A stretch of DNA of 64,000 bases from a virus. Lineage: Duplodnaviria; Caudoviricetes. A program made the position numbers and the translations under genes. The notes beneath the pieces are model-generated. The model had not been told where the DNA came from. It saw only the letters and a program-made list of their open reading frames with translations, and did no database searches. Positions 1 through 64,000 of the stretch are shown here, piece after piece. The first letter of the stretch is position 1, and every line of letters begins with the position of its first letter. Location: IMG/VR virus record IMGVR_UViG_3300013121_000013, positions 91,647-155,646 of that record; one strand, written 5' to 3'.

Positions 1-86
1 ATGTATCAATTGAAGCTTCACACAGTCCTGCTCCATCTTTTGATATTGATAAGGATGGGCCAAGAATCGTGCATGAAAGTTAAATA

Positions 87-299
87 ATGCAAGCTGAAAT
101 GTCGATCAAAATTCTTAAAGACGGCACTATTAAAGTGATTACTGACGGACCAGTACCAGAAGAACATCACCAAAATGCTGAAGAGTTTTTGTCATTTATT
201 GCCGACAAAGCCGGAGGAGATAGGTCCACTGAGAAACTAAAAGAGCACCACCACTATCATGTTGACGGTACTAGCCACTCTCATGTGCATAAACATTAA
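87..299 (+). CDS. small hypothetical protein with His-rich C-terminus
   Basis: 70 aa ORF following a TAA; tail EHHHYHVDGTSHSHVHKH. Confidence 0.6.
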   Translation: MQAEMSIKILKDGTIKVITDGPVPEEHHQNAEEFLSFIADKAGGDRSTEKLKEHHHYHVDGTSHSHVHKH

Positions 300-326
300 T
301 ATCTAGTTCTTTGTCGGAGAATCAAA

Positions 327-644
327 ATGAGCTTTCGATTCATTAGATGGTGCGTTTGTTATAAAAATGTCGAAGGCAATATCTCCGACGATCAAAGGGA
401 AGAAATTCTTTCTTCCAGTACGTCGGAAAAACATAGGATTCGAATATATAAACTTAGAGGTGCTGGCAAGAAGTTTAAAATTCTTCTCCTTAATCATCAA
501 GATGACGAAGTTCAAAGAGAGCTTGTTATTGCTGGATTGGGCGGAGATCCCTTTCCATGTGTATCGGAAGCTTTAAAGAGTAAGGAGTTTAAACGTGGAG
601 CCACTATTGTAGGTCGTAAATATCCTGCAGATGGGAACGAATGA
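327..644 (+). CDS. hypothetical protein
   Basis: GGAGA RBS-like site before ATG; competes with the 367..576 frame. Confidence 0.4.
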   Translation: MSFRFIRWCVCYKNVEGNISDDQREEILSSSTSEKHRIRIYKLRGAGKKFKILLLNHQDDEVQRELVIAGLGGDPFPCVSEALKSKEFKRGATIVGRKYPADGNE

Positions 645-653
645 ACTAATACG

Positions 654-695
654 TAAGTCCAGGGTTCAAGACTTTCATCTCACACCCTGGACTTA
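654..695. terminator. hairpin between convergent genes (possible bidirectional terminator)
   Basis: TAAGTCCAGGGT ... ACCCTGGACTTA inverted repeat. Confidence 0.5.
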
Positions 696-713
696 TATTT
701 AATAAAATGTCTG

Positions 714-1232
714 TTAAGAGTTAACTGGCACTGAAGATAAGTCAAATGACATTTGATACATATCTTCTCCCGTATCTGTAAAGTGGCCTCTTACTACAGC
801 TGTTGCTTTAAAGCCTAGACTATTAAGAAATAGCTGCGCGTCAAGGTTGGTTTCTCTCATTTCTACTCTAAGCTTAGAGCAATCGGAATCTACCATATAC
901 GAGATGAGCTTTTTTATAAGCTTAGATCCTAGTCCTTTTCTTCTCACATCTGGCCTAACACCAAGATTTATGAGCTGGATTGATCGTCTTCTTACCTCGT
1001 AAATTAAGAAGGCAATTATTTTATTATCAACTTCTATAACCAGACCGTTACAGTGTTTTCTATCTAGACATTTTGCAAAATCTTCTGATGTCCATGGAGA
1101 GCTGAAGCATGTTTGTTCTACTTCTGCAATTCCATGTAAATCGCTCCTCAGCACTAGTCTAGGGCTAGCTTTGTTCAAAAGGTTGTCTATAGTCCTGGTC
1201 GTCATAGAAGACTCCTTTTCTGTGACTCCCAA
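714..1232 (-). CDS. rimI: RimI-like GNAT N-acetyltransferase (copy 1)
   Basis: EQTCFSSPW, NLGVRPDVRRKGLGSKL acetyl-CoA motif, EMRETNLDAQLF; true start probably MTTRT. Confidence 0.8.
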   Translation of the reverse strand: MGVTEKESSMTTRTIDNLLNKASPRLVLRSDLHGIAEVEQTCFSSPWTSEDFAKCLDRKHCNGLVIEVDNKIIAFLIYEVRRRSIQLINLGVRPDVRRKGLGSKLIKKLISYMVDSDCSKLRVEMRETNLDAQLFLNSLGFKATAVVRGHFTDTGEDMYQMSFDLSSVPVNS

Positions 1233-1246
1233 GAAAGTCCACTACA

Positions 1247-2431
1247 CTATTTACGAAGTTTAGCTATTTCTCGAAGACATTCTTTCGTAAGTCGTGTATT
1301 TGATTTATGTGAGGCCTCCTTGGAATATGGTAAGATTCCAACATCTTCGAGTAGTCTGTCAAGTAATGCCGCGTCATTTCTTGGTAGAGTAGATGCAACC
1401 TCCGCCATTTTTTCTGGTGATATCATTAGCCCATCTCTCGATACTTCATTTGCAAAGTCTTCACCTAGTAAATCTTTCAAATCGTGAAGTTTAACTCGTT
1501 TGAAGTCGGCTACTTTATAAACATTTCCAGTTGTTGTCTTACAATGCTGATTCATAAATTCTGACGCTTGTTTCTTTGTGTATTTAAATAAGACATCTTC
1601 TGGAGGAGGTACAACTGGTGAATGAACTATATTATAGTGCCTATCGATTTGATCTATTATAGATGCAATTTTAGTAAGAGATTCATGACATCGAATTTGC
1701 TCTGGTTGTTCTAGGCAAACCTTAGCCATCTTTGCTAGCTCTATCTGCATTTCATTAGGCGAGCTGTTATGATCTCCTATAAGCTTTAATCTATTCCAAA
1801 GAAGCCCAACTACATCTTCAGTAGAGCATCCACCATATCCAGCCTGTTTCTCTAAAAAGTCATCAAGATCTTTTGTGTTAGCTCCAAATTGTGCTGCTTT
1901 TTCTATTATCCTTCTTGATATAATGGCCCTGTCTTCAAATGGGATATTGGATTTGTATTGCTTTAACCATTCAGCAGCAGCTCTGACTTCTTTAGCGTTT
2001 CTAAGAGGATATTTACGATCTGATGTTCCGTTTGGATATTTGACAATTAGAGCGAAGTCGTCGTCATGCAGCTCCATACCTTCAAAAGAAGCGTCCTTTT
2101 GCCATTCTTCTTTCAACTTATCCACAGAACTTTTAATGCCATAAAAAGAGGACATTTTATCTAATGTACCTTCGATCCACGGTCTAACCTTGGCATCAAT
2201 ATGTTCTGAGTTTTTAAGAAAGAAAGCTGTACTCAGCCATGTGGCTGCTTTTGTATGCACTGGAAATCTTTTTCTTCCTGGATCCGCATATGCTCTTGGC
2301 GGCAGATCTTCATCTGGTCCATATAAATCTGATTGAGAAGCCTCTTTCACAAATTGTGGTGGTGAAAATTTTCGCATTATGCGATAAGTATCTTGTCCAC
2401 TGAGATCGCCTGTTTGATCTAAAATATTCAT
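1247..2431 (-). CDS. hypothetical, probable virion/head-associated protein with two ADP..RKYP-type repeats
   Basis: YADPGRKRFPVHTKAA and RKYPLRNAKEVRAA repeats; recurring K-x-A-S motifs; same strand as terminase. Confidence 0.55.
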   Translation of the reverse strand: MNILDQTGDLSGQDTYRIMRKFSPPQFVKEASQSDLYGPDEDLPPRAYADPGRKRFPVHTKAATWLSTAFFLKNSEHIDAKVRPWIEGTLDKMSSFYGIKSSVDKLKEEWQKDASFEGMELHDDDFALIVKYPNGTSDRKYPLRNAKEVRAAAEWLKQYKSNIPFEDRAIISRRIIEKAAQFGANTKDLDDFLEKQAGYGGCSTEDVVGLLWNRLKLIGDHNSSPNEMQIELAKMAKVCLEQPEQIRCHESLTKIASIIDQIDRHYNIVHSPVVPPPEDVLFKYTKKQASEFMNQHCKTTTGNVYKVADFKRVKLHDLKDLLGEDFANEVSRDGLMISPEKMAEVASTLPRNDAALLDRLLEDVGILPYSKEASHKSNTRLTKECLREIAKLRK

Positions 2432-2453
2432 TTATTCCTCCAAAGGATATTAC

Positions 2454-3728
2454 ATGACATCCAATAAAGATAGTAAGACACATAAACCAGAACAGCACCC
2501 AGCGAACCTAAATTCAAAATTAGATTGGAAATTTGTATTCCACAGTATAGGGGTCCAACTTCCATCTGATAAGAATAAAAGAACTCCGATATGGGTACAT
2601 TGTCCGTTATGTAAGGTTCGTAGGGGCCACATCTTCGCTGACTATGTATTTGGAGGCAGCTGGTTCTATTGCACTTGCTGTAAATCTGGAATGGATCTTA
2701 TAGAGTTAGCTGCCGAAGTACTTGGTACAGAACTAGAAAATGCCACAAAGCTATTACTCCCAAATGTTTCAGACGAAGAAATATCTGAATATATTCTACA
2801 GTACCCATATAATAGACGAAAGACTAACCAATTCTGGAAAAATTTAGAAAAGCTATCGCCCGATTCCGATGAAGCTAGTAGAGATTTATTAAAGCAGCTT
2901 GAAATAAAGCTACCTCCAGAACGCCATTGGTATAGCAGACTTGGAAAGTATGTATCTTGTGTAAGATATTCGGATTTGGATCCAGATATCTCTGCATTAG
3001 GTAATATAGATAGTCCTTTTAATAGCTCCAGCTATAGGGGTACTAAGTTTACTGTTTCTTCTCATAAGATAAACAGAGTTGTATGGAAGAACGATAGGTT
3101 ACTTATTGCTCCAGCTAGGGATTTTCCAGGCAGGATATCCAGCTTTTTTGTTTCTGGATTTAAATCTTACTGTAATCAGTTAACATTGCGGAAGCAGTCT
3201 TGGAGAGTTAAACCTTACAGTATGGTTAAGGAGCATAAAACATTAAATATAAGTAGCTATGGATCTACTAAAGTCAGAGTAGAGTCCGGATTTGTAATGG
3301 ACTACACCCTATACGAAGGATTAGACGTTGAGACTGATCTTTGGTGTTTTATAATGCTAGATCCTCTTGCTGCTATAAAGCTTCAATCACATCATATGCA
3401 AACCCAAGAGCGGCCGTTACCAATAGTAGGAGCCATGGTTAATAATTTCTATGGCCCATGGGCTGCCTGGTCTGCTTGGAGGTGGCGAAGAAGAAATAAC
3501 AAGCTTAGAAGAAAATATCTATTTATAGGATCTGAGGATGAAAAAGAAGAGCTTAAGATGCTAGCTAAACTGGCTACAGCTTCTTATAGCGTGCAGCCAG
3601 TAAAAGACATTGACTTTTCTAAGCCAAAAATTTGGCTAAATACAGCTATAGAGGACAAAGTTATGGTAAGACATTCAACTCACGAAAGAATAAATAATCT
3701 AGGGGTAATTCGTGATTGGATTCATTAA
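2454..3728 (+). CDS. primase-type zinc-finger protein (CHC2-like N-terminus, divergent C-terminus)
   Basis: HCPLCK...WFYCTCCKSGMDLIELAAEVLG resembles the DnaG zinc-binding domain. Confidence 0.55.
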   Translation: MTSNKDSKTHKPEQHPANLNSKLDWKFVFHSIGVQLPSDKNKRTPIWVHCPLCKVRRGHIFADYVFGGSWFYCTCCKSGMDLIELAAEVLGTELENATKLLLPNVSDEEISEYILQYPYNRRKTNQFWKNLEKLSPDSDEASRDLLKQLEIKLPPERHWYSRLGKYVSCVRYSDLDPDISALGNIDSPFNSSSYRGTKFTVSSHKINRVVWKNDRLLIAPARDFPGRISSFFVSGFKSYCNQLTLRKQSWRVKPYSMVKEHKTLNISSYGSTKVRVESGFVMDYTLYEGLDVETDLWCFIMLDPLAAIKLQSHHMQTQERPLPIVGAMVNNFYGPWAAWSAWRWRRRNNKLRRKYLFIGSEDEKEELKMLAKLATASYSVQPVKDIDFSKPKIWLNTAIEDKVMVRHSTHERINNLGVIRDWIH

Positions 3729-5617
3729 TAACCTGGCCTATTAAAATAACCGCCCATATTTTCATTATGGTCTATTGGATCATCGAATGTACCCATAGCT
3801 GCTGTTTGTTGGGCATTTAGAACATATCTGGTGTCATTAAACCTTGGCCAGCTGTCCATAGTTTGCCACAGGCTACAGCATCCGATATTTACCGCCTGAG
3901 CAAAGTCATCAGAAAAATTAGGATTTCTCTGGATTGTATATATATCTGATCCGTAGTTTGTTGGAACTTTGTTTTCGTAAAGAGATAAGAAGTCATGAAG
4001 TAGTCCTGGCTGATCGTCATTCTTATAATCGTACTTAAAGAATTTAATAGTTCCCAACTTGATGCAAGTTGATACTAATTGAAGAGATCGAGCTTTGTCT
4101 ACTCTCCATATATTTCTAGGATGTTGAATTGTGGCCGGTACAAATGACATGATATTATGCTTAGCAGATCTTACATATTGGACTGGCACCAGCTGATCTA
4201 GTGTAACAGCGCCGCTCTGTACTAGAAATTGTTCCCTTAGATTTCCAGCACCAGTATAGTCATGTGCTAAAATTTGGCATCCGAACTTTTTAAATACACG
4301 AAGACATTCAGCAGCCTCTGCCATGTGATCGTGTGGAGTTAATAGCCTATTTCCATAGATAACGTGAATATGCCCATTTGGAAGCATAGCTAAGACAGCA
4401 AGAGTAGTAAAGCTAACGCCTTCTTCTCCTCCTCCACCCCAGTCTACAGCTAAAGCTTTAAATCTATATTGACTTAAAACTTTGAGTGCCTCAGCCTCTT
4501 CATTTCTATTGAGCACAGCTGCTTTTTCTAAGTCAGTTTTACTCACAAGCTTGGTTGATTCGTCGCAAGACTCTCCAAGAATTTCGTTATAAAACACAGC
4601 CTTTGTAATATTACCTATACCGGCCATTTTTGAAAGAAGTTCTGACCACTTATCTGGGTCGGTATAGTGGACTGGCATTATTACTTGTGGTACGTGGTAC
4701 CCAGCGAATCTAGCTCTTCTTGAAGGATATTTATGAACCCAAAATCCGGTTCTTGGATCTATTCTTTTTCCGCAACCAGCACAGACTACAGCCGGTCTTG
4801 ATTTTGAAATTCTTTTGTCATATTTGCCAATCATCTTTAATAAATCGTACTCAAGAGCGGCTATATTGTATTTATTACAGCCAGTGCATTTAGTAAACCA
4901 CTCGGCTTGGCTAGATCTAAGCCACAATCCTTCTAGTGTGTTGTCCCTGGTTTTTGGAGTACCAGTGAACTGTGTTAATGCCCATCTTGAGTGAGACATT
5001 GTTTCATTTATGATTGGAATGTGGCCAGCGTCTAAATCTTGCACCTCGTCATAAGCTACTTTATCTGCCTTGATACCTCTAGTTCTATCAGCTGACAATA
5101 AGGCATACGAGAAGTGCATAATAGAATCATTAATAAATGATCTTTGAAGTACCGATTTGTCTGTCTGTGAATTGACCAACATGTTCTTGATAGGTGATTG
5201 AACTATAAACGGATTCACATAATTGTTAGAGAATCTACGAATTTGCTCGTAAAGAGGAGTTACGTATAAAATCTTGAAATTAGGATGTGAGGCGCATGTT
5301 ACAACTCCGTGTGCAGCTATACTTGTTGATTTAGATACCTGTCTACCAGTTTTAAGAACAAGTTTTTTTGGCATCCATAAATCAAACATACTTTCAAATG
5401 GAAAGTGGTCTTTAAGAGTGTATGGACTGCCTTCCAGATTTAGCATTAAAGGAAGAAGCGGTGCTAAAGTTCGTATCTTTCTATTGTTAGATAGAGTTGC
5501 CAAATAGTTAACTTGTCTAAAAATTTCTTCTTTTGACATAGATGGAAGCGAGTTGTCGATGCGCAAGCGAAAATCTCCCGTTAAAAATAAAGAGCATGAA
5601 TTGGTAACTCTTTTCAA
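3725..5617 (-). CDS. terL: terminase large subunit (GpA-like ATPase plus RNase H-fold nuclease)
   Basis: KTGRQVSKST Walker A, AYDEVQD Walker B, FTGTPK coupling motif, CxxC...CxxC, LAVDWGGG nuclease, C-terminal DDFAQA. Confidence 0.88.
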   Translation of the reverse strand: MKRVTNSCSLFLTGDFRLRIDNSLPSMSKEEIFRQVNYLATLSNNRKIRTLAPLLPLMLNLEGSPYTLKDHFPFESMFDLWMPKKLVLKTGRQVSKSTSIAAHGVVTCASHPNFKILYVTPLYEQIRRFSNNYVNPFIVQSPIKNMLVNSQTDKSVLQRSFINDSIMHFSYALLSADRTRGIKADKVAYDEVQDLDAGHIPIINETMSHSRWALTQFTGTPKTRDNTLEGLWLRSSQAEWFTKCTGCNKYNIAALEYDLLKMIGKYDKRISKSRPAVVCAGCGKRIDPRTGFWVHKYPSRRARFAGYHVPQVIMPVHYTDPDKWSELLSKMAGIGNITKAVFYNEILGESCDESTKLVSKTDLEKAAVLNRNEEAEALKVLSQYRFKALAVDWGGGGEEGVSFTTLAVLAMLPNGHIHVIYGNRLLTPHDHMAEAAECLRVFKKFGCQILAHDYTGAGNLREQFLVQSGAVTLDQLVPVQYVRSAKHNIMSFVPATIQHPRNIWRVDKARSLQLVSTCIKLGTIKFFKYDYKNDDQPGLLHDFLSLYENKVPTNYGSDIYTIQRNPNFSDDFAQAVNIGCCSLWQTMDSWPRFNDTRYVLNAQQTAAMGTFDDPIDHNENMGGYFNRPGY

Positions 5618-5812
5618 TATCTTTATGGCCTTCTTTTCTAGCGTATTCGCGTCAATTACAGATATGAAAGACGTAATATCACAAAAAAAGCCCGATATTG
5701 TGCCTGAAAGTAAACAATTCAGGCCTAAGAGTTATGTTAATAAACGACGAGCTATAAAGTAAAAAAATAAATCTTTATAACTTGTTCTAAGTATAACATT
5801 GGAGAATAGATA

Positions 5813-6091
5813 GTGTATAACGATAATTCAGCTGATATGATTTGGCCGTTTGCTTTGTGCCTTATAGCTGGAAGCATGATAGCCACGCTTTTTACTAATT
5901 TATGGATACTTCCTATACTTGCTATTTTATGTATTATGTGCCTCTCCTGGTCATTCGGAAAAGCTCTAGAAAATAACACCGAAACAGAATCAAAGAGTGA
6001 AAATAAAAATGAACCTTCTAGACACGGCTATTCATATAGGCATCCTCGTAGGCGCCGTCATAGCCGTAAGAGACGTCTGGTTCAAAGGTGA
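5813..6091 (+). CDS. small membrane protein
   Basis: two hydrophobic segments followed by a basic tail. Confidence 0.45.
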   Translation: MYNDNSADMIWPFALCLIAGSMIATLFTNLWILPILAILCIMCLSWSFGKALENNTETESKSENKNEPSRHGYSYRHPRRRRHSRKRRLVQR

Positions 6092-6320
6092 GCTAGAACC
6101 AATAGCTACATTAAGAGCTAGGGTAGAACTTATCGACAATAAAGTTGGTTACTTGCTAACTTGTCCTTTATGTCTAACGTATTACATTTCACTTTTATTG
6201 ATATTCTTATACTTTGTTCCAGCTTATTTTGTAGGCGATTGGTATAGATATTTCTTTTACTGGCTCTCAGTTGTCGGATATAGTAATTGTTTTCTTTCAT
6301 GGAATCAATTCTATAAATGA
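5997..6320 (+). CDS. small membrane protein, DUF1360-like
   Basis: hydrophobic helices flanking LLTCPLC. Confidence 0.5.
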   Translation: MKIKMNLLDTAIHIGILVGAVIAVRDVWFKGELEPIATLRARVELIDNKVGYLLTCPLCLTYYISLLLIFLYFVPAYFVGDWYRYFFYWLSVVGYSNCFLSWNQFYK

Positions 6321-6381
6321 GGCCTATTTGAATGTTGTGGCATTGTGTAAGATAGGGTTAATAGTTAAACGATGATATAAA

Positions 6382-6406
6382 AACAGCTGGCAACATGCCA
6401 GCTGTT
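6382..6406. promoter_or_regulatory. inverted repeat upstream of nrdJ
   Basis: AACAGCTGGCA-ACA-TGCCAGCTGTT. Confidence 0.4.
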
Positions 6407-6432
6407 ATAATTAGATACTGATAGGAGAGGCT

Positions 6433-9153
6433 ATGTCAGATCAAAATAAAGATATCGAAGTAAATTATAAAATGAAGCCGTTCTTTGTCGTTGATGAAGT
6501 TGATCCGTCGAAGAAGGTTGAATGGGAACAAAGAAACGTAGTTTTATCGGATGGAAAAGGAAAAGTAATAGCAGAGTTCTCTAATCTTACCTTTCCTAAA
6601 TTTTGGTCTAATAGTGCGTCCAAAATAGTTGCAGATAAGTTTCTAAGAGTTATACCAAGTCTAGGTAGGAAAGAGACATCCGTAGACGAGATGCTCAATA
6701 GGGTTGTCGGTTGGTATAGCGACACAGGGGCAAAATGTGAGTACTTTGACAGTGTAAGAGAACGAAATACGTTCTTTAACGAGTTAAAGTATCTGCTATT
6801 AAACCAATACATGTCCTTTAACAGCCCTGTCTGGTTTAACGTCGGAACCACAGAATCGAGGCCTCCAAGAGTTTCTGCTTGTTTCATATTGGATGTCGAA
6901 GACAGCATGTCTTCAATTTTAAATTGGTATACCGAGGAAGGTCTAGTATTCAAAAAGGGCTCTGGAGCAGGAATTAACTTATCAAAGATAAGATCTTCTT
7001 TCGAGCCTCTAAGCTCTGGAGGAAAGGCTTCTGGACCTGTTTCGTTTATGAGAGGCGCAGATGCCTCTGCAGGAGCTATTAAATCTGGTGGTGCTACTAG
7101 AAGAGCGGCCAAGATGTGCGTTCTTAATGTAGACCATCCAGATATAGAAGAATTTATAGAATGTAAATCTCATGAAGAGAAGAAAGCAAGAGCTTTAAGG
7201 GCCGCTGGCTTTGATATGAATCTTGGAGGTAAAGACCTTTATTCGATTCAATATCAGAACGCCAATAATTCTGTTGGTTTGACTAATGAGTTCTTTAAAG
7301 CCTATGAAAAAGATAAGGATTGGCAGTTATTAGGTGTAAGAGATAAGGTCGTCTACAAGACAGTTAAAGCGCGTGCTCTTATGCGAAAAATCGCACAAGC
7401 TGCATGGGAGTGCGCCGATCCGGGTGTATTCTATTTAAACAATATGAATTATTGGCATACATCGCCAGAGCTAGGCCAGATTGACGCGACCAATCCTTGC
7501 GGCGAGTTCGTAAGACCACCAAATACTTCCTGTAATTTGGCTTCATTAAGACTAACAAAATTTTATGATCCAGATTCTGACAAATTCTTAATAGATAGAT
7601 TCATAGAAGCTGTTAGAACGACTATTACGGCTATGGATATTTCTGTTTCTAATGCAGAGTATCCAACTGAAAAGATTAAAGAAACTGTGAATAACTATCG
7701 AGAATTGGGTCTCGGATTTACAGATCTAGGTGCATTACTTATGCAAATGGGCATTGCATATGATTCAGATGAGGGTAGAACCCTAACTGCGCTTATTACA
7801 GCACTGATGACAGGAGTAGCATATGCCCAATCTGCTAGGCTTTCTGCTGGTTTGGGGCCTTACCCGGGATGGGCTCTTGAAAACAACAAAAAGGCACACC
7901 TGGAAGTAATTGGAAAGCATATTAAAGCTTTAAAGTCTCTAAAAGCTTCCTGCTCAGCATCTGGGCTTTACAACAAGTCTAAACTCTTTGCTGAGTTGCA
8001 TTCTGTTGCCATGTCATACTGGATAGAAGCTCAAATAAATGGAACTTCATATGGCTTTAGAAATGCTCAAGTCACCCTAATAGCGCCTACTGGTACTATA
8101 TCGTTCATGATGGACGCCGACACTACCGGAATAGAGCCAGACTTTTCTCTTGTAAAGTTTAAGAAGGTAGTAGATGGCAGCTTAATGAAGATTGTTAATC
8201 AATCTGTACCTATAGCTCTAAAGAGACTTGGATATAGCGAGATTGAGCAGTATGAAATTGCAAAGCACATCCATGACACAGGATCAGCTGTTAGAGCCCC
8301 TCACTTGAAGAGGGAACATGTGAGTGTATTTGATTGTGCTGTTGGGGACAATGCAATTTCTTATCATGGCCATCTAAAGATGATGGCGGCTGTTCAGCCA
8401 TTCCTATCAGGAGCTATATCCAAAACCATAAATCTTCCGAATAATATATCTGTAGAGGAGATAGAAGAGATATATGTTATAGGAAATGAATTTGGTCTTA
8501 AGAATTTGGCTCTTTATAGAGATGGGTGTAAAGCAGAGCAAGTATTACATACAAATATCAATATCGACGAAGATAAAGGCAAAGATAAGCCTAATGTAGT
8601 TTCTGTTAAAGCTCAAAGAGTAAAGCTTCCAAAGCAAAGAAGAGGAACCACCACATCGTTTAACGTAGATGGATGTGAAGGCTATATTAGAACTGGAGAA
8701 TTTCCAGACGGTTCTCTTGGAGAAGTATTTATAGATGTATCCAAGCAAGGAAGTACTTTATCTGGCTTAATGGACGTATTTGCAATATCTGTGTCTTTAG
8801 GACTTCAGCATGGTGTGCCTCTTGAGGCGTATGTTGAGAAGTTCATAAGTCAAAAGTTTGCTCCTGCTGGCATGACCACTGATCCTGATTTCTCTATAGC
8901 ACAATCTCTTCCAGATTATATTTTTAGAAGGCTGGCTGCGGATTATCTTGGAGAACAGACAAGACACTCTATAGGAGTTAAAACTAACAAAGAGAGGGTA
9001 TTGGAGTTAGATACGTTACAAGAGTATAAAGAGTTAGACTCTAAACAAAAATTATCAGATGCCCCGATTTGCAACACGTGTGGTGTTGCGATGCGTGCCG
9101 CTGGTTCATGCTTTTGTTGTGAAGAGTGTGGAGCCACTAGCGGTTGTTCGTAA
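6433..9153 (+). CDS. nrdJ: class II (adenosylcobalamin-dependent) ribonucleotide reductase with C-terminal TSCPD domain and Zn ribbon
   Basis: FNSPVWFN, SACFI, GGATRRAAKM, TNPCGE, CNLAS, APTGTIS, GAISKTINLP, terminal CxxC...CEECGATSGCS. Confidence 0.95.
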   Translation: MSDQNKDIEVNYKMKPFFVVDEVDPSKKVEWEQRNVVLSDGKGKVIAEFSNLTFPKFWSNSASKIVADKFLRVIPSLGRKETSVDEMLNRVVGWYSDTGAKCEYFDSVRERNTFFNELKYLLLNQYMSFNSPVWFNVGTTESRPPRVSACFILDVEDSMSSILNWYTEEGLVFKKGSGAGINLSKIRSSFEPLSSGGKASGPVSFMRGADASAGAIKSGGATRRAAKMCVLNVDHPDIEEFIECKSHEEKKARALRAAGFDMNLGGKDLYSIQYQNANNSVGLTNEFFKAYEKDKDWQLLGVRDKVVYKTVKARALMRKIAQAAWECADPGVFYLNNMNYWHTSPELGQIDATNPCGEFVRPPNTSCNLASLRLTKFYDPDSDKFLIDRFIEAVRTTITAMDISVSNAEYPTEKIKETVNNYRELGLGFTDLGALLMQMGIAYDSDEGRTLTALITALMTGVAYAQSARLSAGLGPYPGWALENNKKAHLEVIGKHIKALKSLKASCSASGLYNKSKLFAELHSVAMSYWIEAQINGTSYGFRNAQVTLIAPTGTISFMMDADTTGIEPDFSLVKFKKVVDGSLMKIVNQSVPIALKRLGYSEIEQYEIAKHIHDTGSAVRAPHLKREHVSVFDCAVGDNAISYHGHLKMMAAVQPFLSGAISKTINLPNNISVEEIEEIYVIGNEFGLKNLALYRDGCKAEQVLHTNINIDEDKGKDKPNVVSVKAQRVKLPKQRRGTTTSFNVDGCEGYIRTGEFPDGSLGEVFIDVSKQGSTLSGLMDVFAISVSLGLQHGVPLEAYVEKFISQKFAPAGMTTDPDFSIAQSLPDYIFRRLAADYLGEQTRHSIGVKTNKERVLELDTLQEYKELDSKQKLSDAPICNTCGVAMRAAGSCFCCEECGATSGCS

Positions 9154-9172
9154 TTTCAAAGAGGTAAAAATA

Positions 9173-9493
9173 ATGTCTAAGCCACGTTCTAGCGTTGTCC
9201 CGACCACTAATAACAAGGTTAACACGGAAAAGAGTGAGTTCAGTATTAATGTCGTAGTGACTCGCACTTCTCGTGTTTCTATGGATAACCTGGCTGTAGA
9301 GCTCACTAATATGATCAAGAGTAAGATCATGGAACTGGCCAGTAAGGCTGGCTTTAAAGGCGGGTATGAGATGAAGGTTGGTCGAGGCTATTTCCGCAGG
9401 CTAAAAAATGATCAACAGTCTATGTCAAAAAAGCAAACTCGTCGAGAAAAAAAGCCTTCTGTCAGTGAGCAGGTCACTGAAACCCAAGTCTGA
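9173..9493 (+). CDS. hypothetical protein
   Basis: GAGG RBS before ATG (MSKPRSS) within track ORF 9059..9493. Confidence 0.55.
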   Translation: MSKPRSSVVPTTNNKVNTEKSEFSINVVVTRTSRVSMDNLAVELTNMIKSKIMELASKAGFKGGYEMKVGRGYFRRLKNDQQSMSKKQTRREKKPSVSEQVTETQV

Positions 9494-9525
9494 TCAACAT
9501 CTACTGACAATTTAGTATTTGTAGA

Positions 9526-10875
9526 TTGAATAAGCAAGCCACAATTTTGTGGCTTGCTTATTCTCTTTTTGAGGAGATGATGAGTAGCGACAATATAAAG
9601 CTACAAGATTTCCTAGAGATTGTAAAAAACAATCCTAGTTATAACTTAGGTATCAAAGATAACAAAGCTGAAGTGGACGATTCTGGAAATATAACTTGTT
9701 CTTTCCCGTGTAGATCGGACAACGGTTTAACAGAAAGCCATAGAGTCACTATCACACCAAAAGGAAGACTTCACTTTTGGAACCACTCTATAGAAGAGTT
9801 AGAGGCTATAATTGCCGTAGAGCTGCTATCATTATCAAATAAAAATACAAATCGTCAACACTACCACCAGTGTAGATATAATCGAAGGAAAAAAGAAGGT
9901 AAGGACCTTCATAAACCAAACAAAAAAGAAAAAATCTCTCTAGCTGGAAGCTCCGCTTGTAACTGTGCATGTATTTTATATTCGTGGAGGACCGGCCTAG
10001 ATACTGGTGTTTGCCTTCCTATAATATTAGAAAGGCTACATATAGATAATATTATCTTTAAACAGTCGTGTATTCGAAAAAGGTGGCTAAATAAAAAGAA
10101 AGCTAATATTTTCTCTGTAGATATAAATTGTAACCTTAAAGATATAAATCAAGTTTTATATGCATACAAAGCAACAGACGACTCCGTTAAAGATTTTGTC
10201 CTTAGGCTACAAGATATTTTTAATTCTGATTTTGGTCTAAAGTCTACAACTAAAAAACATTACGACAATTCGATTGACATAGTGTTTAAAAATAAAAGCA
10301 CAGGTTGGTGTTTAAATATTAAAAACGGATTCAATATGGGAGATTTTCATTTTCTAACAAAGAGTGGCGGGTATCAAAGTTTATTCTGCAATCCTTTAGT
10401 TGTGTCTATAAGATCAACTAATGTTAAGACTGAAAATTTTCTAAAAGATACTATGGTAGGAAAATATCGTAATTATTTTGAAAAGCCATCTGTTTATGTG
10501 TATAAAGCTTCGACTAGTTATACAAGTCTAGACCTTAATTACATAGTAGCTGCGTTTATGTCTATGCACAATGGTCATTGTTCTACAGATATAAATATAA
10601 AATCAAGGAAACGGTATGTCGATAAAGTTATAGATCTAAGTAAGAAACTTACAACTGATTTCAACTTTGACAAGTATAGAGGATTAAAAATAAAAGCTAA
10701 AAGAAGCGGGTCCTCTTATACAGGAATCATAACACTAAACTTTGATATGGTGTGCAGTGGTCCTAAGATGGCAGATTATCTAATGAATAAGGTTTACAAA
10801 GCATATAAAGTTTTAAGTAGATTAAAATCTATCAAAGATTCGGATTTGCTACCATGGGAACGAGAGAGTAGTTAA
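9526..10875 (+). CDS. hypothetical, C-H-H-C paralog family member 1
   Basis: PCRS...SHRVTITPKGRLHFWNHSIEELEA...ACNC; probable start at ATG 9577/9580. Confidence 0.7.
   Translation: MNKQATILWLAYSLFEEMMSSDNIKLQDFLEIVKNNPSYNLGIKDNKAEVDDSGNITCSFPCRSDNGLTESHRVTITPKGRLHFWNHSIEELEAIIAVELLSLSNKNTNRQHYHQCRYNRRKKEGKDLHKPNKKEKISLAGSSACNCACILYSWRTGLDTGVCLPIILERLHIDNIIFKQSCIRKRWLNKKKANIFSVDINCNLKDINQVLYAYKATDDSVKDFVLRLQDIFNSDFGLKSTTKKHYDNSIDIVFKNKSTGWCLNIKNGFNMGDFHFLTKSGGYQSLFCNPLVVSIRSTNVKTENFLKDTMVGKYRNYFEKPSVYVYKASTSYTSLDLNYIVAAFMSMHNGHCSTDINIKSRKRYVDKVIDLSKKLTTDFNFDKYRGLKIKAKRSGSSYTGIITLNFDMVCSGPKMADYLMNKVYKAYKVLSRLKSIKDSDLLPWERESS
9528..9570 (+). terminator. rho-independent terminator
   Basis: GAATAAGCAAGCCACAA-TT-TTGTGGCTTGCTTATTC followed by TCTTTTT. 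Confidence 0.7.
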
Positions 10876-12177
10876 GTGCTAAAAAGAGATTTCAAGGTAT
10901 ATGTATTAAATCCTGACGTGCATATAGATAAAGCAAATGATTCATCCAATTACAACTCATATAAATATAGAATGAAAGATTGCAAGTTGAGAAAGGATTG
11001 CGATGGACATAAAATTACAATAAATGGCTGCGGTCCATGGAAGTTCCATAATCACACCAAAGAAGGGTTAGATAGTTCGCTCCTTATGATGGCTATGGGA
11101 AGCGAATATGATTTATGCAGTTCTATCTATCTTTTAATGTCAAGGCGATGTAGAACTCAAGAGAATAAAGACTTTGAAATATTAGTTCCTGATGGCTGGT
11201 ATCATCATGATAATTTTATCTTTTCAACCGATTTAGAGAGTAGTGAATTTATTAAATTATATACAGGTTTACATTTGCTAAAGAGAATAAGGAGAAATTC
11301 CAGACCTTCAGGATCAGACTCTAGTAAGTATTCGGTCGATGACTTTTTTAAAGAAAATCCTGAACACGAAAAACTTACTGGAAAACAATTCAGATCTTTA
11401 TTTATAGAGAGTCTTTTGAAGAAGTTGAAGAATGAACTTATTAAAAGAAAAGTGAAAACACAACTTAACTCTATAAGTCCTAGATCATATACAAGCTCTA
11501 GAATGTATCGAATGCCGCGTACCTACGGCAGGGCTTATGCTGTAACTCGTCTTAGATTTACCAGAAAAGGTAACGGCACATTTCTTGATGCAATAGATTG
11601 TTCTCCAGATCCTAGACAAGATACATACTACAAGACCGCTAAACAACTAAGGGAGCTTGAGGCCGAAGATAAAAATAACAGGGATATAACTAAAATTATA
11701 TTTATGTTATCTGGCCTAACAAATTCAAGAAATAGACTAGTAGATTCAGCAGACAGTATACAGCTTGTTGGACCATTTTTAGACGAAAAAACAATCGATA
11801 TTAGTTATCTAGCTACATGTCTTGAAGCAGCTTGGTTTCAAAGTATATGTAATAAACTATATGGACCTGGCACTAAGATAGAAAGAATTAATTCTTGTAT
11901 ACAAGATGAAATTAAAAATATGGTTAAGAACAGGTCTCTTAATATGTCTGTAGAATCGAGCTTAAAACAAAGATACACTTATCTACCTTACAGTACCCAG
12001 TCTACAGGTAATGTTCGCTCTATTCGTAAAATGGAAAAGGTCAGAGAACAGTTCAGTACAAATATAAGAATCAGCCTTAATTTTGATATTAAAGATATAG
12101 AGCATGACTGTCAGAGAATTAAAACTATGTTGAAACAGTTTATTTTGGAATACGACAAGGTTAAAAAATTAAAATAA
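10876..12177 (+). CDS. hypothetical, C-H-H-C paralog family member 2
   Basis: DCDGHKITINGCGPWKFHNHTKEGLD...AMGSEYDLC. Confidence 0.7.
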   Translation: MLKRDFKVYVLNPDVHIDKANDSSNYNSYKYRMKDCKLRKDCDGHKITINGCGPWKFHNHTKEGLDSSLLMMAMGSEYDLCSSIYLLMSRRCRTQENKDFEILVPDGWYHHDNFIFSTDLESSEFIKLYTGLHLLKRIRRNSRPSGSDSSKYSVDDFFKENPEHEKLTGKQFRSLFIESLLKKLKNELIKRKVKTQLNSISPRSYTSSRMYRMPRTYGRAYAVTRLRFTRKGNGTFLDAIDCSPDPRQDTYYKTAKQLRELEAEDKNNRDITKIIFMLSGLTNSRNRLVDSADSIQLVGPFLDEKTIDISYLATCLEAAWFQSICNKLYGPGTKIERINSCIQDEIKNMVKNRSLNMSVESSLKQRYTYLPYSTQSTGNVRSIRKMEKVREQFSTNIRISLNFDIKDIEHDCQRIKTMLKQFILEYDKVKKLK

Positions 12178-12194
12178 GGAATTAGAATTAGGTA

Positions 12195-12908
12195 ATGTCT
12201 ATAACACTCGGAAACAGTAAAATTGGTAAGAAGTTCACATGGACCTGGAGCATACCTCCTGGTTTAAATGGAACTTGTCCGGGAGAATCTTCAGAATGCG
12301 GACCAAATTGCTACGCTAAGAAGGGATTTCTTGGATGTGCTCCAGCAGTTGTTAAAACACAAAAAATCAACTATGAAATGTCTAAGACGCCATATTTTGC
12401 TGATTGGATGACACTCGAAATAAAAAAAGCAAAAGCTAAGCTATTTAGAATTCACGTAGCCGGCGATTTCTATGATATTGAATATACTAAGAAATGGCTA
12501 AAGATAGTCCAAGAATGTCGAGAGACCACTTTCTATGCATACACTCGATCCTGGTGCATAGATGAGATTCGGCCATGGCTTAATAAACTAGCAGAAAAGA
12601 CCAATTTTAGAATGTGGTTCTCTTGCGATAGATCAATGAAAGAACCATTTAGAAGTAAGAATGTACGACTTGCCTATATGCAAGTTGAAAAAGACGACAA
12701 GCCTGCATATCAAGTAGACTTGGTATTTAGAATTAAATCTCTAAGAAAGAATATTCAAAAGAAGGTCGATTCAATCCTTGTATGCCCTCCAGAAAATGGG
12801 GTTAGTTCTAAAGTTACGTGCGAATCTTGTGGTTGGTGTTGGAAGCCATTTGCGCAGGATGTAAATATTAAAGAAACAAAAAGAGTTCCTCTTTTAGTCG
12901 TTAAATAA
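12195..12908 (+). CDS. phage GP88-like protein
   Basis: GNSKIG, WSIPPG..TCPG...C...CYA, FRIHVAGDFY, FYAYTRSW, terminal CxxCxxC. Confidence 0.7.
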   Translation: MSITLGNSKIGKKFTWTWSIPPGLNGTCPGESSECGPNCYAKKGFLGCAPAVVKTQKINYEMSKTPYFADWMTLEIKKAKAKLFRIHVAGDFYDIEYTKKWLKIVQECRETTFYAYTRSWCIDEIRPWLNKLAEKTNFRMWFSCDRSMKEPFRSKNVRLAYMQVEKDDKPAYQVDLVFRIKSLRKNIQKKVDSILVCPPENGVSSKVTCESCGWCWKPFAQDVNIKETKRVPLLVVK

Positions 12909-12920
12909 GAAGAGATAAAC

Positions 12921-13298
12921 ATGAGCGCAGAGAAACGAAAGCTAGTTGTATCTTGTGAAGGTGAAACACACATTATAAAGATAAAGAAAAATAAGACGAT
13001 ACTTATGAGTGATCACTCTAGTGAGGACCTTAACCAATGGAAGATACTTCTAGCCTTTGGAGGTTACGGATGCACTTGTGTTTATCTCAACTCTTTGTCA
13101 GAAAAACTCAAGAAAGCCAATACCAGTTTCTGGGAATATATAAAGATTCTAAGACTTAATGGTGATATTTTTAGTAAATATGATATATCTAATCAAAAAC
13201 AAGAAGCGAAGCATCTATTCGACCTAAGATTAAGAGATATAGAAGAAAAAAGTATAATCGAAGAATCTCAAAAAGAGAAGGAATACTGGATTTTTTAA
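12921..13298 (+). CDS. hypothetical, C-H-H-C paralog family member 3 (short)
   Basis: VSCEGETHIIKI...LMSDHSSEDL...AFGGYGCTC. Confidence 0.7.
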   Translation: MSAEKRKLVVSCEGETHIIKIKKNKTILMSDHSSEDLNQWKILLAFGGYGCTCVYLNSLSEKLKKANTSFWEYIKILRLNGDIFSKYDISNQKQEAKHLFDLRLRDIEEKSIIEESQKEKEYWIF

Positions 13299-14503
13299 TG
13301 TCGAGAGCTTTTCAAATTCCATTTAAGGGCACTTCTAGGTATGACGAGCTAATTAAACAAGACGAAGAAGTTCAAAGTGAAGTTAACAAAGAATTTTCTA
13401 AGACCTTCAATTCTGTCGAGTCTCTGTCGTTTAAAATAAATTGTCTAAAGTCTGGTATTACTTTTATGAACAGATGTGGCCAACACACCAGACATAAGGC
13501 CATGATTAAAAATAATTGTCTTGTACTTTTGAAGCACGAAAAAAGTGAATTAAATGCTTTAGAAGCTATGTCAGCGCTGGCGTCTTTAGGTTCAGATCAA
13601 ATAGATAAATGCTCTCCTCTTCTTAATTGTTTTATAATATTAAAGGGCTGGAGAGAGGCAAGAGTAAATAAAGTCCCTGATCCAATGTTGCCTTATCTAC
13701 ATTATTATTGTGTGGACGATATTAGAGTAGAAGGACGGCGACTTCTTAGAGTTATCCAAAATAAGCTGGACAAGAGATTGCGTCTAAAGCACGATCCAAA
13801 GTCTATTTCTGCCGGCGGTGACGAAGCTCTAGCAACTAAGTACGTAGCTTTACAATTAAGAAAACTTGGGTTTAACGATATTGAACTAAAAGCTCGTAAT
13901 GGATTCGATTCAGACAAGATCAATGTTATATTGAGCATTAATGGTTTTAAATTTTTTATGGATCTTTATTACTCCTGTAATTATAAACGTCTTTATCTAT
14001 CATATAGAGGAGGTACAGAAACCTCGGTCAGAACTAGTGAAATTCTTTGCCCGGATTGTTCTATTGAAAGCTTAGCTGCAGACATTCTTGGATCTCTTTA
14101 TATAAACCATATATCAAAAGAACATAATGACAGTTATGCTAAGATATCAGACATGTACATGAAAGAAATATCTGATAGTGAAAGAGCTAAGGATATCAGA
14201 TTAGAAAAGATCTCTGTTCACAAATCGTCTGATCTTCATATTAATAGAACCAATGCACATAGAACTTATTGTTATGAATGCCTTCCTATTGATAACAGAA
14301 ACTATTCTACTTTTTATAAATCTTCTCAAAGAGAAAACATCGCCACTATTTCAATTCCTATTCCTTTTGGAAATAAAGGAACTGTAAAATTTGCCATATC
14401 AAAACTTCAAAAATTGCTTGAACAGTTAAATGCCGTACATCCAGAACTTAATATAGAGGCGGATAAAGATGCAAAGTGCAAACTCGGTGAAATCATTTGT
14501 TAA
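13298..14503 (+). CDS. hypothetical, C-H-H-C paralog family member 4
   Basis: [29 protein letters not shown]...SLGS...NCFIILKGW. Confidence 0.7.
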
Positions 14504-15101
14504 TGAATACAATTATAGTAGCGTGCTATTACCTGACTGGAAAATCGAAGAGCTTGGAATAGTTACCCCGTGCGAGAAAGCTAAAAAAAGACCAGGTGTC
14601 ATAAGCTACGGATTAAGTAGTTATGGGTATGACGCTCGAGTCGGGTCCAGATACAAGATAGTCAATAAACCCAAAATAGAATCCGACTATCAAGCAGAGA
14701 AGCACAAGGGTTATATAATCGACCCCAAAAATATATCTGAAGAGTTATTTGAAGAAATAGAAACTGATAAATGTATTATACCGCCAAACAGCTTTGTCCT
14801 GGCAGAAACGGTTGAAACTTTTTGCATACCAAGAAATGTTTTATGTGTATGCGTGGGTAAGTCTACATATGCAAGATGTGGAATTATAGTAAATGTTACG
14901 CCTTTAGAGCCAGAATGGAAGGGCAAGATAACAGTAGAGATTAGCAATACAACACCAGTCCCAACTCTGGTGTATTCAAATGAAGGAATTATGCAGATCC
15001 TGTTTTTCCAGTCGTCTCTTGATTGTAATGTAAGTTATCAGGATAAGAATGGAAAGTATCAAAATCAGTCCGGTTTGGTCCTGCCAATGGTGGATAAATG
15101 A
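14469..15101 (+). CDS. dcd: dCTP deaminase
   Basis: [50 protein letters not shown]. Confidence 0.93.
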
Positions 15102-15331
15102 AAATCTGTGAGCGGTGTAAGGTAGAGCCCGCCCGTAAAAAGGAAAGGTTCTGTAAACCTTGTCGATATACAATCTTGGCCGAGATGGAGAATACAGGAT
15201 ACTTTACACCTACAGAAAATAATAACTTATCCGAGTCAGTATCCAATGAGCTACCGAGTGTAAAGGAAATGTTCTTCGAGATGAAAGAAACCGGGTTAAT
15301 TCCTGATATCGATCTTGAAGAACAAATCTAA
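15098..15331 (+). CDS. small Cys-containing hypothetical protein
   Basis: CERC...FCKPC. Confidence 0.55.
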
Positions 15332-15354
15332 TTTAAAGGGTGTGGTGATAGACT

Positions 15355-16746
15355 TTGGGTAAGCAGACTCTTGACACTTCAGATATTCTATTGGATAAAG
15401 AACAATCTATAGGTAAAAAGATTCGGACGGCTCAAGGCTATGAGCTCCCTCCTACAGGGTATATTGCAAAATTCATTATTAAAGATTGTGGGCACGGTAA
15501 AGCTCTGCATCATATGTATATCCGAACAAATGGTCGTATTGAATTCAGCAATCATAAAATTGAGCAGCTTAAGTCTGAGTCTGTTCAAGTATGTATGGCC
15601 ATTTCTGGATCTAATACAGAAGAAATAGATAAGTCCTGTCGCCCATGTGCTTTTGCTTATTACTGCTTTACTACAGGTAGAATAGACTTACTTCGTAAAG
15701 ATAAAAGATTTGTTATGCCTGCTAAACTACCATTTGGTTGGTTGCCTTCTGGGGACGAAAAGTATGGCATCAGACTTAGAAAAAAATATTTAAAGCTAAA
15801 AGGATTAGATGAATTTGAAAATCCCATATTAGTTAAATACAAGGCTTCATCTGTGTCTAGTGGACAAAATATAGTTAAAGCTATTTTTGACATCATATCT
15901 AAACGAATTGATGGACGTCTATCAATAAATCATAATTGGAGAGGTAGCCAAATTAGCCTAGATATTAATTTGGTTAAACATCTAAGAGATGCAGATATGG
16001 AAGTTATAGTTAATAGGTACGTAAAGCTAAATGGTATGTATTATGGATTAAAACTTTCTGACTATAGGAAACATATTGAAAATAAAGATTTGGCAAAACT
16101 GCACTCTCTTGCACAATCTTGTCTAATAGGTAAGTATTCGACATGGGATAGTGAGCCTATTTTAACATTTAGAGCGAACAACAAGAAAAACGGCTTAAGA
16201 ACATTTAATGTAGGTAATGGCCTTATTTCTTCAAGTAATTATTTTGAATTGAACTATCCCAAAACTGGGTGGGTGGACATAAGACCACTAGTAATAGCTA
16301 GCGAAGCAGCCATTTTGGCTTCTGATTGTGTAACTAGGATTAAAGTTAAAGATGCCATCGAAAAAATTAAGGCAGAAGACTTTGCGGAGGTGTTGACAAC
16401 TGAGCTTAATAGAAACAACGGTATAGTTGGAACAATGCCAACATTAGCTTTAATAAGTCATAATCATAGTACTAACAATAGACTAGACTACAGGCTTTAT
16501 AAAAGTCCTTTTGATCCGGTAAGTAGAGATTATAGATATGAATTTTTAAATACCTTCTATATTGCATCTGCAAATAGTTGTAAACTAAAGCCTTATGCTG
16601 AATCTTATGAATCTTATCCTATGTCTAGCAAAATAAACGGTATGTCAAAGTCTATGACAAGGCTAGTCGCAAATAAATTCGAAAAATTAAGATTAGAGCT
16701 ATGTAGTCTAACAAACTCTGCCAGAAAATATAAAGAAAACTTCTAA
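15355..16746 (+). CDS. hypothetical, C-H-H-C paralog family member 5
   Basis: DCGHGKALHHMYIRTNGRIEFSNHKIEQLKSE...SCRPC. Confidence 0.7.
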   Translation: MGKQTLDTSDILLDKEQSIGKKIRTAQGYELPPTGYIAKFIIKDCGHGKALHHMYIRTNGRIEFSNHKIEQLKSESVQVCMAISGSNTEEIDKSCRPCAFAYYCFTTGRIDLLRKDKRFVMPAKLPFGWLPSGDEKYGIRLRKKYLKLKGLDEFENPILVKYKASSVSSGQNIVKAIFDIISKRIDGRLSINHNWRGSQISLDINLVKHLRDADMEVIVNRYVKLNGMYYGLKLSDYRKHIENKDLAKLHSLAQSCLIGKYSTWDSEPILTFRANNKKNGLRTFNVGNGLISSSNYFELNYPKTGWVDIRPLVIASEAAILASDCVTRIKVKDAIEKIKAEDFAEVLTTELNRNNGIVGTMPTLALISHNHSTNNRLDYRLYKSPFDPVSRDYRYEFLNTFYIASANSCKLKPYAESYESYPMSSKINGMSKSMTRLVANKFEKLRLELCSLTNSARKYKENF

Positions 16747-16759
16747 AAAGGTCTTTCGA

Positions 16760-17350
16760 ATGTTTGCATCTGTTCTTGGAGGTAGTTCTCTTCCTGTTTA
16801 TTTCTATAAAAGAGCAGAGTCGTGGGATGAAGCTTGCGACGGCTTGAAGATCCTCATAGAGTCACTCCTATCAATTAATCCTAATCTTGATCTAAAAGAA
16901 ATTATGCTTCCTATGAGGGTAGTTGAAGTATTTAACAAATCTCTATTTTACACTGAGTATGCTCAAGATAAATTTGAGTTTATCAATTTACATGAAAAGG
17001 AAAGAATAATTAAATATATTATGCTCCCCTCATCATTTCTACCTATGCATTTTAGATATGTAGTAACTTTTGGTGAGTGGGCCTTAGAAGGTAATAAAGT
17101 CTGGAAATTTATTAGATCAAAGCCAGATAAACCTATGGAATGCCTTAAGGAGTCTATTGACGCTCTAAAATCCATTAAAAAATTATCTCCAATCGACTAT
17201 AGTTCTCTCAAAAATAAAGCATTTATTACCGGATCAATACTTCATTACAGAATTGCCGACAATATATTTTATATGAATACACCGGAAAAATTTGGACAAA
17301 AGATGTTTCCCAGGGAGTTCATAGATAATATCTTTTTCTCCATAAATTAA
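16760..17350 (+). CDS. hypothetical protein
   Basis: 196 aa ORF in operon-like spacing. Confidence 0.6.
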   Translation: MFASVLGGSSLPVYFYKRAESWDEACDGLKILIESLLSINPNLDLKEIMLPMRVVEVFNKSLFYTEYAQDKFEFINLHEKERIIKYIMLPSSFLPMHFRYVVTFGEWALEGNKVWKFIRSKPDKPMECLKESIDALKSIKKLSPIDYSSLKNKAFITGSILHYRIADNIFYMNTPEKFGQKMFPREFIDNIFFSIN

Positions 17351-17356
17351 AGGCAG

Positions 17357-17740
17357 GTGCAGATATACATGTCTATAAACTTAAAAGCTATTCTTTCTAA
17401 GCAAATGGCAGAAATAGAAAAAGTAGACAGGTCTAGACAAAACAACAAGTTAATAAGTAAATTCTCATCTCTTCGTGAAGCCATGCTAATGCTTAATGGT
17501 GAATGGCAAAGTTTAAATGAAGAGATGAGATCTAGTCAAAATAAAGAGATGAACGAAGCTGCGGTAGTTGCAAAGCTTATTAGGACTGCAGCTGTTTGTC
17601 TTAAGGCCGCTTGTGATCTTAGTTGCCATAAGTCTGCAGTGAAAGTGGCAGAAATACTTGATTTCTATAAAGAGCCAGACTTCGGATATATACCAATAGT
17701 CAGACCTGGAGACGAAGATAAAAGAAGAAAGAAAACTTAA
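17357..17740 (+). CDS. hypothetical, possibly degenerate MazG-like helical protein
   Basis: FSSLREAMLML.GEW...KLIRTAAVCLKAACDL pattern. Confidence 0.45.
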   Translation: MQIYMSINLKAILSKQMAEIEKVDRSRQNNKLISKFSSLREAMLMLNGEWQSLNEEMRSSQNKEMNEAAVVAKLIRTAAVCLKAACDLSCHKSAVKVAEILDFYKEPDFGYIPIVRPGDEDKRRKKT

Positions 17741-17788
17741 TATTAATTAACACTTAAGAATAACTAGTTTTAGGACAAATTAGGATTA

Positions 17789-18442
17789 ATGAGTTTTTCG
17801 AGTAAAGAATCTACAACTTTTTTAAACAAATTGGATAAAGAATCTATAAATAAATATAGAAATTATTGGAAAAACTTAATACCAAAGACCCACCTTGATT
17901 ACTGGAAGAGGTGGGTCTTTTCATTCATGTCCGTGCATACAACATGGAAGCAGAATGTAAAGGGATACGAAGCTGTGGTATCTCTAGGAATGGATTTTAA
18001 TAGAAGGCAGCTTAGAAGACGCATAGAGTCTTCCAGAGTGGGTCTAAATAGGATCAGGACTGAAGGTATACTAAGAATGACAAAGAGCTTTATAAGTGAT
18101 CCTAGGAGCTGGTATCCTGGTGAAAACGAGTCCTTCAGAGACTGTAGAGATAGACTTATGAATGAAACCTTCGGTCTAGGTATAACAAAGGTCTCATTTG
18201 TGTTGGAGCTGCTAGATCCAGAAAAGTGTGATGCTGTATGTTTAGATACCCATCTCTTACAGCTATATAAGCTGCCAAGGTCCACTCCTAATAAAACTCT
18301 TTATAAAGATGTAGAAAATCATTGGATCGATATTTGTAAAAGTAGAAAGATGCCAAGTCCTTTAGCTAGGCATATATTTTGGGATAGAAAACAAGGAAAG
18401 AATTTGAATAACTACTGGGCATATGTATTTGAAGCTGCCTAG
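17789..18442 (+). CDS. HhH-GPD superfamily DNA glycosylase (OGG-like)
   Basis: GLGITKVSFVL helix-hairpin-helix with Lys, and CLDTHLL with catalytic Asp. Confidence 0.7.
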   Translation: MSFSSKESTTFLNKLDKESINKYRNYWKNLIPKTHLDYWKRWVFSFMSVHTTWKQNVKGYEAVVSLGMDFNRRQLRRRIESSRVGLNRIRTEGILRMTKSFISDPRSWYPGENESFRDCRDRLMNETFGLGITKVSFVLELLDPEKCDAVCLDTHLLQLYKLPRSTPNKTLYKDVENHWIDICKSRKMPSPLARHIFWDRKQGKNLNNYWAYVFEAA

Positions 18443-18465
18443 TTATAGATCTTGGTTTTTAAACT

Positions 18466-18725
18466 AGTAGTAGAAGCCTATAGGCTTCTACTACTTTTAT
18501 AGATAATAAACAAAGCGACGAAGTCGCGTCCTCTTATACGTAGTATAAGAGTACACCTAAAGTTTTAGGTGTGTAATTTGTCACAAGGTCTTGATTCGGC
18601 AGCACTTACAGTAAAATTTTCTTTGCAGACTGCGTTTAAAAATCGACGCATGTACCATTTTGATACAGAAATATTACATAAGACCTTATTGTATAAGCAG
18701 TTACGTTCTAAATTTTAGGTGTGTA
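18466..18725. repeat. cluster of palindromes and direct repeats (candidate replication origin)
   Basis: 30-bp perfect palindrome 18466-18495, further hairpins at 18515, 18531 and 18552, TTTTAGGTGTGTA x2, two related 28-mers. Confidence 0.6.
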
Positions 18726-18766
18726 TTTCAAATACTATAGCGTTATGATCCGATCGGAGAATATGA

Positions 18767-19693
18767 GTGTGCAAGTGTTGCTCATTCCCCGGACTAAAGT
18801 CCTTCCATGGACATCTGATAGACTTTAAGTTTGGTAGAAAGATATACAGATCGTTTGCATGGCGTTCTGGTATATCCTCGTTGTCTAGATTGTCAGATGT
18901 ATCTTTCGACTCCAAACCTCTATCCTTCTTGGCGGACATCCAGCAGACATGGAGACAGGCTCTAGGGCGCCTAGCTTCGACTCAGTGGCAAGAAGCGTAC
19001 AATTTCGAGACAATGCTTCGACTATTGAACTGCGTGCCATACGGGGCCTCTGTGAAGCCTAAGGGCCGTTTCTGTGAGTTCAGTTCTGTCTGCCCCTGGT
19101 GTTGGGCACGAGCACAGTTGTCACTAGTGAAGCATGTTTCTCAAATCGTGAATGACTATTCACGAAATCGAGGTCCTATATACAAATATTTAAAAAATAG
19201 ATACCCGAAGTTTTTGAAACCCAGAGCTTGTGCATCCGATTTGCAGCTAGTATATGGCTCTATTGTCACCAAGGAGCCCGACCTTCAGCACGACGGCAGT
19301 AGGTTTAATTTAGAGGGGTATTTTGATTACGTATCCAAAGGCAGGTGTAGCGTAGTTAACAGTATGCGCACTATCGGTGCAAGGCATATGTTTACAGCTG
19401 AACCTATACTTAGAAGGTTTATTAGATCTGGTGCTACAATGGATTTTTGGAAGTTAAAATCTAGATTCTTATGCTTATTTTATAAGAAAGAACCATTTAT
19501 AGACGGGTCTATTGATGGATTTAAATGCATAAGCCCGCCCGATAATCTATCTATATCAAAAGCTGTCTCCGAAGTTTTTAAGTATCCAGCTGGATATTTG
19601 TTAAGCAATCCTATATTAGTTGGCGAATTACTTAATACAAAGAGTAAGTTCAGGACTATGGAAAGTTACGGAATCTTAAGAAAGTTTAAATAA
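18767..19693 (+). CDS. hypothetical, possible degenerate Rep-like protein
   Basis: FCEFSSVCPWCWAR Zn motif; no intact HUH motif. Confidence 0.55.
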   Translation: MCKCCSFPGLKSFHGHLIDFKFGRKIYRSFAWRSGISSLSRLSDVSFDSKPLSFLADIQQTWRQALGRLASTQWQEAYNFETMLRLLNCVPYGASVKPKGRFCEFSSVCPWCWARAQLSLVKHVSQIVNDYSRNRGPIYKYLKNRYPKFLKPRACASDLQLVYGSIVTKEPDLQHDGSRFNLEGYFDYVSKGRCSVVNSMRTIGARHMFTAEPILRRFIRSGATMDFWKLKSRFLCLFYKKEPFIDGSIDGFKCISPPDNLSISKAVSEVFKYPAGYLLSNPILVGELLNTKSKFRTMESYGILRKFK

Positions 19694-19746
19694 AGTTATA
19701 GTTATATTTAACTAAATTGTCATAATATTAAGTCCTGTATGTTTTT

Positions 19747-19995
19747 ATGTCTATTATTGGAGACTACATAACTATGCCGTCGAATAAGCCTTCGAATAAA
19801 AAGCCACTAGAAGATCAATATCCGAATGGCGGGCCCAGAATATGTTTGAAGTGCGATATAGAGTTTTTTTCTATAGATATCGTTAGAAATAGAATATGCA
19901 AACAGTGTAATAAAGAAAATTCACTTTCTAAGGTTTCAAGTGTGTTTCGTCTATCTGAAGAGGTTTCTTCATTCTTCTCTAGCGAAGAGTTTTGA
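19747..19995 (+). CDS. small zinc-finger protein
   Basis: RICLKCDIEFFS...NRICKQC. Confidence 0.6.
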   Translation: MSIIGDYITMPSNKPSNKKPLEDQYPNGGPRICLKCDIEFFSIDIVRNRICKQCNKENSLSKVSSVFRLSEEVSSFFSSEEF

Positions 19996-20009
19996 TAGAC
20001 GTCAATCAA
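19992..20009. promoter_or_regulatory. 18-bp palindromic motif, copy 1
   Basis: TTGATAGACGTCAATCAA (one mismatch to consensus TTGATAGA-NN-TCTATCAA). Confidence 0.65.
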
Positions 20010-20022
20010 ATTAAAGGCAGTA

Positions 20023-21525
20023 ATGAGACGACCAAGAATACTAGTAATGGGCGACGCTATGCTAGATGTTTACAAGCATTGCGTCGGAGCGAGGGTATCG
20101 CCAGAATCGCCATCTCTTATTGGAAGACTTCAGAGAACATCCTATTTTCCTGGAGGCGCAGCCAATGTGGCTTCTAACCTGGCAACTTTAGGTGCAAGAG
20201 TTCAGTTTATATACGTCTGTCAAAGTGGCGAATCTAATACACTTCTTCAAAATTCATTTCCTTATTCTCCCGAACCTGTTCGGTTTACAAATATAGAGCC
20301 TCCCGTAAATACCGCACTTATTAGAAAGACTAGATTTGTTATTTCTGACAAGCAAGTCTTTAGAGAAGATCTAGAGCCAGCATCGGTCAGCGATTTATAT
20401 TTTCAAAAAAAATTCTATCAAAAAGTTATAGGGGTGTTCGGAGAGGCTGTTAGAGAATTTGATCCAGATTGTGTGGTCTTATCCGATTATTTAAAAGGAT
20501 GTCTAGTAGCGCCAGAAACAACTCACTACATCTCTCAGAGAGGTGGACTTGTATTTGTTGATACTAAAGACAAGGACTGGAGAAGGTTTACAGGGGCTTT
20601 TTGTATCAAAGTAAATCAGTTTGAATTTGCTAATGTTAATCAGTATACATTTGAAGATGCCAAAATAGATGAAAGAGCTGTTCTGAGAAGATTCAGACTT
20701 GGCAATATAGTAGTAACAAGAGGCGAAGAAGGAATGTCTTGGTATGGAAGTGATATACAGGAAATGCATCTTAAACCGGAACATACAAATCAGGCAGTAG
20801 ATGTAACAGGGGCTGGAGATACAGTCCTAGCTGCTTTGGCGTACAGGCAAGCTATGCACTCTATGGAAAAGGGTGTAGAGACTGGTTCAAGAAATCTGCC
20901 ATTCCAAGAAGACACTTTAAAGTTTGCATCTGTTGCTGCAGGCATTGCTGTTAGTCATCCTGGCACAACCTCTGTTTATGGGGTAGAAGTATTAACAAAG
21001 TTTCGAGGTACAGACGGTAAGATTTTTAGAGAGGATAGTGACTCTATAGTTGATCTTAATAGTCTCATAAGGTGCTGGAAGTCTCGGAACTATACTATAG
21101 CATTTACCAATGGTTGTTTTGATCTGTTCCATACAGGCCATATGAATATTATAAACAAGTGTTCAGACCTTGCGGATAAAGTTGTGGTTGCCATAAACAA
21201 TGACGAATCTATCTCTTCGTTAAAAGGGTCAACGAGACCTATTGTTGATGAGGTGGAAAGAGCTCGATTGCTTGCCGCTATGGAGGTTGTAGACGCTGTT
21301 ATTATTTTTAATAGCGTGTCTCCTTTAAAGATGATCGAGTTGGTTTCTCCTGACTTCCTAGTAAAGGGAGATGATTATAGAGAATCTGACATTATTGGGT
21401 CCAGTTATGTTAGAGATAGAGGAGGGAAAGTGGTTATTATTCCAAGAGTCAGTAATAACTCAACTACTGGAATTATTTCAAAAGTCTTTAATAACCATAG
21501 TAAGAATTTAGAAGGAACAAGATAG
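20023..21525 (+). CDS. hldE: bifunctional heptose-7-phosphate kinase / heptose-1-phosphate adenylyltransferase
   Basis: GDAMLD, RVSPESP, GGAANVA, SDYLKG, DVTGAGDT (PfkB), then FTNGCFDLFHTGH, LKGSTRP, LVKGDDY, STTGII. Confidence 0.92.
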   Translation: MRRPRILVMGDAMLDVYKHCVGARVSPESPSLIGRLQRTSYFPGGAANVASNLATLGARVQFIYVCQSGESNTLLQNSFPYSPEPVRFTNIEPPVNTALIRKTRFVISDKQVFREDLEPASVSDLYFQKKFYQKVIGVFGEAVREFDPDCVVLSDYLKGCLVAPETTHYISQRGGLVFVDTKDKDWRRFTGAFCIKVNQFEFANVNQYTFEDAKIDERAVLRRFRLGNIVVTRGEEGMSWYGSDIQEMHLKPEHTNQAVDVTGAGDTVLAALAYRQAMHSMEKGVETGSRNLPFQEDTLKFASVAAGIAVSHPGTTSVYGVEVLTKFRGTDGKIFREDSDSIVDLNSLIRCWKSRNYTIAFTNGCFDLFHTGHMNIINKCSDLADKVVVAINNDESISSLKGSTRPIVDEVERARLLAAMEVVDAVIIFNSVSPLKMIELVSPDFLVKGDDYRESDIIGSSYVRDRGGKVVIIPRVSNNSTTGIISKVFNNHSKNLEGTR

Positions 21526-21842
21526 TGGGCAGACCAGCATTAACGATTATTCATATTAACAAGCATATAATCACTAGTAATATTAAGAACAAATCTAAAA
21601 AGCATCCTATAACATTTAAAAGAAAGAGTGGGGGTAAAGCTAGCTATACAAGCTGCGCTGTCATTGTGGACGAGAATGGCAAAGAGGTGGCTAGAGTTGT
21701 TTATAGGCCTGATAACCCCCTAGGGTGCGGTGCCAGATGTTGGATAGAGACTAGAAATAAAGTGGTCAAAGAAGAGGAATTGGAATCTAGCCAAAAAGAA
21801 TTGGAGAATGATAAATGCATCTCTTCTTGCTCATTAGCCTAG
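21525..21842 (+). CDS. conserved phage hypothetical protein
   Basis: IIHINKHII...VVYRPDNPLGCGARCWIET. Confidence 0.6.
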   Translation: MGRPALTIIHINKHIITSNIKNKSKKHPITFKRKSGGKASYTSCAVIVDENGKEVARVVYRPDNPLGCGARCWIETRNKVVKEEELESSQKELENDKCISSCSLA

Positions 21843-21884
21843 TAGTGTCAGTAGTTCTTATCGAAATTTATTTGGCTAAAAATT

Positions 21885-22697
21885 TTGTCGATAGAAGATT
21901 TAATAGGAACTAAGGAGATAGAAATGAAAATCATAAAAGAGCCCTCTGTATATTTGATTGGCCAGCAAACTATAAACGACGATGCCTTAAACAAATTTCT
22001 CAAAGATCATGAAGTATCATGGTCAACTGATACAGATGTAGCTGCGGAAGTTTTATGCGAAACAGCTGGGCGTGTATGTTATATGAGTTTTGCTGCTCCA
22101 AGACCTGGAGGTAATTCTGCGTATTTAAAACATATTAAAGAAGTTGGACACGGCTCTGTACTTGAACATTCTGTTTGGAATTTTATCATAACTGGTGTTT
22201 CAAGATCTCTTACACACGAGTTTGTACGACATCGAGCCGGCTTTGGTTACAGTCAATTAAGCCAGAGGTATGTAGACGAGAGTGTGGCGGAATACGTAGA
22301 ACCTGATTGCATTGCGGAAGATCCAGAATTACACAGCGTTTGGCTGGAAGCCGTAACTCACGCTCACTCGTGCTATGAAAAGCTTAGTGCAATGTTAAGT
22401 AAAAAATTCTCTGGTATAGAAGATAAGACACAGAAGAGGAAGATGGCTAGACAAGCTGCTCGTAGCGTTCTACCAAATGCTACAGAGACTAAAATGTTCG
22501 TTACAGCTAATGGACGAGCTCTAAGACACTTTATAGAGATGCGAGCTAGCGCCAGCGCTGATCCAGAGATTAGAAAGTTGGCTGTAGAGCTATGGAAAGT
22601 ATTGGTAAATAATGCTCCAAATTTATTTGGAGATTATCGACAAGTTAAACTAGAAGACGGAAGCATAGCTCTAGATTCTAACTTCAAAAAGGTTTAA
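21885..22697 (+). CDS. thyX: FAD-dependent thymidylate synthase
   Basis: AGRVCYMS, GHGSVLEH, SRSLTHEFVRHR, SQLSQRY, ARSVLPN; probable start MKIIKEP. Confidence 0.95.
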   Translation: MSIEDLIGTKEIEMKIIKEPSVYLIGQQTINDDALNKFLKDHEVSWSTDTDVAAEVLCETAGRVCYMSFAAPRPGGNSAYLKHIKEVGHGSVLEHSVWNFIITGVSRSLTHEFVRHRAGFGYSQLSQRYVDESVAEYVEPDCIAEDPELHSVWLEAVTHAHSCYEKLSAMLSKKFSGIEDKTQKRKMARQAARSVLPNATETKMFVTANGRALRHFIEMRASASADPEIRKLAVELWKVLVNNAPNLFGDYRQVKLEDGSIALDSNFKKV

Positions 22698-22698
22698 A

Positions 22699-23559
22699 AT
22701 GAGGCCGTTTGAAAGACCAGACATTTTTAAGCCTATTAAGCCATCTTCTAAACTAGCTGAGATTCTGCCCAATAAAAATCTCTCTTCTTTAACAAAAAAA
22801 GAGCTTAATATTAAGAAAAAAGATAGAAAGAAAGTGGCCTCTTATGCCAGAGTTGTATGCTGTGACGGCGACGAGGTTCATTATATTGGATTATCGAAAA
22901 AGGGAAGATTCATAAGCTTTAATCATTCTATTAAAGAGCTAGAGGCAGACGCAGCTCATGCATGCCTTGGAGGGCAACCGTGCGGCTGTACAAAGATGTA
23001 TATGAAGCTAAGGGCTGTGTTTGATTGGCTTAAGTTCAGTCAAGACGACTCAGACTTTGTGTATTCTAAAAAAGATAGATGGAAAGCTATAGTTGAAACT
23101 CCAAATCTTTATAATGTCGAGGACAATGGTGTATACGATTATGGTCATAGAACGTTTTTGTACGGCTTTAATAAATCATTCTTTGAAAAGTTAGTACGAT
23201 CAGTAGCAGTTAAGTATAGACGACACATTAAAGCTTTGCATAAAAATAATAAAATCTTTGTTTATATTGATTCTAATATAATGGTATCTTCTTCAAAATC
23301 TCAGCCATTTGATTTGAATAGGTCGTCTATAGAGTTCACAGCAGAACAGTTAAAAATACTGGGCTGTATAACTCAGGCTATATGCGGTGACGTTGAAGCT
23401 AGAGAGATGACCTTTTTAAGTCCTATCCCTTTAAGTGCCGCTGTGGCAGGAATATTAAGAAGATATAGGCATTTGTGCTTTTTACTTCTAGATGCGAGTT
23501 TAACCAGCCTTAAAGAGAGAAATACTAATTCTGATTTTATATGTAGGTACGTATTTTGA
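22699..23559 (+). CDS. hypothetical, C-H-H-C paralog family member 6
   Basis: CCDGDEVHYIGLSKKGRFISFNHSIKELEA...LGGQPCGC. Confidence 0.72.
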   Translation: MRPFERPDIFKPIKPSSKLAEILPNKNLSSLTKKELNIKKKDRKKVASYARVVCCDGDEVHYIGLSKKGRFISFNHSIKELEADAAHACLGGQPCGCTKMYMKLRAVFDWLKFSQDDSDFVYSKKDRWKAIVETPNLYNVEDNGVYDYGHRTFLYGFNKSFFEKLVRSVAVKYRRHIKALHKNNKIFVYIDSNIMVSSSKSQPFDLNRSSIEFTAEQLKILGCITQAICGDVEAREMTFLSPIPLSAAVAGILRRYRHLCFLLLDASLTSLKERNTNSDFICRYVF

Positions 23560-23571
23560 ATCGGAGATACA

Positions 23572-24699
23572 GTGTCTAAACCAATTTTTGTAGTAAGTGC
23601 TGATTGGCATTTAGAGAGATATGCCTGGGCTAAGTACCCTGACTTGGCTGGAGATGCATATTTCGGGCTAGAACAGTTAATTCAGTACTGTGTAGAACAC
23701 GAGCTTCCACTTGTAGCGGCTGGAGATTTATTTGAAAAGAACTATCCAGATTCTTTGTCTGTAAATGTAGCTCATAGAGCTATGTCGTTAATGGAGTCTA
23801 AATCTTTACCTGTATATTTTATACAGGGTCAACACGAAATGGTGAGAGAGCAGCCCTGGCTAGGTATTCATAAGTGGCCGATTCACGTCCATAAGAAGTT
23901 ATTTCAAATAGAGGATTATCTTCTATATGGATTGGACTACCAGAGATCTGACACCATAGGCAGTGAATTAAAACAGATACCAAAAAACTCAGATATCCTT
24001 GTTGCCCATCAAGTTTGGCACGACTTCATGGGCAATATAGGTAAGCCAGAATGTTCTTCATCGGATGTTCCTCATGTTCGATATATAGTGACTGGCGATT
24101 TCCATAAGCTAGTCCTTGCATCGGGCGTTGGATCCACGCATCAGAATTTAAAGATTATCTCACCCGGGCCTTTGTGTCTACAGTCAACTAGTGAACCTGT
24201 AGATAAGTTCTTTTTGATATTTCATTCTGACGGAGAAGTTACGACTCAGAAGTTAAAGACAAGGCCATTCTATAAGCATGTCATTTCAAGAGGAATAGAT
24301 TGGGATGCCTGGCATGTATTCCTAGAAAGAGATTGTAAACCAGGAGATGAAGATTTACCGGAAAATATTAGAAAGCCAATTTTGTATATCAAATATCCGG
24401 CCGATATGAAAAATGCTTATGAAAAGATATTAAGAATAGTAGAAGATAAATATCATTTATTCCTTAATCCTATTTCCGAATACCAACCAAGTCTGGTGTT
24501 AGCAGATGCAGAAGAGAGAAAAGAACAAGCATCGGTTGACGTTCAAGGATGCTTGGCCAAGACAATTGATGCACTCTTCGGAGAATCTTCAAAAAAGGGT
24601 AAAGATGTCTTCGAGTGTGTCTCCAGGCTACTTGAACGTGAACTGCATGGATCTTCTAAAGAGGAGCTCCAAATTATGGAACGCGACATGGATAGATAA
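23572..24699 (+). CDS. SbcD/Mre11-like nuclease (gp47-like)
   Basis: SADWHL, AGDLFE, QGQHE, VAHQ, TGDFH metallophosphoesterase motifs; near SbcC-like gene. Confidence 0.82.
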   Translation: MSKPIFVVSADWHLERYAWAKYPDLAGDAYFGLEQLIQYCVEHELPLVAAGDLFEKNYPDSLSVNVAHRAMSLMESKSLPVYFIQGQHEMVREQPWLGIHKWPIHVHKKLFQIEDYLLYGLDYQRSDTIGSELKQIPKNSDILVAHQVWHDFMGNIGKPECSSSDVPHVRYIVTGDFHKLVLASGVGSTHQNLKIISPGPLCLQSTSEPVDKFFLIFHSDGEVTTQKLKTRPFYKHVISRGIDWDAWHVFLERDCKPGDEDLPENIRKPILYIKYPADMKNAYEKILRIVEDKYHLFLNPISEYQPSLVLADAEERKEQASVDVQGCLAKTIDALFGESSKKGKDVFECVSRLLERELHGSSKEELQIMERDMDR

Positions 24700-25717
24700 T
24701 GAATATATTTATTTCTATAAGTCTAGCTCTGCTTTCGTTAAAGACTGTGACGGAAAGCATAAAGACTTGATGCAATATTTAAAATCTAGACACTCTATTA
24801 GAGGTCTACCCAGATCTCAGAGATCTGAAGTTGTTGAGTCTATAACTGTTGAGTGCGGTAAAGAGAAGTGCCAGCACTTTGTTTCTAGAAAAAAGAACGG
24901 TCGATTAGTACTGGTCAATCACAAGAACTTTCTTAAAGAAGAAAGAGTATTATACGCACTTGGTGACAGAAGTTGTACATGTGTGTCAGTACTTGAAAAA
25001 GTTAAGAACTTGCCTTCAAAAGGGCCTTTAACAGACAACTCTCTATCAGAGATGATTTCTGAGATGTATAAGATACAAGATTTAAGAAAGCGTACACGCC
25101 AATCATATCTTATAGATTCAGATAATTGTTCAGATCTTAGCGATCCTCTGAAGTTATCGTTGATGTGTAGGGCGGCTTTGACATCGGTCTCTGCTGCAAC
25201 AATGGCTTTTTCTAAATTTTGTTATCCGTATGTAGATGAGAATACAGATGTAGAATTTTACTCTATTGTTATGTCTAGTGAGATACCTCTAGATAGCGAA
25301 AAGACTAATCATTATGCTATTTCATTTAAAAGTCTTAAAAAAGACAATACAATTAACTTAACCAAGGATGGTATAGTCTCGGTCGTACGCTCATATAAAG
25401 TTAATAGTAGAAAAACCAGTCAATACAATTGCCCAGAATCTGCTTCTACAGTTTTTATATTAATTGATCCTATGCTATATTTTTGGACTAAGAAGATTGG
25501 ATTTTCTTCTATAAATCAAAATCTAGTTCTACATTACATTTCACAATATAGAAAAAGAGACGAAATTATATATGAGCTGGTTGTATTGAAGCCAGAAAGA
25601 AGAGGTCAAGAATTTAATCCGTGGGTGGCTACAGTTAAGTCTAACGGAAGTAAACTGTATGACCTTCAGTTCGTAAAGAGAGTAAAGAGATATAGAGATG
25701 TCGTTAAACCCAGATAA
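24506..25717 (+). CDS. hypothetical, C-H-H-C paralog family member 7
   Basis: VECGKEKCQHFVSRKKNGRLVLVNH...EERVLYALGDRSCTC; true start likely downstream of the track start. Confidence 0.7.
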   Translation: MQKREKNKHRLTFKDAWPRQLMHSSENLQKRVKMSSSVSPGYLNVNCMDLLKRSSKLWNATWIDNEYIYFYKSSSAFVKDCDGKHKDLMQYLKSRHSIRGLPRSQRSEVVESITVECGKEKCQHFVSRKKNGRLVLVNHKNFLKEERVLYALGDRSCTCVSVLEKVKNLPSKGPLTDNSLSEMISEMYKIQDLRKRTRQSYLIDSDNCSDLSDPLKLSLMCRAALTSVSAATMAFSKFCYPYVDENTDVEFYSIVMSSEIPLDSEKTNHYAISFKSLKKDNTINLTKDGIVSVVRSYKVNSRKTSQYNCPESASTVFILIDPMLYFWTKKIGFSSINQNLVLHYISQYRKRDEIIYELVVLKPERRGQEFNPWVATVKSNGSKLYDLQFVKRVKRYRDVVKPR

Positions 25718-26033
25718 TATTTTTGAACAACATGGTTCGTTATTTCCAACTTGTAAAGTATTTAAAATTGTTGTTAGGTGTGTAGGAGGAGAGGAACACT
25801 TTATAATCGTAGATCTAGAGAATAATAAGTTATCGTTTGTAGATCATCCAGATATGGGTGAGGACTTACTAAACAGAGAAAAAGTATTATCTTCATTAAG
25901 TGGAGAACCACTTAATGGTTGTTTCTTGGCTTACAAATCCTGGCTAGAGGACGATCCAGATTCGTCACCGGTTGCCTTACGTCCTCATGTGCTATCTAAA
26001 ATATATACAGGACTACCGAAGATAATAATTTAG
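25698..26033 (+). CDS. hypothetical, C-H-H-C paralog family member 8 (short)
   Basis: VRCVGGEEHFII...KLSFVDH...REKVLSSLSGEPLNGCF. Confidence 0.72.
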   Translation: MSLNPDNIFEQHGSLFPTCKVFKIVVRCVGGEEHFIIVDLENNKLSFVDHPDMGEDLLNREKVLSSLSGEPLNGCFLAYKSWLEDDPDSSPVALRPHVLSKIYTGLPKIII

Positions 26034-26063
26034 ACGATTGTTCATTGGTTTTGAGGAATTATA

Positions 26064-28208
26064 ATGAGGCTTATAACTGCTGAGTTTAAGAATTTTTGCC
26101 AGCACAAAGATTTGAAGATAGATTTTACGCCCAATCTAAACGCTATATTAGGGCCTAATGGGGCAGGAAAGACTAATCTTTTAAACGGTATCTATTTTGC
26201 CTTAACAGGCGAAATGCGCGGCCATGGCATTAATTCTGACAATATTAATCAGTTAGCTGACAAGACAGCCCCTTCTTATGTAAAACTTAGGTTTGAACAT
26301 GCTGGTTTAAAAGCAGAGATATGCAGAGGCTTGCAAAATGTTGGGTCTACTCTTGAGATAAATGGGCAGAAGAAGATCACAAAAGTAAATGATATAAACG
26401 ATAAGATAGAGGAAGTAATAGGACTGCCAAGAAAGATTATTTCAGACTTCATATTTATAGAGCAAAATAAGGTATCTTCGTTCTTGTCAATGCGGCCGTC
26501 TGACAGAGCCATAGCCTTGCAGAGATTGTTTGGAACTCACTATTGCGAGCGATTGTGGACGACTATAGGTGAGTATATGAAAGGCGTGGTAGTACCTTCG
26601 CCTAGAATAGATATAGATGTTGTTAATAAGAGAATAATTACTGTCAGAGAACGTCTGAGCAAGCTTTCAGATAGTTTACAATCTTGTCCTGTTCCAGAAG
26701 ACTGGGATATAAAATCTGACCCAGATTTTTTATTGAAATCTAGATGGGAAAAGGGAGAAGATCTTAAACATGAAATAAAAGAATTAAAAGATAATCTTTC
26801 AATACTTGGATATACTCTATCTCAAACCGAAGATTCTATAAAAGACCTTAATGATAAGATTATAGGAATTGATAGAGAGATAGAGTCTCTAGAGTTAGAC
26901 AAATATAGGTCTATATTAGACAGATGGAAGTTATATGACAAAATGACTTCTACTAGAGAACGTCTAGAAGCTGAGTTAGAGTCTCTAGAAAAGGAGTGGA
27001 AAGAACAGAAAAATCCTGGACCAGCGCCAGAATTAATAATAAAAGAAGAAGAGCTAGTCAAATTCTTTAATGCCACCAAAGAATTAGAAATAGAGCTACA
27101 TAATCTAAACACATTTTTGAAGTCTATAAATAAGGTAAACGATACAGCTATATGCCCGACTTGCTCATCTGAGATACCAGCAACTGATATATTGAAGAAG
27201 TCTGAAAGATTTAACATCCTAAAAGAGGAAGTTTCTAGTCGTAAAAATAGACTTAAGATCTCAAAAGATTATTTTGATTCCGTAGCTGCATATAGATCAT
27301 GGACTCTAGACTATAAGTCGAGAGCTACGAAGCTAGCAGAGAGAATGGAAGAAATTTCTGATTTCATGACACCTCCTGAAGTGTCAAAGGAGGAGTCTGA
27401 AGAGGCAATTAATAGATATAAGATATTGTCTAAACAAAAGAAGGAATACTTATCTAAGCTCAAGATTTTAGAGTCTTCATCTATTAGCAGTAAGGCCAGG
27501 ATTGATATTTTAAAGGATTCTCTCATAGCCAAACAAAAATGTTTGGACGAACTTGATTTGCCAGATGACATAGAATCTGCTTCTAGAGAGTCTGAAGAGA
27601 TATTAAAGATAAAAGAAAAAGCCTATAAAGAAAGATTAAGGATGATCGCAGAAATGCAGTCCCTTAGCGAAGCTCTTGAGTTAGATGAGAAATCAGCTCT
27701 AGATGCTAGTAAGATTCTAGTAAAGGCTAGTAAGTATAGGAATTGGCTAGATATATTGGAAGGCGCAAGAATGGTACTACATAAAGAAGCTCTTCCAAAG
27801 CTAATTTCTCATAAGTATCTGCTAGCTCTTGAAAACGATATAAATAGTATTCTTGAAGAGCTGAGCGCTGCTTTTAGGGTTAAAACAAGTGACGATTTAA
27901 ACTTTATAGCTAAATTTTCTAACGGGTATATAACTAGAGGCGAGCGTCTATCGACTGGTCAGAAATCAATACTATCGATTGCAATGAGAATAGTCGTAAA
28001 CGCGACCTTTGCAGGAGATATAGGTCTTCTCTCCTTAGACGAACCTACAGAAGGACTCGACTCAGACAATTTACAAGGGTTAGAAATCGCTCTTAGACGC
28101 CTTCAATCTTTATCTAGAGATAGGGGATTACAATGTTTACTAGTAACACATGAAAAAGCGCTGGAGCCGTTGTTCGACAATGTAATAACTCTATCAGCGC
28201 CTGTGTAA
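26064..28208 (+). CDS. SbcC/Rad50-like SMC ATPase (gp46-like)
   Basis: GPNGAGKT Walker A, coiled coils, CPTC zinc hook, LSTGQ signature, LSLDEPT, LVTH. Confidence 0.92.
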   Translation: MRLITAEFKNFCQHKDLKIDFTPNLNAILGPNGAGKTNLLNGIYFALTGEMRGHGINSDNINQLADKTAPSYVKLRFEHAGLKAEICRGLQNVGSTLEINGQKKITKVNDINDKIEEVIGLPRKIISDFIFIEQNKVSSFLSMRPSDRAIALQRLFGTHYCERLWTTIGEYMKGVVVPSPRIDIDVVNKRIITVRERLSKLSDSLQSCPVPEDWDIKSDPDFLLKSRWEKGEDLKHEIKELKDNLSILGYTLSQTEDSIKDLNDKIIGIDREIESLELDKYRSILDRWKLYDKMTSTRERLEAELESLEKEWKEQKNPGPAPELIIKEEELVKFFNATKELEIELHNLNTFLKSINKVNDTAICPTCSSEIPATDILKKSERFNILKEEVSSRKNRLKISKDYFDSVAAYRSWTLDYKSRATKLAERMEEISDFMTPPEVSKEESEEAINRYKILSKQKKEYLSKLKILESSSISSKARIDILKDSLIAKQKCLDELDLPDDIESASRESEEILKIKEKAYKERLRMIAEMQSLSEALELDEKSALDASKILVKASKYRNWLDILEGARMVLHKEALPKLISHKYLLALENDINSILEELSAAFRVKTSDDLNFIAKFSNGYITRGERLSTGQKSILSIAMRIVVNATFAGDIGLLSLDEPTEGLDSDNLQGLEIALRRLQSLSRDRGLQCLLVTHEKALEPLFDNVITLSAPV

Positions 28209-28217
28209 GGGGCTTTA

Positions 28218-29129
28218 ATGTCAAATTTTTCGGATAAAAAAATTCTACGCTTAGCTACATCAAAAGATAAGGAAGAAGTATGGATGATGCCAGGAGACGA
28301 ACCTCCGACAAATTCTGAACTTTCTCCAGTAAATTTTGTAAAAAGCTTATCTGACTCTAAACTTAAATATCCTAAAATACAGGTCGTTGGTTCAAAACAA
28401 AATATAGAGTTATTAATTCTTATACACGAGGCAAAGAAGAAATCTAAGATAGATATTTCTTCTATGGAGGTATGCACTCCTCTGTGTTGTGCTAACTCTC
28501 AGCAAAGGGATGACACCACCGCCACACTTTATGCAATGCGAAGATGGACAAAATGGCCATCTAGTAAAGGCGGATGGCATAATTTCACAGACTATGACTA
28601 CATAGTGTATAAGCTTGCGCTTGAATCTGATTTGAATAAATTGACTATTCCTAAAGAAAATGTAGAAGAATTTAAATCAAAGCATCCTCTTTGGACTTAT
28701 CTTTCATTTATTCCAACTATAGATGAAAAGTATAGTTCAATTTTGGTCGGCCTAATACTTGATCCAAGATGGTATATTGACATTACTAATCCAGATAGAG
28801 TTTCTAAATTAGAATCATTTCTCGGTATAGGGTCTAAAAGTAGATATAAGAAAAGGTATGAACTTCTAGAAAAAGCGTGGTCAAATAAATCAAACTTTAA
28901 TAATAAAGATCTAGAGAACCCAAGGAACTTTTTATTGAGAGAGGCCAAGGGCTTAACCTGCGATAAAGGTATGTTACGGGCATCTCGTAAATTTTTGTCA
29001 TATCTGAGGCTGTGTTGGTTAAATTTAATATATCCAAAACCTACAGAGTCGTTGTTTGATCCTGGTTTATTTTTTTCAACAAAGAGCGAAGTATCTGAAT
29101 TCAATAATTATATGAAAAGTTTTAGATAG
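28218..29129 (+). CDS. hypothetical with IS110-transposase/Nop-like segment
   Basis: LSFIPTIDEKYSSILVGLILDPRWY...VSKLESFLGI resembles the IS110 family C-terminal domain. Confidence 0.5.
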   Translation: MSNFSDKKILRLATSKDKEEVWMMPGDEPPTNSELSPVNFVKSLSDSKLKYPKIQVVGSKQNIELLILIHEAKKKSKIDISSMEVCTPLCCANSQQRDDTTATLYAMRRWTKWPSSKGGWHNFTDYDYIVYKLALESDLNKLTIPKENVEEFKSKHPLWTYLSFIPTIDEKYSSILVGLILDPRWYIDITNPDRVSKLESFLGIGSKSRYKKRYELLEKAWSNKSNFNNKDLENPRNFLLREAKGLTCDKGMLRASRKFLSYLRLCWLNLIYPKPTESLFDPGLFFSTKSEVSEFNNYMKSFR

Positions 29130-29149
29130 TTTCTTGAAAGGATCATAAA

Positions 29150-29461
29150 ATGTCTGTCGTGTGTCCAGACGTAGACACTTCTTCTGAGATTAAGCTTCTA
29201 CCGCCCTATGCAGTAGTGATACTGAACGATGATCATCATTCGTTTGAATTCGTTGTAGGAGTTCTTATGAAAGTTATAAAGTGTAAAGTGGAAGACGCAG
29301 TAAATTTCGCTAAAACAGCACATGAACAAGGAAGGGCTATTGTTTGGACCGGATCAAAAGAAGTTGCCGAGCTCAAAAAAGAGCAAATTCTTACCTTCCA
29401 CGAACAGAGAGCTGATATTGGAGATATTGGTCCTTTGGGTGTTGACTTGGAACCAGTTTGA
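29150..29461 (+). CDS. clpS: ATP-dependent Clp protease adaptor ClpS
   Basis: PPYAVVILNDDHHSFEFVV...AHEQGRAIVWTGSKEVAELK. Confidence 0.9.
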   Translation: MSVVCPDVDTSSEIKLLPPYAVVILNDDHHSFEFVVGVLMKVIKCKVEDAVNFAKTAHEQGRAIVWTGSKEVAELKKEQILTFHEQRADIGDIGPLGVDLEPV

Positions 29462-29507
29462 TATTATGATTCTAACCTGCTATATGAACCTATTATGGCA
29501 GGTTATT

Positions 29508-29579
29508 GCCGGTATGGTGTAGTTGGTAACGCGCCTGTTTTGTACACAGGAGTCAGGGGTTCGATTCCTCTTACCGGCT
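29508..29579 (+). tRNA. tRNA-Thr(TGT)
   Basis: GCCGGTA/TACCGGC acceptor, CCTGT-TTTGTAC-ACAGG, TTCGATT T-loop. Confidence 0.85.
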
Positions 29580-29582
29580 TTT

Positions 29583-29654
29583 GCGGCTAAGGTGTTTTTG
29601 GAGGCACGCTACTTTGCCATAGTAGAAGACTCGGTTCAAGTCCGTGTAGCCGCA
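29583..29654 (+). tRNA. tRNA-Gly(GCC)
   Basis: GCGGCTA/TAGCCGC, CTACT-TTGCCAT-AGTAG, TTCAAGT. Confidence 0.82.
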
Positions 29655-29661
29655 TATGCAC

Positions 29662-29735
29662 TCCCGAGTAGCTCAATCAGGTAGAGCAGAAAGCTGTTAA
29701 CTTTAAGGTCGCAGGTTCGAGTCCTGCCTCGGGAG
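29662..29735 (+). tRNA. tRNA-Asn(GTT)
   Basis: TCCCGAG/CTCGGGA, canonical D arm, CTGTTAA loop, TTCGAGT. Confidence 0.92.
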
Positions 29736-29780
29736 CTTATACAATTTACTATAACCTGATTGTTTAATAGGTAATAGTTA

Positions 29781-30230
29781 ATGCAGACATTTCTTCCACT
29801 TCCAGACTATACACAAAGCGCTAAAGTATTAGATACAAAACGACTAGGAAAGCAAAGAGTCGAATGTAAACAACTTCTTAATACGATACTAGGATTGACA
29901 GCCACTAAAGGCTGGAAGTACCATCCAGCTACTAGAATGTGGAAGCATCACCCACAGGCTTTAGTGGAGTATTCAATTTGTATCTGTAAGGAGTGGATAG
30001 GAAGAGGGTACAGAGATTCGCTCCTTCCCTTTTTTCAAGGATTAAGATCTACTGGTCCGACAGATGTTCCTTGCTGGTTTGGAAATAGGTTTTTCCATGA
30101 ATCGCATCAAAGTAATTTATTGAGAAAACTCTCATCTTACTATATTACATTCAACTGGAACGTTCCTAATAACTTGCCATATTTCTGGCCAACCTGTCGT
30201 TGCGGAGAAATTAATGAAGCATCAAGTTAA
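29781..30230 (+). CDS. pyrimidine-dimer DNA glycosylase family (MSMEG_6728/DenV-like)
   Basis: MQTFLP...LDTKRLGKQRVE...HPATRMW...HESHQSNLLRK...YFWP. Confidence 0.85.
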   Translation: MQTFLPLPDYTQSAKVLDTKRLGKQRVECKQLLNTILGLTATKGWKYHPATRMWKHHPQALVEYSICICKEWIGRGYRDSLLPFFQGLRSTGPTDVPCWFGNRFFHESHQSNLLRKLSSYYITFNWNVPNNLPYFWPTCRCGEINEASS

Positions 30231-30669
30231 ATACGTACCTAAAGAATGGGGCTATGAGAAATGGATCGAGAATAATGAAAAATATTGTGGAAAGATTCTT
30301 AGGATATACAAACAATATAAGACATCTTTCCATGTACACAACATTAAGTCAGAAACGTTTTATTTACAGGAAGGGCTGGTTTTTGTAAGGGTTAAAGAAC
30401 CAATAAATCTTGATAAGTTCGCTCATAAAATAAAGTTAGTTTTACTTAAACCAGGAGATTGTTTGCATATCCCAGTAGGTACAAGTCACTCTATTATTGC
30501 GCTTGAAGACTCAAGTATTTTTGAAGTTTCAACACAACATGTAGAAAGCGACAGCATTCGGTTCGATTATAGTAGGAAACTAGCTGATAGTGAATTCGAA
30601 AGGTATAAAGATATTTTAGGCAAGTTGTATGAGTCTGGGGTTTATGAAGAGACGATCGAGGTTCTCTAA
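30214..30669 (+). CDS. cupin-domain protein (sugar isomerase-like)
   Basis: KEWGYEKWI..NEKYCGKIL, SFHVHNIKSETFY, HSIIA, FEVST. Confidence 0.75.
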   Translation: MKHQVKYVPKEWGYEKWIENNEKYCGKILRIYKQYKTSFHVHNIKSETFYLQEGLVFVRVKEPINLDKFAHKIKLVLLKPGDCLHIPVGTSHSIIALEDSSIFEVSTQHVESDSIRFDYSRKLADSEFERYKDILGKLYESGVYEETIEVL

Positions 30670-30726
30670 GGATGAGAGGTATATCTGCAAAATATACATT
30701 ACTGGGTTCGAATCCCAGCTCGATCT
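30654..30726 (+). tRNA. tRNA-Cys(GCA), overlapping the 3' end of the cupin CDS
   Basis: GATCGAG/CTCGATC, TATAT-CTGCAAA-ATATA, CTGGG-TTCGAAT-CCCAG, U discriminator. Confidence 0.78.
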
Positions 30727-30729
30727 TAT

Positions 30730-30875
30730 AGTGCCAAGCGAAAAATTTAAAGCGGGATCAAAAGTTGACTAGTGGACTTTGATCTACGTAATAGAGGTGA
30801 TTCTTGCCGGCCACTTACGAAAGATAGCCCAGCTATTATCTCATCACCACCGAAGAGATTTAGCGTTCTGGCACT
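30730..30875 (+). ncRNA. candidate structured ncRNA (about 146 nt)
   Basis: closing stem AGTGCCA/TGGCACT with nested helices; no ORF. Confidence 0.45.
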
Positions 30876-30877
30876 AA

Positions 30878-30895
30878 TTGATAGATGTCTATCAA
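30878..30895. promoter_or_regulatory. 18-bp palindromic motif, copy 2
   Basis: TTGATAGATGTCTATCAA. Confidence 0.7.
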
Positions 30896-30899
30896 ATTT

Positions 30900-30931
30900 T
30901 CAAGGCTGAGAGATCAATCTCTCAGCCTTGA
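30900..30931. terminator. strong hairpin before helicase gene
   Basis: TCAAGGCTGAGAGAT-CA-ATCTCTCAGCCTTGA; no U-tract on +. Confidence 0.45.
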
Positions 30932-30952
30932 GTTACTAAAGAGGTTGAAGAT

Positions 30953-32461
30953 ATGAAGAATGCTGTATTTACTATTTTCGGAAACTTGGTTGGTTTAGCC
31001 ATTGATGGAGAGCCATCTATACCAAAAAATATAAAATCTTTAATAGAACCTCAATTAACCTATACATTTCAAAAGAGATTGTTTGGAGTTGATAGGTTCG
31101 ACCCTAATACAGGCCATAAAAGAGATTTCTTATTTCAAGAAAGAAAACTGTATAAATACGACGCTTCTAACAGGATGTGTTTTTGTATAGGTTTTATAGA
31201 GAGAGTTTCTGATATAGTCAAAAAAGCTGGATACACGGTCAAATATGTGGACATTAGCCCAAAGCTTCCTCGTAAAAATTGCTATAAGCCAGTCTGGGAT
31301 AATATCGCAGATATGAGCTTTAAAGCTAAACAAGATGTAGCAGTAGCTTCAGTAGCGGCTCATCATAGAGGCGTTATAGTAGCGCCGCCAGCATTTGGTA
31401 AGAGCTTTATGTTATTGTTTATTTGTAAGCTGTTTCCTCATGCTAAAATAGATATTATAACGAAAAGAAAAGACATAGTATTAAAGACCGTAAGATTTTT
31501 AACAAAATACATTCCTAGCATAGGCCAAGTAGGTGGAGGCAAAAATAGTTACTCTAGAGTAACAGTATTCACTGCAGATAGTTTACATAAAAGTAAGTTT
31601 GACGCAGATATTATTTTAGTTGACGAAGCACATGAGTTAATGGCCGATTCTTATGCATCTCAATTGTCGAAATATAGGCATGCAAGAGCCTATGCATTCA
31701 CAGCCACTCCAAAAGGGCGAAAAGACGGGACAGACGCTAGATTAGAGTCCATATTCGGTAAGACAATCTTCTATATGTCATACCAGGAAGCAGAGGCTCT
31801 AGGAGTTGTAACACCTATATTTATAGATTGGCTAGATATTCAGATATCCCCAAACCCATGCGCTGGTAAAAGTGATGTGCCGAAGCGACGATGGGGTCTA
31901 TGGAGGAATAATGTTAGAAACTCAATAATTGCTAGCCATCTCACTAAAAACTATAAAGAAGAGCAGGTTTTAGTTTTGGTAGATACTATAGAGCATGCTC
32001 TATATTTACGTAAGTACTTACCAGATTACTCTTTATGTTATGCAGAGAACGGAATAACAGATGAAGAGCATGAGTTTTATGTAAAACAAAAACTCATGGA
32101 CAAGGATGAAGTAATAATAGATGCAGATATTAGAGAACAACTCAGACAGGATTTTGAGTCCGGTAAACTCAAAAAGGTTATAGCCACAGGTGTTTGGAGC
32201 ACAGGCGTAGATTTCGTTAACTTGCAAGTTTTAGTACGTGCTGATGGTTCTGACGGAGAGATAATAGATTTCCAGGCCCCTGGAAGAGTATGCAGAATAT
32301 CGAGCACTAAGCAATATGGAATTGTAGTAGATTGTAGAGATCAGTTTGACCCTGGTTTGCATAGAAAAGCTAAGAAGAGAGAAAAGAACTATAAAGCTAA
32401 GGGTTGGAAAAACATCTCTCCAAAAATGCTAAAAGAAAAATCAGGTGAGCAAGAAAAATGA
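30953..32461 (+). CDS. SF2 DNA helicase (UvsW-like)
   Basis: APPAFGKS, LVDEAH, FTATP, STGVDF, QAPGRVCR. Confidence 0.88.
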   Translation: MKNAVFTIFGNLVGLAIDGEPSIPKNIKSLIEPQLTYTFQKRLFGVDRFDPNTGHKRDFLFQERKLYKYDASNRMCFCIGFIERVSDIVKKAGYTVKYVDISPKLPRKNCYKPVWDNIADMSFKAKQDVAVASVAAHHRGVIVAPPAFGKSFMLLFICKLFPHAKIDIITKRKDIVLKTVRFLTKYIPSIGQVGGGKNSYSRVTVFTADSLHKSKFDADIILVDEAHELMADSYASQLSKYRHARAYAFTATPKGRKDGTDARLESIFGKTIFYMSYQEAEALGVVTPIFIDWLDIQISPNPCAGKSDVPKRRWGLWRNNVRNSIIASHLTKNYKEEQVLVLVDTIEHALYLRKYLPDYSLCYAENGITDEEHEFYVKQKLMDKDEVIIDADIREQLRQDFESGKLKKVIATGVWSTGVDFVNLQVLVRADGSDGEIIDFQAPGRVCRISSTKQYGIVVDCRDQFDPGLHRKAKKREKNYKAKGWKNISPKMLKEKSGEQEK

Positions 32462-33207
32462 ATAAACCAACTCCTGAAGATCTGAAGTTGGCTACATATT
32501 TAGTAAGACTTACCGCCATTAAGATTAGAGAATTGTGGAAACTGGCCTACAGAAGATGGCAGGCCTCCAACGGAAGGCCACCGAGCTATAGACATAGCGT
32601 TAGATGGGACGGAGGAATAGATCCTCATAGTAAGAAACAATATTCTTGTATATGGCTTAAGATTGCTACGTATCTTCTAGAAAGACGACTAGTTGAACTA
32701 GAGCCTTTCGTGAATGCGCAGCTATACGATAGCCATATAGGCATTAGACCAACACCAAGTCTAATGTTAGGCCAGCAAGGATTTGCTAGATTTATTAAAT
32801 CTAATAGATTGATTAAAGAGTCCATTCAAGTCGGACTGGAACGACAAAGAATGACTGCTAGAATGGCCATATCAAACGCCATCAATCTATACCCAGACGA
32901 TATAAAGTCTGCTTATAGTTATGTTATTCTAGATTCATCGATAGAACTAACCCCTTTATTCCGTTATTGCCTTTCTATAGAAATGGGGCTTGAGAACTGC
33001 GCTAAGTTTTGGCAGAAAGCAGCTCTAGTTCAATACTTTCTTAATCCTAGTATCTATAATCTACATTTAAAGGACTATATTCCTAAAGATTTAAAATATA
33101 AGTCTGACACTATTCATATCAACATCCAAATCATAGACAAGAAGGGGCTAGAGAATGAACTTAAACGGCAATTCGAAAAAGAAAGGGCAGCAGAAGCCTT
33201 TACGTGA
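32458..33207 (+). CDS. hypothetical protein in replication cluster
   Basis: 249 aa ORF coupled to both helicase genes. Confidence 0.65.
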   Translation: MNKPTPEDLKLATYLVRLTAIKIRELWKLAYRRWQASNGRPPSYRHSVRWDGGIDPHSKKQYSCIWLKIATYLLERRLVELEPFVNAQLYDSHIGIRPTPSLMLGQQGFARFIKSNRLIKESIQVGLERQRMTARMAISNAINLYPDDIKSAYSYVILDSSIELTPLFRYCLSIEMGLENCAKFWQKAALVQYFLNPSIYNLHLKDYIPKDLKYKSDTIHINIQIIDKKGLENELKRQFEKERAAEAFT

Positions 33208-34861
33208 ACCTATGGATACTCCATCTAAAGACTCTATGGTTCTTCATTTGGTTAGAGTACCGAAGATATATCGATTGGCAAAAGACAAACTTAAGCCAGA
33301 GATGTTCCCAAAAGAAGACATTGTATATGCAGTGGTATGGAGGGCTCTGTTAAATATTGTATCTAAGTCCGAGACTGGAGATTTACCAGACAAAGGTTTT
33401 AGAAGAAAGCTTGAATCAGAGATAGTATCGATTCTAAATTCAGATCCAGATCTAGACCAATCTGTCTATACAGAACTTCTAGGAGACGACAGCAATTCAG
33501 AAACTGGTCTTATAGATTGGATATTTAAAGTAGAAGATAGCGATTTAGACGAGTTTGAAGGTACGACTCTTTTAAAGAAATATCTGCATGATCAAACTGT
33601 AGTTAGACCTCTTAAAGATTATGTCTTCAATCTAGGTAATCAAATACCAGAAGACATATCAGAATTGTTACGAGGAATTGAGGCCCAGAAACAAAAAGTA
33701 GAGTCTATAGGCGACATAAAGGCAGCCCCAGCTATCACAGAGCTTTATGAGCCAATAGATGTCCCAAAGTTTACGACTAATGTGTCGTTTTTAGACGAAT
33801 ACATGAGCGGAGGCCAGGCTGATGGAGAGGTATATGTTTTATTAGGTCCATCTGGTGTAGGTAAAACAACTCTAGGGGTTCAGATTTGTTGTTCGGGAGC
33901 TAGATACGGGCAACAGCTATACAGATCATCAAAGAACGAGAAGGATCTTAGGCATTGGTATTTCTTCTCATATGAGCAGCCAATCAAGCCCGATATCTAC
34001 CACAGAGTGTGGTCGCATATGGCACAAATACATGTGGATACATTTAGAAATAATGAAAAATTAAGTACTTCTAGTGATCTTAAGCCGTATGAGATAGAGA
34101 AGTTTAAAAATCAGCTAGCTCAGAATTTAAAAGTGCCAGGTGAACAAGAGAGATTTAACGCAATATCCAAAGAATTGAATCCATTGAACTTATGGCTGTT
34201 CGACATGTCGGGATTTGATGACCCCACTGCTGGACGAGGTGGTGTTGACGAGATGGTAAGGGTCATAGACGACGAATATAGGTCTGGAAAGAATATTGGA
34301 GGAATGGTCATAGACTACGCAGGTCTGGTTGCAGATAGATACATCGCTCATAACAGTTTAAGATATGACGATCTAAGACATATTTTGAGAGGATTCGTTG
34401 ATAAAATACGCACTCTTATAGCGTCTAAGTATTCGTGCCCTGTCTGGGTTCTACATCAGTTGGCTGGCGCTGCTAATAAGAAAAGCCCGATGGCTAAACA
34501 GCACCATGCGGATGCTGCAGAATGTAAAACATTTGGCGATAATGCAGTATTTGCTTTCAGTTTAGGCACAAAAGACGACAAGAATATGTGTAGAATAACT
34601 TGTTCCAAGTCTAGACGATCTGCTGGAACAACTCTTGAAAAGATCATCTTTATCGATGGCGCGTACTGCACTATGAGAGGTATGGACGGACAGTTTGTGT
34701 TCGACTCTACAGCAAATAGAATTATTTCTATAAACGAACAGCAGCAATTCGTTAGCCCAAAAGCTAGGAAAAAGCCAGCACCAGATCAATCAGCAGTTTT
34801 AGGTATGGATAAAGCCTTATGGCCTACTGCTAGAAATATAGAACTTGGAGATGATAACTAA
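33155..34861 (+). CDS. DnaB-like replicative helicase
   Basis: LLGPSGVGKTT, FSYEQ, VIDYAG, VLHQL, KSR; adjacent to primase. Confidence 0.82.
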   Translation: MNLNGNSKKKGQQKPLREPMDTPSKDSMVLHLVRVPKIYRLAKDKLKPEMFPKEDIVYAVVWRALLNIVSKSETGDLPDKGFRRKLESEIVSILNSDPDLDQSVYTELLGDDSNSETGLIDWIFKVEDSDLDEFEGTTLLKKYLHDQTVVRPLKDYVFNLGNQIPEDISELLRGIEAQKQKVESIGDIKAAPAITELYEPIDVPKFTTNVSFLDEYMSGGQADGEVYVLLGPSGVGKTTLGVQICCSGARYGQQLYRSSKNEKDLRHWYFFSYEQPIKPDIYHRVWSHMAQIHVDTFRNNEKLSTSSDLKPYEIEKFKNQLAQNLKVPGEQERFNAISKELNPLNLWLFDMSGFDDPTAGRGGVDEMVRVIDDEYRSGKNIGGMVIDYAGLVADRYIAHNSLRYDDLRHILRGFVDKIRTLIASKYSCPVWVLHQLAGAANKKSPMAKQHHADAAECKTFGDNAVFAFSLGTKDDKNMCRITCSKSRRSAGTTLEKIIFIDGAYCTMRGMDGQFVFDSTANRIISINEQQQFVSPKARKKPAPDQSAVLGMDKALWPTARNIELGDDN

Positions 34862-35901
34862 TGATTAACTCAGCACTTTATATGACTTTGAATAGAAGAT
34901 TCGGAGAAGTTAGAATAGCTAACGAAGACGAATCAATGTCAGCTAGCTATGGTTATGATGCTATAACAGGCAGACCTAAATTTAGTATAGGTCATATGGG
35001 TGAAAGTTATAGAGTTTGCTGTCCGTTTTGTGGCGATCAAAGATTTAGACTGTGGATTAATCATAGATGGGCTACTAGAGAGCCTGGCACTATGAATAGA
35101 TACATGTCTTTAGCCAAATGTTTTAATGAAGACTGTATAGCCAAGAGAGGATGGAGACAGCTAGAAAACTATATCTTTAATAGGTCCAACGTTTGTATCG
35201 ATCTAGACGTACCTATTAGAAGAGGCATATCTAAACTGGAAGAGGTATCAATGCCAGGAGAAGTTCGTTTGCTGTCGGACTTACCTGCCAGCCACCATGC
35301 TGTTAAATACCTATGTCAGCGAGGATACGATATTCAGGAGCTATCGTCTATATTTAAGATTTGTTATTGTTCTGATACCTCAAATAAAGAATATAATTTG
35401 GCGTCTAACAGAATTATAATTCCTGTTTATATGAAATCAGTTCTTGTCGGTTGGCAAGCCAGATATATAGGAGACAGGGACTGGCATGATAAAGAATTTC
35501 GAGTCTTAAAATACTTTTCTATACCACACTTTAGAAAAAGCCTAGTTTTATACAATTACGATGAGGCTATCAAAGACGATGGATTTGTTGTAGTTTGTGA
35601 AGGTCCAAGTGATTCTTGGAGAATAGGCCCATCTTCTGTAGCTTTATTTGGTAAATCTATCAGCGTTGAACAAGTAAGCTTGATAGCCAATACCTGGCAA
35701 AATGGATATGTCGCAGTAATGCTTGACAGAGATGCGATACAAGATTCTTTCAAAGTGGCACTTAAACTTAGAGAAAAAATAAAGAATGTATTTGTGATCA
35801 GCCCTCCTAAAGGATTTGACGACCCAGGAGACGCGCCTAGATCAGTTCTTTGGGATCATATAAGTAAAGAGGTTAAGAATGAAATTATTTCAAGGGTATG
35901 A
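34861..35901 (+). CDS. DNA primase (Zn finger plus TOPRIM)
   Basis: CCPFCGD, YLCQRG, RIIIPV..GWQAR, VVCEGPSD, MLDRD, DDPGD. Confidence 0.88.
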   Translation: MINSALYMTLNRRFGEVRIANEDESMSASYGYDAITGRPKFSIGHMGESYRVCCPFCGDQRFRLWINHRWATREPGTMNRYMSLAKCFNEDCIAKRGWRQLENYIFNRSNVCIDLDVPIRRGISKLEEVSMPGEVRLLSDLPASHHAVKYLCQRGYDIQELSSIFKICYCSDTSNKEYNLASNRIIIPVYMKSVLVGWQARYIGDRDWHDKEFRVLKYFSIPHFRKSLVLYNYDEAIKDDGFVVVCEGPSDSWRIGPSSVALFGKSISVEQVSLIANTWQNGYVAVMLDRDAIQDSFKVALKLREKIKNVFVISPPKGFDDPGDAPRSVLWDHISKEVKNEIISRV

Positions 35902-38900
35902 TGAGCCTTTAGCCAGATATGTGCCGGCTTGGCCCATAGACGCTCCTGGAATGCCTTTGCCAGGTAAAGATTTCGTGACTTATGCGGAACTCCTTGAACC
36001 AGACATTAAGACGTTTATAAAAGGGGCTGGAAATAAGGCCAAGCTTAAAAGCTTTCCATCCGTTTTACAAGAGCTTTACGATAGGGCTGTATATGAATAT
36101 AGATTTAGTATAGATGTTAACAACAGAGGCGTTACCTACAACGCTGAGTTTTTACCTGGACACGTATGGGGAGATGGACAAGACCAGACAGAATTATCGG
36201 AAGATATAGACATTGGCTCTATATCCAGTAAATTTCTTCCTAATATTAACTACGGACCACCTATTGAAGGTTGCGACGTTATGGTTATCGGTAAGATGCC
36301 TGGATCTGAAGAAATATCTATTGGAAGAAACTTTACTGGTGATTCTGGCGCGCTTCTAAAGAATACATTAGACGAGTTAGAGGTAGAAGATTATGACAAT
36401 TGGTATGTAACTAATTTGATTAAGTTTCCAAAACTAGATCCAAGAACAAATTCAATACCTCCGTCATTTATAAAAGATTGCCTACCTATACTTCATATGG
36501 AGATGAGATTAGTAAAGCCTAAGTTTATATTGTTACTTGGATCTGAAGCGGTTTCTTATGTACTGGGCAAGTCTAATAAACTGGCTAACACTGTAGGAGA
36601 GATTTTTGAATATAAGATCGATCTTAGAAAAAGCGAATCCGAGCCAGAGAATTTTCACATAGCTAAGGTAATGACATGCTCTCATCCAGCTAGAGTTGTT
36701 AGGTCGCCAGATTTAAAGCCTCAGTTTATAGAAGAGCTTAGATTGTTTACTAAGCTATTGGCTGGAAGTAGCGTTGGTCGAAAAGAACTTGATCTAGAAC
36801 ACCATATAGTTAAAGACGAACAAACGCTCTCTGATCTTGTAGATAAAATTCTTTCAGAGAAAGACAACAGTGTAATAGCTGTTGATGCTGAATGGCATGG
36901 TGAGCAACCATTTGAGAGTGGCTCATATCTTAGAAGTATACAGTTTAGTCATAAGCCTAAGTTTGCCATATGCGTGGCTCTTAATGCTGCTGGTGGGATA
37001 CCTATATTTAAGAATAAATATGGGCAGGTGGACTTAAAAAGCGCGCTTCCACATATGGAACGACTATGTAAAAGCACAGAAACTAGAAAAACTAGAATAG
37101 TTGGCCACTTCTTTAGAGCAGACTTACCATGGTTGGAACACTATGGTTTGAATCTTAAAAATGAATTCAATGCGCCTAAAGATAGAGACGACAAATTTGG
37201 ATGGGAACTAACAAAGACAGAGGGCGGATTTGATACAGGCCTTGCAGCTCACTCTGTAGACGAGACAGGAAGATTCAAGCTAGAAATACAAGCAGCTTCT
37301 TTATTAGGTACACCTAGATATGACTCACAACTTCAAAAATGGAAGGTCGCTTACTGTAAAGAGAAGAAGCTAAAAGCTGACGATCTAGAGGGGTATGGTG
37401 ACTGCCCAGACGAGATTTTATATCCTTATGCGGCCTACGACGCAGATGTTACTAGAAGATTATTTGAAGTTTATAATGGGCATCCCAATAAAATCTTGAT
37501 TAGACAAACGAATAAAGATTTTATGGGATTTGGTTTATTAGATTACGACGCTTACGGCATGTGCTCACGAGAGGCTTTTTGGATATCAATGAGAGCATCT
37601 CCTGGATTTCTGGAGATGGAGCAAACAGGCGTGTATGCAGACAGAAAGAGGGGAGAAGAGTTAACGGAGCTATATAGTAGTAAGTGCTCTGATCTAAACG
37701 CACAACTGCAGATACTATTAAATTGGCCTAATTTTAATCACAAGTCTGACGTACATCGTAAGGAGCTTTTGTTTGGAGAGAAGTATAACGGCAAAGTTAA
37801 CAAGTCTGAGCCTGGCAAGATTCAGAGGGTTAGACCAGAAAAAGCTATGTCTCTGTATATGACTCCTATAAAGTCAACCAATGGAAAAGATTGGACTAAT
37901 ATAATATCAAAAGGTACAGAGAATAAGAACTCGCCATCTTGTGATAAAGAGTGTCTTTCTATTCTTGCTGCAAGAGATAAGACCGGAATTGTATCTGTTC
38001 TAAGGGATGTAAGATTTTTAGATCATGTTTTTCATTCAACCCTTAGAAAACCCAAGATTGAGATCTCTAGCAGTCAGGTAGGCACTGTTAAGAGGGACAA
38101 ATTCGGAAATATAGAGTTTTCAGGAGGACTACTTTCTTATATTTGTAGCGACGGCCGGATACGCACGCACTTATTTCAAACAAAGGAAACAGGTAGAGCC
38201 TCATCTTCTAGGCCTAATTTACAGAATTTGGGCAAGAAGAGAGAGGTGGATTATAAGAGAATATTAGGCGATGACTACAGATACCCACTTCGAACTATTC
38301 TTTCCTGTCCTCCAGGTAGTGTGTTAATAGAGGCGGATTATAGCGGTGCTGAAGTGGCTGGTGCTGCGTGGATGTCCGACGACGATACCCTTATGCAAGC
38401 TGTGTCAGATCCAAGCTTCGATATGCATAGCAGCATAGCTGTAGAAGCTTTTCAGCTCGATTGTGAGCCGAATAAGGACGGACTTAAGAAGGTAGGATTA
38501 AGTCACCTTAGAAATGCAGCTAAGGCCGTGATCTTTGGTTATTTCTATGGTCAGGGCGCTGAAGCTGCTGCCAGAAAAGCTAAGGAAGAGACTGGTAAAG
38601 AAATCACTGTTGAAGATTGTCGTAGGCTTCAGAATAGACTTGAGAAAAAATTTCCAAAACTGGTGTCTTTCTTTGTAAATTGTAGAGCTAGAACCAAGGA
38701 CCCAGGTTGGATTTGTAATAGTTTCGGACGGTTTAGAAGATTTAAACAGACTTCAGATTCTCAGGCTCAGGGAGAGTCTGAAAGACAGGGTATGAATTTT
38801 CCGATTCAGAGCATGATTGCAGATGCCGTATCTAAAGCTATCGACAATTTCATGTCATATAGAGAGTCTAACCCGGATATCTATTTTAAACTTATCCTTC

Positions 38901-39223
38901 AAATACACGACGCTATACTTTTTGAAGTTCCTGTTAGACATGCTGAAAGGTTGTGGTCTGAAGTTATTCCCAAATGTATGATAGATCAGGTACCTATTTA
39001 TCCTGTAACTCTAGCAGGCATACCTACTGGTAAGGGGCCTTATAGACTAGAGGTAGGCAGAGATATGTATATTAGATGGGGTGAAGAGATTTATAAAGAT
39101 GAGATGAAGGCCTTTGACCTTCCTGAATTCATGGGAGCAAAGAGAAATGCTGATGACAAAAGACCTCCAAGAATCGAAGAATATCGTTCGCACGCTTTTC
39201 CAGAGGGTTCTTCCAGTTCCTAA
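35879..39223 (+). CDS. polA: family A DNA polymerase with N-terminal uracil-DNA-glycosylase-like domain and 3'-5' exonuclease
   Basis: UDG-like VMVIGKMPG..E...GRNFTG/HPA; exo VDAE and YAAYDA; TGRASSSRPNLQN, ADYSGAE, RNAAKAVIFGYFYG, QIHDA. Confidence 0.93.
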   Translation: MKLFQGYDEPLARYVPAWPIDAPGMPLPGKDFVTYAELLEPDIKTFIKGAGNKAKLKSFPSVLQELYDRAVYEYRFSIDVNNRGVTYNAEFLPGHVWGDGQDQTELSEDIDIGSISSKFLPNINYGPPIEGCDVMVIGKMPGSEEISIGRNFTGDSGALLKNTLDELEVEDYDNWYVTNLIKFPKLDPRTNSIPPSFIKDCLPILHMEMRLVKPKFILLLGSEAVSYVLGKSNKLANTVGEIFEYKIDLRKSESEPENFHIAKVMTCSHPARVVRSPDLKPQFIEELRLFTKLLAGSSVGRKELDLEHHIVKDEQTLSDLVDKILSEKDNSVIAVDAEWHGEQPFESGSYLRSIQFSHKPKFAICVALNAAGGIPIFKNKYGQVDLKSALPHMERLCKSTETRKTRIVGHFFRADLPWLEHYGLNLKNEFNAPKDRDDKFGWELTKTEGGFDTGLAAHSVDETGRFKLEIQAASLLGTPRYDSQLQKWKVAYCKEKKLKADDLEGYGDCPDEILYPYAAYDADVTRRLFEVYNGHPNKILIRQTNKDFMGFGLLDYDAYGMCSREAFWISMRASPGFLEMEQTGVYADRKRGEELTELYSSKCSDLNAQLQILLNWPNFNHKSDVHRKELLFGEKYNGKVNKSEPGKIQRVRPEKAMSLYMTPIKSTNGKDWTNIISKGTENKNSPSCDKECLSILAARDKTGIVSVLRDVRFLDHVFHSTLRKPKIEISSSQVGTVKRDKFGNIEFSGGLLSYICSDGRIRTHLFQTKETGRASSSRPNLQNLGKKREVDYKRILGDDYRYPLRTILSCPPGSVLIEADYSGAEVAGAAWMSDDDTLMQAVSDPSFDMHSSIAVEAFQLDCEPNKDGLKKVGLSHLRNAAKAVIFGYFYGQGAEAAARKAKEETGKEITVEDCRRLQNRLEKKFPKLVSFFVNCRARTKDPGWICNSFGRFRRFKQTSDSQAQGESERQGMNFPIQSMIADAVSKAIDNFMSYRESNPDIYFKLILQIHDAILFEVPVRHAERLWSEVIPKCMIDQVPIYPVTLAGIPTGKGPYRLEVGRDMYIRWGEEIYKDEMKAFDLPEFMGAKRNADDKRPPRIEEYRSHAFPEGSSSS

Positions 39224-39689
39224 AGAAGAGCTTGCAGCTATTACTCCTCGAAATGCTGTACAGATTCTGGTTCAGTCTTTCGGTTCTTTGATTAAGACCG
39301 ACAAGGATGTTTCATATAGAAATATTTACTATTTCCTGTATACGGTCTTCGGACGACATTATGGAATTAATATCAAACGACGTGCATGTTCTTCGAGCGA
39401 ACCTCGAACAAAGATTCAAATAGTGGAAGACCTAGGGTTGATTGATTCTTTATATGCGACTGCCTATTACTACTTATTCAAACTACCATTTATGGAAATG
39501 ACTGATGAAGCTTTTATCGAATACGTATCTTTAATTATGTCACACGATTGGACAGATCAGGACAAATCTCTAGACACTGCTGTTATGGCACAGCCAGAGA
39601 TGAGGGTCGTTATGCACAGCTTTGTCCCGCCTGCCGATACTGTCTTTTTTAAAGATAACAACGAGTGCCAAACTACTGTTAAAGTTTAA
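39114..39689 (+). CDS. hypothetical protein
   Basis: ORF following polA. Confidence 0.55.
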   Translation: MTFLNSWEQREMLMTKDLQESKNIVRTLFQRVLPVPKEELAAITPRNAVQILVQSFGSLIKTDKDVSYRNIYYFLYTVFGRHYGINIKRRACSSSEPRTKIQIVEDLGLIDSLYATAYYYLFKLPFMEMTDEAFIEYVSLIMSHDWTDQDKSLDTAVMAQPEMRVVMHSFVPPADTVFFKDNNECQTTVKV

Positions 39690-39748
39690 CTTATCACTAA
39701 AAGATTATTAATGGTGGTTGTTGAATTTGTGCAAAAAGGAAAAAAATC

Positions 39749-40216
39749 ATGAGTTCTGCTCTCAAGCGCGAGCCAAAGACGTGGATGCTGTCTCTTGGTC
39801 AAATCATCAGCATTGACATCAAGTATTCTCCTAATCTGCTCACTGGGCTGCCGCGCGGGCTTAAATACGATAAGAATGATCTTGAGTCCGGCAGGTTGGC
39901 CTCTATCGTCATTAATGTTGATGGCTATGGCTCTATCGGAGTTTCTCGGGTCTTCTCTCAGAAAAACTTCTGTCGTCGGTACGCACGAAAAGTGACTACT
40001 GACGCGCTTCTTCATAAGTTGCGTGTGCAGTATAGCGATAAGGACAAGCATAAAGATAATCGAATTATCTTTAGCAAAGATGATCGTAGGACCATTTTTA
40101 AGATTCTGTGCCCAGAATATCGACAGCGCAAACCTGAGAAGCGAATTGCTAATAATAGCAATCAATGCACTGCTGAATATGGATGCGCTAACGTTGTTTG
40201 TTGCTCTCGGCTTTAA
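39749..40216 (+). CDS. hypothetical protein
   Basis: AAGGA RBS, co-oriented with neighbours. Confidence 0.55.
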   Translation: MSSALKREPKTWMLSLGQIISIDIKYSPNLLTGLPRGLKYDKNDLESGRLASIVINVDGYGSIGVSRVFSQKNFCRRYARKVTTDALLHKLRVQYSDKDKHKDNRIIFSKDDRRTIFKILCPEYRQRKPEKRIANNSNQCTAEYGCANVVCCSRL

Positions 40217-40270
40217 TATCATTTATTAGCACTATAACTTCTTGTAGACTAATAGGTTAAATCATGCACG

Positions 40271-40308
40271 GCCCCACAAGATAAATTGAATTGTTTTTCT
40301 TGTGGGGC
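40271..40308. terminator. intergenic hairpin
   Basis: GCCCCACAAGA ... TCTTGTGGGGC. Confidence 0.45.
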
Positions 40309-40332
40309 TGTATTATAATTGGAGTATAGAGA

Positions 40333-40827
40333 ATGAAAAAAGATAGGCCTATAATTGGGTTTATGGGCTATGGCCGTGCAGGGAAAGATACTGCCGGTGA
40401 ATGGCTAGGCAATAATAGCGATCTCAAATATATAGGTTCCTCGTCTAATGTAGTATGCCCATACATAGCCGCCGCTCTAGGCATTTCAGAAGAAGAAGCT
40501 TGGGCCACCAGGCATAAAAACAGAGAATTTTGGAAAACTTGGTGTGACGAATTTCGCAAGAACGATTATGCACGGATGTGCCGATTAATTCTTGAGAAGG
40601 GCGATATTGTAATAGGTCTAAGAGATAAAAAAGAGATCGAATGTTGCAGAGCTGAGGGTTTGGTAGACCTGTTTGTATGGATAGATCGCCCCGTAGAGGT
40701 TGATCCAACTGTCACTTTTGGTCCAGATGACTGTGATGTAGTTATTCGTAATTATGGCACTTTAGATGAATTTTATACTAAGCTTAGACGATTTATGAAT
40801 TTTGCAGGTATTAAGTTAAAAGATTAA
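40333..40827 (+). CDS. deoxynucleoside monophosphate kinase-like P-loop protein
   Basis: IGFMGYGRAGKDT, GLRDKKE, DVVIRNYGTLDE. Confidence 0.72.
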   Translation: MKKDRPIIGFMGYGRAGKDTAGEWLGNNSDLKYIGSSSNVVCPYIAAALGISEEEAWATRHKNREFWKTWCDEFRKNDYARMCRLILEKGDIVIGLRDKKEIECCRAEGLVDLFVWIDRPVEVDPTVTFGPDDCDVVIRNYGTLDEFYTKLRRFMNFAGIKLKD

Positions 40828-40857
40828 TTTGTTGTATTGTAATAGAGGTGTAGTTTA

Positions 40858-42228
40858 ATGAGTGGTATTCGTAAGTTTCGTAGCTTTTCCAACTCTCGTA
40901 TGTCTAGCCCAATGTCCATTGGGTTTAAGAGCGGCAATTATGTATTGAAGCGTAATCTGGCTGGTGTAGAGTATGTTCGACCTTCGTGGAACAGTACCGA
41001 ATCTATTTTTCGATTTCTTCCTACATGGAATGCACAGACTCAATCATGGGATCCTTGTAGAGTATCCGAAAGTGACGGACGATATGGACCATGGCAAGTT
41101 TGCTTTGAGGCAGTTCGTAATTTCGGAGATCCGGGCGTAACTATGCTGTTATGCGATGGAACTGATGATAGTTACGACCCGTATCACCAGAACCCGTGTT
41201 GGTTGTTATATAGGGCTATTAAGGACGCTTGCGATAGAAAGCAGGGTAAATCAGAGTGGTATCCGTTACTTCAGAAAGGTACTGGACGAGCTGCGGCACT
41301 TCAGCGCCCAGGAGAGATACTTTTAGCTCAAGCTTTGGTCTTCCGGCATAAGTCTAAGAATACCTTTGGTCCTGGCCGACCGCCGCTAGGCTTTGATCAG
41401 GGAGACCCAACTATAGTAGTAGAGCTATCTAAGTCTGCAGCTCAGGCTATGTTTGCTGCACTAGATGCTAGAAACGAGGATTATGAAGGTTTGGATCCGG
41501 ACGATCCTAACTCTTTTAAGCATCCAGATATCACCGGCATAGATAGAGGTGAGTTTGTTCACTTCTATCAGCTTGGTTTCGACCCTAGAGAGAAGAGCGA
41601 AGAGGCGCAGCAGGGTTTTGATCCATATAGCGCGAAGTCCGGACACGGGCTTATGCAACCTAGAAGTAATAAGGAAGACATAGGATTTGGTTCGTTTATT
41701 ACTCGAACTCTGGATGGCTCGCCTAAGGGTATAACAGCTTCTTTGAAGGGGCATGAAAAGAAGGTTCGTCAAAAGGTTAGAGCTTGGTCTGATATTTTGA
41801 ATTTCCCATCAGACATAGAGCAAGCACACCTTATAAATAAGATTTTCCCGCCTACAGCTATTTATTACGCATTTAATGATGATCACCCAGATTGGGTGTT
41901 AGACGAGACTAAGGATTTGGCTCTTGGACGTAAGCGTGTTAATGTTCCAGGCGGAGTACCAGTTAGTAGGGAAGCTGACGTAGCTGTACATCCTGATAAT
42001 TCTGATCCGTTTGGCGATCCAGACCCAAGCGAAGAAGTATATGAGGTTCCAACTAACGATGGTGTAGACGAGAACGTAGTCCCGTCGCACGATTTACAAG
42101 ATGGTGCCGAGGAAAAGAAATCTAACGATGATGATCTTCTTTCCAGTGGTAACATTAATGATGCGATGGCTGCGATGGAGAGGGCTCGTTTAAGAGCAAG
42201 AGCACGAAAACCTTCTATTGCCGAATAA
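40858..42228 (+). CDS. probable single-stranded DNA-binding protein
   Basis: FRFLP motif, acidic low-complexity C-terminus, position just before recA. Confidence 0.45.
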   Translation: MSGIRKFRSFSNSRMSSPMSIGFKSGNYVLKRNLAGVEYVRPSWNSTESIFRFLPTWNAQTQSWDPCRVSESDGRYGPWQVCFEAVRNFGDPGVTMLLCDGTDDSYDPYHQNPCWLLYRAIKDACDRKQGKSEWYPLLQKGTGRAAALQRPGEILLAQALVFRHKSKNTFGPGRPPLGFDQGDPTIVVELSKSAAQAMFAALDARNEDYEGLDPDDPNSFKHPDITGIDRGEFVHFYQLGFDPREKSEEAQQGFDPYSAKSGHGLMQPRSNKEDIGFGSFITRTLDGSPKGITASLKGHEKKVRQKVRAWSDILNFPSDIEQAHLINKIFPPTAIYYAFNDDHPDWVLDETKDLALGRKRVNVPGGVPVSREADVAVHPDNSDPFGDPDPSEEVYEVPTNDGVDENVVPSHDLQDGAEEKKSNDDDLLSSGNINDAMAAMERARLRARARKPSIAE

Positions 42229-42257
42229 TTTTTTCACTTAGTTTATTGATTTGAAGC

Positions 42258-42285
42258 AAAGCCTACATCTCTGTATGTAGGCTTT
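42258..42285. terminator. intergenic hairpin
   Basis: AAAGCCTACAT-CTCTGT-ATGTAGGCTTT. Confidence 0.5.
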
Positions 42286-43723
42286 GTCTTCTAATAGTTT
42301 TAGATTTATATACGGAGATGTTATGGCTAAAAAGAAAAAGTCCGAGTTTGTTGATGTTTTCGGCGGGGATCTAGACAAAGTATTCAACGAGATAGTTGAA
42401 AATGCTGAAGCTTATTTTGGAGAAGGTGGTATTTACTTGGCTAAAGATTCTGAAAGAAGGATTGTCGGTTTAACACTTCCATCTCTGGCAGCAAAATATT
42501 TGTTTCAATCAACCATATTTCCATTATCGAGAATGACTCAGCTTGTCGGAGAGCAAGCCAGCTTTAAAAGCACATTCCTATATGAAATAATGAGATGGCA
42601 TAGAGCTTATGGTGGTCGTACCGTACTACTCGAAGCAGAAACCAAAGATTCTCCAGAAATACGAGCAGCTATCATGAATTATGACGAACAAGCAGTAATT
42701 CATAGACCTTGTGCAGATATGGAATCTTGGCAAGAGGGAATGGTTTACTTTATTGATAAGTTTCAAAGGGCCTTTTTAGGTACTTCTAGCAACCCCGGGC
42801 CAGGAAGAGTTGCACCTATTTGTATAGGTGTAGATTCTCTTATGGGCAAAGCTTGTAGAGAGACTCAGAAGAAAGTACAGAAATCTGGACACGCAGAACG
42901 TGGCTATGCTCTTGAAGCTAATCTAATCTCCATATTTATGAAGTGCATGCCGCAGACTATAGCAGATTGGCCATTCTCTATAATTGGTGTTAATCATAGA
43001 AAGCCTGCTGTGACACCACAAGGCCTTCCTACAGGCAAGGTTGCAGGCGGAATGTCTCTTAAGTTCCAAGAGACATATGAACTAAGACTTACTAAAGTTA
43101 AAAGTTTTGAAAAAGCTAACTATTCAGGCAGCACAGTTCAGATCCGCACTGATAAAAATAGTCTAGGTCCAGATCGTAAAAAGATAGATGTAGATATAAT
43201 CTTTTGGAATGATTATGACCAAGAGCGCGGGCTGAGACAGCACGCACTTTGGGACTGGTACGGTGCATCAATAAAGCTTTTATACAGCTTTAAGAAGCAG
43301 GCTGGTCTATTTAATAGGATAATGGAGATATGCGATATACGAGAGGGCAAAAAGCCAGGCACAGCCTGGTCTAAATCTTTAGGAGTGCCTAGTGACGACC
43401 CTCAACCCATTAGAGAAGTTGGAAAGCTTCTAGAGGGTAGATCAGATATTTTGTCGTCCTTATATCCAATTCTGGGTATTAGAGAACGAATGCCATTTTC
43501 TCCAGGTATTGACTATCTAGATCAAATGAAGCAATCTTCTGATATATCAAGGATACGAGAAGCCACGTTGGAAAATGTTAATCTCTTGGAAGACCCTAGA
43601 CAGGTTGGAGTGTCTTATTTCAGTTCTGACGTAGAAAATGCAGAGGCAGAAATAGATAACGAAGAGACACCCACTGACAACGCTTCAGACGACGACAGTT
43701 TCGATCCAGATGTAGATTTGTAG
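42284..43723 (+). CDS. recA: RecA/UvsX-like recombinase
   Basis: GEQASFKST, LEAE, GVDSL, VNH, AGGMSLKF, KNSLGP; probable start MAKKKKS. Confidence 0.8.
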   Translation: MSSNSFRFIYGDVMAKKKKSEFVDVFGGDLDKVFNEIVENAEAYFGEGGIYLAKDSERRIVGLTLPSLAAKYLFQSTIFPLSRMTQLVGEQASFKSTFLYEIMRWHRAYGGRTVLLEAETKDSPEIRAAIMNYDEQAVIHRPCADMESWQEGMVYFIDKFQRAFLGTSSNPGPGRVAPICIGVDSLMGKACRETQKKVQKSGHAERGYALEANLISIFMKCMPQTIADWPFSIIGVNHRKPAVTPQGLPTGKVAGGMSLKFQETYELRLTKVKSFEKANYSGSTVQIRTDKNSLGPDRKKIDVDIIFWNDYDQERGLRQHALWDWYGASIKLLYSFKKQAGLFNRIMEICDIREGKKPGTAWSKSLGVPSDDPQPIREVGKLLEGRSDILSSLYPILGIRERMPFSPGIDYLDQMKQSSDISRIREATLENVNLLEDPRQVGVSYFSSDVENAEAEIDNEETPTDNASDDDSFDPDVDL

Positions 43724-43731
43724 AGATAAAA

Positions 43732-44217
43732 ATGCAAAGATACCATAGCGCAAGGACAATAAGGACTATTAGAAAAAGATTAAAGATGTATATGCTTAAT
43801 CATTTTGGAATGTGTTATTGTAGTGACGGCGATTCACACCATAATCAATCTCAATACGAGTCCAAGGTTAAACGTTTTGGAGAATTCTTCAATTATCACA
43901 AATTCTTAAATGCTTGTTCAATTTGTTGCTTTTGTCCTTTGTGCTGTGGTAGGCTTAGTATTTTAAATAAAAGTAAGTCTAATAAAGAAAAGTGCGTTTG
44001 TTCAAGGTGTAAGGCTAGAGCTAAACATTTTAATAGACCTAGATCTATGAATAGAAAACATAGACTAACTAGACAAGAACTTAGTGAGGCACTTAAATTT
44101 TTTGAAGAGCTACAGGAGTTAGTCCCTCGCAAGTTTAAAAGATATTGCAGATCGGTATCTAGATCGACGTTTAAACGTAATATGCAAGTTATTTTACCTT
44201 ACGAACTTTACCGATAA
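43732..44217 (+). CDS. basic Cys-rich hypothetical protein
   Basis: CSICCFCPLCC, CVCSRC. Confidence 0.5.
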   Translation: MQRYHSARTIRTIRKRLKMYMLNHFGMCYCSDGDSHHNQSQYESKVKRFGEFFNYHKFLNACSICCFCPLCCGRLSILNKSKSNKEKCVCSRCKARAKHFNRPRSMNRKHRLTRQELSEALKFFEELQELVPRKFKRYCRSVSRSTFKRNMQVILPYELYR

Positions 44218-44237
44218 AGTAGGCAGAGGCGTTAGTA

Positions 44238-44810
44238 ATGGAATATAATAGAGAGTTTAATATAGACGATGACAACTCTATATTTGGTAGCAGAGCAGAG
44301 CAGATAGCAGAAATAACCAAGAATAAGCAGACTAATCTAGAGTTGAGAGTAGTCAATCAGATAATTAAAAAATTTGGCACTCCTATAATGCTAAACTATA
44401 TTAAAGGTAAAAATAAAGAAGCAGGAAGGGACTCCGATATTTCGCTCGTAGGCTTCTACGAAGCTTTTCCAGACTTTCCTGTTTTTATCAGAGCGAAGCA
44501 CATATACAAAGCTAGAGATATTACTTTAAATAACTTGAAACGAAATTTTGAAAAATCAGAAATTTATGAAGCGTTCCAAGATGTTAGAGAAGAGGCCGCA
44601 GATATTGGAGTTGAAGGTTTAATCGGTGTGGTTTTTGAATGGCAGTTTGATAATTTGACTATTATGCATAATAATACTGACGTGCTTAATTTTCCAGGAT
44701 TTAGGGTAGTTAAAAATATTAACGTCCAGGCGAAAAGATACACTTATATTATTGAACCACTTTCAGACTTTTTTAGCACCATGTCTGAATGGCATCCTAA
44801 CCTATCTTGA
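44238..44810 (+). CDS. hypothetical protein
   Basis: 190 aa ORF with GAGG RBS. Confidence 0.6.
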   Translation: MEYNREFNIDDDNSIFGSRAEQIAEITKNKQTNLELRVVNQIIKKFGTPIMLNYIKGKNKEAGRDSDISLVGFYEAFPDFPVFIRAKHIYKARDITLNNLKRNFEKSEIYEAFQDVREEAADIGVEGLIGVVFEWQFDNLTIMHNNTDVLNFPGFRVVKNINVQAKRYTYIIEPLSDFFSTMSEWHPNLS

Positions 44811-44824
44811 TAGAGATCTATCAA
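44807..44824. promoter_or_regulatory. 18-bp palindromic motif, copy 3
   Basis: TTGATAGAGATCTATCAA, spanning the upstream TGA and abutting ATG 44825. Confidence 0.7.
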
Positions 44825-45946
44825 ATGCTGAAACTGGCTATTATACCTGAATCGAATGAATTCTTTAAAGACTCTATATCAAGACTTGATCAATTGTTAG
44901 TTGCTCAAGAGCGAAGATCTAGACTAATAAGCATAGCAGATAACAAAGAACTCTTAATATCATCAAAGGGGAAAGTCCAAGCTAATGGCTTTTCTTATAT
45001 AACTACAGCTCTGGCCGAAACTTGCAGGGCGGCCTGCCCTGGTTTGTGGAAACTGGTTAACGACTTGTCTGGTATATACAACTCTACACCACCCGACCAA
45101 GTACAGGTAAACGCAGCCATTTCGACATTTAATGCTGTAGTTGGGGCCAGATTTTCCGAAAGACTATACGGCCGAACAGTGGTAGCCAATGATGATTCCC
45201 ATACTTATGAAGGTATTCTTGGACCATCATATCAACACCTACCAAATTTAAATTTATTCGATATACTTAGGCAGGTATCCGATGGCTTTGGCGCAGATCT
45301 GTGTTATGCAATGACAGTTGGAAGAAGAATAAGATTTGTTTTTTGCTGGCCTATTAAGGTTTCTGTGTCATATCTTGATTCTGTGTTTTCTTATAATCCA
45401 GGATTTTCTATAACAAATGACGAGACAGGAGAGGCCGCTGTTAGAGGTCAGCCAATTTGGTTTAATTCTGAGTCTAATCTAATTTGTCCAAGATTAGAAA
45501 GGTATGAGAGAATAATACATACAGGTAAGGGATTTAATAGAAAATTAACAACGGCATTGCATAGATTAGCAGTAGAGCCATCTAGAAAAGAATTCATAGA
45601 ATTTGAATCTTGTCTTTTAAAGATGTGCAAATCGAAATTAAACCTTTCTTCTGAAGATGTCTATGGCGAGGGTGAAAGGTCTAAAAAAATAATAAGATTC
45701 CTCATCAAGTGTGGGCTTACCAGAATGCTATCCAGTCGAATACTTGAATTAACTTGTAGACAAGGCGTTAGCAGCAAGGTTAAGAGAGGAACAGAAACCT
45801 TATTAACAGGAATCATGCAGAATCGCCACGTATTTGACTTGTTTATTACTATCTTGAGAGAGGCTAAAGCCCTCTCTCTACAGCATAGAGAACAAGCTGA
45901 AAAATCTGCATTCAATGTTTTGAAATCTTACGGATACAGAATTTAG
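44825..45946 (+). CDS. DUF932-like protein
   Basis: GILGPSYQHLPNLNL, GFSITNDETG..AV, N.IC, IIHTG. Confidence 0.55.
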   Translation: MLKLAIIPESNEFFKDSISRLDQLLVAQERRSRLISIADNKELLISSKGKVQANGFSYITTALAETCRAACPGLWKLVNDLSGIYNSTPPDQVQVNAAISTFNAVVGARFSERLYGRTVVANDDSHTYEGILGPSYQHLPNLNLFDILRQVSDGFGADLCYAMTVGRRIRFVFCWPIKVSVSYLDSVFSYNPGFSITNDETGEAAVRGQPIWFNSESNLICPRLERYERIIHTGKGFNRKLTTALHRLAVEPSRKEFIEFESCLLKMCKSKLNLSSEDVYGEGERSKKIIRFLIKCGLTRMLSSRILELTCRQGVSSKVKRGTETLLTGIMQNRHVFDLFITILREAKALSLQHREQAEKSAFNVLKSYGYRI

Positions 45947-45955
45947 GAGTTAAAA

Positions 45956-46897
45956 ATGGCTAGAACTAAGTCGGAACCTAAGGTAATTGTCAGACCAACA
46001 CTCGAAGAGCGCACAAAGGTATTAAAGAATTCTACTCCAGCATTCCAGCAAATGTATGATCAAATGCTGGCTAACTATAATGACGAATCTACTAACTTAA
46101 TTAGATCAAGGTATTTGCAGGGAAAGAATGTTCTTGAACTAATGAGCCCTGAATCACGAAAGACTTATGGTCCAAAGTCAGTGGCAAAGATGGCATACTG
46201 TCTAGGCGAAGATAGAAGTTATTTACAGAACTGTCGGCGCTTTGCAGAGGTTATTGAGGAGGACGAGCTAGAAGAGCTCATCGAATCAAGGACAGCCGGA
46301 AATAACGCGGTCACATGGTCACATGTAACAGTTTTGTTCATGCTGCCAGATCGAGAATCTCGTGATGCAGCATTGCAGCATTTACTTGATAATGACTTGA
46401 GTTTCTTGGCTTTCAGAGAGTGGGTTCGTGCTGAGTTTGGTGCTTCTGGCAAGGCCAATAATCCAGGGGGTAGAGATGGTAAGAAAGACAAGCGACCTTC
46501 TACCTTTATTGGCTTTGTAGAAAACGTATCAAACGATGTAGGAAAAATCCTTAGCCAGGCCACTGATGTATGGCTCAAAGAAGACGACAGCGATCCAAGA
46601 ACGCTGAAGGCTCTTTTTGAGGCAGCGTCTAAGGATAACGCCATTGACAAGAAGGCTATTCAAAAGGCAGAGTCGGTTAAAAATATGTGTCAGGCCGCCG
46701 CTGTTAAGCTGCTGTCTCTAGAACGGGAGTTTAGCGTATTTTTGTCTAAGGTCTCTTCTGTACAGGCACAGCCCTCTCTTGTGAATAGTAATATATCTCC
46801 TAATGCAGATGATGACAATGACGAATATATTGAAGAAGATGACAAGAGAGAAGTCATTATTAAAACAAGAAAGAGGAGGGAGGTCACATCTAAGTAG
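45956..46897 (+). CDS. DUF1016/YhcG N-terminal-like protein
   Basis: YGPKSVAKMA..LG.DRSYLQNCRRFAE...VTWSHVTVL. Confidence 0.55.
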   Translation: MARTKSEPKVIVRPTLEERTKVLKNSTPAFQQMYDQMLANYNDESTNLIRSRYLQGKNVLELMSPESRKTYGPKSVAKMAYCLGEDRSYLQNCRRFAEVIEEDELEELIESRTAGNNAVTWSHVTVLFMLPDRESRDAALQHLLDNDLSFLAFREWVRAEFGASGKANNPGGRDGKKDKRPSTFIGFVENVSNDVGKILSQATDVWLKEDDSDPRTLKALFEAASKDNAIDKKAIQKAESVKNMCQAAAVKLLSLEREFSVFLSKVSSVQAQPSLVNSNISPNADDDNDEYIEEDDKREVIIKTRKRREVTSK

Positions 46898-47688
46898 TGT
46901 CTACAATTTGCGTTCTCACTTACGCCGACTACACCGATCTAGCTTGCAGATGTCTAGATTCTATCTACTCTTTGATTAAAAGTTGTGTTGAGAACGGCCA
47001 TTCTTACTTGACGTCTGTAAAGATCGGTTGTAATCAACCGTCCGAGAAGTTGGTAAAGTTATGCACAAAATTTTCGATCGATATTCAGGATAAATGTCCA
47101 TCTATATCATCTTCGGTTAGCATTTACCCCGATAATCGGTACAAATGGCCAGTGCTAAGATCTTGGATGGGCTTACCGACTTCATTTACTAGATCTGTTG
47201 ATCCGATATCGTCTAATTTTGTGATGTGGTTCGATGATGACTCTTATCTTAAGACACCTACAGCTAGTTGGCTAAGAGACGTATATGGTAAGATGAGAGA
47301 TTGCGATGTTATGGGCTCTGTCTACAGATCTGAAGTCGGCGATAGATTAGATTGGATGCGAAACCAATCATGGTGGAAAGGCAAAGAGTTAAATATAAAC
47401 TCTAAGTGTAAATACGTTATAGAGTTCGCAACTGGAGGATGGTGGGTAGCTCGGACTAGTGTTCTAAGAGAACTCAACTTTCCTCCAGAGGAACTTAGGC
47501 ATAATGGAGGAGATAGCCTTCTAGGAGCAATGATGTATCAATCAGGGCTTAAATTGAAGCACGATAGGTGCGACGTGGCCATTAATGCCGACGAGGCTGG
47601 TAACGAATCTAGATCTATCAGAAGAGGATATTCTGAAAATCCAATAGGAAGTTTAGGTTATTTTGATGCACATGAAACTAACGTTTAA
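46897..47688 (+). CDS. GT-A fold glycosyltransferase (family 2-like)
   Basis: FVMWFDDDSY DxD motif, FATGGWW, HNGGD. Confidence 0.65.
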   Translation: MSTICVLTYADYTDLACRCLDSIYSLIKSCVENGHSYLTSVKIGCNQPSEKLVKLCTKFSIDIQDKCPSISSSVSIYPDNRYKWPVLRSWMGLPTSFTRSVDPISSNFVMWFDDDSYLKTPTASWLRDVYGKMRDCDVMGSVYRSEVGDRLDWMRNQSWWKGKELNINSKCKYVIEFATGGWWVARTSVLRELNFPPEELRHNGGDSLLGAMMYQSGLKLKHDRCDVAINADEAGNESRSIRRGYSENPIGSLGYFDAHETNV

Positions 47689-48094
47689 CTATATTGACTT
47701 GAATAAGGCAAGAGAATTTGACATGGCACCAGAGGACATCATCCCAAGGGACGATGGTCGAACATGGTTAATGTTAGATTCACCCATTATTTTAGATGGT
47801 CCACAGGATCCAAATAAAATTTGGAGATATAACTATAACGGTAAGTTTATACGAGTGGCTCTTCTTCCATATTGCTCAATAGGCTTGGACCCAGAAAATG
47901 CCTTATCTCATTCTCTAGCTATAGGATTTAAGGCGGCTACTCAGATATCTTCTTTAAATAGAAATTATTCAATAGAAAGATTACACCTATCGATTGGCAA
48001 TCCTATCGAAGAACTAGAAAAATATCTGGATATAGGCGGAAAGAAAGTAGACTGTTTTCGATATTGGCTAGGTATTTCCGTAAAAGTTGTTTGA
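47663..48094 (+). CDS. hypothetical protein
   Basis: coupled ORF. Confidence 0.55.
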   Translation: MMHMKLTFNYIDLNKAREFDMAPEDIIPRDDGRTWLMLDSPIILDGPQDPNKIWRYNYNGKFIRVALLPYCSIGLDPENALSHSLAIGFKAATQISSLNRNYSIERLHLSIGNPIEELEKYLDIGGKKVDCFRYWLGISVKVV

Positions 48095-48486
48095 TAGGAG
48101 ATTCTGTGATGGCGTTTGTCATTGCTTCTGGCAAGTTGGACACTGGATTTGTACTGTATGAAAGTGATGAAGATGGGGTATCTTGGAATAGTTTTGCAGA
48201 GTGCAAGAAAGTAGCTGAAGAATATCTTGGAGAGCCGTATCAAATCTTGGAACTTTTCAAAATCGAGGGCAGCATGAATAACGTAAATAGCGAGATGGAC
48301 AACGACACCTATTCTGTTGCAGATGAACTTGAGGATGTCGAGTTCGACGAAGAAGACGAACTTGAAGATGAAGACCTTGATGAGTTTGAGGACGAGGATC
48401 TAGACGATCTCGATCTAGATGAAGAAGACCTAGAAGACTTTGAAGACGACGACTTTGAGGACGACGAAGTAGAGGACGACGAGTAA
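48064..48486 (+). CDS. small protein with very acidic C-terminal half
   Basis: about 50-residue D/E run; probable start MAFVIAS after GGAG. Confidence 0.65.
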   Translation: MARYFRKSCLIGDSVMAFVIASGKLDTGFVLYESDEDGVSWNSFAECKKVAEEYLGEPYQILELFKIEGSMNNVNSEMDNDTYSVADELEDVEFDEEDELEDEDLDEFEDEDLDDLDLDEEDLEDFEDDDFEDDEVEDDE

Positions 48487-48490
48487 TCTA

Positions 48491-49360
48491 GTGATAGATA
48501 TTAAGCATAACTTATCAAGAGTGTTTTCTTTGAGAAAGAAGATAGCCGACCAAGCCTTTAATGGCTTGGTCGGTTCTACTGCAGATAAGTCTATACTAGA
48601 ATCTATAGCCCAATCGGCCTCTAGAATCTTATCTAGCAATGTATCCGAAGACATAGTTTATAGGTCGATAGAAAATTTAGCTGGCAAGATTTTGACAATT
48701 CGACTTATATACGAAACATCTTGGAGGCTGTCAGGCAATATAAGGCTTCTATCGATTGGTGTGCCTATAAAGCCTTGGAATAGACAAGTAGATAGAGAGT
48801 GGGTTCCGTTCCAGATTACAGAATATGACTATAAGTCATCAGCGTCTAGGAAAATGCGAGATGGAAATAAGGTCTTTTTTCATACATTCAAGCTGCAGAC
48901 ACTCGCGGGTACACCATGTCCAATTCTGGTATCTAAAAGTTGGTCAACAACAGGTCTGAGTATCGTTTCGAAGATCTTAGGATTTTCCAATAGTTGGGGT
49001 AAAAATCCGTATAAATCTCCAAGGCAATTTGTAGGTATGCGCTTTAGGGGTTTACTTCTTCCTGAGGTTTCCACTGAAGTTATGCCAGGCTTTAGGGAAC
49101 TCAAGTCAACATCTACTATGCTAAAGTGGAATAAAGATCTACTAAAGATCCGGGCTAGAGCTATTGGTGATTTTTCATGCCCAGAAGAGTTTAATCCTGT
49201 ATTAGTGCCGTGTCATTCGTGCTTTAGAGGTTACGAATCTTGCCAAGCCGCAACTCATCCTTATGACTATGCTCTAATAAAGTGTCCGATTTGCAATTCT
49301 GAAAGCTGGGCTGATGATAGTGATATCTGCATTAATTGTTATACTAAGAGGAAGTTATGA
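48491..49360 (+). CDS. hypothetical protein with C-terminal Cys clusters
   Basis: CHSC, CPIC...CINC. Confidence 0.65.
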   Translation: MIDIKHNLSRVFSLRKKIADQAFNGLVGSTADKSILESIAQSASRILSSNVSEDIVYRSIENLAGKILTIRLIYETSWRLSGNIRLLSIGVPIKPWNRQVDREWVPFQITEYDYKSSASRKMRDGNKVFFHTFKLQTLAGTPCPILVSKSWSTTGLSIVSKILGFSNSWGKNPYKSPRQFVGMRFRGLLLPEVSTEVMPGFRELKSTSTMLKWNKDLLKIRARAIGDFSCPEEFNPVLVPCHSCFRGYESCQAATHPYDYALIKCPICNSESWADDSDICINCYTKRKL

Positions 49361-49833
49361 GAACTAAGCATCAACAAAGAATTGAAGAGATGATGGCTAA
49401 AGCAGGGCAGGGTCGTCCACCTGCTCCTGTTATACCAAACGAAGATATTCGTCGTCTTCGTGCTATGCTAATTTTGGAAGAGGCACTGGAAACTTGTGAG
49501 GCTTTGGGTTTTAGATTAATATATGGAAACTCGACGCCCATTATTGAAGCAGTAAAATCAGGGACTTTTGTTTATGTGCCCACAGAGCCAAATTTAGAAG
49601 AAATAGCTGATGGCTGTGCCGACATATCTGTAGTTACTATTGGCACTCTTTCCGCTTGTGGGATAGATGACGAGCCACTTCTTGAAGAGGTAGATAAGAA
49701 TAATCTACAAAAATTCGGAGAAGGTGGCTATCGTAATGAGCATGGAAAGTGGTGCAAGCCAGCTGGGCATAAGCCACCAGATATAGTGAAAATTTTAAAG
49801 GAGCAAGGATATGACCCTTCAGTTAAGGCCTAA
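49357..49833 (+). CDS. MazG-like / PRA-PH family NTP pyrophosphohydrolase
   Basis: LILEEALE, EIADGCADI, EVDKNNLQK, GKWCKP..HKPPD. Confidence 0.82.
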   Translation: MRTKHQQRIEEMMAKAGQGRPPAPVIPNEDIRRLRAMLILEEALETCEALGFRLIYGNSTPIIEAVKSGTFVYVPTEPNLEEIADGCADISVVTIGTLSACGIDDEPLLEEVDKNNLQKFGEGGYRNEHGKWCKPAGHKPPDIVKILKEQGYDPSVKA

Positions 49834-50290
49834 AGACGCAGGTCCGAATGCGCCTATGTATGCACCAGCGAGGGATTTGGCACATTGTTTTCCATCTTTG
49901 GCTAGACAAGCAGTATATGGTTTAGCTGATATCGCTTTAGAGGACTGGTTTAAGGACTACCTAAAGGAAAATCTTGTAACTCAAGAAGATCTCTGCACAA
50001 TGGCTGTAGCTGTAGCTAAAGCTATAAATAACTATGCCGATACAAAGTATAAGAACCCTATGGAAGCTTTGATGGCGGCTGGATTTTACGATACTAAGCC
50101 CGTAGCCCAAGCCGCGTTCTGCATTAAGCTAGGTCAAGCTTTTCTTGGAGCCTATTTTACAGCCATGAGAGATGTTCTTAGGCAAGAGGATGGACCGCCT
50201 ATATCCGTACAAAAACTTGTTGAAGACGCTAAAGATTTGCAACGTCTGATGGATGAAAAAGCTGCAGACAGAGGTACGTGCAAAGGTTAA
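49811..50290 (+). CDS. hypothetical protein
   Basis: coupled ORF with GGAG RBS. Confidence 0.6.
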   Translation: MTLQLRPKDAGPNAPMYAPARDLAHCFPSLARQAVYGLADIALEDWFKDYLKENLVTQEDLCTMAVAVAKAINNYADTKYKNPMEALMAAGFYDTKPVAQAAFCIKLGQAFLGAYFTAMRDVLRQEDGPPISVQKLVEDAKDLQRLMDEKAADRGTCKG

Positions 50291-50293
50291 ACT

Positions 50294-51049
50294 GTGACAA
50301 CAAATTATGATGTTGAGAATACCTCTTTCTGGCTTAAAACCTGGAAAGAGGTTTATGGATTTCCAGATTCTTACTTAGCTTTCGATTTAGAAACAACTGG
50401 ATTGATAAAAGATCTAGATTTAATAACTGAAATCGGGCTTAGTAAGGTATCAAATGGAAAAGAAACAGAGCGCCAACTGATAGTTATAGATTGGACTAGA
50501 GATCCATTTGTCAATCAGTTTTGGCTTAAGTTAAGACTTAAAGCTACATCTGTCAGCATGGCTAGACTAGGTAGATCTTATCATTGTTCATACGAAAAGC
50601 TGTATTCTCATTCAAATTCTGTTAATCCTAAAGATGCCCTATCGATAGTTATATCTGCATTCGAGGACAGCCGAAACAAAGGTATATTTCTAGTCGGCCA
50701 TAACGTATGGGGATTTGATTCTTTATTTATAGAGAGCCATGTTAAGAAAGTTTTAAACTTAAGTTTTAAATTTAGAACGAACGATATAATGGATACTGGT
50801 AGTATGGAAAAAGGAATGGCTTTGAAGATACTGCCATGGCCATATCAAGATCTGTATTATCACCATCAGCGTGTAGCAGATAGAAGTGGAAAAGGCATTA
50901 GCTGGTCACTAAGCGATCATTGTGTTCATAAATATGACTTAGTTAAAAGATATTCTTTAGATCTTGCAAAAGCGCATACAGCTGACTATGATGCCTATAT
51001 GACTCATCTGTTATTTAAGACTTATTCCGAAATAGCAGACAGTTTATAG
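50294..51049 (+). CDS. DEDDh 3'-5' exonuclease (DnaQ-like)
   Basis: FDLETTG, GHNVWGFD, AHTADYDA. Confidence 0.85.
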   Translation: MTTNYDVENTSFWLKTWKEVYGFPDSYLAFDLETTGLIKDLDLITEIGLSKVSNGKETERQLIVIDWTRDPFVNQFWLKLRLKATSVSMARLGRSYHCSYEKLYSHSNSVNPKDALSIVISAFEDSRNKGIFLVGHNVWGFDSLFIESHVKKVLNLSFKFRTNDIMDTGSMEKGMALKILPWPYQDLYYHHQRVADRSGKGISWSLSDHCVHKYDLVKRYSLDLAKAHTADYDAYMTHLLFKTYSEIADSL

Positions 51050-51083
51050 CTAAATTCAGTAGCCTTTTCCTGTCATATAATAT
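51049..51083 (+). promoter_or_regulatory. putative promoter of the tRNA array
   Basis: GCTAAATT-N14-TGTCATATAAT, matching motifs at 60972 and 62382. Confidence 0.55.
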
Positions 51084-51166
51084 GATGGTGTCACTAGCTG
51101 TGCTAGCTTGACTCTTCTTTAGTTATTGGTTAGCAAACTACAGGCTTATTATAAGCCTGTAGATTT

Positions 51167-51184
51167 TTGATAGATGTCTATCAA
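51167..51184. promoter_or_regulatory. 18-bp palindromic motif, copy 4
   Basis: TTGATAGATGTCTATCAA, 4 nt before tRNA-Glu. Confidence 0.7.
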
Positions 51185-51188
51185 TTTT

Positions 51189-51264
51189 GCCGTGGATCTC
51201 GCTATTGGTTTGTGAGAGTAGGCTTTCAATCTACCTGTTGCGGGTTCGATTCCCGTCCACGGTA
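51189..51264 (+). tRNA. tRNA-Glu(TTC)
   Basis: GCCGTGG/CCACGGT, GTAGG-CTTTCAA-TCTAC, TTCGATT. Confidence 0.75.
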
Positions 51265-51279
51265 CTTTTATTTAATTTT

Positions 51280-51362
51280 GGGGAGGTGGCGGAAAAGGTA
51301 GACGCATCTGACTTAAAATCAGATAGGTTAATCCTGTGCGGGTTCAATTCCCGCCCTCCTCA
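51280..51362 (+). tRNA. tRNA-Leu(TAA), canonical long variable arm
   Basis: GGGGAGG/CCTCCTC, TCTGA-CTTAAAA-TCAGA, V-arm TAGG-TTAAT-CCTG. Confidence 0.9.
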
Positions 51363-51369
51363 TTGCTAT

Positions 51370-51445
51370 GCCCCCGTAGACCAATTAGGCAGGAGTCAAG
51401 AGACTTAAAATTTCTACAGTGTGGGTTCGAATCCCACCGGGGGTA
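51370..51445 (+). tRNA. tRNA-Leu(TAA), short variable loop
   Basis: GCCCCCG/CGGGGGT, AGAGA-CTTAAAA-TTTCT, V loop ACAGT. Confidence 0.85.
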
Positions 51446-51446
51446 C

Positions 51447-51517
51447 TGCTCGCTGTTGTAATGGCAGCATGCAACACTCTGAATGTTGCGGTCATGGTTC
51501 GAGTCCATGGCGAGCAT
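51447..51517 (+). tRNA. tRNA-Gln(CTG)
   Basis: TGCTCGC/GCGAGCA, CAACA-CTCTGAA-TGTTG, CATGG-TTCGAGT-CCATG. Confidence 0.85.
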
Positions 51518-51521
51518 TTAT

Positions 51522-51591
51522 TGCGGCGCGCACGGGCTGCTACGCAAGTCTTTGAAACTTGCAAGGACGGGTTCGAATCCCTCCGCCGCTG
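51522..51591 (+). tRNA. tRNA-Gln(TTG), reduced D-arm
   Basis: GCGGCG/CGCCGC, CAAGT-CTTTGAA-ACTTG, TTCGAAT. Confidence 0.65.
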
Positions 51592-51618
51592 TTGTAACTT
51601 TTTTGATATAGTAATATT

Positions 51619-51694
51619 GGCGCGGTAGACCAATTAGGCAGGAGTCGATTGCCTCAAAAGCAATACAGTGTGGGTTCGAATCCCACCCGCGCTA
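51619..51694 (+). tRNA. tRNA-Leu(CAA), short variable loop
   Basis: GGCGCGG/CCGCGCT, ATTGC-CTCAAAA-GCAAT, V loop ACAGT. Confidence 0.85.
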
Positions 51695-51713
51695 CGACTA
51701 GAGGGTTTGATGG

Positions 51714-52226
51714 ATGCTCATTTCAGAGGCTGAGACGACGTCTCCTATTCCCACCTCTCCGAAGTTGAATAATAAAAATATTAAGAATTATGCGCCCATT
51801 ATTCGAGAGATGACTATTGAAGACCTAGGTACGGGGTTTCACAATGTTTTAAGCGAGCTTCATCCATATCCTTTGCCTACAATCAAAGATGCAAAGGACA
51901 TATTCCGTAAGAGAGTTTCTCAAGGTGTTAAGACTTTTGTTTTAATGCTTCCAGACGTAGACGGATATGAGACATGCATTGGAACAGCCGCTGTGCTGAT
52001 TGAACAGAAGTACTATGGTAGGGTTGCACATATTGAAGACGTCGTTGTATCTAAAGCTTTTAGGTCTAGCGGATATGGTACCAGCCTTATCAACTTTTGC
52101 TTGAAGTACATTACAACTAAGAAATGCTATAAGGCTGTATTGAATTGTAAGACAGATTTGGTAGGATTCTACGAACGTCTGCAGTTTCATGAGAGCACTC
52201 GTGGATTGAGAATCGATATTCCATAG
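51714..52226 (+). CDS. GNAT, glucosamine-6-phosphate N-acetyltransferase (GNA1)-like
   Basis: GTAAVLIEQK, AHIEDVVV...RSSGYG, CYKAVLNC, VGFYE. Confidence 0.8.
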   Translation: MLISEAETTSPIPTSPKLNNKNIKNYAPIIREMTIEDLGTGFHNVLSELHPYPLPTIKDAKDIFRKRVSQGVKTFVLMLPDVDGYETCIGTAAVLIEQKYYGRVAHIEDVVVSKAFRSSGYGTSLINFCLKYITTKKCYKAVLNCKTDLVGFYERLQFHESTRGLRIDIP

Positions 52227-52267
52227 TACTAGATTTTTGAAAATAGTCGAATAAAGTCGGAGATGCC

Positions 52268-52771
52268 GTGAGCGCTAGCAGTTCGGTTCGTCAGAGAGGG
52301 CATATCAGATGGATGATTCGCAGAGATATGCCTACAGTCTTGGATATAGAGAAGCGAAGTTTTACTTATCCAAACTCTGAAGAGGATTTTTTAAGAGAGC
52401 TTAGAAATTCAAAATGCATTGGCACGGTTATCACTATTGAAGAGAACGTAGTCGGGTACATGATCTATGAGCTTCTTAAAGGAAAGATTAGACTGTTAAA
52501 ACTTGCAGTAGACCCAGAGTATCGACGAAAAGGTCTGGCCACATTAATGATAAACAAGCTTAAATCTAAGCTTAGCGATCATAGAAGAACTTCTATAATT
52601 TTAGACGTACCGGACTACAATTTGGGGGCGCAGCTGTTTTTTAAGAGCCAAAACTTCTTCGCTACAAGAGTACTAAAGAACGCAGACGAGCATACAGACA
52701 GTGATATGTATTATATGTGCTATAAACTTGTCACGTCTGTATATGATGATAGCCCTGTAGTGGAGGTTTAA
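52268..52771 (+). CDS. rimI: RimI-like GNAT N-acetyltransferase (copy 2)
   Basis: HIRWMIRRDMPTVLDIE, VGYMIYEL, LAVDPEYRRKGLA, NLGAQLFF. Confidence 0.85.
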   Translation: MSASSSVRQRGHIRWMIRRDMPTVLDIEKRSFTYPNSEEDFLRELRNSKCIGTVITIEENVVGYMIYELLKGKIRLLKLAVDPEYRRKGLATLMINKLKSKLSDHRRTSIILDVPDYNLGAQLFFKSQNFFATRVLKNADEHTDSDMYYMCYKLVTSVYDDSPVVEV

Positions 52772-52785
52772 TTAATTTTTCATAC

Positions 52786-52854
52786 TGGCAAGTGCGTGAG
52801 AAATTCTTACGTCTGGGGAGTCTTTTAAACTCTTGAGCTGACGGGCACTTGCCA
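52786..52854 (+). ncRNA. tRNA-like mini RNA with a Lys(TTT)-type anticodon arm and no T-arm
   Basis: TGGCAAGTGC/GCACTTGCCA stem, hairpin GTGAG/CTTAC, GGAGT-CTTTTAA-ACTCT. Confidence 0.45.
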
Positions 52855-52857
52855 TAA

Positions 52858-52931
52858 GGGGAGTTAGGCAACAGGCAGACCACTTTCGCTTAGAACGAAA
52901 GATGCTGAGGGTTCGAATCCCTCACTCCCCA
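52858..52931 (+). tRNA. tRNA-Leu(TAG), short variable loop
   Basis: GGGGAGT/ACTCCCC, TTTCG-CTTAGAA-CGAAA, GAGGG-TTCGAAT-CCCTC. Confidence 0.83.
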
Positions 52932-52936
52932 CTTTA

Positions 52937-53011
52937 GCCGCGATAGACCAATTGGCAGGAGTCACTAACTTGAGGGGCTAGACAGTGCAGGTTCGAATCC
53001 TGCTCGCGGCA
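52937..53011 (+). tRNA. tRNA-Leu(GAG), short variable loop
   Basis: GCCGCGA/TCGCGGC, CTAAC-TTGAGGG-GCTAG, V loop ACAGT. Confidence 0.83.
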
Positions 53012-53016
53012 TTTAA

Positions 53017-53108
53017 GGGTATTGTACTCCTCTCAGGCTGTAACCCTGAGCCACTTAAATATAAAAGGAGCAGGACGTGGTAGTTGGGTTCAAGTCCCTC
53101 AATACCCA
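53017..53108 (+). tRNA. atypical tRNA-Tyr(GTA): no D-arm, enlarged variable arm
   Basis: GGGTATT/AATACCC, CTCAGG-CTGTAAC-CCTGAG, CCAC/GTGG arm, TTCAAGT T-loop. Confidence 0.65.
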
Positions 53109-53126
53109 TTTCGATAAGAGGACAGA

Positions 53127-53438
53127 ATGAAAAGAAAGAATAATAAGAAATCTAAGTCTAAAAAGTCGAAACCATTGGATCTATATAGTTTTTATAATGT
53201 TATGTATATTGATAATACTACCGGAGATCTAGTATATCTTGAAAATAAGACTCATAGTGAACTACTCAACATTTTAGATATGGTTCATCCAGACGATTAC
53301 ATTATTTTTCACGGTAAGAGACTTACACTAGAAGAGATCAGGCCATATGAAGAGTCTAAGCAGACCAATCCATCAGAAATTATCATGCATCTAAAGGATA
53401 GCGCTATTACTGTAAAACAAGAGCTTATGGCTAAATAG
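53127..53438 (+). CDS. hypothetical protein
   Basis: GAGGA RBS, between tRNAs. Confidence 0.6.
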   Translation: MKRKNNKKSKSKKSKPLDLYSFYNVMYIDNTTGDLVYLENKTHSELLNILDMVHPDDYIIFHGKRLTLEEIRPYEESKQTNPSEIIMHLKDSAITVKQELMAK

Positions 53439-53447
53439 CAGTACGAC

Positions 53448-53522
53448 GCGAATATAGCTCAATAGGTTTAGAGCGCCAGTCTTCCAAACTGGATGTTGTG
53501 GGTTCGAGTCCCTCTATTCGCA
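53448..53522 (+). tRNA. tRNA-Gly(TCC)
   Basis: GCGAATA/TATTCGC, CCAGT-CTTCCAA-ACTGG. Confidence 0.9.
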
Positions 53523-53553
53523 TTTATTTTCTTTTAGAGACTGGAAGGAAGAG

Positions 53554-54591
53554 ATGGAAAAAGTTCTTGTAACAGGAGCTGCTGGCTTTATCGGTTCTCA
53601 CGTTACAGAGTATTTTATTAATAAAGGTTTTGACGTCAAAGCTATAGATCTAGTCGATATCACTGCCACTAATAAACTAAGCCGCCTTTCTCATCTGGGC
53701 TCAAAACTTAATTTCATGCCTATAGACTTGTCGTCTGAATATTCCATTAACAAGCTTTTTTCTTTACCATGGAAACCAAATTACATCATCAATCTCGCGT
53801 CTGAAAGTCATGTAGACAAGTCTATCGATGAACCGCGTCAGGTATGGCTCAATAACACCGAATTAATTTTAAACATTCTGCAATATGCAGAAGCGTGCAG
53901 TGATTTAAAAGTGTTTTTACAATTTTCTACAGACGAAGTTTATGGCCCCTCAAATTACCCTATATCAGAGTGGCATCGACCCACGGTTCCTTCTAACCCT
54001 TACGCCGCGTCTAAAGCTGCACAGGAAGCTCTTGCAATTTCTTGGTGGCGGACTTATAAGCTTCCTCTTGTTATTGTCAACTCTACTAATGTTATTGGAG
54101 AAAGGCAGCATCCGGAGAAGTTTCTTCCTAAAATTATTAAGCATTTAAAGCTTGGTCTGGAAATGCCAATCTATGGCGATCTTTCTTCCTCGAAAGAAGC
54201 TAAAGTGCCTAAAACTGGGTCTAGAAATTATTTAGACGTCCGCGATCTGTGCAGAGCTATTCATGCTGTTTTAAGCGTACCTATGGCTAAGTTTGAAAAT
54301 GGTGCAGAACGACCAGTTCGTTTTCATGTAGCCGGTCCATACCAAATTACAAATTTAGAGATGCTTGAGATGGTAGCAAAATGTATGGGTGTGGTAGACT
54401 ATAAATATAAGATTGTCCCGTTCTACGAAGCTAGGCCAGGGCATGATTTGTGTTATAACTTAAACATCGATAAGATCAACCAACTTTGCAACTGGACACA
54501 CCGCGAGCGTATCGAGGACACTGTAGACCGAGTAGTGAAGTGGTTCATTTCGAACGAGGCATGGCTTAATGAGCCGGTTTTTTCGACCTAA
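53554..54591 (+). CDS. rfbB: dTDP-glucose 4,6-dehydratase
   Basis: VTGAAGFIGSH, LASESHVDKSI, STDEVYG, PSNPYAASK, GERQHPEK, RPGHD. Confidence 0.9.
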   Translation: MEKVLVTGAAGFIGSHVTEYFINKGFDVKAIDLVDITATNKLSRLSHLGSKLNFMPIDLSSEYSINKLFSLPWKPNYIINLASESHVDKSIDEPRQVWLNNTELILNILQYAEACSDLKVFLQFSTDEVYGPSNYPISEWHRPTVPSNPYAASKAAQEALAISWWRTYKLPLVIVNSTNVIGERQHPEKFLPKIIKHLKLGLEMPIYGDLSSSKEAKVPKTGSRNYLDVRDLCRAIHAVLSVPMAKFENGAERPVRFHVAGPYQITNLEMLEMVAKCMGVVDYKYKIVPFYEARPGHDLCYNLNIDKINQLCNWTHRERIEDTVDRVVKWFISNEAWLNEPVFST

Positions 54592-54757
54592 CAATAATTC
54601 AAAAAAGAATTCCAAATCTAAACCAGAGAAGATGTCGAAAGAAGACATCAAGAACGCTCGAAAGATTCGTAAAGAGCTAGATAAAAAGCTTGCTCGTGGC
54701 GAATCTCTAACTGAAGAAGAGTGGGAATGGTACGACATGGTCGATAGATTGGAATAA
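54569..54757 (+). CDS. small hypothetical protein
   Basis: coupled 62 aa ORF. Confidence 0.5.
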   Translation: MSRFFRPNNNSKKNSKSKPEKMSKEDIKNARKIRKELDKKLARGESLTEEEWEWYDMVDRLE

Positions 54758-54774
54758 ATCTTCATGGTAAAATC

Positions 54775-55392
54775 ATGCTAAATAGCCTGACTAGGACTAT
54801 TAAAAGGTTAATTGGTAAAGCCATAGACTTTTTTAAACTTATTGGTAGTATGGGTTATCGTATAAAGCATTGCTGGTGGTGTAGCGAACGATTTACGTGT
54901 GTCTTTTACCTCGTTCCTGTGTCCAATACCTCCCTCGAATATGAGCGACATAGGCATGAGTTCTGGCATGCACACGCTAGCCGAACTAATAAACCTGCTC
55001 CTAGGTGTGTTTCGTCGTTCGACGATCAATTTGCTGAACTTTATTTTAACGAACTGGCCACTAACAATAGCGCCAGAAGTAAGCGTTATCTTTTATTACT
55101 ACTTGATTTTTTAAACTTTACTTCCGGTATGTTTAGTAGACGAGTAAGAAGAGGCATCAGAATTCCGTGGGAGAAGATTGGCCAATACAGGAAAATAAGC
55201 GATATTGAACTGCCTATTCATTTTGACTCAAGAATTCGTAACGAGTTAAGTAGCCCAGGTGTATATACATATGACTGCGTGTGCAGTAAGGATTGTTTTT
55301 ACTCTGCAATGATGTACAGTTATAACGTATTATATGGTTATAAACTTATCTGTAAATTTAATAAACTTGATTCTAAATTAAATCAAGTCTAG
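54775..55392 (+). CDS. hypothetical protein
   Basis: 205 aa ORF. Confidence 0.55.
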   Translation: MLNSLTRTIKRLIGKAIDFFKLIGSMGYRIKHCWWCSERFTCVFYLVPVSNTSLEYERHRHEFWHAHASRTNKPAPRCVSSFDDQFAELYFNELATNNSARSKRYLLLLLDFLNFTSGMFSRRVRRGIRIPWEKIGQYRKISDIELPIHFDSRIRNELSSPGVYTYDCVCSKDCFYSAMMYSYNVLYGYKLICKFNKLDSKLNQV

Positions 55393-55402
55393 GGGGATAG
55401 AA

Positions 55403-55963
55403 ATGCCGCACATCTTCGCAGAAATGGACTTTGTAGTCAGCGGCTTTATTGGGCATATCGGGTGTTGTCGTTCTTCTGATGCTGTTCTGATGATCAAGCA
55501 TAGAAAGCTAGGTGTATGGCTACCTCCTGGCGGCCACATAGAGATCGGGGAAACGCCAAACGCTGCAATAGAACGAGAAATACTTGAAGAAACTGGGCTG
55601 AAACTAAACAAAGATTTTTCATATGTTAACACTGGAGGTTTTAAACTAGATAACTCTAATGCGGACGTAGCTAGCGGACGGATACAGCCATATTACACTC
55701 CATGGGCTGTTGACTGCCACCCGTTTGATCCGCTGCCTGGGCACAAGCATCTATGCCTAATTTATTTATTTAGAGATCTGTCAGCGAATGATGTAATTGG
55801 TAATGCAACTATTATTTCTTCGGATTCTGGTATAGAAGACGTGAGGTGGATGAATTTTCAGGCTTTAGATCATGAGTTGCGTGAGCAGAAATTGTGGGCT
55901 TCTGTGTATGACTATTGCAAAGAGGCGTTAAGAACTCTCTTTCAAGCCTATGGACGGAGATGA
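55403..55963 (+). CDS. NUDIX hydrolase
   Basis: WLPPGGHIEIGETPNAAIEREILEETGL Nudix box. Confidence 0.9.
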   Translation: MPHIFAEMDFVVSGFIGHIGCCRSSDAVLMIKHRKLGVWLPPGGHIEIGETPNAAIEREILEETGLKLNKDFSYVNTGGFKLDNSNADVASGRIQPYYTPWAVDCHPFDPLPGHKHLCLIYLFRDLSANDVIGNATIISSDSGIEDVRWMNFQALDHELREQKLWASVYDYCKEALRTLFQAYGRR

Positions 55964-55969
55964 CAAGAA

Positions 55970-56659
55970 ATGCTTGATGCAGTAATAGCGTCAGATTTTC
56001 ATCTTGGAAGCAGTAATTGCCAGGCTAAGGTTATTTGTGGTTTTTTAGAGAGAATTCTGGATCAAGAAATTTTAACTAGCCGACTCATTCTAAATGGTGA
56101 TATATTTGATTCTCTGGATTTTAATAGATTAGACAAGCACCATTGGAAGGTGCTATCTACGATTAGAAAACTATCTGATAAGATAGACGTATCCTGGCTT
56201 TTAGGTAATCATGACGGACCTGCAAGCGTAGTGTCGCATCTTCTTGGAGTGCATGTTTATAACGATTATGTATTTAAATCCGGCGATAAAAAGATACTAG
56301 TTCTACATGGACATATTTTTGATGATTTCATAACCAGATTTCCAATTGCTACGGCAATGGCTGACTACGTATATAAATTTCTTCAATGGGTTGACAAAAC
56401 TCATTATTTTGCTAAGATGGCTAAGCATGGAAGCAAGACTTTCCTGCGATGTGCAGAGCAAGTTAAGAATAGGGCTATTAAGTATGCTGATAAGAAGCTC
56501 TGCTCTGCCGTAATCTGTGGACATACTCATATGGCGGACTTTCCTATATCTGGCTCTTCTGCTATAGATTATTACAACACTGGATGCTTTACTGAGCTAC
56601 CGTGTGGATATGCAGAAGTTCAAGAAGGAAAAATTTTAATAAGATTTTTAAATAGATAA
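55970..56659 (+). CDS. UDP-2,3-diacylglucosamine diphosphatase (LpxH)-like metallophosphoesterase
   Basis: SDFHLG, NGDIFD, GNHD, LHGHIFD, CGHTH, YYNTG. Confidence 0.8.
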   Translation: MLDAVIASDFHLGSSNCQAKVICGFLERILDQEILTSRLILNGDIFDSLDFNRLDKHHWKVLSTIRKLSDKIDVSWLLGNHDGPASVVSHLLGVHVYNDYVFKSGDKKILVLHGHIFDDFITRFPIATAMADYVYKFLQWVDKTHYFAKMAKHGSKTFLRCAEQVKNRAIKYADKKLCSAVICGHTHMADFPISGSSAIDYYNTGCFTELPCGYAEVQEGKILIRFLNR

Positions 56660-56661
56660 AC

Positions 56662-56747
56662 GGGGTCGTGGCCGAGCGGACGAAGGTAGCGGACTTTTAA
56701 TCCGATGAGCGTAAGCTCCAACGTGGGTTCGAATCCTACCGGCCCTA
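56662..56747 (+). tRNA. tRNA with Lys(TTT) anticodon and a long variable arm
   Basis: GGGGTCG/CGGCCCT, CGGA-CTTTTAA-TCCG, V-arm GAGC-GTAA-GCTC. Confidence 0.8.
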
Positions 56748-56754
56748 TATTATT

Positions 56755-56840
56755 GCTCCTCTGCAGCCCACATGGGTCTTCTAAGCCTATGACTTAAACG
56801 GGTGGGATGGAAGTCTAGGGTTCAATTCCCCAGAGGAGTA
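56755..56840 (+). tRNA. atypical tRNA-Arg(TCT): no D-arm, enlarged variable arm
   Basis: GCTCCTC/GAGGAGT, CATGGGT-CTTCTAA-GCCTATG, ACTT/AAGT arm, TTCAATT T-loop. Confidence 0.65.
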
Positions 56841-56861
56841 TTTACACAATTTATTTGTTTT

Positions 56862-56937
56862 GGCCCCTAGGCTGGCTGGAAGCTAGGCAGCGGTCTTATT
56901 AACCGCAATAGGTCGAGTTCGATTCTCACAGGGGCTA
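56862..56937 (+). tRNA. tRNA-Ile(TAT)
   Basis: GGCCCCT/AGGGGCT, GCGGT-CTTATTA-ACCGC, TTCGATT. Confidence 0.72.
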
Positions 56938-56943
56938 CTAACT

Positions 56944-57015
56944 AGAGGCAAGGTGTAAAGGTCAGCACGCCGTCCTGATAAGACGGAAGTCAGGGTTCGA
57001 TTCCCTGTGTCTCTA
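56944..57015 (+). tRNA. tRNA-Ile(GAT)
   Basis: AGAGGCA/TGTCTCT, CCGTC-CTGATAA-GACGG. Confidence 0.88.
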
Positions 57016-57019
57016 TAGT

Positions 57020-57092
57020 GGGTCGCTAGCTTAATTGGAAAAGACCCTCACTGTGAATGAGGTGCATACTGGTTCGAATCCAGTGCGACCCC
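57020..57092 (+). tRNA. tRNA-His(GTG)
   Basis: GGGTCGC/GCGACCC, CCTCA-CTGTGAA-TGAGG, C73. Confidence 0.82.
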
Positions 57093-57132
57093 CTGTACAT
57101 TTTATATAATTAAATCTTTTAGGGGTAGAATT

Positions 57133-57753
57133 GTGGGATCGAAGTTTGTCTGCGTCGTTGGTGTTCCCGGCGTCGGAAAAACTACGATATGCCAAAACTT
57201 GGCCAGAGGAAATCCAAATTGGCACTATCTCCCAACTGGAGAAGAGAAGCAAAAGCTATTGCGATTTCTAGGTATTCGAACTCCTCTCCGTATGCTTGAT
57301 AATACTGCATCTCGTTTAATCAATGAACTTCACTTCGCACAAGCAAAGCAACAGCTAGACAACTCTTTTGAGGTTGCTCTACTTGACACACATGCAAGCT
57401 ATGCCCTTGATGATGGTAGCTTTGTGTCTCTTTTGCCACGAAGCACAATTCCTGACTTTGTTCTTCTAGTAGAAGCTCCAGTAGAAACTGTGGTCGCTCG
57501 AAGAATTGAAAGAGGTCGTTCTCGTGATACAGTTCATGCTATCTGGGTGGAAGAAGAGCTGATTCGAGAGCGTGCCGAGGTAGCTGCATATTCGGAGCTT
57601 ACTGGCGTTCCATACACATTTATCTCGTCTGACGATTGTATTGTCAGTAACGTTGCAAAGGTAGCTAATGAACTAAATAAGAAAGTAAGAGACAGTTATG
57701 TCGAAAGTAAATCAAGTTATCAGCCCTTCCCAGCCGTTTACAACTTGTATTGA
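57133..57753 (+). CDS. archaeal-type adenylate kinase-like NMP kinase
   Basis: VVGVPGVGKTT, LDTHA, PDFVLLVEAP...ARR..R.RD. Confidence 0.7.
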   Translation: MGSKFVCVVGVPGVGKTTICQNLARGNPNWHYLPTGEEKQKLLRFLGIRTPLRMLDNTASRLINELHFAQAKQQLDNSFEVALLDTHASYALDDGSFVSLLPRSTIPDFVLLVEAPVETVVARRIERGRSRDTVHAIWVEEELIRERAEVAAYSELTGVPYTFISSDDCIVSNVAKVANELNKKVRDSYVESKSSYQPFPAVYNLY

Positions 57754-58324
57754 TAACAGCCGATCGGATTGTAAGATTATTTTAGGATTAGACTTAGGCA
57801 CTAATTGCGGTTATTGCTTTGGGTTGGTATACAAAGAAAAAGAAGAAGTCGTTATACTTCCTGAATACATGGGCCAGTGGGACCTCTCTGCTGGCCCATA
57901 CGACTCTGGGGCAATAAGATTTGTAAGACTTAGACGATTTTTAAACGAAGTTAAACCAGATTTGGTAGCTTATGAAGATGTAAAGTTCACACCGTCCGAG
58001 GCTTTAACAAGATTTAGCGCTGCAAGGGTTCTTGCTAGAGCCAGCACTTCAGCTGAATTAATCGGCGCATTTAGAGCTACAGTAGTGACATGGTGCGAAG
58101 AGAAGGACATTCCATGTACAGGTATACCTATTGGTACTATAAAGAAAAGGGCTACCGGTAAGGGAAACGCTTCTAAAGAGTTGATTATCGAGGCATGCAA
58201 TAAAGAGTTTAAAACAGATTTCGACATAAAGGACTACGCAACAACTGGTGCTGACAATGTTTCGGACGCTGCTTGGATTGTTAAAGTCGCATCTGAACAA
58301 TATTCTTCTGGGATTAGATGGTGA
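57698..58324 (+). CDS. RuvC-like Holliday junction resolvase
   Basis: ILGLDLGT, VAYED, IKKRATGKGNASKE, DNVSDA. Confidence 0.82.
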   Translation: MSKVNQVISPSQPFTTCIDNSRSDCKIILGLDLGTNCGYCFGLVYKEKEEVVILPEYMGQWDLSAGPYDSGAIRFVRLRRFLNEVKPDLVAYEDVKFTPSEALTRFSAARVLARASTSAELIGAFRATVVTWCEEKDIPCTGIPIGTIKKRATGKGNASKELIIEACNKEFKTDFDIKDYATTGADNVSDAAWIVKVASEQYSSGIRW

Positions 58325-58328
58325 TAAA

Positions 58329-58622
58329 ATGAGCGAATTTCCCGAACAGCGACTTGAAAGTGTTGTTTGCAACGGACCAGATAACCACACTATTAAGTTA
58401 GAATCAGATCCGAGCGGAAAACGCGTTCCGAGAATTACTCTATTAAACCACAACGAAGAAGAAATTGACGCTGAAAGCGTTATTTGCCGAATGAATGGTA
58501 AGCTATGCGGCTGCATGGAGTTTCTCAACAACTGGAGGAACCATCATAAGTTTGAATTAGTTTCATCTGATGGTTGTCGTTGGGAAGTCGAGTATGAGGT
58601 TATAAACGACATTCAGAGTTGA
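58329..58622 (+). CDS. hypothetical protein
   Basis: MSEFPEQ start within track ORF 58248..58622. Confidence 0.55.
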   Translation: MSEFPEQRLESVVCNGPDNHTIKLESDPSGKRVPRITLLNHNEEEIDAESVICRMNGKLCGCMEFLNNWRNHHKFELVSSDGCRWEVEYEVINDIQS

Positions 58623-58636
58623 TAGACATCTATCAA
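58619..58636. promoter_or_regulatory. 18-bp palindromic motif, copy 5
   Basis: TTGATAGACATCTATCAA spanning the upstream TGA, just before the GAGG RBS. Confidence 0.7.
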
Positions 58637-58649
58637 ATAGAGGTTAAGT

Positions 58650-59327
58650 ATGTTTGATTTTGATAAATTTGCCAAAGACGTGGCTGAGAAGGCGCCTTTC
58701 AAACCTGGATGGTCACAAAGTAATGAACAAAGACTAGACTCAGCTTTTGATATACCTACAGCTCAGTTTGAGATTTCGTCAGCCCCGTCTTTGGCATATC
58801 TACAATCTGATTTTGTCTTATTCAACCACGGAGCTTTGGTTAAATTTTCTCCAACACCTGGAGATCCACTTAGACGGTTTTGTACATTTAATCGTCTTTC
58901 AGGTCCAGTATTTACTTTGTCATCACCGTTTCCTATATTATCTGGGCTGGGCGAGCCCTGGGATAGCATGATAGTGGGATGTGCAAAGGCAGACTGGTCG
59001 GCTATTAGTAAGTACTTAGATACGGACACGGCGCTTATTAGAGATAAGGGTTTACTTGTACGACCGCTGGCTCAGACCCAGTTTCCTGTTGTCGATTTTT
59101 TATCTATGGGACGGAGAGTTAGCTTGCCAGATAATATACCAATAGTACTTATAGAGATATACGGTATAGATTCTAATAAACAATGCATGCATTTTAGGCC
59201 TTCAGTCTCTCCGATGCTAAGCTTACCCAAATTAATAGTCGAAGAACCAATTCCAGAAACAGTACTAATTGCAGAGAGAGTCCTAGCGGGCAAGGAGAAT
59301 CCGTTTGAACACAGATTTAAAAGTTAA
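58650..59327 (+). CDS. hypothetical protein
   Basis: GAGG RBS, 225 aa. Confidence 0.65.
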   Translation: MFDFDKFAKDVAEKAPFKPGWSQSNEQRLDSAFDIPTAQFEISSAPSLAYLQSDFVLFNHGALVKFSPTPGDPLRRFCTFNRLSGPVFTLSSPFPILSGLGEPWDSMIVGCAKADWSAISKYLDTDTALIRDKGLLVRPLAQTQFPVVDFLSMGRRVSLPDNIPIVLIEIYGIDSNKQCMHFRPSVSPMLSLPKLIVEEPIPETVLIAERVLAGKENPFEHRFKS

Positions 59328-59883
59328 TGATATTTGCTTCTTATTAGATATGGATGGTGTATTAGTTGATTTTCATCGTGTAGCTGTTAAAGAGCTTGGA
59401 TTTGACTATGATAAGCGATACCCATCATTAGTGAGCTGGGAGATTTATACTAATCTAGGTCTAGACAAAGAGTCTTTTTATAGCTGGTTAAACAATGTAG
59501 GTACTTCCTTTTGGGCTAATCTTCCTTTTACAAAATTTGGAAATAGTCTCTTAGCTACCTGCAATGCGTTAGGAACAACTTATTTATGCACCGCGCCCAC
59601 GTTAGATAATTATAGCGCTCCAGGAAAGCTTATGTGGGTTAGATCTAACTTTGGCAAATATTTTGATAAGATTGTTATTTCCAAGCATAAGTATTTGGCT
59701 GCAAAACCGAATCATATTCTTATTGACGATGCCGATAAAAATGTTGAAGCATTTGCTGCCGCTGGTGGGAACGCAATTCTTTATCCTAGACCATGGAATA
59801 AAGCCGGGTACATGACCGAGGAAGACGGATTTGCTCTTGTATTAGATAAGATTAATAGAACTGTTAAAAAGTTAAGGGGATAA
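59305..59883 (+). CDS. 5'(3')-deoxyribonucleotidase (NT5C-like HAD)
   Basis: LDMDGVLVDF, FWANLP, GKLMWV, ILIDD, PWN. Confidence 0.85.
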   Translation: MNTDLKVNDICFLLDMDGVLVDFHRVAVKELGFDYDKRYPSLVSWEIYTNLGLDKESFYSWLNNVGTSFWANLPFTKFGNSLLATCNALGTTYLCTAPTLDNYSAPGKLMWVRSNFGKYFDKIVISKHKYLAAKPNHILIDDADKNVEAFAAAGGNAILYPRPWNKAGYMTEEDGFALVLDKINRTVKKLRG

Positions 59884-59884
59884 A

Positions 59885-60538
59885 ATGGCTGACTCCAATT
59901 CTAATATTAACATTCGGTCACCTATGCAACAACCAGAGATAGAAGTTAAGCCAGTGGCTGTAACTAGCGCGGTCGTTCAGGCCCACCCTCCCTTTTCTGT
60001 GCCTCCTTCTTTGGCACTACCAAAAGTGGACAGCATTGAGTCTGAGAGTTTGCCAAAGAAAAGAGTCAAAGAGTTAACGGGAACTGCATCCAAAGAAGAA
60101 GTTAAGGCATATGAGCTTTTAAATAGTTTGGTTAAATCTATTAATCAAGCTCAAGAAAGCCTAAAGTATTTTCTTGTGCTAGAAGAAGAAGCAGAACCAG
60201 TTAAGGTAACTGAGTTCGAGTCTAGGGATAAACTTGTAGAAGCCTTAAAAGCTTTAGTTGGTGACCCAAAGCCAGGTATGCGAATTCTTTTATTTCAGGG
60301 GTCCAGGTTATTTCTAACTAAAGGTCCATACAGATATCTAATGACATCAGGCGATAAGATACCCTTGTTCACAGTTCCCACAGAGGCCGAGGTAGACGAA
60401 GACGGCTACTTAATGCCTGAACCTAAGCTGTATTTAAAGGAGCCAGAATTATCTGATGAAGAATTTGAAGAGGACGAAGACCTCGACCCTATGGACGAGG
60501 ATTTTAATGAGGACCCTAATCTAGAAGATGATTCTTAA
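59885..60538 (+). CDS. hypothetical protein with acidic tail
   Basis: 217 aa ORF. Confidence 0.6.
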   Translation: MADSNSNINIRSPMQQPEIEVKPVAVTSAVVQAHPPFSVPPSLALPKVDSIESESLPKKRVKELTGTASKEEVKAYELLNSLVKSINQAQESLKYFLVLEEEAEPVKVTEFESRDKLVEALKALVGDPKPGMRILLFQGSRLFLTKGPYRYLMTSGDKIPLFTVPTEAEVDEDGYLMPEPKLYLKEPELSDEEFEEDEDLDPMDEDFNEDPNLEDDS

Positions 60539-60959
60539 GATTTTATGCACTATTAATCTTGGTCTGACGTATACGGATAATCATAAGGAATCCATTAGAT
60601 CGTTTTTCTCTCTTATTCCTACTGTGAGCCCTACTTCTGTAATCGACCAGAGCAATAGCACAAATATCCTTTTTCGACATAAAAGTGCAACTGTGCTTAA
60701 TGTTATTATTAAGACAAAGAAACGAAAGAACCTAATAAGGGTTAAGCATAAAGTTGTAAACTTTATTAAAGATAGCAACGGCGACATAGTAAATATAATC
60801 AACTATTGTACTGTGTCTGATTATTTAGGTTGGGACCTGTCGAGCTATGGGGCCTATAAAGACTCTAAGATTCACTGCTTGCATCTCACCGAACCTCAAT
60901 ACAGAGATTATGTTATGCATATTTATATTCCGAAAAAAATAATCAAAATTCGTATTTAA
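60528..60959 (+). CDS. hypothetical protein
   Basis: coupled ORF. Confidence 0.5.
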   Translation: MILKILCTINLGLTYTDNHKESIRSFFSLIPTVSPTSVIDQSNSTNILFRHKSATVLNVIIKTKKRKNLIRVKHKVVNFIKDSNGDIVNIINYCTVSDYLGWDLSSYGAYKDSKIHCLHLTEPQYRDYVMHIYIPKKIIKIRI

Positions 60960-60971
60960 CTTTGTCAAGTA

Positions 60972-61004
60972 GCTAAATTATTAATAAAAATGTGTCAATA
61001 TAAT
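60972..61004 (+). promoter_or_regulatory. putative promoter
   Basis: GCTAAATT-N13-TGTCAATATAAT followed by hairpin TTTGCGCCATCCGC/GTGGATGGCGCAAA. Confidence 0.55.
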
Positions 61005-61133
61005 TTGCGCCATCCGCTAACTCGGAAGATATTTTCTTCCTTATTGTGGATGGCGCAAAACATCTATATGACGTGCATATGGGCAACTATGGATTGACTA
61101 ACCCATTGTCGGCCGAAAGGCCAAGGAGCACGC

Positions 61134-62357
61134 ATGTCCATGTCCAAGACTGTGAAGCAGCCGTCCAAGTCTCACGCCACGCCGACTGTCGGTGAGCGTA
61201 GCCAGCTCACGCCAGAGCAGCTCGCGCACCGCGATCAGATGGATCAGAGGCCGCTGGCGATTGAGCGGCAGATGCAGCACCTGGTGGCACACACGGTCCT
61301 GCCGGGTCGGAACCGTTCTGACTTCATCGGACCCGTGGATGGCATCGACAAGGTCGTCGATGTCATTCTCGCCAAGACCTGGAAGAAGCTGCCGAACGGT
61401 CGCGTACGAGCGGGATCGAGGTTCTGCATCTACAAGACCTCCTTCGATCCGGCGACGGGCGAGATCCTCGTCGGAGGCGAGGAGAACAACCCGTTCGCCA
61501 AGGACCTTTCTTGTCGTCCGTTCGTCGGTGCGCGTGGAAAGGTGTTCGATTTCACGGCGAACGCTGTGAACTTCGAAAACGCGATGATCCTCGACGGCCA
61601 GATGGAGGCGGCTGCACGCGACAGCCGGCTTCAGGCGGGTGAGTTTGCTCTGGGCGGCTTCCTTCTCGGGTTCCACCCGGAAGCGCCTCCCACGTATGAG
61701 GAGACTCCCGAGCTGCGCGATGATGTTTTCATCTCCGTGCAGGACGATGCAGCGCGCGTTTCCAGCCTTCTTCAGGCCCCGTTCAGCGGCACGATCACGG
61801 ACATCGCCCAGGACATTCAGGACGGAACCCAGGCCGTCCTGATTAACAACGGCGGACACGAGGAGGCGTTTGATCTTCCCTCTTTCGTCCGTATCGATGT
61901 TTCCGTCGGCAGCGAGGTGAAGGAGGGTGACCCTATCGGCGCCTTCACCATTTACCCTCTGAGCTGGTCGGAGCTTGAGGAGCAGGCGTCCAAGGCAGAC
62001 ATCGACATCCTCCTTCGCCGTCAATGGGCCCAGCGGTACAACACTATGGAAATTTGGCTCGCCGGCCAGAAGACCAATGTGTACACCATTCCGTATGAGT
62101 ACGTCAGCCGCGAGCAGGCAAAGCGCAGCGTCGCTCAGTTGCGTGATGTGAGCAGCCTGCTCGGCCGGACTCTGTACGACATGGTGGATCCTTCCACCAT
62201 GTGCCTCTTCAACGAAGACGAGGCCAGTATCAGGGTTGTCGATACTCACGGGGACTCTGACCGGTTGGTCGGAGTCTATCGCGGGGTTCGCTACGACTTC
62301 CGTGGCGTCCGCCCCGACTGGTGTCACTACTTCGAGTCTCTCAGCGAGCCGAAGTGA
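61134..62357 (+). CDS. GC-rich hypothetical protein with barrel-sandwich-hybrid-like segment
   Basis: AAGGAG RBS; GC-ending codons; APFSGTI...FDLP...VSVGSEVKEGDPIG. Confidence 0.75.
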   Translation: MSMSKTVKQPSKSHATPTVGERSQLTPEQLAHRDQMDQRPLAIERQMQHLVAHTVLPGRNRSDFIGPVDGIDKVVDVILAKTWKKLPNGRVRAGSRFCIYKTSFDPATGEILVGGEENNPFAKDLSCRPFVGARGKVFDFTANAVNFENAMILDGQMEAAARDSRLQAGEFALGGFLLGFHPEAPPTYEETPELRDDVFISVQDDAARVSSLLQAPFSGTITDIAQDIQDGTQAVLINNGGHEEAFDLPSFVRIDVSVGSEVKEGDPIGAFTIYPLSWSELEEQASKADIDILLRRQWAQRYNTMEIWLAGQKTNVYTIPYEYVSREQAKRSVAQLRDVSSLLGRTLYDMVDPSTMCLFNEDEASIRVVDTHGDSDRLVGVYRGVRYDFRGVRPDWCHYFESLSEPK

Positions 62358-62368
62358 CATCTAGACAA

Positions 62369-62414
62369 ATGCCAGATTTTGGCTAAATTTGAGGCCAAAA
62401 TCTGGCATGTAATA
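62369..62414 (+). promoter_or_regulatory. putative promoter embedded in a 15-bp inverted repeat
   Basis: ATGCCAGATTTTGGC-TAAATTTGAG-GCCAAAATCTGGCAT containing GCTAAATT-N13-TGGCATGTAAT. Confidence 0.55.
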
Positions 62415-62477
62415 TGTGGCAACCCCTAACCCTCCTCCACCCAGAGGTGGAGGGGTCTCCAAGAAAGGAGCCTAGGA

Positions 62478-62642
62478 ATGTCCAACTTCGATCTCCAGAT
62501 GCATATTCTCGAGGCAGAGTCCTCGGGGATGAATCTCAAGGAGATCGAGTACCATTACGGAGTGGACGCGCTCCGTATGGCGCTCGACGATTGTCTTCCC
62601 ATCGGGGAAGACGCGTTGGACGAAGAGGAGGAGTTGTGGTGA
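62478..62642 (+). CDS. 54-aa acidic protein (absent from ORF track)
   Basis: AAGGAG RBS; MSNFDLQMHILEAESSGMNLKEIEYHYGVDALRMALDDCLPIGEDALDEEEELW. Confidence 0.65.
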   Translation: MSNFDLQMHILEAESSGMNLKEIEYHYGVDALRMALDDCLPIGEDALDEEEELW

Positions 62643-62710
62643 CATGAGAGTCGCCACCCTCATGCCATCTAACCTGTCGCTAGTTATAGGATACATCTAG
62701 CGATAGGTAG

Positions 62711-62787
62711 CAAGAATCACAATCAATTCCAGCCAGAACTCAAGAAGGGTGCGGCTGGACGATATTGATTGTGATTCTTGTTTTTTT
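62711..62787 (+). terminator. long hairpin terminator
   Basis: CAAGAATCACAATCAAT ... ATTGATTGTGATTCTTG followed by T7. Confidence 0.65.
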
Positions 62788-62840
62788 AGCTATTATAGTA
62801 ATAATCTTTCATTTACTTAGTAAGATTGTAATAATATAAG

Positions 62841-63998
62841 GTGTATATACTACACGGTTTATATTACTACATGGAGAGCATTATGCAGCAAGAGTCCGGA
62901 TTCAATTCTCTAGGCCTTGATGAAGAAGAGCTTGAATTATTAAAATCTGCGTCCGATACAGTAGCTATTGCTGACACGCCGGACCCTACAGAGTATCACG
63001 ATCCTAACAATATAAAATTAGAGCTGTCGCCTGGAACTATGGGTAGTAGGCTAGGAGGCGGTCCTGGAGGTCTTGGTGCAACTATGATTCCTAGAGCTAC
63101 AAGGCTAGGAGGATCCCAAGGTTTCGATCCACATACTCCAGGCGAGATAAATATTGTTGATTTAGCGACAAATAAACAAATAACTCTTGATCTATCAAGA
63201 ACTAATAAAGATGAGTTAGCAAAGGTTTGTGATACAAATATTTGTGAAGATTTTGGAACTATTGCGGCTATCGCTTTCCATAGACTAGCTAAAAAACAAA
63301 ATACAGAAATATCCGATTACAATGAAAAGAATTCAGGAGCTACATTAAATCCTAGAGCTGTCTCTTCAGAGTCAAACTTTAGAGAGCCTCCAGTTGGAGG
63401 ATTTGGTTTAAGCTATGTAGTCCCAAAATCAACCAAAGGGGGTACTCAATTGGTACAAACAAGAGCCGCTAAGAAAAGAGGGTTTAGAAACATCAACCAA
63501 CCTAGCGTTCCTTCTTCTAAACCGCCAAACCAGAATTCACTTTCGTTTCCAAGACCAGCTGCAGAGGTAAACATGGCCAGAGAATTGTCAAACACGTCTT
63601 TAAGTGCTAAGAGAGCCTCGTTTTCGTCTAGGCAAGCACAGGAAGAAGAGAGCTATCCTGAGCCAGAATTTGTAAGTCCTGAAGCACCGTCGTTTGAGGT
63701 TCATTTTGAAGTCCCAGACGTATACGAAATGTCGTCTCACTATCACGAGGTTGTTCTCGAAGATAATTACTTGGTCCTCATCTATGATAATAATTTTCCG
63801 GGGCCTAGATTCAGACCTCAACCTTCAACAAATCATATATATGTAAACGTTGCTGGGGATGACAGAGTGTTTAAGTGTCTCGTTCCGGGTATTCAGTATA
63901 CCACAGATAGAGACGATAATTTAGGAAATGCTGGCAAGGAGCATGTCCTTCTTCTAGTAGATGAAGAAGTTGATGCATATAAAGGAGATCCTGTTTAA
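62841..63998 (+). CDS. hypothetical low-complexity protein
   Basis: 385 aa ORF; probable start MQQESG after GGAG. Confidence 0.65.
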   Translation: MYILHGLYYYMESIMQQESGFNSLGLDEEELELLKSASDTVAIADTPDPTEYHDPNNIKLELSPGTMGSRLGGGPGGLGATMIPRATRLGGSQGFDPHTPGEINIVDLATNKQITLDLSRTNKDELAKVCDTNICEDFGTIAAIAFHRLAKKQNTEISDYNEKNSGATLNPRAVSSESNFREPPVGGFGLSYVVPKSTKGGTQLVQTRAAKKRGFRNINQPSVPSSKPPNQNSLSFPRPAAEVNMARELSNTSLSAKRASFSSRQAQEEESYPEPEFVSPEAPSFEVHFEVPDVYEMSSHYHEVVLEDNYLVLIYDNNFPGPRFRPQPSTNHIYVNVAGDDRVFKCLVPGIQYTTDRDDNLGNAGKEHVLLLVDEEVDAYKGDPV

Positions 63999-64000
63999 TG

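Follow-up and report, generated by a model that had tools for sequence, protein, structure and literature searches.

A contig of 155.6 kb from a large, uncultured phage encodes a family of proteins built around a small domain with conserved residues in the order Cys, His, His, Cys (CHHC), and this family is linked by operon structure, gene neighbourhood and phyletic pattern to a MoxR-type AAA+ ATPase and a zincin/vWA protein. Judged from sequence, the CHHC proteins are a third family beside the phage MoxR/zincin-vWA pair, and their domain is filed in no database. An explanation to which we give about an even chance is that the domain acts as a handle, stabilised by zinc, through which variable tails are tied to the MoxR/vWA-peptidase machine, the member proteins serving as adaptors or as clients.

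The starting point was a first-pass annotation of the window (the whole stretch of 64,000 nucleotides of this contig that was analysed), which described eight ORFs as an eight-member family with a common domain. All eight ORFs are present on the + strand at the coordinates given there and share a domain of ~55 residues. BLAST comparisons between pairs of members detect a weak similarity that is restricted to one common N-terminal stretch. In leave-one-out searches against the contig's 1,257 six-frame ORFs, a seven-member profile finds the eighth member every time (E 1.1e-8 to 4.1e-3), with only fellow family members ranking beside or above the one left out. An independent profile, composed of 38 foreign members of a ~250-aa family and including no paralogs of this phage, matches 11 of the 12 members now recognised at E 7e-20 to 3e-4; for ORF 15355 the match is marginal (0.034, against 0.079 for the best noise). 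These searches confirm both the shared domain and the significance of the eight-domain alignment. The size of the family had been underestimated: a broad family profile recovers 12 ORFs of the contig at E ≤ 4e-7, the next ORF standing at 0.33. Ten of the twelve are inside the window, and the four additional members are located at window positions 327-644 and 58248-58622 and, outside the window, at contig positions 21705-22532 and 22514-23047. Beyond this phage, 350 protein clusters match the domain profile at E ≤ 1e-3 in a search of 1.84 billion representatives. No paralog has its closest relative among its sister copies, each being nearer to a foreign sequence, and sequence comparison marks the twelve copies as old, diverged paralogs.

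All members in the window are encoded on the + strand. The first (327-644; 105 aa, little beyond the domain; family profile E 1.8e-13, and in the leave-one-out searches with paralog profiles 2.3e-4 to 1.3e-2) carries its domain at about 402-590, where Ser replaces the first Cys and His, His and Cys are kept. A terminator-like hairpin (9528-9563, + strand), with a T-run after its 16-bp stem, ends the RNR/144-aa unit and marks the boundary of the cluster's first CHHC gene, the 449-aa ORF 9526 (9526-10875; leave-one-out E 1.8e-5, family profile 6e-13). Since the hairpin overlaps the TTG at 9526, the true start of this gene is probably the ATG at 9577; its domain, at about 9730-9996, contains a ~45-aa insertion ahead of CxC and is followed by an orphan tail for which no relative was found. 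ORF 10876 (10876-12177; 433 aa; leave-one-out E 4.1e-3, family profile 4.6e-12) has its domain at about 10978-11151 and an orphan tail, the hhalign match to the ~250-aa family (probability 91.5) covering the N-terminal domain only. The neighbouring gene (12195-12908, + strand), not itself a member, belongs to the GP88 family (PF17338, Pfam E 1.3e-30), and adjoins CHHC genes in three related phage contigs, including L010 and the contig of P0153. Three further members are ORF 12921 (12921-13298; 125 aa, the domain at about 12933-13094 plus ~60 aa; leave-one-out E 1.7e-8, family profile 2.4e-16), ORF 13298 (13298-14503; 401 aa, with an orphan tail and the domain at about 13457-13663; 1.4e-3 and 1.3e-9), and ORF 15355 (15355-16746; 463 aa; 6.1e-8 and 3.6e-7), which has the most diverged domain, at about 15481-15669, and an orphan tail with no relative outside its own cluster. 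ORF 22699 (22699-23559; 286 aa, orphan tail, domain at about 22846-23016) was recovered at leave-one-out E 3.5e-7 and family profile E 1.3e-16.

As the first-pass annotation had stated, two members sit between genes for an SbcD/Mre11-like nuclease subunit (23572-24699, + strand; PHROG 100, E 2.5e-5, the N-terminal motifs also matching SbcD/Mre11 in the PDB at E 1e-3 to 4e-3) and an SbcC-like ATPase subunit (26064-28208, + strand; Pfam SMC_N and AAA_23; PHROG 77, E 4.5e-34). These are ORF 24506, open from 24506 and called from GTG 24638 in the sister contig (24638-25717; 359 aa; foreign profile E 6.6e-20; domain at about 24836-25009, insertion in the middle region), and ORF 25698 (25698-26033; 111 aa, little beyond the domain at about 25758-25949; leave-one-out E 3.8e-6, family profile 7.7e-13). 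The last member (58248-58622; 124 aa; family profile E 3.7e-16, and in the leave-one-out searches with paralog profiles 1.2e-4 to 1.5e-3; domain at about 58362-58547) overlaps the end of the upstream ORF for a RuvC-like resolvase (57698-58324; PHROG 159). The earlier statement that the copies are interspersed among nucleotide and recombination genes also holds, their neighbours encoding class II RNR, GP88, dCTP deaminase, ThyX and the SbcD-like and SbcC-like proteins. A ClpS gene is located in the window at 29150-29461.

In 153 domains from ~150 clusters, the four putative ligands expected of a structural zinc domain are found at profile positions C10 (99%), H16, H31 and C52 (100% each), with copy 327-644 carrying Ser at the first. 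The C-H-H-C(xC) motif originally described is upheld for the two His and the second Cys of CxC, which are invariant among the 12 contig members, but its first Cys occurs in only 11 of them. The ligands are spread over ~43 profile positions that take in three strands and two helices, in the order strand, Cys turn, strand with His, strand, [N/D]-His, helix, GG-x-C-x-Cys, and a helix that ends in W-R. An AlphaFold model of the domain, with a pLDDT of 84.3 from just 12 sequences, predicts the three strands and two helices confidently and places Cys, His, His and Cys at the edges of loops or elements; fold searches found no structural neighbours for it. The conservation of the ligand columns and the placement of the ligands in the model lend indirect support to the zinc binding that had been proposed, and the CHHC module is most likely a small metal-binding domain, for which zinc would be the best candidate.

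The description of the domain as unannotated stands: it has no match in Pfam, PHROG, NCBIfam, PADLOC or the PDB. The eight window members first described have no Pfam match at E ≤ 1 and only sub-threshold chance matches overall (Pfam, PHROG, NCBIfam), and the only hits of 150 relatives at Pfam E ≤ 1e-3 are two to DUF2201, from one frameshifted locus, and a weak one to EST1 in one member. The zf-U11-48K CHHC finger (U11-48K / TRM13 / gametocyte-specific factor) has the same ligand order and spans about 25 residues; the wider spacing seen here and the lack of a Pfam match at the above thresholds lead to its rejection, and the likeness is in name only. The SWIM zinc finger (CxCxnCxH) was likewise rejected, as the order here is C...H...H...CxC and Pfam gave no match.

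BLAST of tail against tail among the members detects no similarity, which agrees with the original view of the tails as unrelated, but ORF 24506 has a tail with homology to a full-length family that is widespread. This ~250-aa family, which accounts for 56 of the 150 top matches of the domain profile search, is matched over its full length by ORF 24506 and by one copy outside the window; its foreign profile aligns with ORF 24506 over positions 8-234 of 238, and hhalign gives a probability of 98.3 over 220 columns. In the predicted layout of the ~250-aa protein, two helices follow the CHHC domain and a four-strand sheet forms the C-terminal part, this sheet being modelled in ORF 24506 at a pLDDT of ~90 (mean for the whole model, 69). 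No conserved catalytic motif was found in the tails, and as the orphan tails are without homologues, the recognition of targets by them is a guess.

The two copies outside the window lie on the same contig inside an operon, ~67-71 kb upstream of the window, in which a MoxR AAA+ ATPase (contig 20629-21705; Pfam AAA_5, 1.9e-8) is followed by CHHC proteins of 275 aa (21705-22532) and 177 aa (22514-23047) and by a zincin/vWA protein (23031-24446; DUF2201_N 8e-44, DUF2201 6e-20). Stops and starts of these genes overlap, a layout that indicates translational coupling of the four-gene operon, and the Walker A/B, HExxH and MIDAS DxSxS motifs are intact. The MoxR and zincin/vWA proteins match PHROG 1297 (E 9e-50) and PHROG 1314 (E 7e-52), and the pair belongs to the phage MoxR + zincin-vWA module (PHROG 1297/1314; DUF2201). 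Membership of the CHHC proteins themselves in these two families was rejected, as 8 + 150 sequences gave no credible Pfam, PHROG or NCBIfam match; by sequence they form a separate, third family. The position of 10 of the 12 copies away from this operon counts against the view of the domain as a handle.

The same neighbourhood is present in the uncultured phage contigs L005/6, L009, L011 and L016, and in L010 with a diverged AAA_5. MoxR/vWA is found within 5 kb in 33 of 60 non-redundant foreign loci; 21 are too short to tell, and six lack the pair with at least 5 kb on both flanks. The neighbourhood is thus found in 33 of 39 informative loci, a tally biased towards the canonical subfamily, whose motifs were used to retrieve the loci; the six exceptions also count against a handle. 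One sample of 301 Actinomycetota genomes has the CHHC family in 10 and DUF2201 in 20, and all ten carriers fall within the 20 (Fisher P = 1.3e-13, with shared ancestry ignored). Each carrier has a CHHC copy within ~3 kb of DUF2201, and five genomes with a non-adjacent CHHC copy still contain one DUF2201 gene each. Profile searches found no CHHC gene in three cultured phages that possess the pair (Atu_ph07, a Vibrio N4-like phage and RaK2), which indicates that the MoxR/vWA pair works without this family and is a further point against a handle. Many loci carry the CHHC gene as part of the operon, with stop and start codons that overlap; roughly half of the actinobacterial loci have it transcribed divergently from MoxR/vWA, and this last layout counts against a handle, being typical of a transcription regulator too.

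The divergent gene order raises the idea that CHHC is a nucleic-acid-binding zinc finger and its members phage or bacterial regulators of transcription or nucleic acids, the canonical member controlling the adjoining MoxR/vWA operon and the phage copies different gene sets. Conserved R/K at profile columns 9, 17, 23, 25, 37 and 60, the W-R pair on the last helix, the location of the phage copies among early or DNA-metabolism genes, and a weak likeness of the C-terminal sheet to PC4/Sub1 ssDNA binders (Z 4.5-4.7) are in its favour. However, these Z scores are inside the tool's stated noise range, no DNA-binding family is matched by sequence or fold, the domain of ORF 22699 (one window member, judged by eye) is roughly charge-neutral, and the gene is placed within the operon in this phage and many loci; such a role is therefore considered unlikely.

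Among known systems, the closest is the N4 gp24/gp25-type pair of MoxR and metallopeptidase-vWA proteins (PHROG 1297 + 1314; AAA_5 + DUF2201_N/DUF2201), to which the pair of this phage belongs; its vWA protein finds Atu_ph07, RaK2 and N4-like proteins by tblastn. The Atu_ph07 pair (ASV44729.1/ASV44728.2) is treated by Iyer et al. 2021 (PMC7824862), who propose a chaperone/co-chaperone role and peptidolytic processing in virion assembly. The published pair comprises two genes, whereas here, in Actinomycetota and in several uncultured phages the CHHC family is added as a third, placed within the pair or constantly next to it, with an expansion to twelve copies in this phage. Known MoxR-vWA pairs work by capture of a client through the vWA domain, after which the ATPase remodels it, and a third protein joins them in the "ternary" conflict systems (VMAP, iSTAND, FtsH and beta-propeller types) (Kaur, Burroughs, Iyer, Aravind 2020, PMC7159879); that work supports the general capture-and-remodel model only, not metal maturation, and the term DUF2201 is absent from it. 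The logic is the same here, each neighbourhood combining a MoxR ring and a vWA protein with a third protein that is conserved, one component being diversified, and both arrangements are frequent in Actinomycetota; co-location (33 of 39 loci) and co-occurrence (10 of 10 carriers), as for the third gene of ternary systems, are both seen. The CHHC protein itself was rejected as a VMAP, iSTAND, FtsH-like or beta-propeller component, having no such Pfam domains and a different predicted fold, and the vWA protein here has an N-terminal zincin where those of ternary systems have C-terminal effector arrays. The AAA+ adaptors ClpS, SspB and MecA, which have no sequence or fold relation to the CHHC proteins, offer an analogy only, in that a constant docking part and a variable recognition part would steer a single ATPase/protease to varied targets. 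We know of no MoxR ring that feeds its substrates to a protease chamber.

Several characterised MoxR-vWA pairs mature metal centres, as in the NorQ/NorD, CoxD/E and chelatase systems. The members could thus be pure clients, enzymes or binders in need of metal maturation, with MoxR/vWA as the metallochaperone by which metal is loaded or exchanged at the C-H-H-C site, and this would suit the invariance of the putative ligands and the tight link with MoxR/vWA. We hold this to be rather improbable, since a structural Cys2His2-type site normally requires no chaperone, the partner's zincin peptidase domain is left unexplained, and the tails are devoid of a conserved catalytic motif.

Selection on the copies is purifying, though relaxed. 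In the four with measurable divergence, dN/dS is 0.17 (ORF 12921, against its L004 orthologue), 0.19 (ORF 13298), 0.21 (ORF 22699) and 0.23 (ORF 15355), compared with 0.03-0.10 for neighbouring genes. Tails change faster than these neighbours: ORF 22699, the fastest-evolving copy, is 77.5% identical to its L004 orthologue overall and 66% in the tail, the adjoining ThyX and SbcD being 97% identical. In a relative whose GP88 and SbcD are 46% and 40% identical, the N-domains alone are recognisable among CHHC genes, and sbcD abuts sbcC with no CHHC gene between. The positions of copies vary among related phages; a sister-contig locus covers six, all at unchanged positions.

The rapid change of the copies, their number, their location between conserved nucleotide and recombination genes, and an sbcD/sbcC junction filled here and empty in the relative recall selfish homing-type genes, which, like the T4 seg and mob genes, would insert between essential genes and pair a conserved catalytic module at the N-terminus with variable tails that bind DNA. 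This is very improbable: there is no nuclease motif and no HNH, GIY-YIG, LAGLIDADG or His-Cys box match, a helix directly follows [N/D]-H in the model, unlike in a beta-beta-alpha-metal finger, the family goes back to a chromosomal gene present in single copy and tied to MoxR/vWA, the paralogs are old, and the six copies of the sister-contig locus all stay in place. Fold searches, which could miss a nuclease, list none for CHHC proteins. Finally, a chance or compositional resemblance of unrelated ORFs, some of them not genes, as weak pairwise BLAST E-values might suggest, is refuted by the leave-one-out and independent profiles, the clean gap between 12 members and noise, the 350 foreign clusters, dN/dS below 0.25 and the confident fold prediction.

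The first proposal, a docking or adaptor module whose tails have diversified, fits the operon, the neighbourhood, the phyletic tie and the fast tails, with the correction that the tails are not all unrelated. The anti-defence or host-targeting role suggested with it would be conjectural. Nothing was found in support of ClpS/ClpCP or a virion protein as the common partner suggested earlier; MoxR/vWA is the likely one. The ancestral setting of the domain would be the ~250-aa protein, third gene of a cassette with MoxR and a zincin/vWA protein, in which an HExxH zincin domain is joined to a vWA domain (DUF2201_N/DUF2201); in this phage, ten further old paralogs are scattered across the nucleotide-metabolism and recombination region. 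The CHHC domain may be the constant handle through which the vWA/MoxR pair engages member proteins, by a physical docking that we infer, and the variable tails may give each copy a separate cargo, target or fate. The copies are thus probably interchangeable partners or clients of the MoxR/vWA machine: the twelve could serve as alternative third subunits, acting as adaptors, or as clients that are remodelled by the ATPase and perhaps cut by the zincin.

Twelve open reading frames of the phage contig, a 155,646-bp IMG/VR record of estimated completeness 76% whose bases 91,647-155,646 make up the window, belong to a single paralogous family defined by an N-terminal Cys-His-His-Cys (CHHC) domain of approximately 55 residues. 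The first-pass annotation had recognized eight of them within the window (ORFs 9526, 10876, 12921, 13298, 15355, 22699, 24506, and 25698), and the shared domain is indeed present in all eight, where weak pairwise BLAST matches all fall in one N-terminal stretch; the alignment is also significant, since in leave-one-out searches of 1,257 six-frame contig ORFs, profiles built from seven members recover the eighth at E 1e-8 to 4e-3. The count of eight, by contrast, was too low, with twelve members in the contig and ten in the window. The leave-one-out profiles always pick up four further ORFs absent from the training sets, a profile derived exclusively from 38 foreign proteins matches 11 of the 12 members (E 7e-20 to 3e-4), and a broad family profile finds twelve ORFs at 4e-7 or better, the thirteenth being at 0.33; it is on these profile results that the membership of twelve is based. 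The additional members, all identified by profile match, are located at 327-644 and 58248-58622 of the window and, outside it, at 21705-22532 and 22514-23047 of the full contig. The copy at 58248-58622, of 124 aa, overlaps at its start by approximately 75 bases with a RuvC-like resolvase gene (PHROG 159, window 57698-58324). A hairpin at window 9528-9563, consisting of a 16-bp stem followed by a T-run, lies directly after a 144-aa ORF downstream of the class II RNR gene and overlaps the proposed TTG start of ORF 9526, making the ATG at 9577 the more likely start. A promoter scan revealed no enrichment (55 sites versus 59.5 expected).

Megablast of the region and tblastn with three CHHC family members yielded no match among 50,697 GenBank phage records, and queries with SbcC and SbcD turned up no close relatives among viruses. 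In a sister contig, Logan ERR10798492_59 (locus L004), synteny begins at ORF 12921, and all six copies from that point on have orthologues. In the four copies with measurable divergence from this sister, dN/dS is 0.17-0.23, versus 0.03-0.07 for DCD, ThyX, SbcD, SbcC, and HldE; the four are real genes under purifying selection, although selection is relaxed three- to eightfold in comparison with those five genes. The paralogs are old, and for each CHHC domain there is a foreign sequence that lies nearer than any of its sister copies. Divergence between window 21525-29461 and L004 8828-16772 is mosaic, dS being 0.5-0.9 over orf105, ThyX, ORF 22699, and SbcD and approximately 0 from ORF 24638 (the GTG start of ORF 24506) through ClpS, which points to recent recombination with a breakpoint close to where sbcD ends. 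The ClpS-like gene itself (window 29150-29461), downstream of sbcC, has an L004 orthologue with 99% identity that is recognized as Pfam ClpS, and displays no link to the CHHC family. Window 20023-21525, among nucleotide-metabolism genes, encodes a 500-aa fusion of a PfkB kinase and a cytidylyltransferase-like domain (HldE-like sugar kinase/nucleotidyltransferase), which may supply sugar nucleotides for DNA or surface modification.

Within the phage alignment, both His residues and the second Cys of the CxC motif are invariant, while one of the 12 members lacks the first Cys. Searching 1.84 billion cluster representatives with a profile yielded 350 clusters at E <= 1e-3, 25 of them at E <= 1e-10, and in 153 domains from the top 150 representatives the C, H, H, and C positions are 99, 100, 100, and 100% conserved, with further conservation at Gly24 (88%), [N/D]30, Glu39 (64%), a GG pair (about 77%), and W59-R/K60. 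AlphaFold2, run on the twelve paralogs alone, models the domain with a pLDDT of 84.3, in the order strand, turn bearing the Cys, His-initiated strand, short strand, [N/D]-His, helix, loop, and a Cys that opens a second helix. The earlier description of the domain as unannotated was borne out by profile searches of five libraries. The eight window members had no credible counterpart in Pfam or PHROGs; NCBIfam was likewise negative for ORF 24506, PADLOC for ORFs 22699 and 24506, and the PDB sequence set for the family profile, and the canonical full-length relatives of ~250 aa matched nothing in any of the five. Fold searches of PDB and BFVD with the domain model produced nothing convincing (best Foldseek E 0.35, VIA Z 3.0, BFVD E 0.11), and relatives are named 'hypothetical protein' or not named at all. 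This is a new and fairly large domain family, which comprises 350 or more clusters at the 50% identity level, is missing from Pfam, PHROGs, NCBIfam, and PDB, and ranges over uncultured phages, Acidimicrobiales, Solirubrobacterales, and other Actinomycetota.

The regions that follow the domain had been described as mutually unrelated, a view that holds for five of the long tails, for which no match was found to each other, to the 150 relatives, or to a 5.8-billion-protein index (the ESM Atlas offered nothing usable), but not for ORF 24506. Masking of the N-terminal domain leaves 56 of the 150 representatives in one cluster of ~250-aa proteins, which share one layout: after the CHHC domain come W-R, a helix with 'LP..L', and another helix, then a variable middle region, and finally a C-terminal block marked by the motif W...VY.RGLA.VDG.FVL; some relatives of ~480-550 aa are two such units in tandem. 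Both ORF 24506 (E 7e-20) and the contig ORF 21705-22532 (E 4e-17) align with this family over their full length (hhalign probability 98), and the model of the former has a confident C-terminal helix and four-strand sheet. A fold search with the full-length model gave at best Z 5.9 for generic propeller blades and 4.5-4.7 for PC4/Sub1, none convincing. Tandem arrays occur elsewhere: a Bacillota MAG contig (L017, 2-2759) and another locus (L043), both short contigs with no MoxR/vWA genes in view, each carry four full-length canonical CHHC genes in tandem, and a third locus (L011) encodes two consecutive proteins that each comprise two complete CHHC units. Two actinobacterial genomes of 2.6 Mb each (G026 and G041) have nine family-profile matches apiece, spread over several contigs, so that expansion of the family is not limited to phages.

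The two copies outside the window stand between a gene for a MoxR-type AAA+ ATPase with intact Walker A and B motifs (contig 20629-21705) and one for an HExxH zincin fused to a vWA domain, with intact HExxH and MIDAS motifs (contig 23031-24446), and all four genes overlap at their junctions. The flanking pair corresponds to the widespread phage module PHROG 1297 + 1314, and its vWA protein retrieves Atu_ph07 ASV44728.2, RaK2 'Gp25', and a metallopeptidase of an N4-like Vibrio phage; ASV44729.1/ASV44728.2 have been described as a previously unrecognized chaperone/co-chaperone pair with an N-terminal metallopeptidase (Iyer et al. 2021, PMC7824862). The label 'HNH endonuclease', common for the zincin/vWA family in PHROG 1314 and in GenBank records (H4-H26), is probably a propagated misannotation, since both the Pfam assignment and the presence of HExxH and MIDAS motifs point to a metallopeptidase-vWA protein. 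In the cultured N4-like Vibrio phage SBP1, gp030 (L082 3051-3551), annotated as a 166-aa 'HNH endonuclease', is flanked by MoxR and metallopeptidase genes; it occupies the slot taken here by two CHHC genes and may be an unrelated third component. Two other AAA hits in the vicinity of family members were rejected as MoxR, namely a generic AAA protein that adjoins a DUF3150 gene (contig 88525-90135) and a nucleotide-kinase-like P-loop (window 57133-57753).

Where MoxR-vWA pairs have been characterized, a client is captured by the vWA domain and remodeled by the ATPase, and in ternary systems another protein joins the two (Kaur et al. 2020, PMC7159879). On this precedent, the CHHC domain can be read as a zinc-stabilized handle by which the zincin/vWA-MoxR pair would engage the paralogs, a proposal whose chances we consider to be even; the tails would then either set the cargo or target, as in adaptors, or be themselves remodeled or cut, as in clients.

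Independent contigs with CHHC proteins show the same MoxR/vWA neighbors. A scan of one genome per GTDB species identified 24 loci, nearly all in MAGs of Acidimicrobiales and Solirubrobacterales and some on megabase contigs, and metagenomes added 39 more; after deduplication, MoxR/vWA genes lie within 5 kb in 33 of 60 foreign loci and are absent from 6 despite flanks of at least 5 kb on both sides, with 21 being too short to judge. An even sample of 301 Actinomycetota genomes contained the family in 10 and DUF2201, the vWA component, in 20; all 10 carriers are among the 20, and all have a CHHC copy within about 3 kb of DUF2201 (Fisher P = 1.3e-13 for co-occurrence, in a test that ignores phylogeny). 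Five genomes with a non-adjacent CHHC gene have exactly one DUF2201 gene each. An apparent vWA-CHHC fusion (P0101) was rejected, since at its locus, L080, three frames share the vWA gene and two the CHHC gene, so that the supposed fusion is a frameshifted stretch of a 70% GC contig; even so, the gene order there is MoxR, vWA, CHHC. Profile search detected no CHHC gene in three cultured phages that carry this pair, with a query that does match in other genomes, and the CHHC proteins are thus one partner family of the module rather than a universal one.

At the GTDB loci, MoxR, vWA, and CHHC genes are either codirectional or arranged with vWA and MoxR divergent from CHHC. The divergent layout, together with conserved basic positions, would suit a family of DNA-binding regulators, which is the main rival to the handle reading and one that we regard as unlikely. 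That the paralogs are clients of a metallochaperone is a quite improbable alternative, and that they are homing-type selfish genes a highly improbable one.

In a distant relative (L010; GP88 46% and SbcD 40% identical), four CHHC genes lie within 11 kb: three immediately precede GP88, the arrangement also seen in this phage, and the fourth follows a diverged AAA_5 gene and a gene of 455 aa. There, sbcD overlaps sbcC directly; the CHHC genes of the two phages are recognizable in their N-domains only. The sbcD/sbcC junction of another relative is occupied by a 358-aa gene plus three small ones. The handle therefore persists, whereas the positions of the copies and the content of their tails change. 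A Cys-rich GP88-family gene (PF17338/DUF7227; window 12195-12908, L010 2355-3047) directly adjoins CHHC genes in three contigs, those of this phage, of L010, and of the foreign protein P0153, and GP88 is a second recurrent neighbor of the family within this phage lineage.

MoxR-vWA pairs with a third component are already known as a kind of system; the component described here, its domain, and its expansion to twelve copies in a phage have no entry or description in the databases and literature searched, where nothing functional on DUF2201 and nothing on a CHHC-type partner was found. N4-like and many jumbo phages have the MoxR ATPase/protease-vWA pair, without demonstrated function, as a core or common module, and a conserved, co-occurring third protein, with a constant putative metal-binding handle and, here, twelve different tails, provides concrete candidate clients or adaptors. 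A bolder and rather doubtful possibility is that the CHHC domain acts as a universal plug, by which a dozen tails would re-aim one ATP-driven remodeling-and-cutting machine at a dozen host or phage proteins, such as defence proteins, in a programmable, adaptor-based takeover that would descend from a single-adaptor form in the chromosomes of actinobacteria. In that case, it would provide the first handle on the role of the widespread N4 gp24/gp25-type pair.

What the first reader, a model, noticed from the sequence alone, without database searches (positions are those of the whole stretch)
56755..56840. Second D-armless tRNA (Arg-TCT) with the same pseudoknot potential
Seen: acceptor GCTCCTC, 9-nt linker TGCAGCCCA, anticodon arm CATGGGT-CTTCTAA-GCCTATG, arm ACTT-[AAACGGGTGGGATGG]-AAGT, T-arm TAGGG-TTCAATT-CCCCA, and GAGGAGT-A. 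Linker GCCC pairs with loop GGGT (or CCCA with TGGG), again followed by GG. Relative to the Tyr copy both partners change together, like a compensatory substitution. It would read AGA, a very frequent codon in this window.
Basis: partly seen in the sequence, partly recalled or inferred. Interest (0 to 1): 0.8.

Follow-up and report, generated by a model that had tools for sequence, protein, structure and literature searches.

The report
Rewired non-cloverleaf phage arginine tRNA
This 86-base phage gene is very probably a working arginine tRNA for AGA, the phage's commonest arginine codon, but it is not a cloverleaf: one strand of its D stem and its D loop lie behind the anticodon arm, a conserved layout that tRNA finders miss and that I found in no paper.

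Summary
Window 56755-56840 has an acceptor stem, a canonical UCU anticodon arm and a canonical T loop, but no D hairpin. ARAGORN and Rfam's tRNA model both miss it. In this one sequence the linker/loop pairing is not beyond chance. Comparison decides the matter. I collected 39 distinct homologues from viral contigs and 28 more from bacterial tRNA arrays.

- **Helix X:** the 5-bp helix CCCAC/GTGGG encloses the anticodon arm. It is 98.5% paired, with compensatory changes at all five pairs.
- **Helix V:** the second helix, GACTT/AAGTC, also covaries. It closes a loop that holds the other X strand followed by GGA, and this makes the fold a pseudoknot.
- **Arg(UCU) slot:** the gene fills the Arg(UCU) slot of tRNA clusters. 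A canonical Arg(UCU) gene lies nearby in only 1 of 67 loci.
- **Demand:** this phage has no other Arg tRNA, and AGA makes up 58% of its Arg codons.

My best reading is a working tRNA-Arg(UCU) with a rewired core. Function is inferred, not shown. This scan has already reported the same family on other DNA, including the Tyr copy in this window, and my tests agree with those reports independently. I found no paper that describes it.

The parts
56755..56761 (+). Acceptor stem, 5' strand GCTCCTC. T56762 may add an 8th pair with A56832.
   Evidence: Pairs with 56833-39. Acceptor columns are 99.3% paired with double changes at all 7 pairs in 39 homologues. The 8-65 pair is present in 27 of 39.
56762..56766 (+). 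Connector TGCAG between the acceptor stem and helix X.
   Evidence: Variable in length and sequence in alignment A5. GCAG/GTAG is shared with the two closest homologues, L175 and L253.
56767..56771 (+). Helix X, 5' strand CCCAC. It runs straight into the anticodon stem and takes the place of the D-stem strand 22-25.
   Evidence: Pairs with 56802-06. Columns 13-17:51-55 are 98.5% paired and all 5 pairs show changes on both sides. In a fixed, unfitted register 35 of 39 have 5/5 pairs, against 12% of cross-sequence pairings. RNAalifold predicts the helix on its own.
56772..56790 (+). Anticodon arm: ATGGGT / CTTCTAA / GCCTAT, anticodon TCT at 56780-82 with U33 and A37. The outermost A-T sits like the 26.44 pair.
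   Evidence: The inner five pairs covary. The outer pair 18-36 is unpaired in 12 of 39 homologues, like 26.44 in ordinary tRNAs.
56791..56795 (+). Helix V, 5' strand GACTT.
   Evidence: Pairs with 56811-15. Native stack averages 3.28 bp against 2.41 bp for cross-sequence pairings, and 0 of 2000 permutations reach the observed value. There are 13 different 3-bp combinations. 23 of 39 have a full 3-bp helix in one of two registers.
56796..56801 (+). Unpaired A-rich segment AAACGG inside the V loop.
   Evidence: A TAAA/TTAAA-like motif recurs here in most homologues. Its role is unknown.
56802..56806 (+). Helix X, 3' strand GTGGG, taking the place of D-stem strand 10-13.
   Evidence: As for 56767-71.
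56807..56812 (+). D-loop-like segment AT-GG-AA, read as the equivalents of A14, U17, G18 G19 and A20 A21. The two A's (56811-12) are also the first bases of the V 3' strand.
   Evidence: GGA lies two bases after the X 3' strand in all pattern-selected members. It is also kept in at least 13 of 14 type-1 members found without demanding it; the exception, L407, has GGT. Equating it with G18 G19 A20 is inference.
56811..56815 (+). Helix V, 3' strand AAGTC.
   Evidence: As for 56791-95.
56816..56832 (+). T arm: TAGGG / TTCAATT / CCCCA, with an A.C mismatch at 50.64. In the 8/4 reading the stem is AGGG/CCCC.
   Evidence: The T-loop GGTTCRANTCC is canonical. The same TAGGG...CCCC with A.C occurs in L175 and L253.
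56833..56840 (+). Acceptor stem 3' strand GAGGAGT and discriminator A. No CCA is encoded.
   Evidence: The neighbouring tRNA-Lys likewise has no encoded CCA.
56662..57093 (+). tRNA cluster that holds the gene: Lys(TTT) - rewired Arg(TCT) - Ile(TAT) - Ile(GAT) - His(GTG). Spacers to the neighbours are 7 and 21 bases.
   Evidence: No terminator-like site on the + strand lies inside the cluster.
53017..53108 (+). Second rewired tRNA in the window, Tyr(GTA): helix X CTCCT/AGGAG, helix V CCAC/GTGG, then GGA.
   Evidence: The Arg family model R2 aligns it in the same architecture at 34.4 bits, E 2.8e-9, above every ordinary tRNA of the window.

Best explanation
The gene encodes the phage's tRNA-Arg(UCU), which reads AGA and probably AGG. 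It belongs to a widespread phage and tRNA-array family whose core is wired differently from the cloverleaf.

After the acceptor stem and a short connector, a 5-base strand (CCCAC) runs straight into the anticodon stem. Its partner (GTGGG) lies 3' of the anticodon arm. The resulting helix X encloses the anticodon arm and stacks on it. That gives 5 + 6 = 11 stacked pairs, about the length of D stem + 26.44 + anticodon stem in an ordinary tRNA.

The X 3' strand is followed by AU-GG-AA. I read this as a relocated D loop. G18 G19 would dock on the canonical T loop to form the elbow, and the next A would serve as the A20 identity base for arginyl-tRNA synthetase.

A second helix, V (GACTT/AAGTC), closes the loop that carries the X strand and the GG. 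The fold is therefore an H-type pseudoknot.

Shown here: the conserved anatomy, the covariation of X and V, the genomic role as the Arg(UCU) slot, and the codon demand. Inferred: the L-shaped tertiary fold, processing, charging by ArgRS and use on the ribosome.

Why phages keep this layout is unknown. The leading guess is resistance to host nucleases that target tRNAs.
For: - **Anatomy at exact coordinates**, missed by ARAGORN and RF00005.
- **Homologues found from this sequence alone.** A covariance model built only from this sequence (R1) recovers 57 other matches at E<=0.001 among the pattern-selected viral loci. Of all 58 matches, 39 distinct type-1 sequences share the layout, counting this copy.
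- **Helix X.** It is 98.5% paired, and all 5 pairs have changes on both sides. For example, pair 15-53 is CG16 GU10 UA10 AU2 GC1. The covariation score is 0.725 against 0.197 when shuffled, and sliding the partners by +-1 to 3 columns drops pairing to 33-48%. In an anchor-defined register with no fitting, 35 of 39 are 5/5 paired, against 12% of cross-sequence pairings, with 21 different 5' strands. RNAalifold predicts X independently.
- **Helix V.** 0 of 2000 permutations reach the native stack length.
- **Slot filling.** Only 1 of 39 viral loci and 0 of 28 bacterial loci hold an ARAGORN Arg(tct) gene nearby. The bacterial arrays do carry canonical Arg(gcg), Arg(cct) and Arg(tcg).
- **This phage's tRNA set.** It has 24 ordinary tRNAs for 16 amino acids but none for Arg or Tyr. 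Those are exactly the two anticodons carried by its rewired genes.
- **Codon demand.** AGA is 58% of Arg codons, and AGA+AGG is 74%.
- **Position.** The gene lies 7 and 21 bases from its neighbouring tRNAs on the same strand.
- **Specificity of the family model R2.** This gene scores 82 bits and ordinary tRNAs at most 27.6 bits. R2 has no hit at E<=1e-6 in 965 kb of other phage tRNA loci.
- **Precedent.** E. coli HisRS, EF-Tu and the ribosome accept a synthetic tRNA that lacks the D arm altogether (PMC11551756).
Against: - There are no expression, processing, charging or structure-probing data for this or any family member.
- The X pairing in this single sequence is within chance: 16-43% of shuffles.
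- The T stem is weak. It has an A.C mismatch, leaving three G-C pairs in the 8/4 reading.
- V is only 2 bp (CC/GG) in a short-loop subgroup, 12 of 39. The pseudoknot may therefore not be universal in the family.
- My homologue sets were selected with patterns that fixed CTTCTAA and the T loop, and in two of three scans also GGA. Conservation of those motifs is partly built in.
- One bacterial genome with the rewired gene in an array also has a canonical Arg(UCU) elsewhere (G027), and one phage has both side by side (L253). The rewired copy is therefore not always the only AGA reader.
- The 26 DNA-polymerase relatives of this phage (36-40% identity) have 0-4 tRNAs, and neither G001 nor the other 25 gives a hit to R1. 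There are therefore no true orthologues in sister genomes.
It does not say which part.
Confidence: 0.75

Rival explanations
1. A conserved tRNA-shaped RNA that is not used in translation. It could be a decoy or sponge for host anticodon nucleases or other tRNA-targeting defences, a regulator, or a target or primer for some phage enzyme.
For: No functional data exist. Phage tRNAs are known to counter tRNA-cleaving defences: PMC10264068 and PMC11464382 and PMC11555353. The same phage also carries odd Lys and Tyr tRNAs and an array of tRNA-like Y RNAs. Rewired and canonical Arg(UCU) genes coexist in L253 and G027.
Against: A decoy would not need a full acceptor stem with covarying pairs, a discriminator, a canonical T loop and a GGA in the D-loop position. 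It would also not need to be the only Arg(UCU)-type gene in 66 of 67 loci. This phage uses AGA for 58% of Arg codons and has no other Arg tRNA.
Confidence: 0.12
2. A working tRNA-Arg(UCU) in which only the nested helix X forms. It would be a three-way junction with a large internal loop, and helix V and the pseudoknot would not exist in the folded molecule.
For: V is 2 bp in 12 of 39 homologues, and 16 of 39 lack a full 3-bp V in either register of alignment A5. In this copy V would use the two A's after GG, which clashes with a role as A20/A21.
Against: In this copy and its subgroup V is 3-5 bp with many compensatory combinations (GAC/GTC, GTC/GAC, GGC/GCC, AGC/GCT, ACG/CGT, ATC/GAT, CTC/GAG and others). 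0 of 2000 permutations reach the observed value. A 5-bp closing stem arises in 0.5% of shuffles.
Confidence: 0.2
3. A decayed tRNA pseudogene, or a chance tRNA-like sequence left in the cluster.
For: Gene finders reject it, and the T stem carries a mismatch.
Against: There are 39 distinct viral and 28 bacterial homologues with compensatory changes in four helices. The anticodon loop is intact. It is the only Arg tRNA of a phage rich in AGA.
Confidence: 0.02
4. An ordinary tRNA gene interrupted by an intron or permuted, which processing turns into a normal cloverleaf.
For: Permuted and intron-bearing tRNA genes exist in other lineages (my own knowledge). The extra 20 or so bases lie between the anticodon arm and the T arm.
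Against: Both acceptor strands are at the ends of the gene, so it is not a permuted gene. Removing any single segment does not yield a 10-25 D hairpin, because no partner for it lies 5' of the anticodon arm. ARAGORN with introns allowed finds nothing. The 'extra' segment is exactly the part that covaries with the 5' connector.
Confidence: 0.03

Closest known systems
Canonical bacterial and phage tRNA-Arg(UCU), class I cloverleaf, Rfam RF00005 (for example E. coli argU; named from my own knowledge)
   Same: Acceptor stem with a discriminator A. Anticodon arm with loop CUUCUAA. T loop GGUUCAAUUCC. A GGA motif that could supply G18 G19 A20. Location in a tRNA cluster, and the apparent role as the AGA reader.
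   Different: There is no D hairpin between positions 10 and 25. The D-stem-like helix is made of one strand before and one strand after the anticodon arm, and the D-loop-like segment follows the anticodon arm. A second helix makes a pseudoknot. The gene is 86 nt rather than about 76. RF00005 and ARAGORN give no match.
Mitochondrial D-armless tRNAs (bovine and human mt-tRNA-Ser(AGY), nematode mt-tRNAs; reviewed in PMC7609411) and the synthetic 'mini HisT' (PMC11551756)
   Same: No D hairpin in the usual place. A short connector joins the acceptor stem to the anticodon branch.
   Different: Those tRNAs are shortened (about 54-62 nt). They have lost the D-loop/T-loop contact and form a Y shape. 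This RNA is longer than normal and keeps a D-stem-like helix, a GG and a canonical T loop, so it looks built to keep the elbow. It works, if it works, with bacterial rather than mitochondrial machinery.
(8/4) tRNAs and allo-tRNAs of bacteria and phages (Mukai et al., PMC5389517)
   Same: An 8-bp acceptor stem plus a 4-bp T stem appears to be the rule in this family: 8-65 pairs in 27 of 39. Members occur in phage tRNA clusters and in Acidobacteria. There is a long extra arm.
   Different: The (8/4) and (9/3) tRNAs are described as cloverleaves. The paper has no occurrence of 'pseudoknot', 'tRNAArg' or 'UCU', and names Ser, His, Cys and Sec species.
Class II tRNAs (Leu, Ser, bacterial Tyr) with a long variable arm
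   Same: A stem-loop lies between the anticodon arm and the T arm.
   Different: In class II tRNAs the variable arm is an extra beside a normal D arm. Here its loop carries one D-stem strand and the GG, so it replaces half of the D arm.
Rewired tRNA genes reported earlier by this scan on other DNA (Arg UCU/CCU/UCG, Ile UAU, Tyr GUA); AI notes, not publications
   Same: The same architecture. My type 1 and type 2 sets match their descriptions.
   Different: This copy belongs to a small subgroup with a 4-5-nt connector (GCAG/GTAG), a 5-bp V helix and an A.C mismatch in the T stem, shared with L175 and L253.

Membership tests
Canonical tRNA (Rfam RF00005 cloverleaf) | 7-bp acceptor stem with an unpaired discriminator | tested here: met
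   GCTCCTC/GAGGAGT plus A. The columns are 99.3% paired in homologues.
Canonical tRNA (Rfam RF00005 cloverleaf) | Anticodon arm with a 5-bp stem and a 7-nt loop carrying U33 and a purine at 37 | tested here: met
   TGGGT/CTTCTAA/GCCTA. The pairs covary.
Canonical tRNA (Rfam RF00005 cloverleaf) | T arm with a GTTCRANYC-type loop | tested here: met
   GGTTCAATTCC. The stem has one A.C mismatch.
Canonical tRNA (Rfam RF00005 cloverleaf) | [quoted passage not shown] | tested here: not met
   Only 10 bases lie between the 7-bp acceptor stem and the 6-bp anticodon stem, and they form no hairpin.
Canonical tRNA (Rfam RF00005 cloverleaf) | Reaches the family's gathering score (29 bits), or is called by a tRNA finder | tested here: not met
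   No RF00005 match at E<=10. ARAGORN finds nothing in standard, intron or low-threshold modes.
Rewired tRNA-Arg(UCU) family, type 1 (defined here by alignment A5 / model R2) | A 5-bp helix between the strand just 5' of the anticodon stem and a strand 3' of the anticodon arm | tested here: met
   CCCAC/GTGGG. The family helix is 98.5% paired with 5 of 5 pairs covarying.
Rewired tRNA-Arg(UCU) family, type 1 (defined here by alignment A5 / model R2) | NN-GGA directly after the 3' strand of that helix | tested here: met
   AT-GGA at 56807-11. Kept in at least 13 of 14 type-1 members found without demanding it.
Rewired tRNA-Arg(UCU) family, type 1 (defined here by alignment A5 / model R2) | A short helix between the bases after the anticodon stem and the bases before the T stem (pseudoknot) | tested here: met
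   GACTT/AAGTC, 5 bp. Family-wide significance is 0 of 2000 permutations, but the helix is only 2 bp in 12 of 39.
Rewired tRNA-Arg(UCU) family, type 1 (defined here by alignment A5 / model R2) | Sequence and structure similarity by covariance model | tested here: met
   The model built from this copy alone finds the others at 30-68 bits. The R2 score of 82 bits is partly circular, because this copy is in the seed.
Rewired tRNA-Arg(UCU) family, type 1 (defined here by alignment A5 / model R2) | Sits in a tRNA cluster that lacks a canonical Arg(UCU) | tested here: met
   It lies between Lys and Ile genes, and the 155.6-kb genome has no other Arg tRNA.
Functional elongator tRNA-Arg | Charged by ArgRS (identity elements A20, C35, U/G36; from my own knowledge of the E. 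coli identity set) | not testable with these tools
   C35 and U36 are present. An A follows GG where A20 would sit. Charging itself needs an assay.
Functional elongator tRNA-Arg | L-shaped fold with the D-loop/T-loop elbow and normal anticodon-to-acceptor distance | not testable with these tools
   X + anticodon stem give 11 stacked pairs, against about 10 layers in a normal tRNA (inference). No RNA 3D tool was available.
Mitochondrial-type D-armless tRNA | A truncated molecule in which the D arm is replaced by a short unpaired connector, with the D/T-loop contact lost | tested here: not met
   The gene is 86 nt, with a covarying replacement helix, a GG and a canonical T loop. ARAGORN's metazoan-mitochondrial mode finds nothing at its normal threshold.
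(8/4) tRNAs / allo-tRNAs (PMC5389517) | 8-bp acceptor stem and 4-bp T stem | tested here: inconclusive
   Family: 8-65 pairs in 27 of 39 and 49-65 in 4 of 39. In this copy T8-A65 and T49-A65 are both possible. Its nearest relative L253 has G8-C65 with T49, which favours 8/4.
(8/4) tRNAs / allo-tRNAs (PMC5389517) | Cloverleaf with a D arm in the normal place | tested here: not met
   No D hairpin.

The most novel reading that the evidence does not exclude
Phages, and the mobile tRNA arrays of some bacteria, use a class of fully functional elongator tRNAs whose core is topologically rewired. The order is acceptor, D-stem strand, anticodon arm, other D-stem strand, D loop, T arm, closed by a pseudoknot. 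These tRNAs would work with ordinary bacterial synthetases, EF-Tu and ribosomes. They would be the first natural non-cloverleaf tRNAs outside mitochondria. They may persist because the altered body escapes host nucleases that recognise normal tRNA-Arg, tRNA-Tyr and tRNA-Ile.
Probability: 0.6. Interest if true: 0.9.

Novelty: new variant of a known kind. Interest (0 to 1): 0.8.

Why it matters
The cloverleaf is treated as universal for cytosolic and bacterial tRNAs. [quoted passage not shown]

A conserved natural family that rebuilds the tRNA core with a different strand order would have four consequences:
- The L shape could be reached by more than one secondary structure.
- It would give a natural test of what synthetases, RNase P, EF-Tu, modification enzymes and the ribosome really read in a tRNA.
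- It would provide new scaffolds for orthogonal tRNAs.
- It would mean that tRNA counts in phage genomes are systematically too low. In this phage the Arg and Tyr genes are both missed.

If the layout protects against tRNA-cleaving defence systems, it would also be a new kind of counter-defence.

Tried and rejected
- **BLASTN of the cluster against GenBank phages.** Only generic tRNA hits came back.
- **Close relatives through flanking proteins.** The 229-aa ORF upstream turned out to be a host-like LpxH with more than 1000 bacterial homologues, useless for finding phage relatives. The RuvC-like ORF gave nothing.
- **An exact 33-mer of the element in viral contigs.** No match.
- **The shared 'ACTTAAA' motif of the Arg and Tyr copies used as a search anchor.** It returned almost only ordinary tRNA-Leu(UAA) anticodon loops, and one scan was wasted.
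- **Relatives by DNA polymerase** (26 contigs, 36-40% identity). They carry 0-4 tRNAs, and G001 and the other 25 give no hit to model R1, so there are no orthologues in sister phages.
- **MAFFT alignment of the Arg and Tyr copies.** It was structurally meaningless.
- **Minimum-free-energy folding of the single sequence.** It gives a different, non-conserved fold with z = -1.6 and is not informative.
- **First anchoring of the X 3' strand on the first GGA.** It was mis-registered and was replaced by the last GGA.
Rejected: 2 of 39.
- **The test 'sole AGA reader in a cell'.** It failed as a decisive test. Genome G027 has a canonical Arg(UCU) besides the array copy.

Full report
**Where it lies.** The window is the last 64 kb of a 155,646-base IMG/VR phage contig, about 76% complete. 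The genome encodes a DNA polymerase, helicases, a primase, ribonucleotide reductase and many auxiliary genes. ARAGORN finds 24 tRNA genes in it, 17 of them in the window. The finding lies in the cluster Lys(TTT) 56662-56747, [56755-56840], Ile(TAT), Ile(GAT), His(GTG). All are on the + strand, and the spacers to the two neighbours are 7 and 21 bases.

**The observation.**
- acceptor GCTCCTC/GAGGAGT with discriminator A
- a 6-7 bp anticodon stem around CTTCTAA (anticodon TCT)
- a stem GACTT/AAGTC around a 15-base loop, AAACGGGTGGGATGG
- a T arm TAGGG/TTCAATT/CCCCA

No D hairpin is present. Only ten bases separate the acceptor stem from the anticodon stem. ARAGORN misses the gene in every mode, and Rfam's tRNA model gives no match even at E<=10.

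In this sequence alone the linker/loop complementarity is weak evidence. A 5-bp helix between shuffled versions of the two segments arises in 16-43% of trials. A 5-bp closing stem arises in 0.5%, and both together in 0.085%. Single-sequence folding gives a different and unremarkable structure.

**Finding relatives.** Sequence searches and flanking proteins led nowhere. DNA-polymerase relatives of the phage have almost no tRNAs. I then scanned IMG/VR for the anticodon loop, a GGA and the T loop at the unusual spacing.

About 43 of them showed a full acceptor stem with the same layout as the query. Another large group, 'type 2', has a related layout with an encoded CCA. A covariance model built from the window's sequence alone (R1) then scored 58 matches at E<=0.001 in these loci plus the window, the window's own gene included. 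Of these, 39 distinct sequences, counting this copy, are type 1.

**Helix X.** I used a register defined only by anchors: the five bases before the 6-bp anticodon stem against the five bases ending two before the last GGA. In that register 35 of 39 sequences pair at 5/5 positions and 4 at 4/5. Cross-sequence pairings reach 5/5 in 12%. There are 21 different 5' strands, including CCCAC, CCGAC, CTTGC, CCTCC, CCAGC, CCTAC, CCCGA and CCGCC, each with its complement.

On the model-fitted alignment A5 the helix is 98.5% paired, and all five pairs show changes on both sides. Over the whole structure, the covariation score is 0.725 against 0.197 for shuffles (0 of 500 reach it), and sliding the partners by one to three columns drops pairing from 90.7% to 33-48%. 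RNAalifold predicts the same helix by itself. The register is CCCA(C):(G)TGGG, fully paired in 36 of 39.

**Helix V.** The bases just after the anticodon stem pair with the bases just before the T stem. In this copy the helix is GACTT/AAGTC. Elsewhere it is GTCTT/AAGAC, GGCGT/ATGCC, ATCGT/ATGAT, AGC/GCT, ACG/CGT, CCA/TGG and others. The native stacks average 3.28 bp against 2.41 bp for cross-sequence pairings, and none of 2000 permutations reaches the native value.

In 12 of 39 homologues, a short-loop subgroup, V is only CC/GG. In the fitted alignment 23 of 39 show a full 3-bp helix in one of two registers. Because V encloses the 3' strand of X, the two helices together form an H-type pseudoknot. 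This is well supported for this copy's subgroup and less so for the whole family.

**Other family features.**
- The pair next to X (columns 18-36) is A-U, G-U or unpaired, like 26.44 of ordinary tRNAs.
- Position 8 pairs with the base before the acceptor 3' strand in 27 of 39, whereas 49-65 pairs in only 4 of 39. The family is therefore mostly 8/4. This copy fits either reading, and its relative L253 favours 8/4.
- GGA follows the X 3' strand after two bases. A last scan did not demand GGA. In it the type-1 members were the at least 13 already known plus one with GGT (L407). All the new type-2-like members also carried TGGA.

**What the gene does in genomes.**
- In the 39 viral loci, 29 hold other tRNA genes. 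Only one (L253) holds an ARAGORN Arg(tct) gene nearby.
- The same pattern in 185,579 prokaryote genomes gave 28 further type-1 genes, mostly in Pyrinomonadaceae and other Acidobacteriota MAGs.
- In these MAGs the gene mostly sits, often at the same slot, inside arrays of up to 34 tRNA genes. The arrays carry canonical Arg(gcg), Arg(cct) and Arg(tcg) but never Arg(tct).
- One such genome also has a canonical Arg(UCU) elsewhere. The arrays are therefore accessory sets, and the rewired gene is their Arg(UCU) member.
- In this phage the 24 ordinary tRNAs cover 16 amino acids and lack Arg, Tyr, Asp and Trp. The two rewired genes carry exactly an Arg and a Tyr anticodon.
- AGA is 58% of Arg codons (31 per thousand), and AGA+AGG is 74%.
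- The family model R2 scores this gene at 82 bits and the Tyr copy at 34 bits in the same architecture. The window's ordinary tRNAs reach at most 27.6 bits. R2 has no hit at E<=1e-6 in 965 kb of unrelated phage tRNA loci.

**Mechanism (inferred).** The strand order is acceptor 5', connector, X 5', anticodon arm, V 5', A-rich loop, X 3', AU-GG-AA, V 3', T arm, acceptor 3'. X stacks directly on the anticodon stem, which gives 11 continuous pairs. That is close to the roughly ten layers of D stem + 26.44 + anticodon stem.

In this picture the X 5' strand sits where 22-25 sit, and the X 3' strand where 10-13 sit. The following A..GG-A is a minimal D loop whose GG can dock on the canonical T loop, and whose A can serve as the A20 identity base for ArgRS. 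The molecule would then keep the L shape with a different wiring.

None of this tertiary picture, nor processing, charging or decoding, was or could be tested here. That bacterial machinery tolerates drastic changes in this region is shown by the synthetic D-arm-less 'mini HisT' (PMC11551756).

**Why such a layout.** This is unknown. Phage tRNAs are known to replace host tRNAs destroyed by defence nucleases. Reported cases include anticodon-loop variants (PMC10264068), tRNA-Tyr against retron-Eco7 and tRNA-Lys against PrrC (PMC11555353), and a T5 tRNA against PARIS (PMC11464382). This phage's Lys, Tyr and Arg tRNAs all have unusual bodies. Escape from such nucleases is therefore a reasonable but untested guess.

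**Comparison with what is known.** The RNA works like, and in most parts is, a tRNA-Arg(UCU), but it fails the defining cloverleaf feature, the D hairpin. It is not a mitochondrial-type armless tRNA: those are truncated and lose the elbow. It is not one of the published (8/4) or allo-tRNAs: those are described as cloverleaves for Ser, His, Cys and Sec.

Six full-text searches found no description of a tRNA with this wiring. This scan has reported the family repeatedly on other DNA, and the Tyr copy in this very window. Those are unchecked AI notes. I used them as leads, and my tests here agree with them. One note records that part of the claim on other DNA later fell, without saying which part.

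**Verdict.** The gene is a real, conserved, structured RNA of the rewired tRNA-Arg(UCU) family (confidence about 0.95). It is probably a working AGA-reading tRNA (about 0.75). The pseudoknot forms in this copy (about 0.7).

Noticed in passing
window 56662-56747: The tRNA-Lys(TTT) just upstream is 86 nt and has a long, class II-like variable arm, which is unusual for Lys. Viral locus L212 also has 87-nt Lys(ctt) and Lys(ttt) genes next to its rewired Arg.
   Followed up: partly
window 51370-51446, 51619-51695, 52858-52932, 52937-53011: Four genes that ARAGORN calls tRNA-Leu are only 75-77 nt. That is class I size, without the long variable arm expected of bacterial-type tRNA-Leu.
   Followed up: no
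window 55970-56659: This ORF is about 60% identical to bacterial LpxH (UDP-2,3-diacylglucosamine pyrophosphatase), with more than 1000 homologues. It is a host-like lipid A gene in a phage and points to a Gram-negative host.
   Followed up: partly
whole genome G000: Even with 24 ordinary and 2 rewired tRNA genes, no tRNA-Asp or tRNA-Trp was found. DNA-polymerase relatives have only 0-4 tRNAs. A weak R2 match lies at G000:C1:10355-10429, in the Y-RNA region.
   Followed up: no
L253:11188-11272 and L253:11336-11411: One viral contig carries a rewired and a canonical tRNA-Arg(tct) 64 bases apart.
   Followed up: no
L166:3908-3994 and L166:13635-13719: Another viral contig, with 30 tRNAs, carries both a rewired Tyr(GTA)-type gene and a rewired Arg(UCU) gene, like this phage.
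   Followed up: no
L275, L277, L283, L291, L293, L296, L314, L317, L325, L347, L350 and others: Pyrinomonadaceae and other Acidobacteriota MAGs hold tRNA arrays of up to 34 genes in 8 kb, with the rewired Arg(UCU) often at a fixed slot (for example between Thr(cgt) and Met(cat) in L314). Genome G027 also has a canonical Arg(UCU) elsewhere.
   Followed up: partly
L149, L153, L158, L187, L188, L391-L458 and others: A second and a third layout of rewired Arg(UCU) genes ('type 2') occur in viral contigs. They run acceptor - TA - 4-5-base strand - anticodon arm - GTTAA - partner strand - TAAYTGGAG... - T arm, often with an encoded CCA. Some have a longer ...TGAAAATG... spacer.
   Followed up: partly
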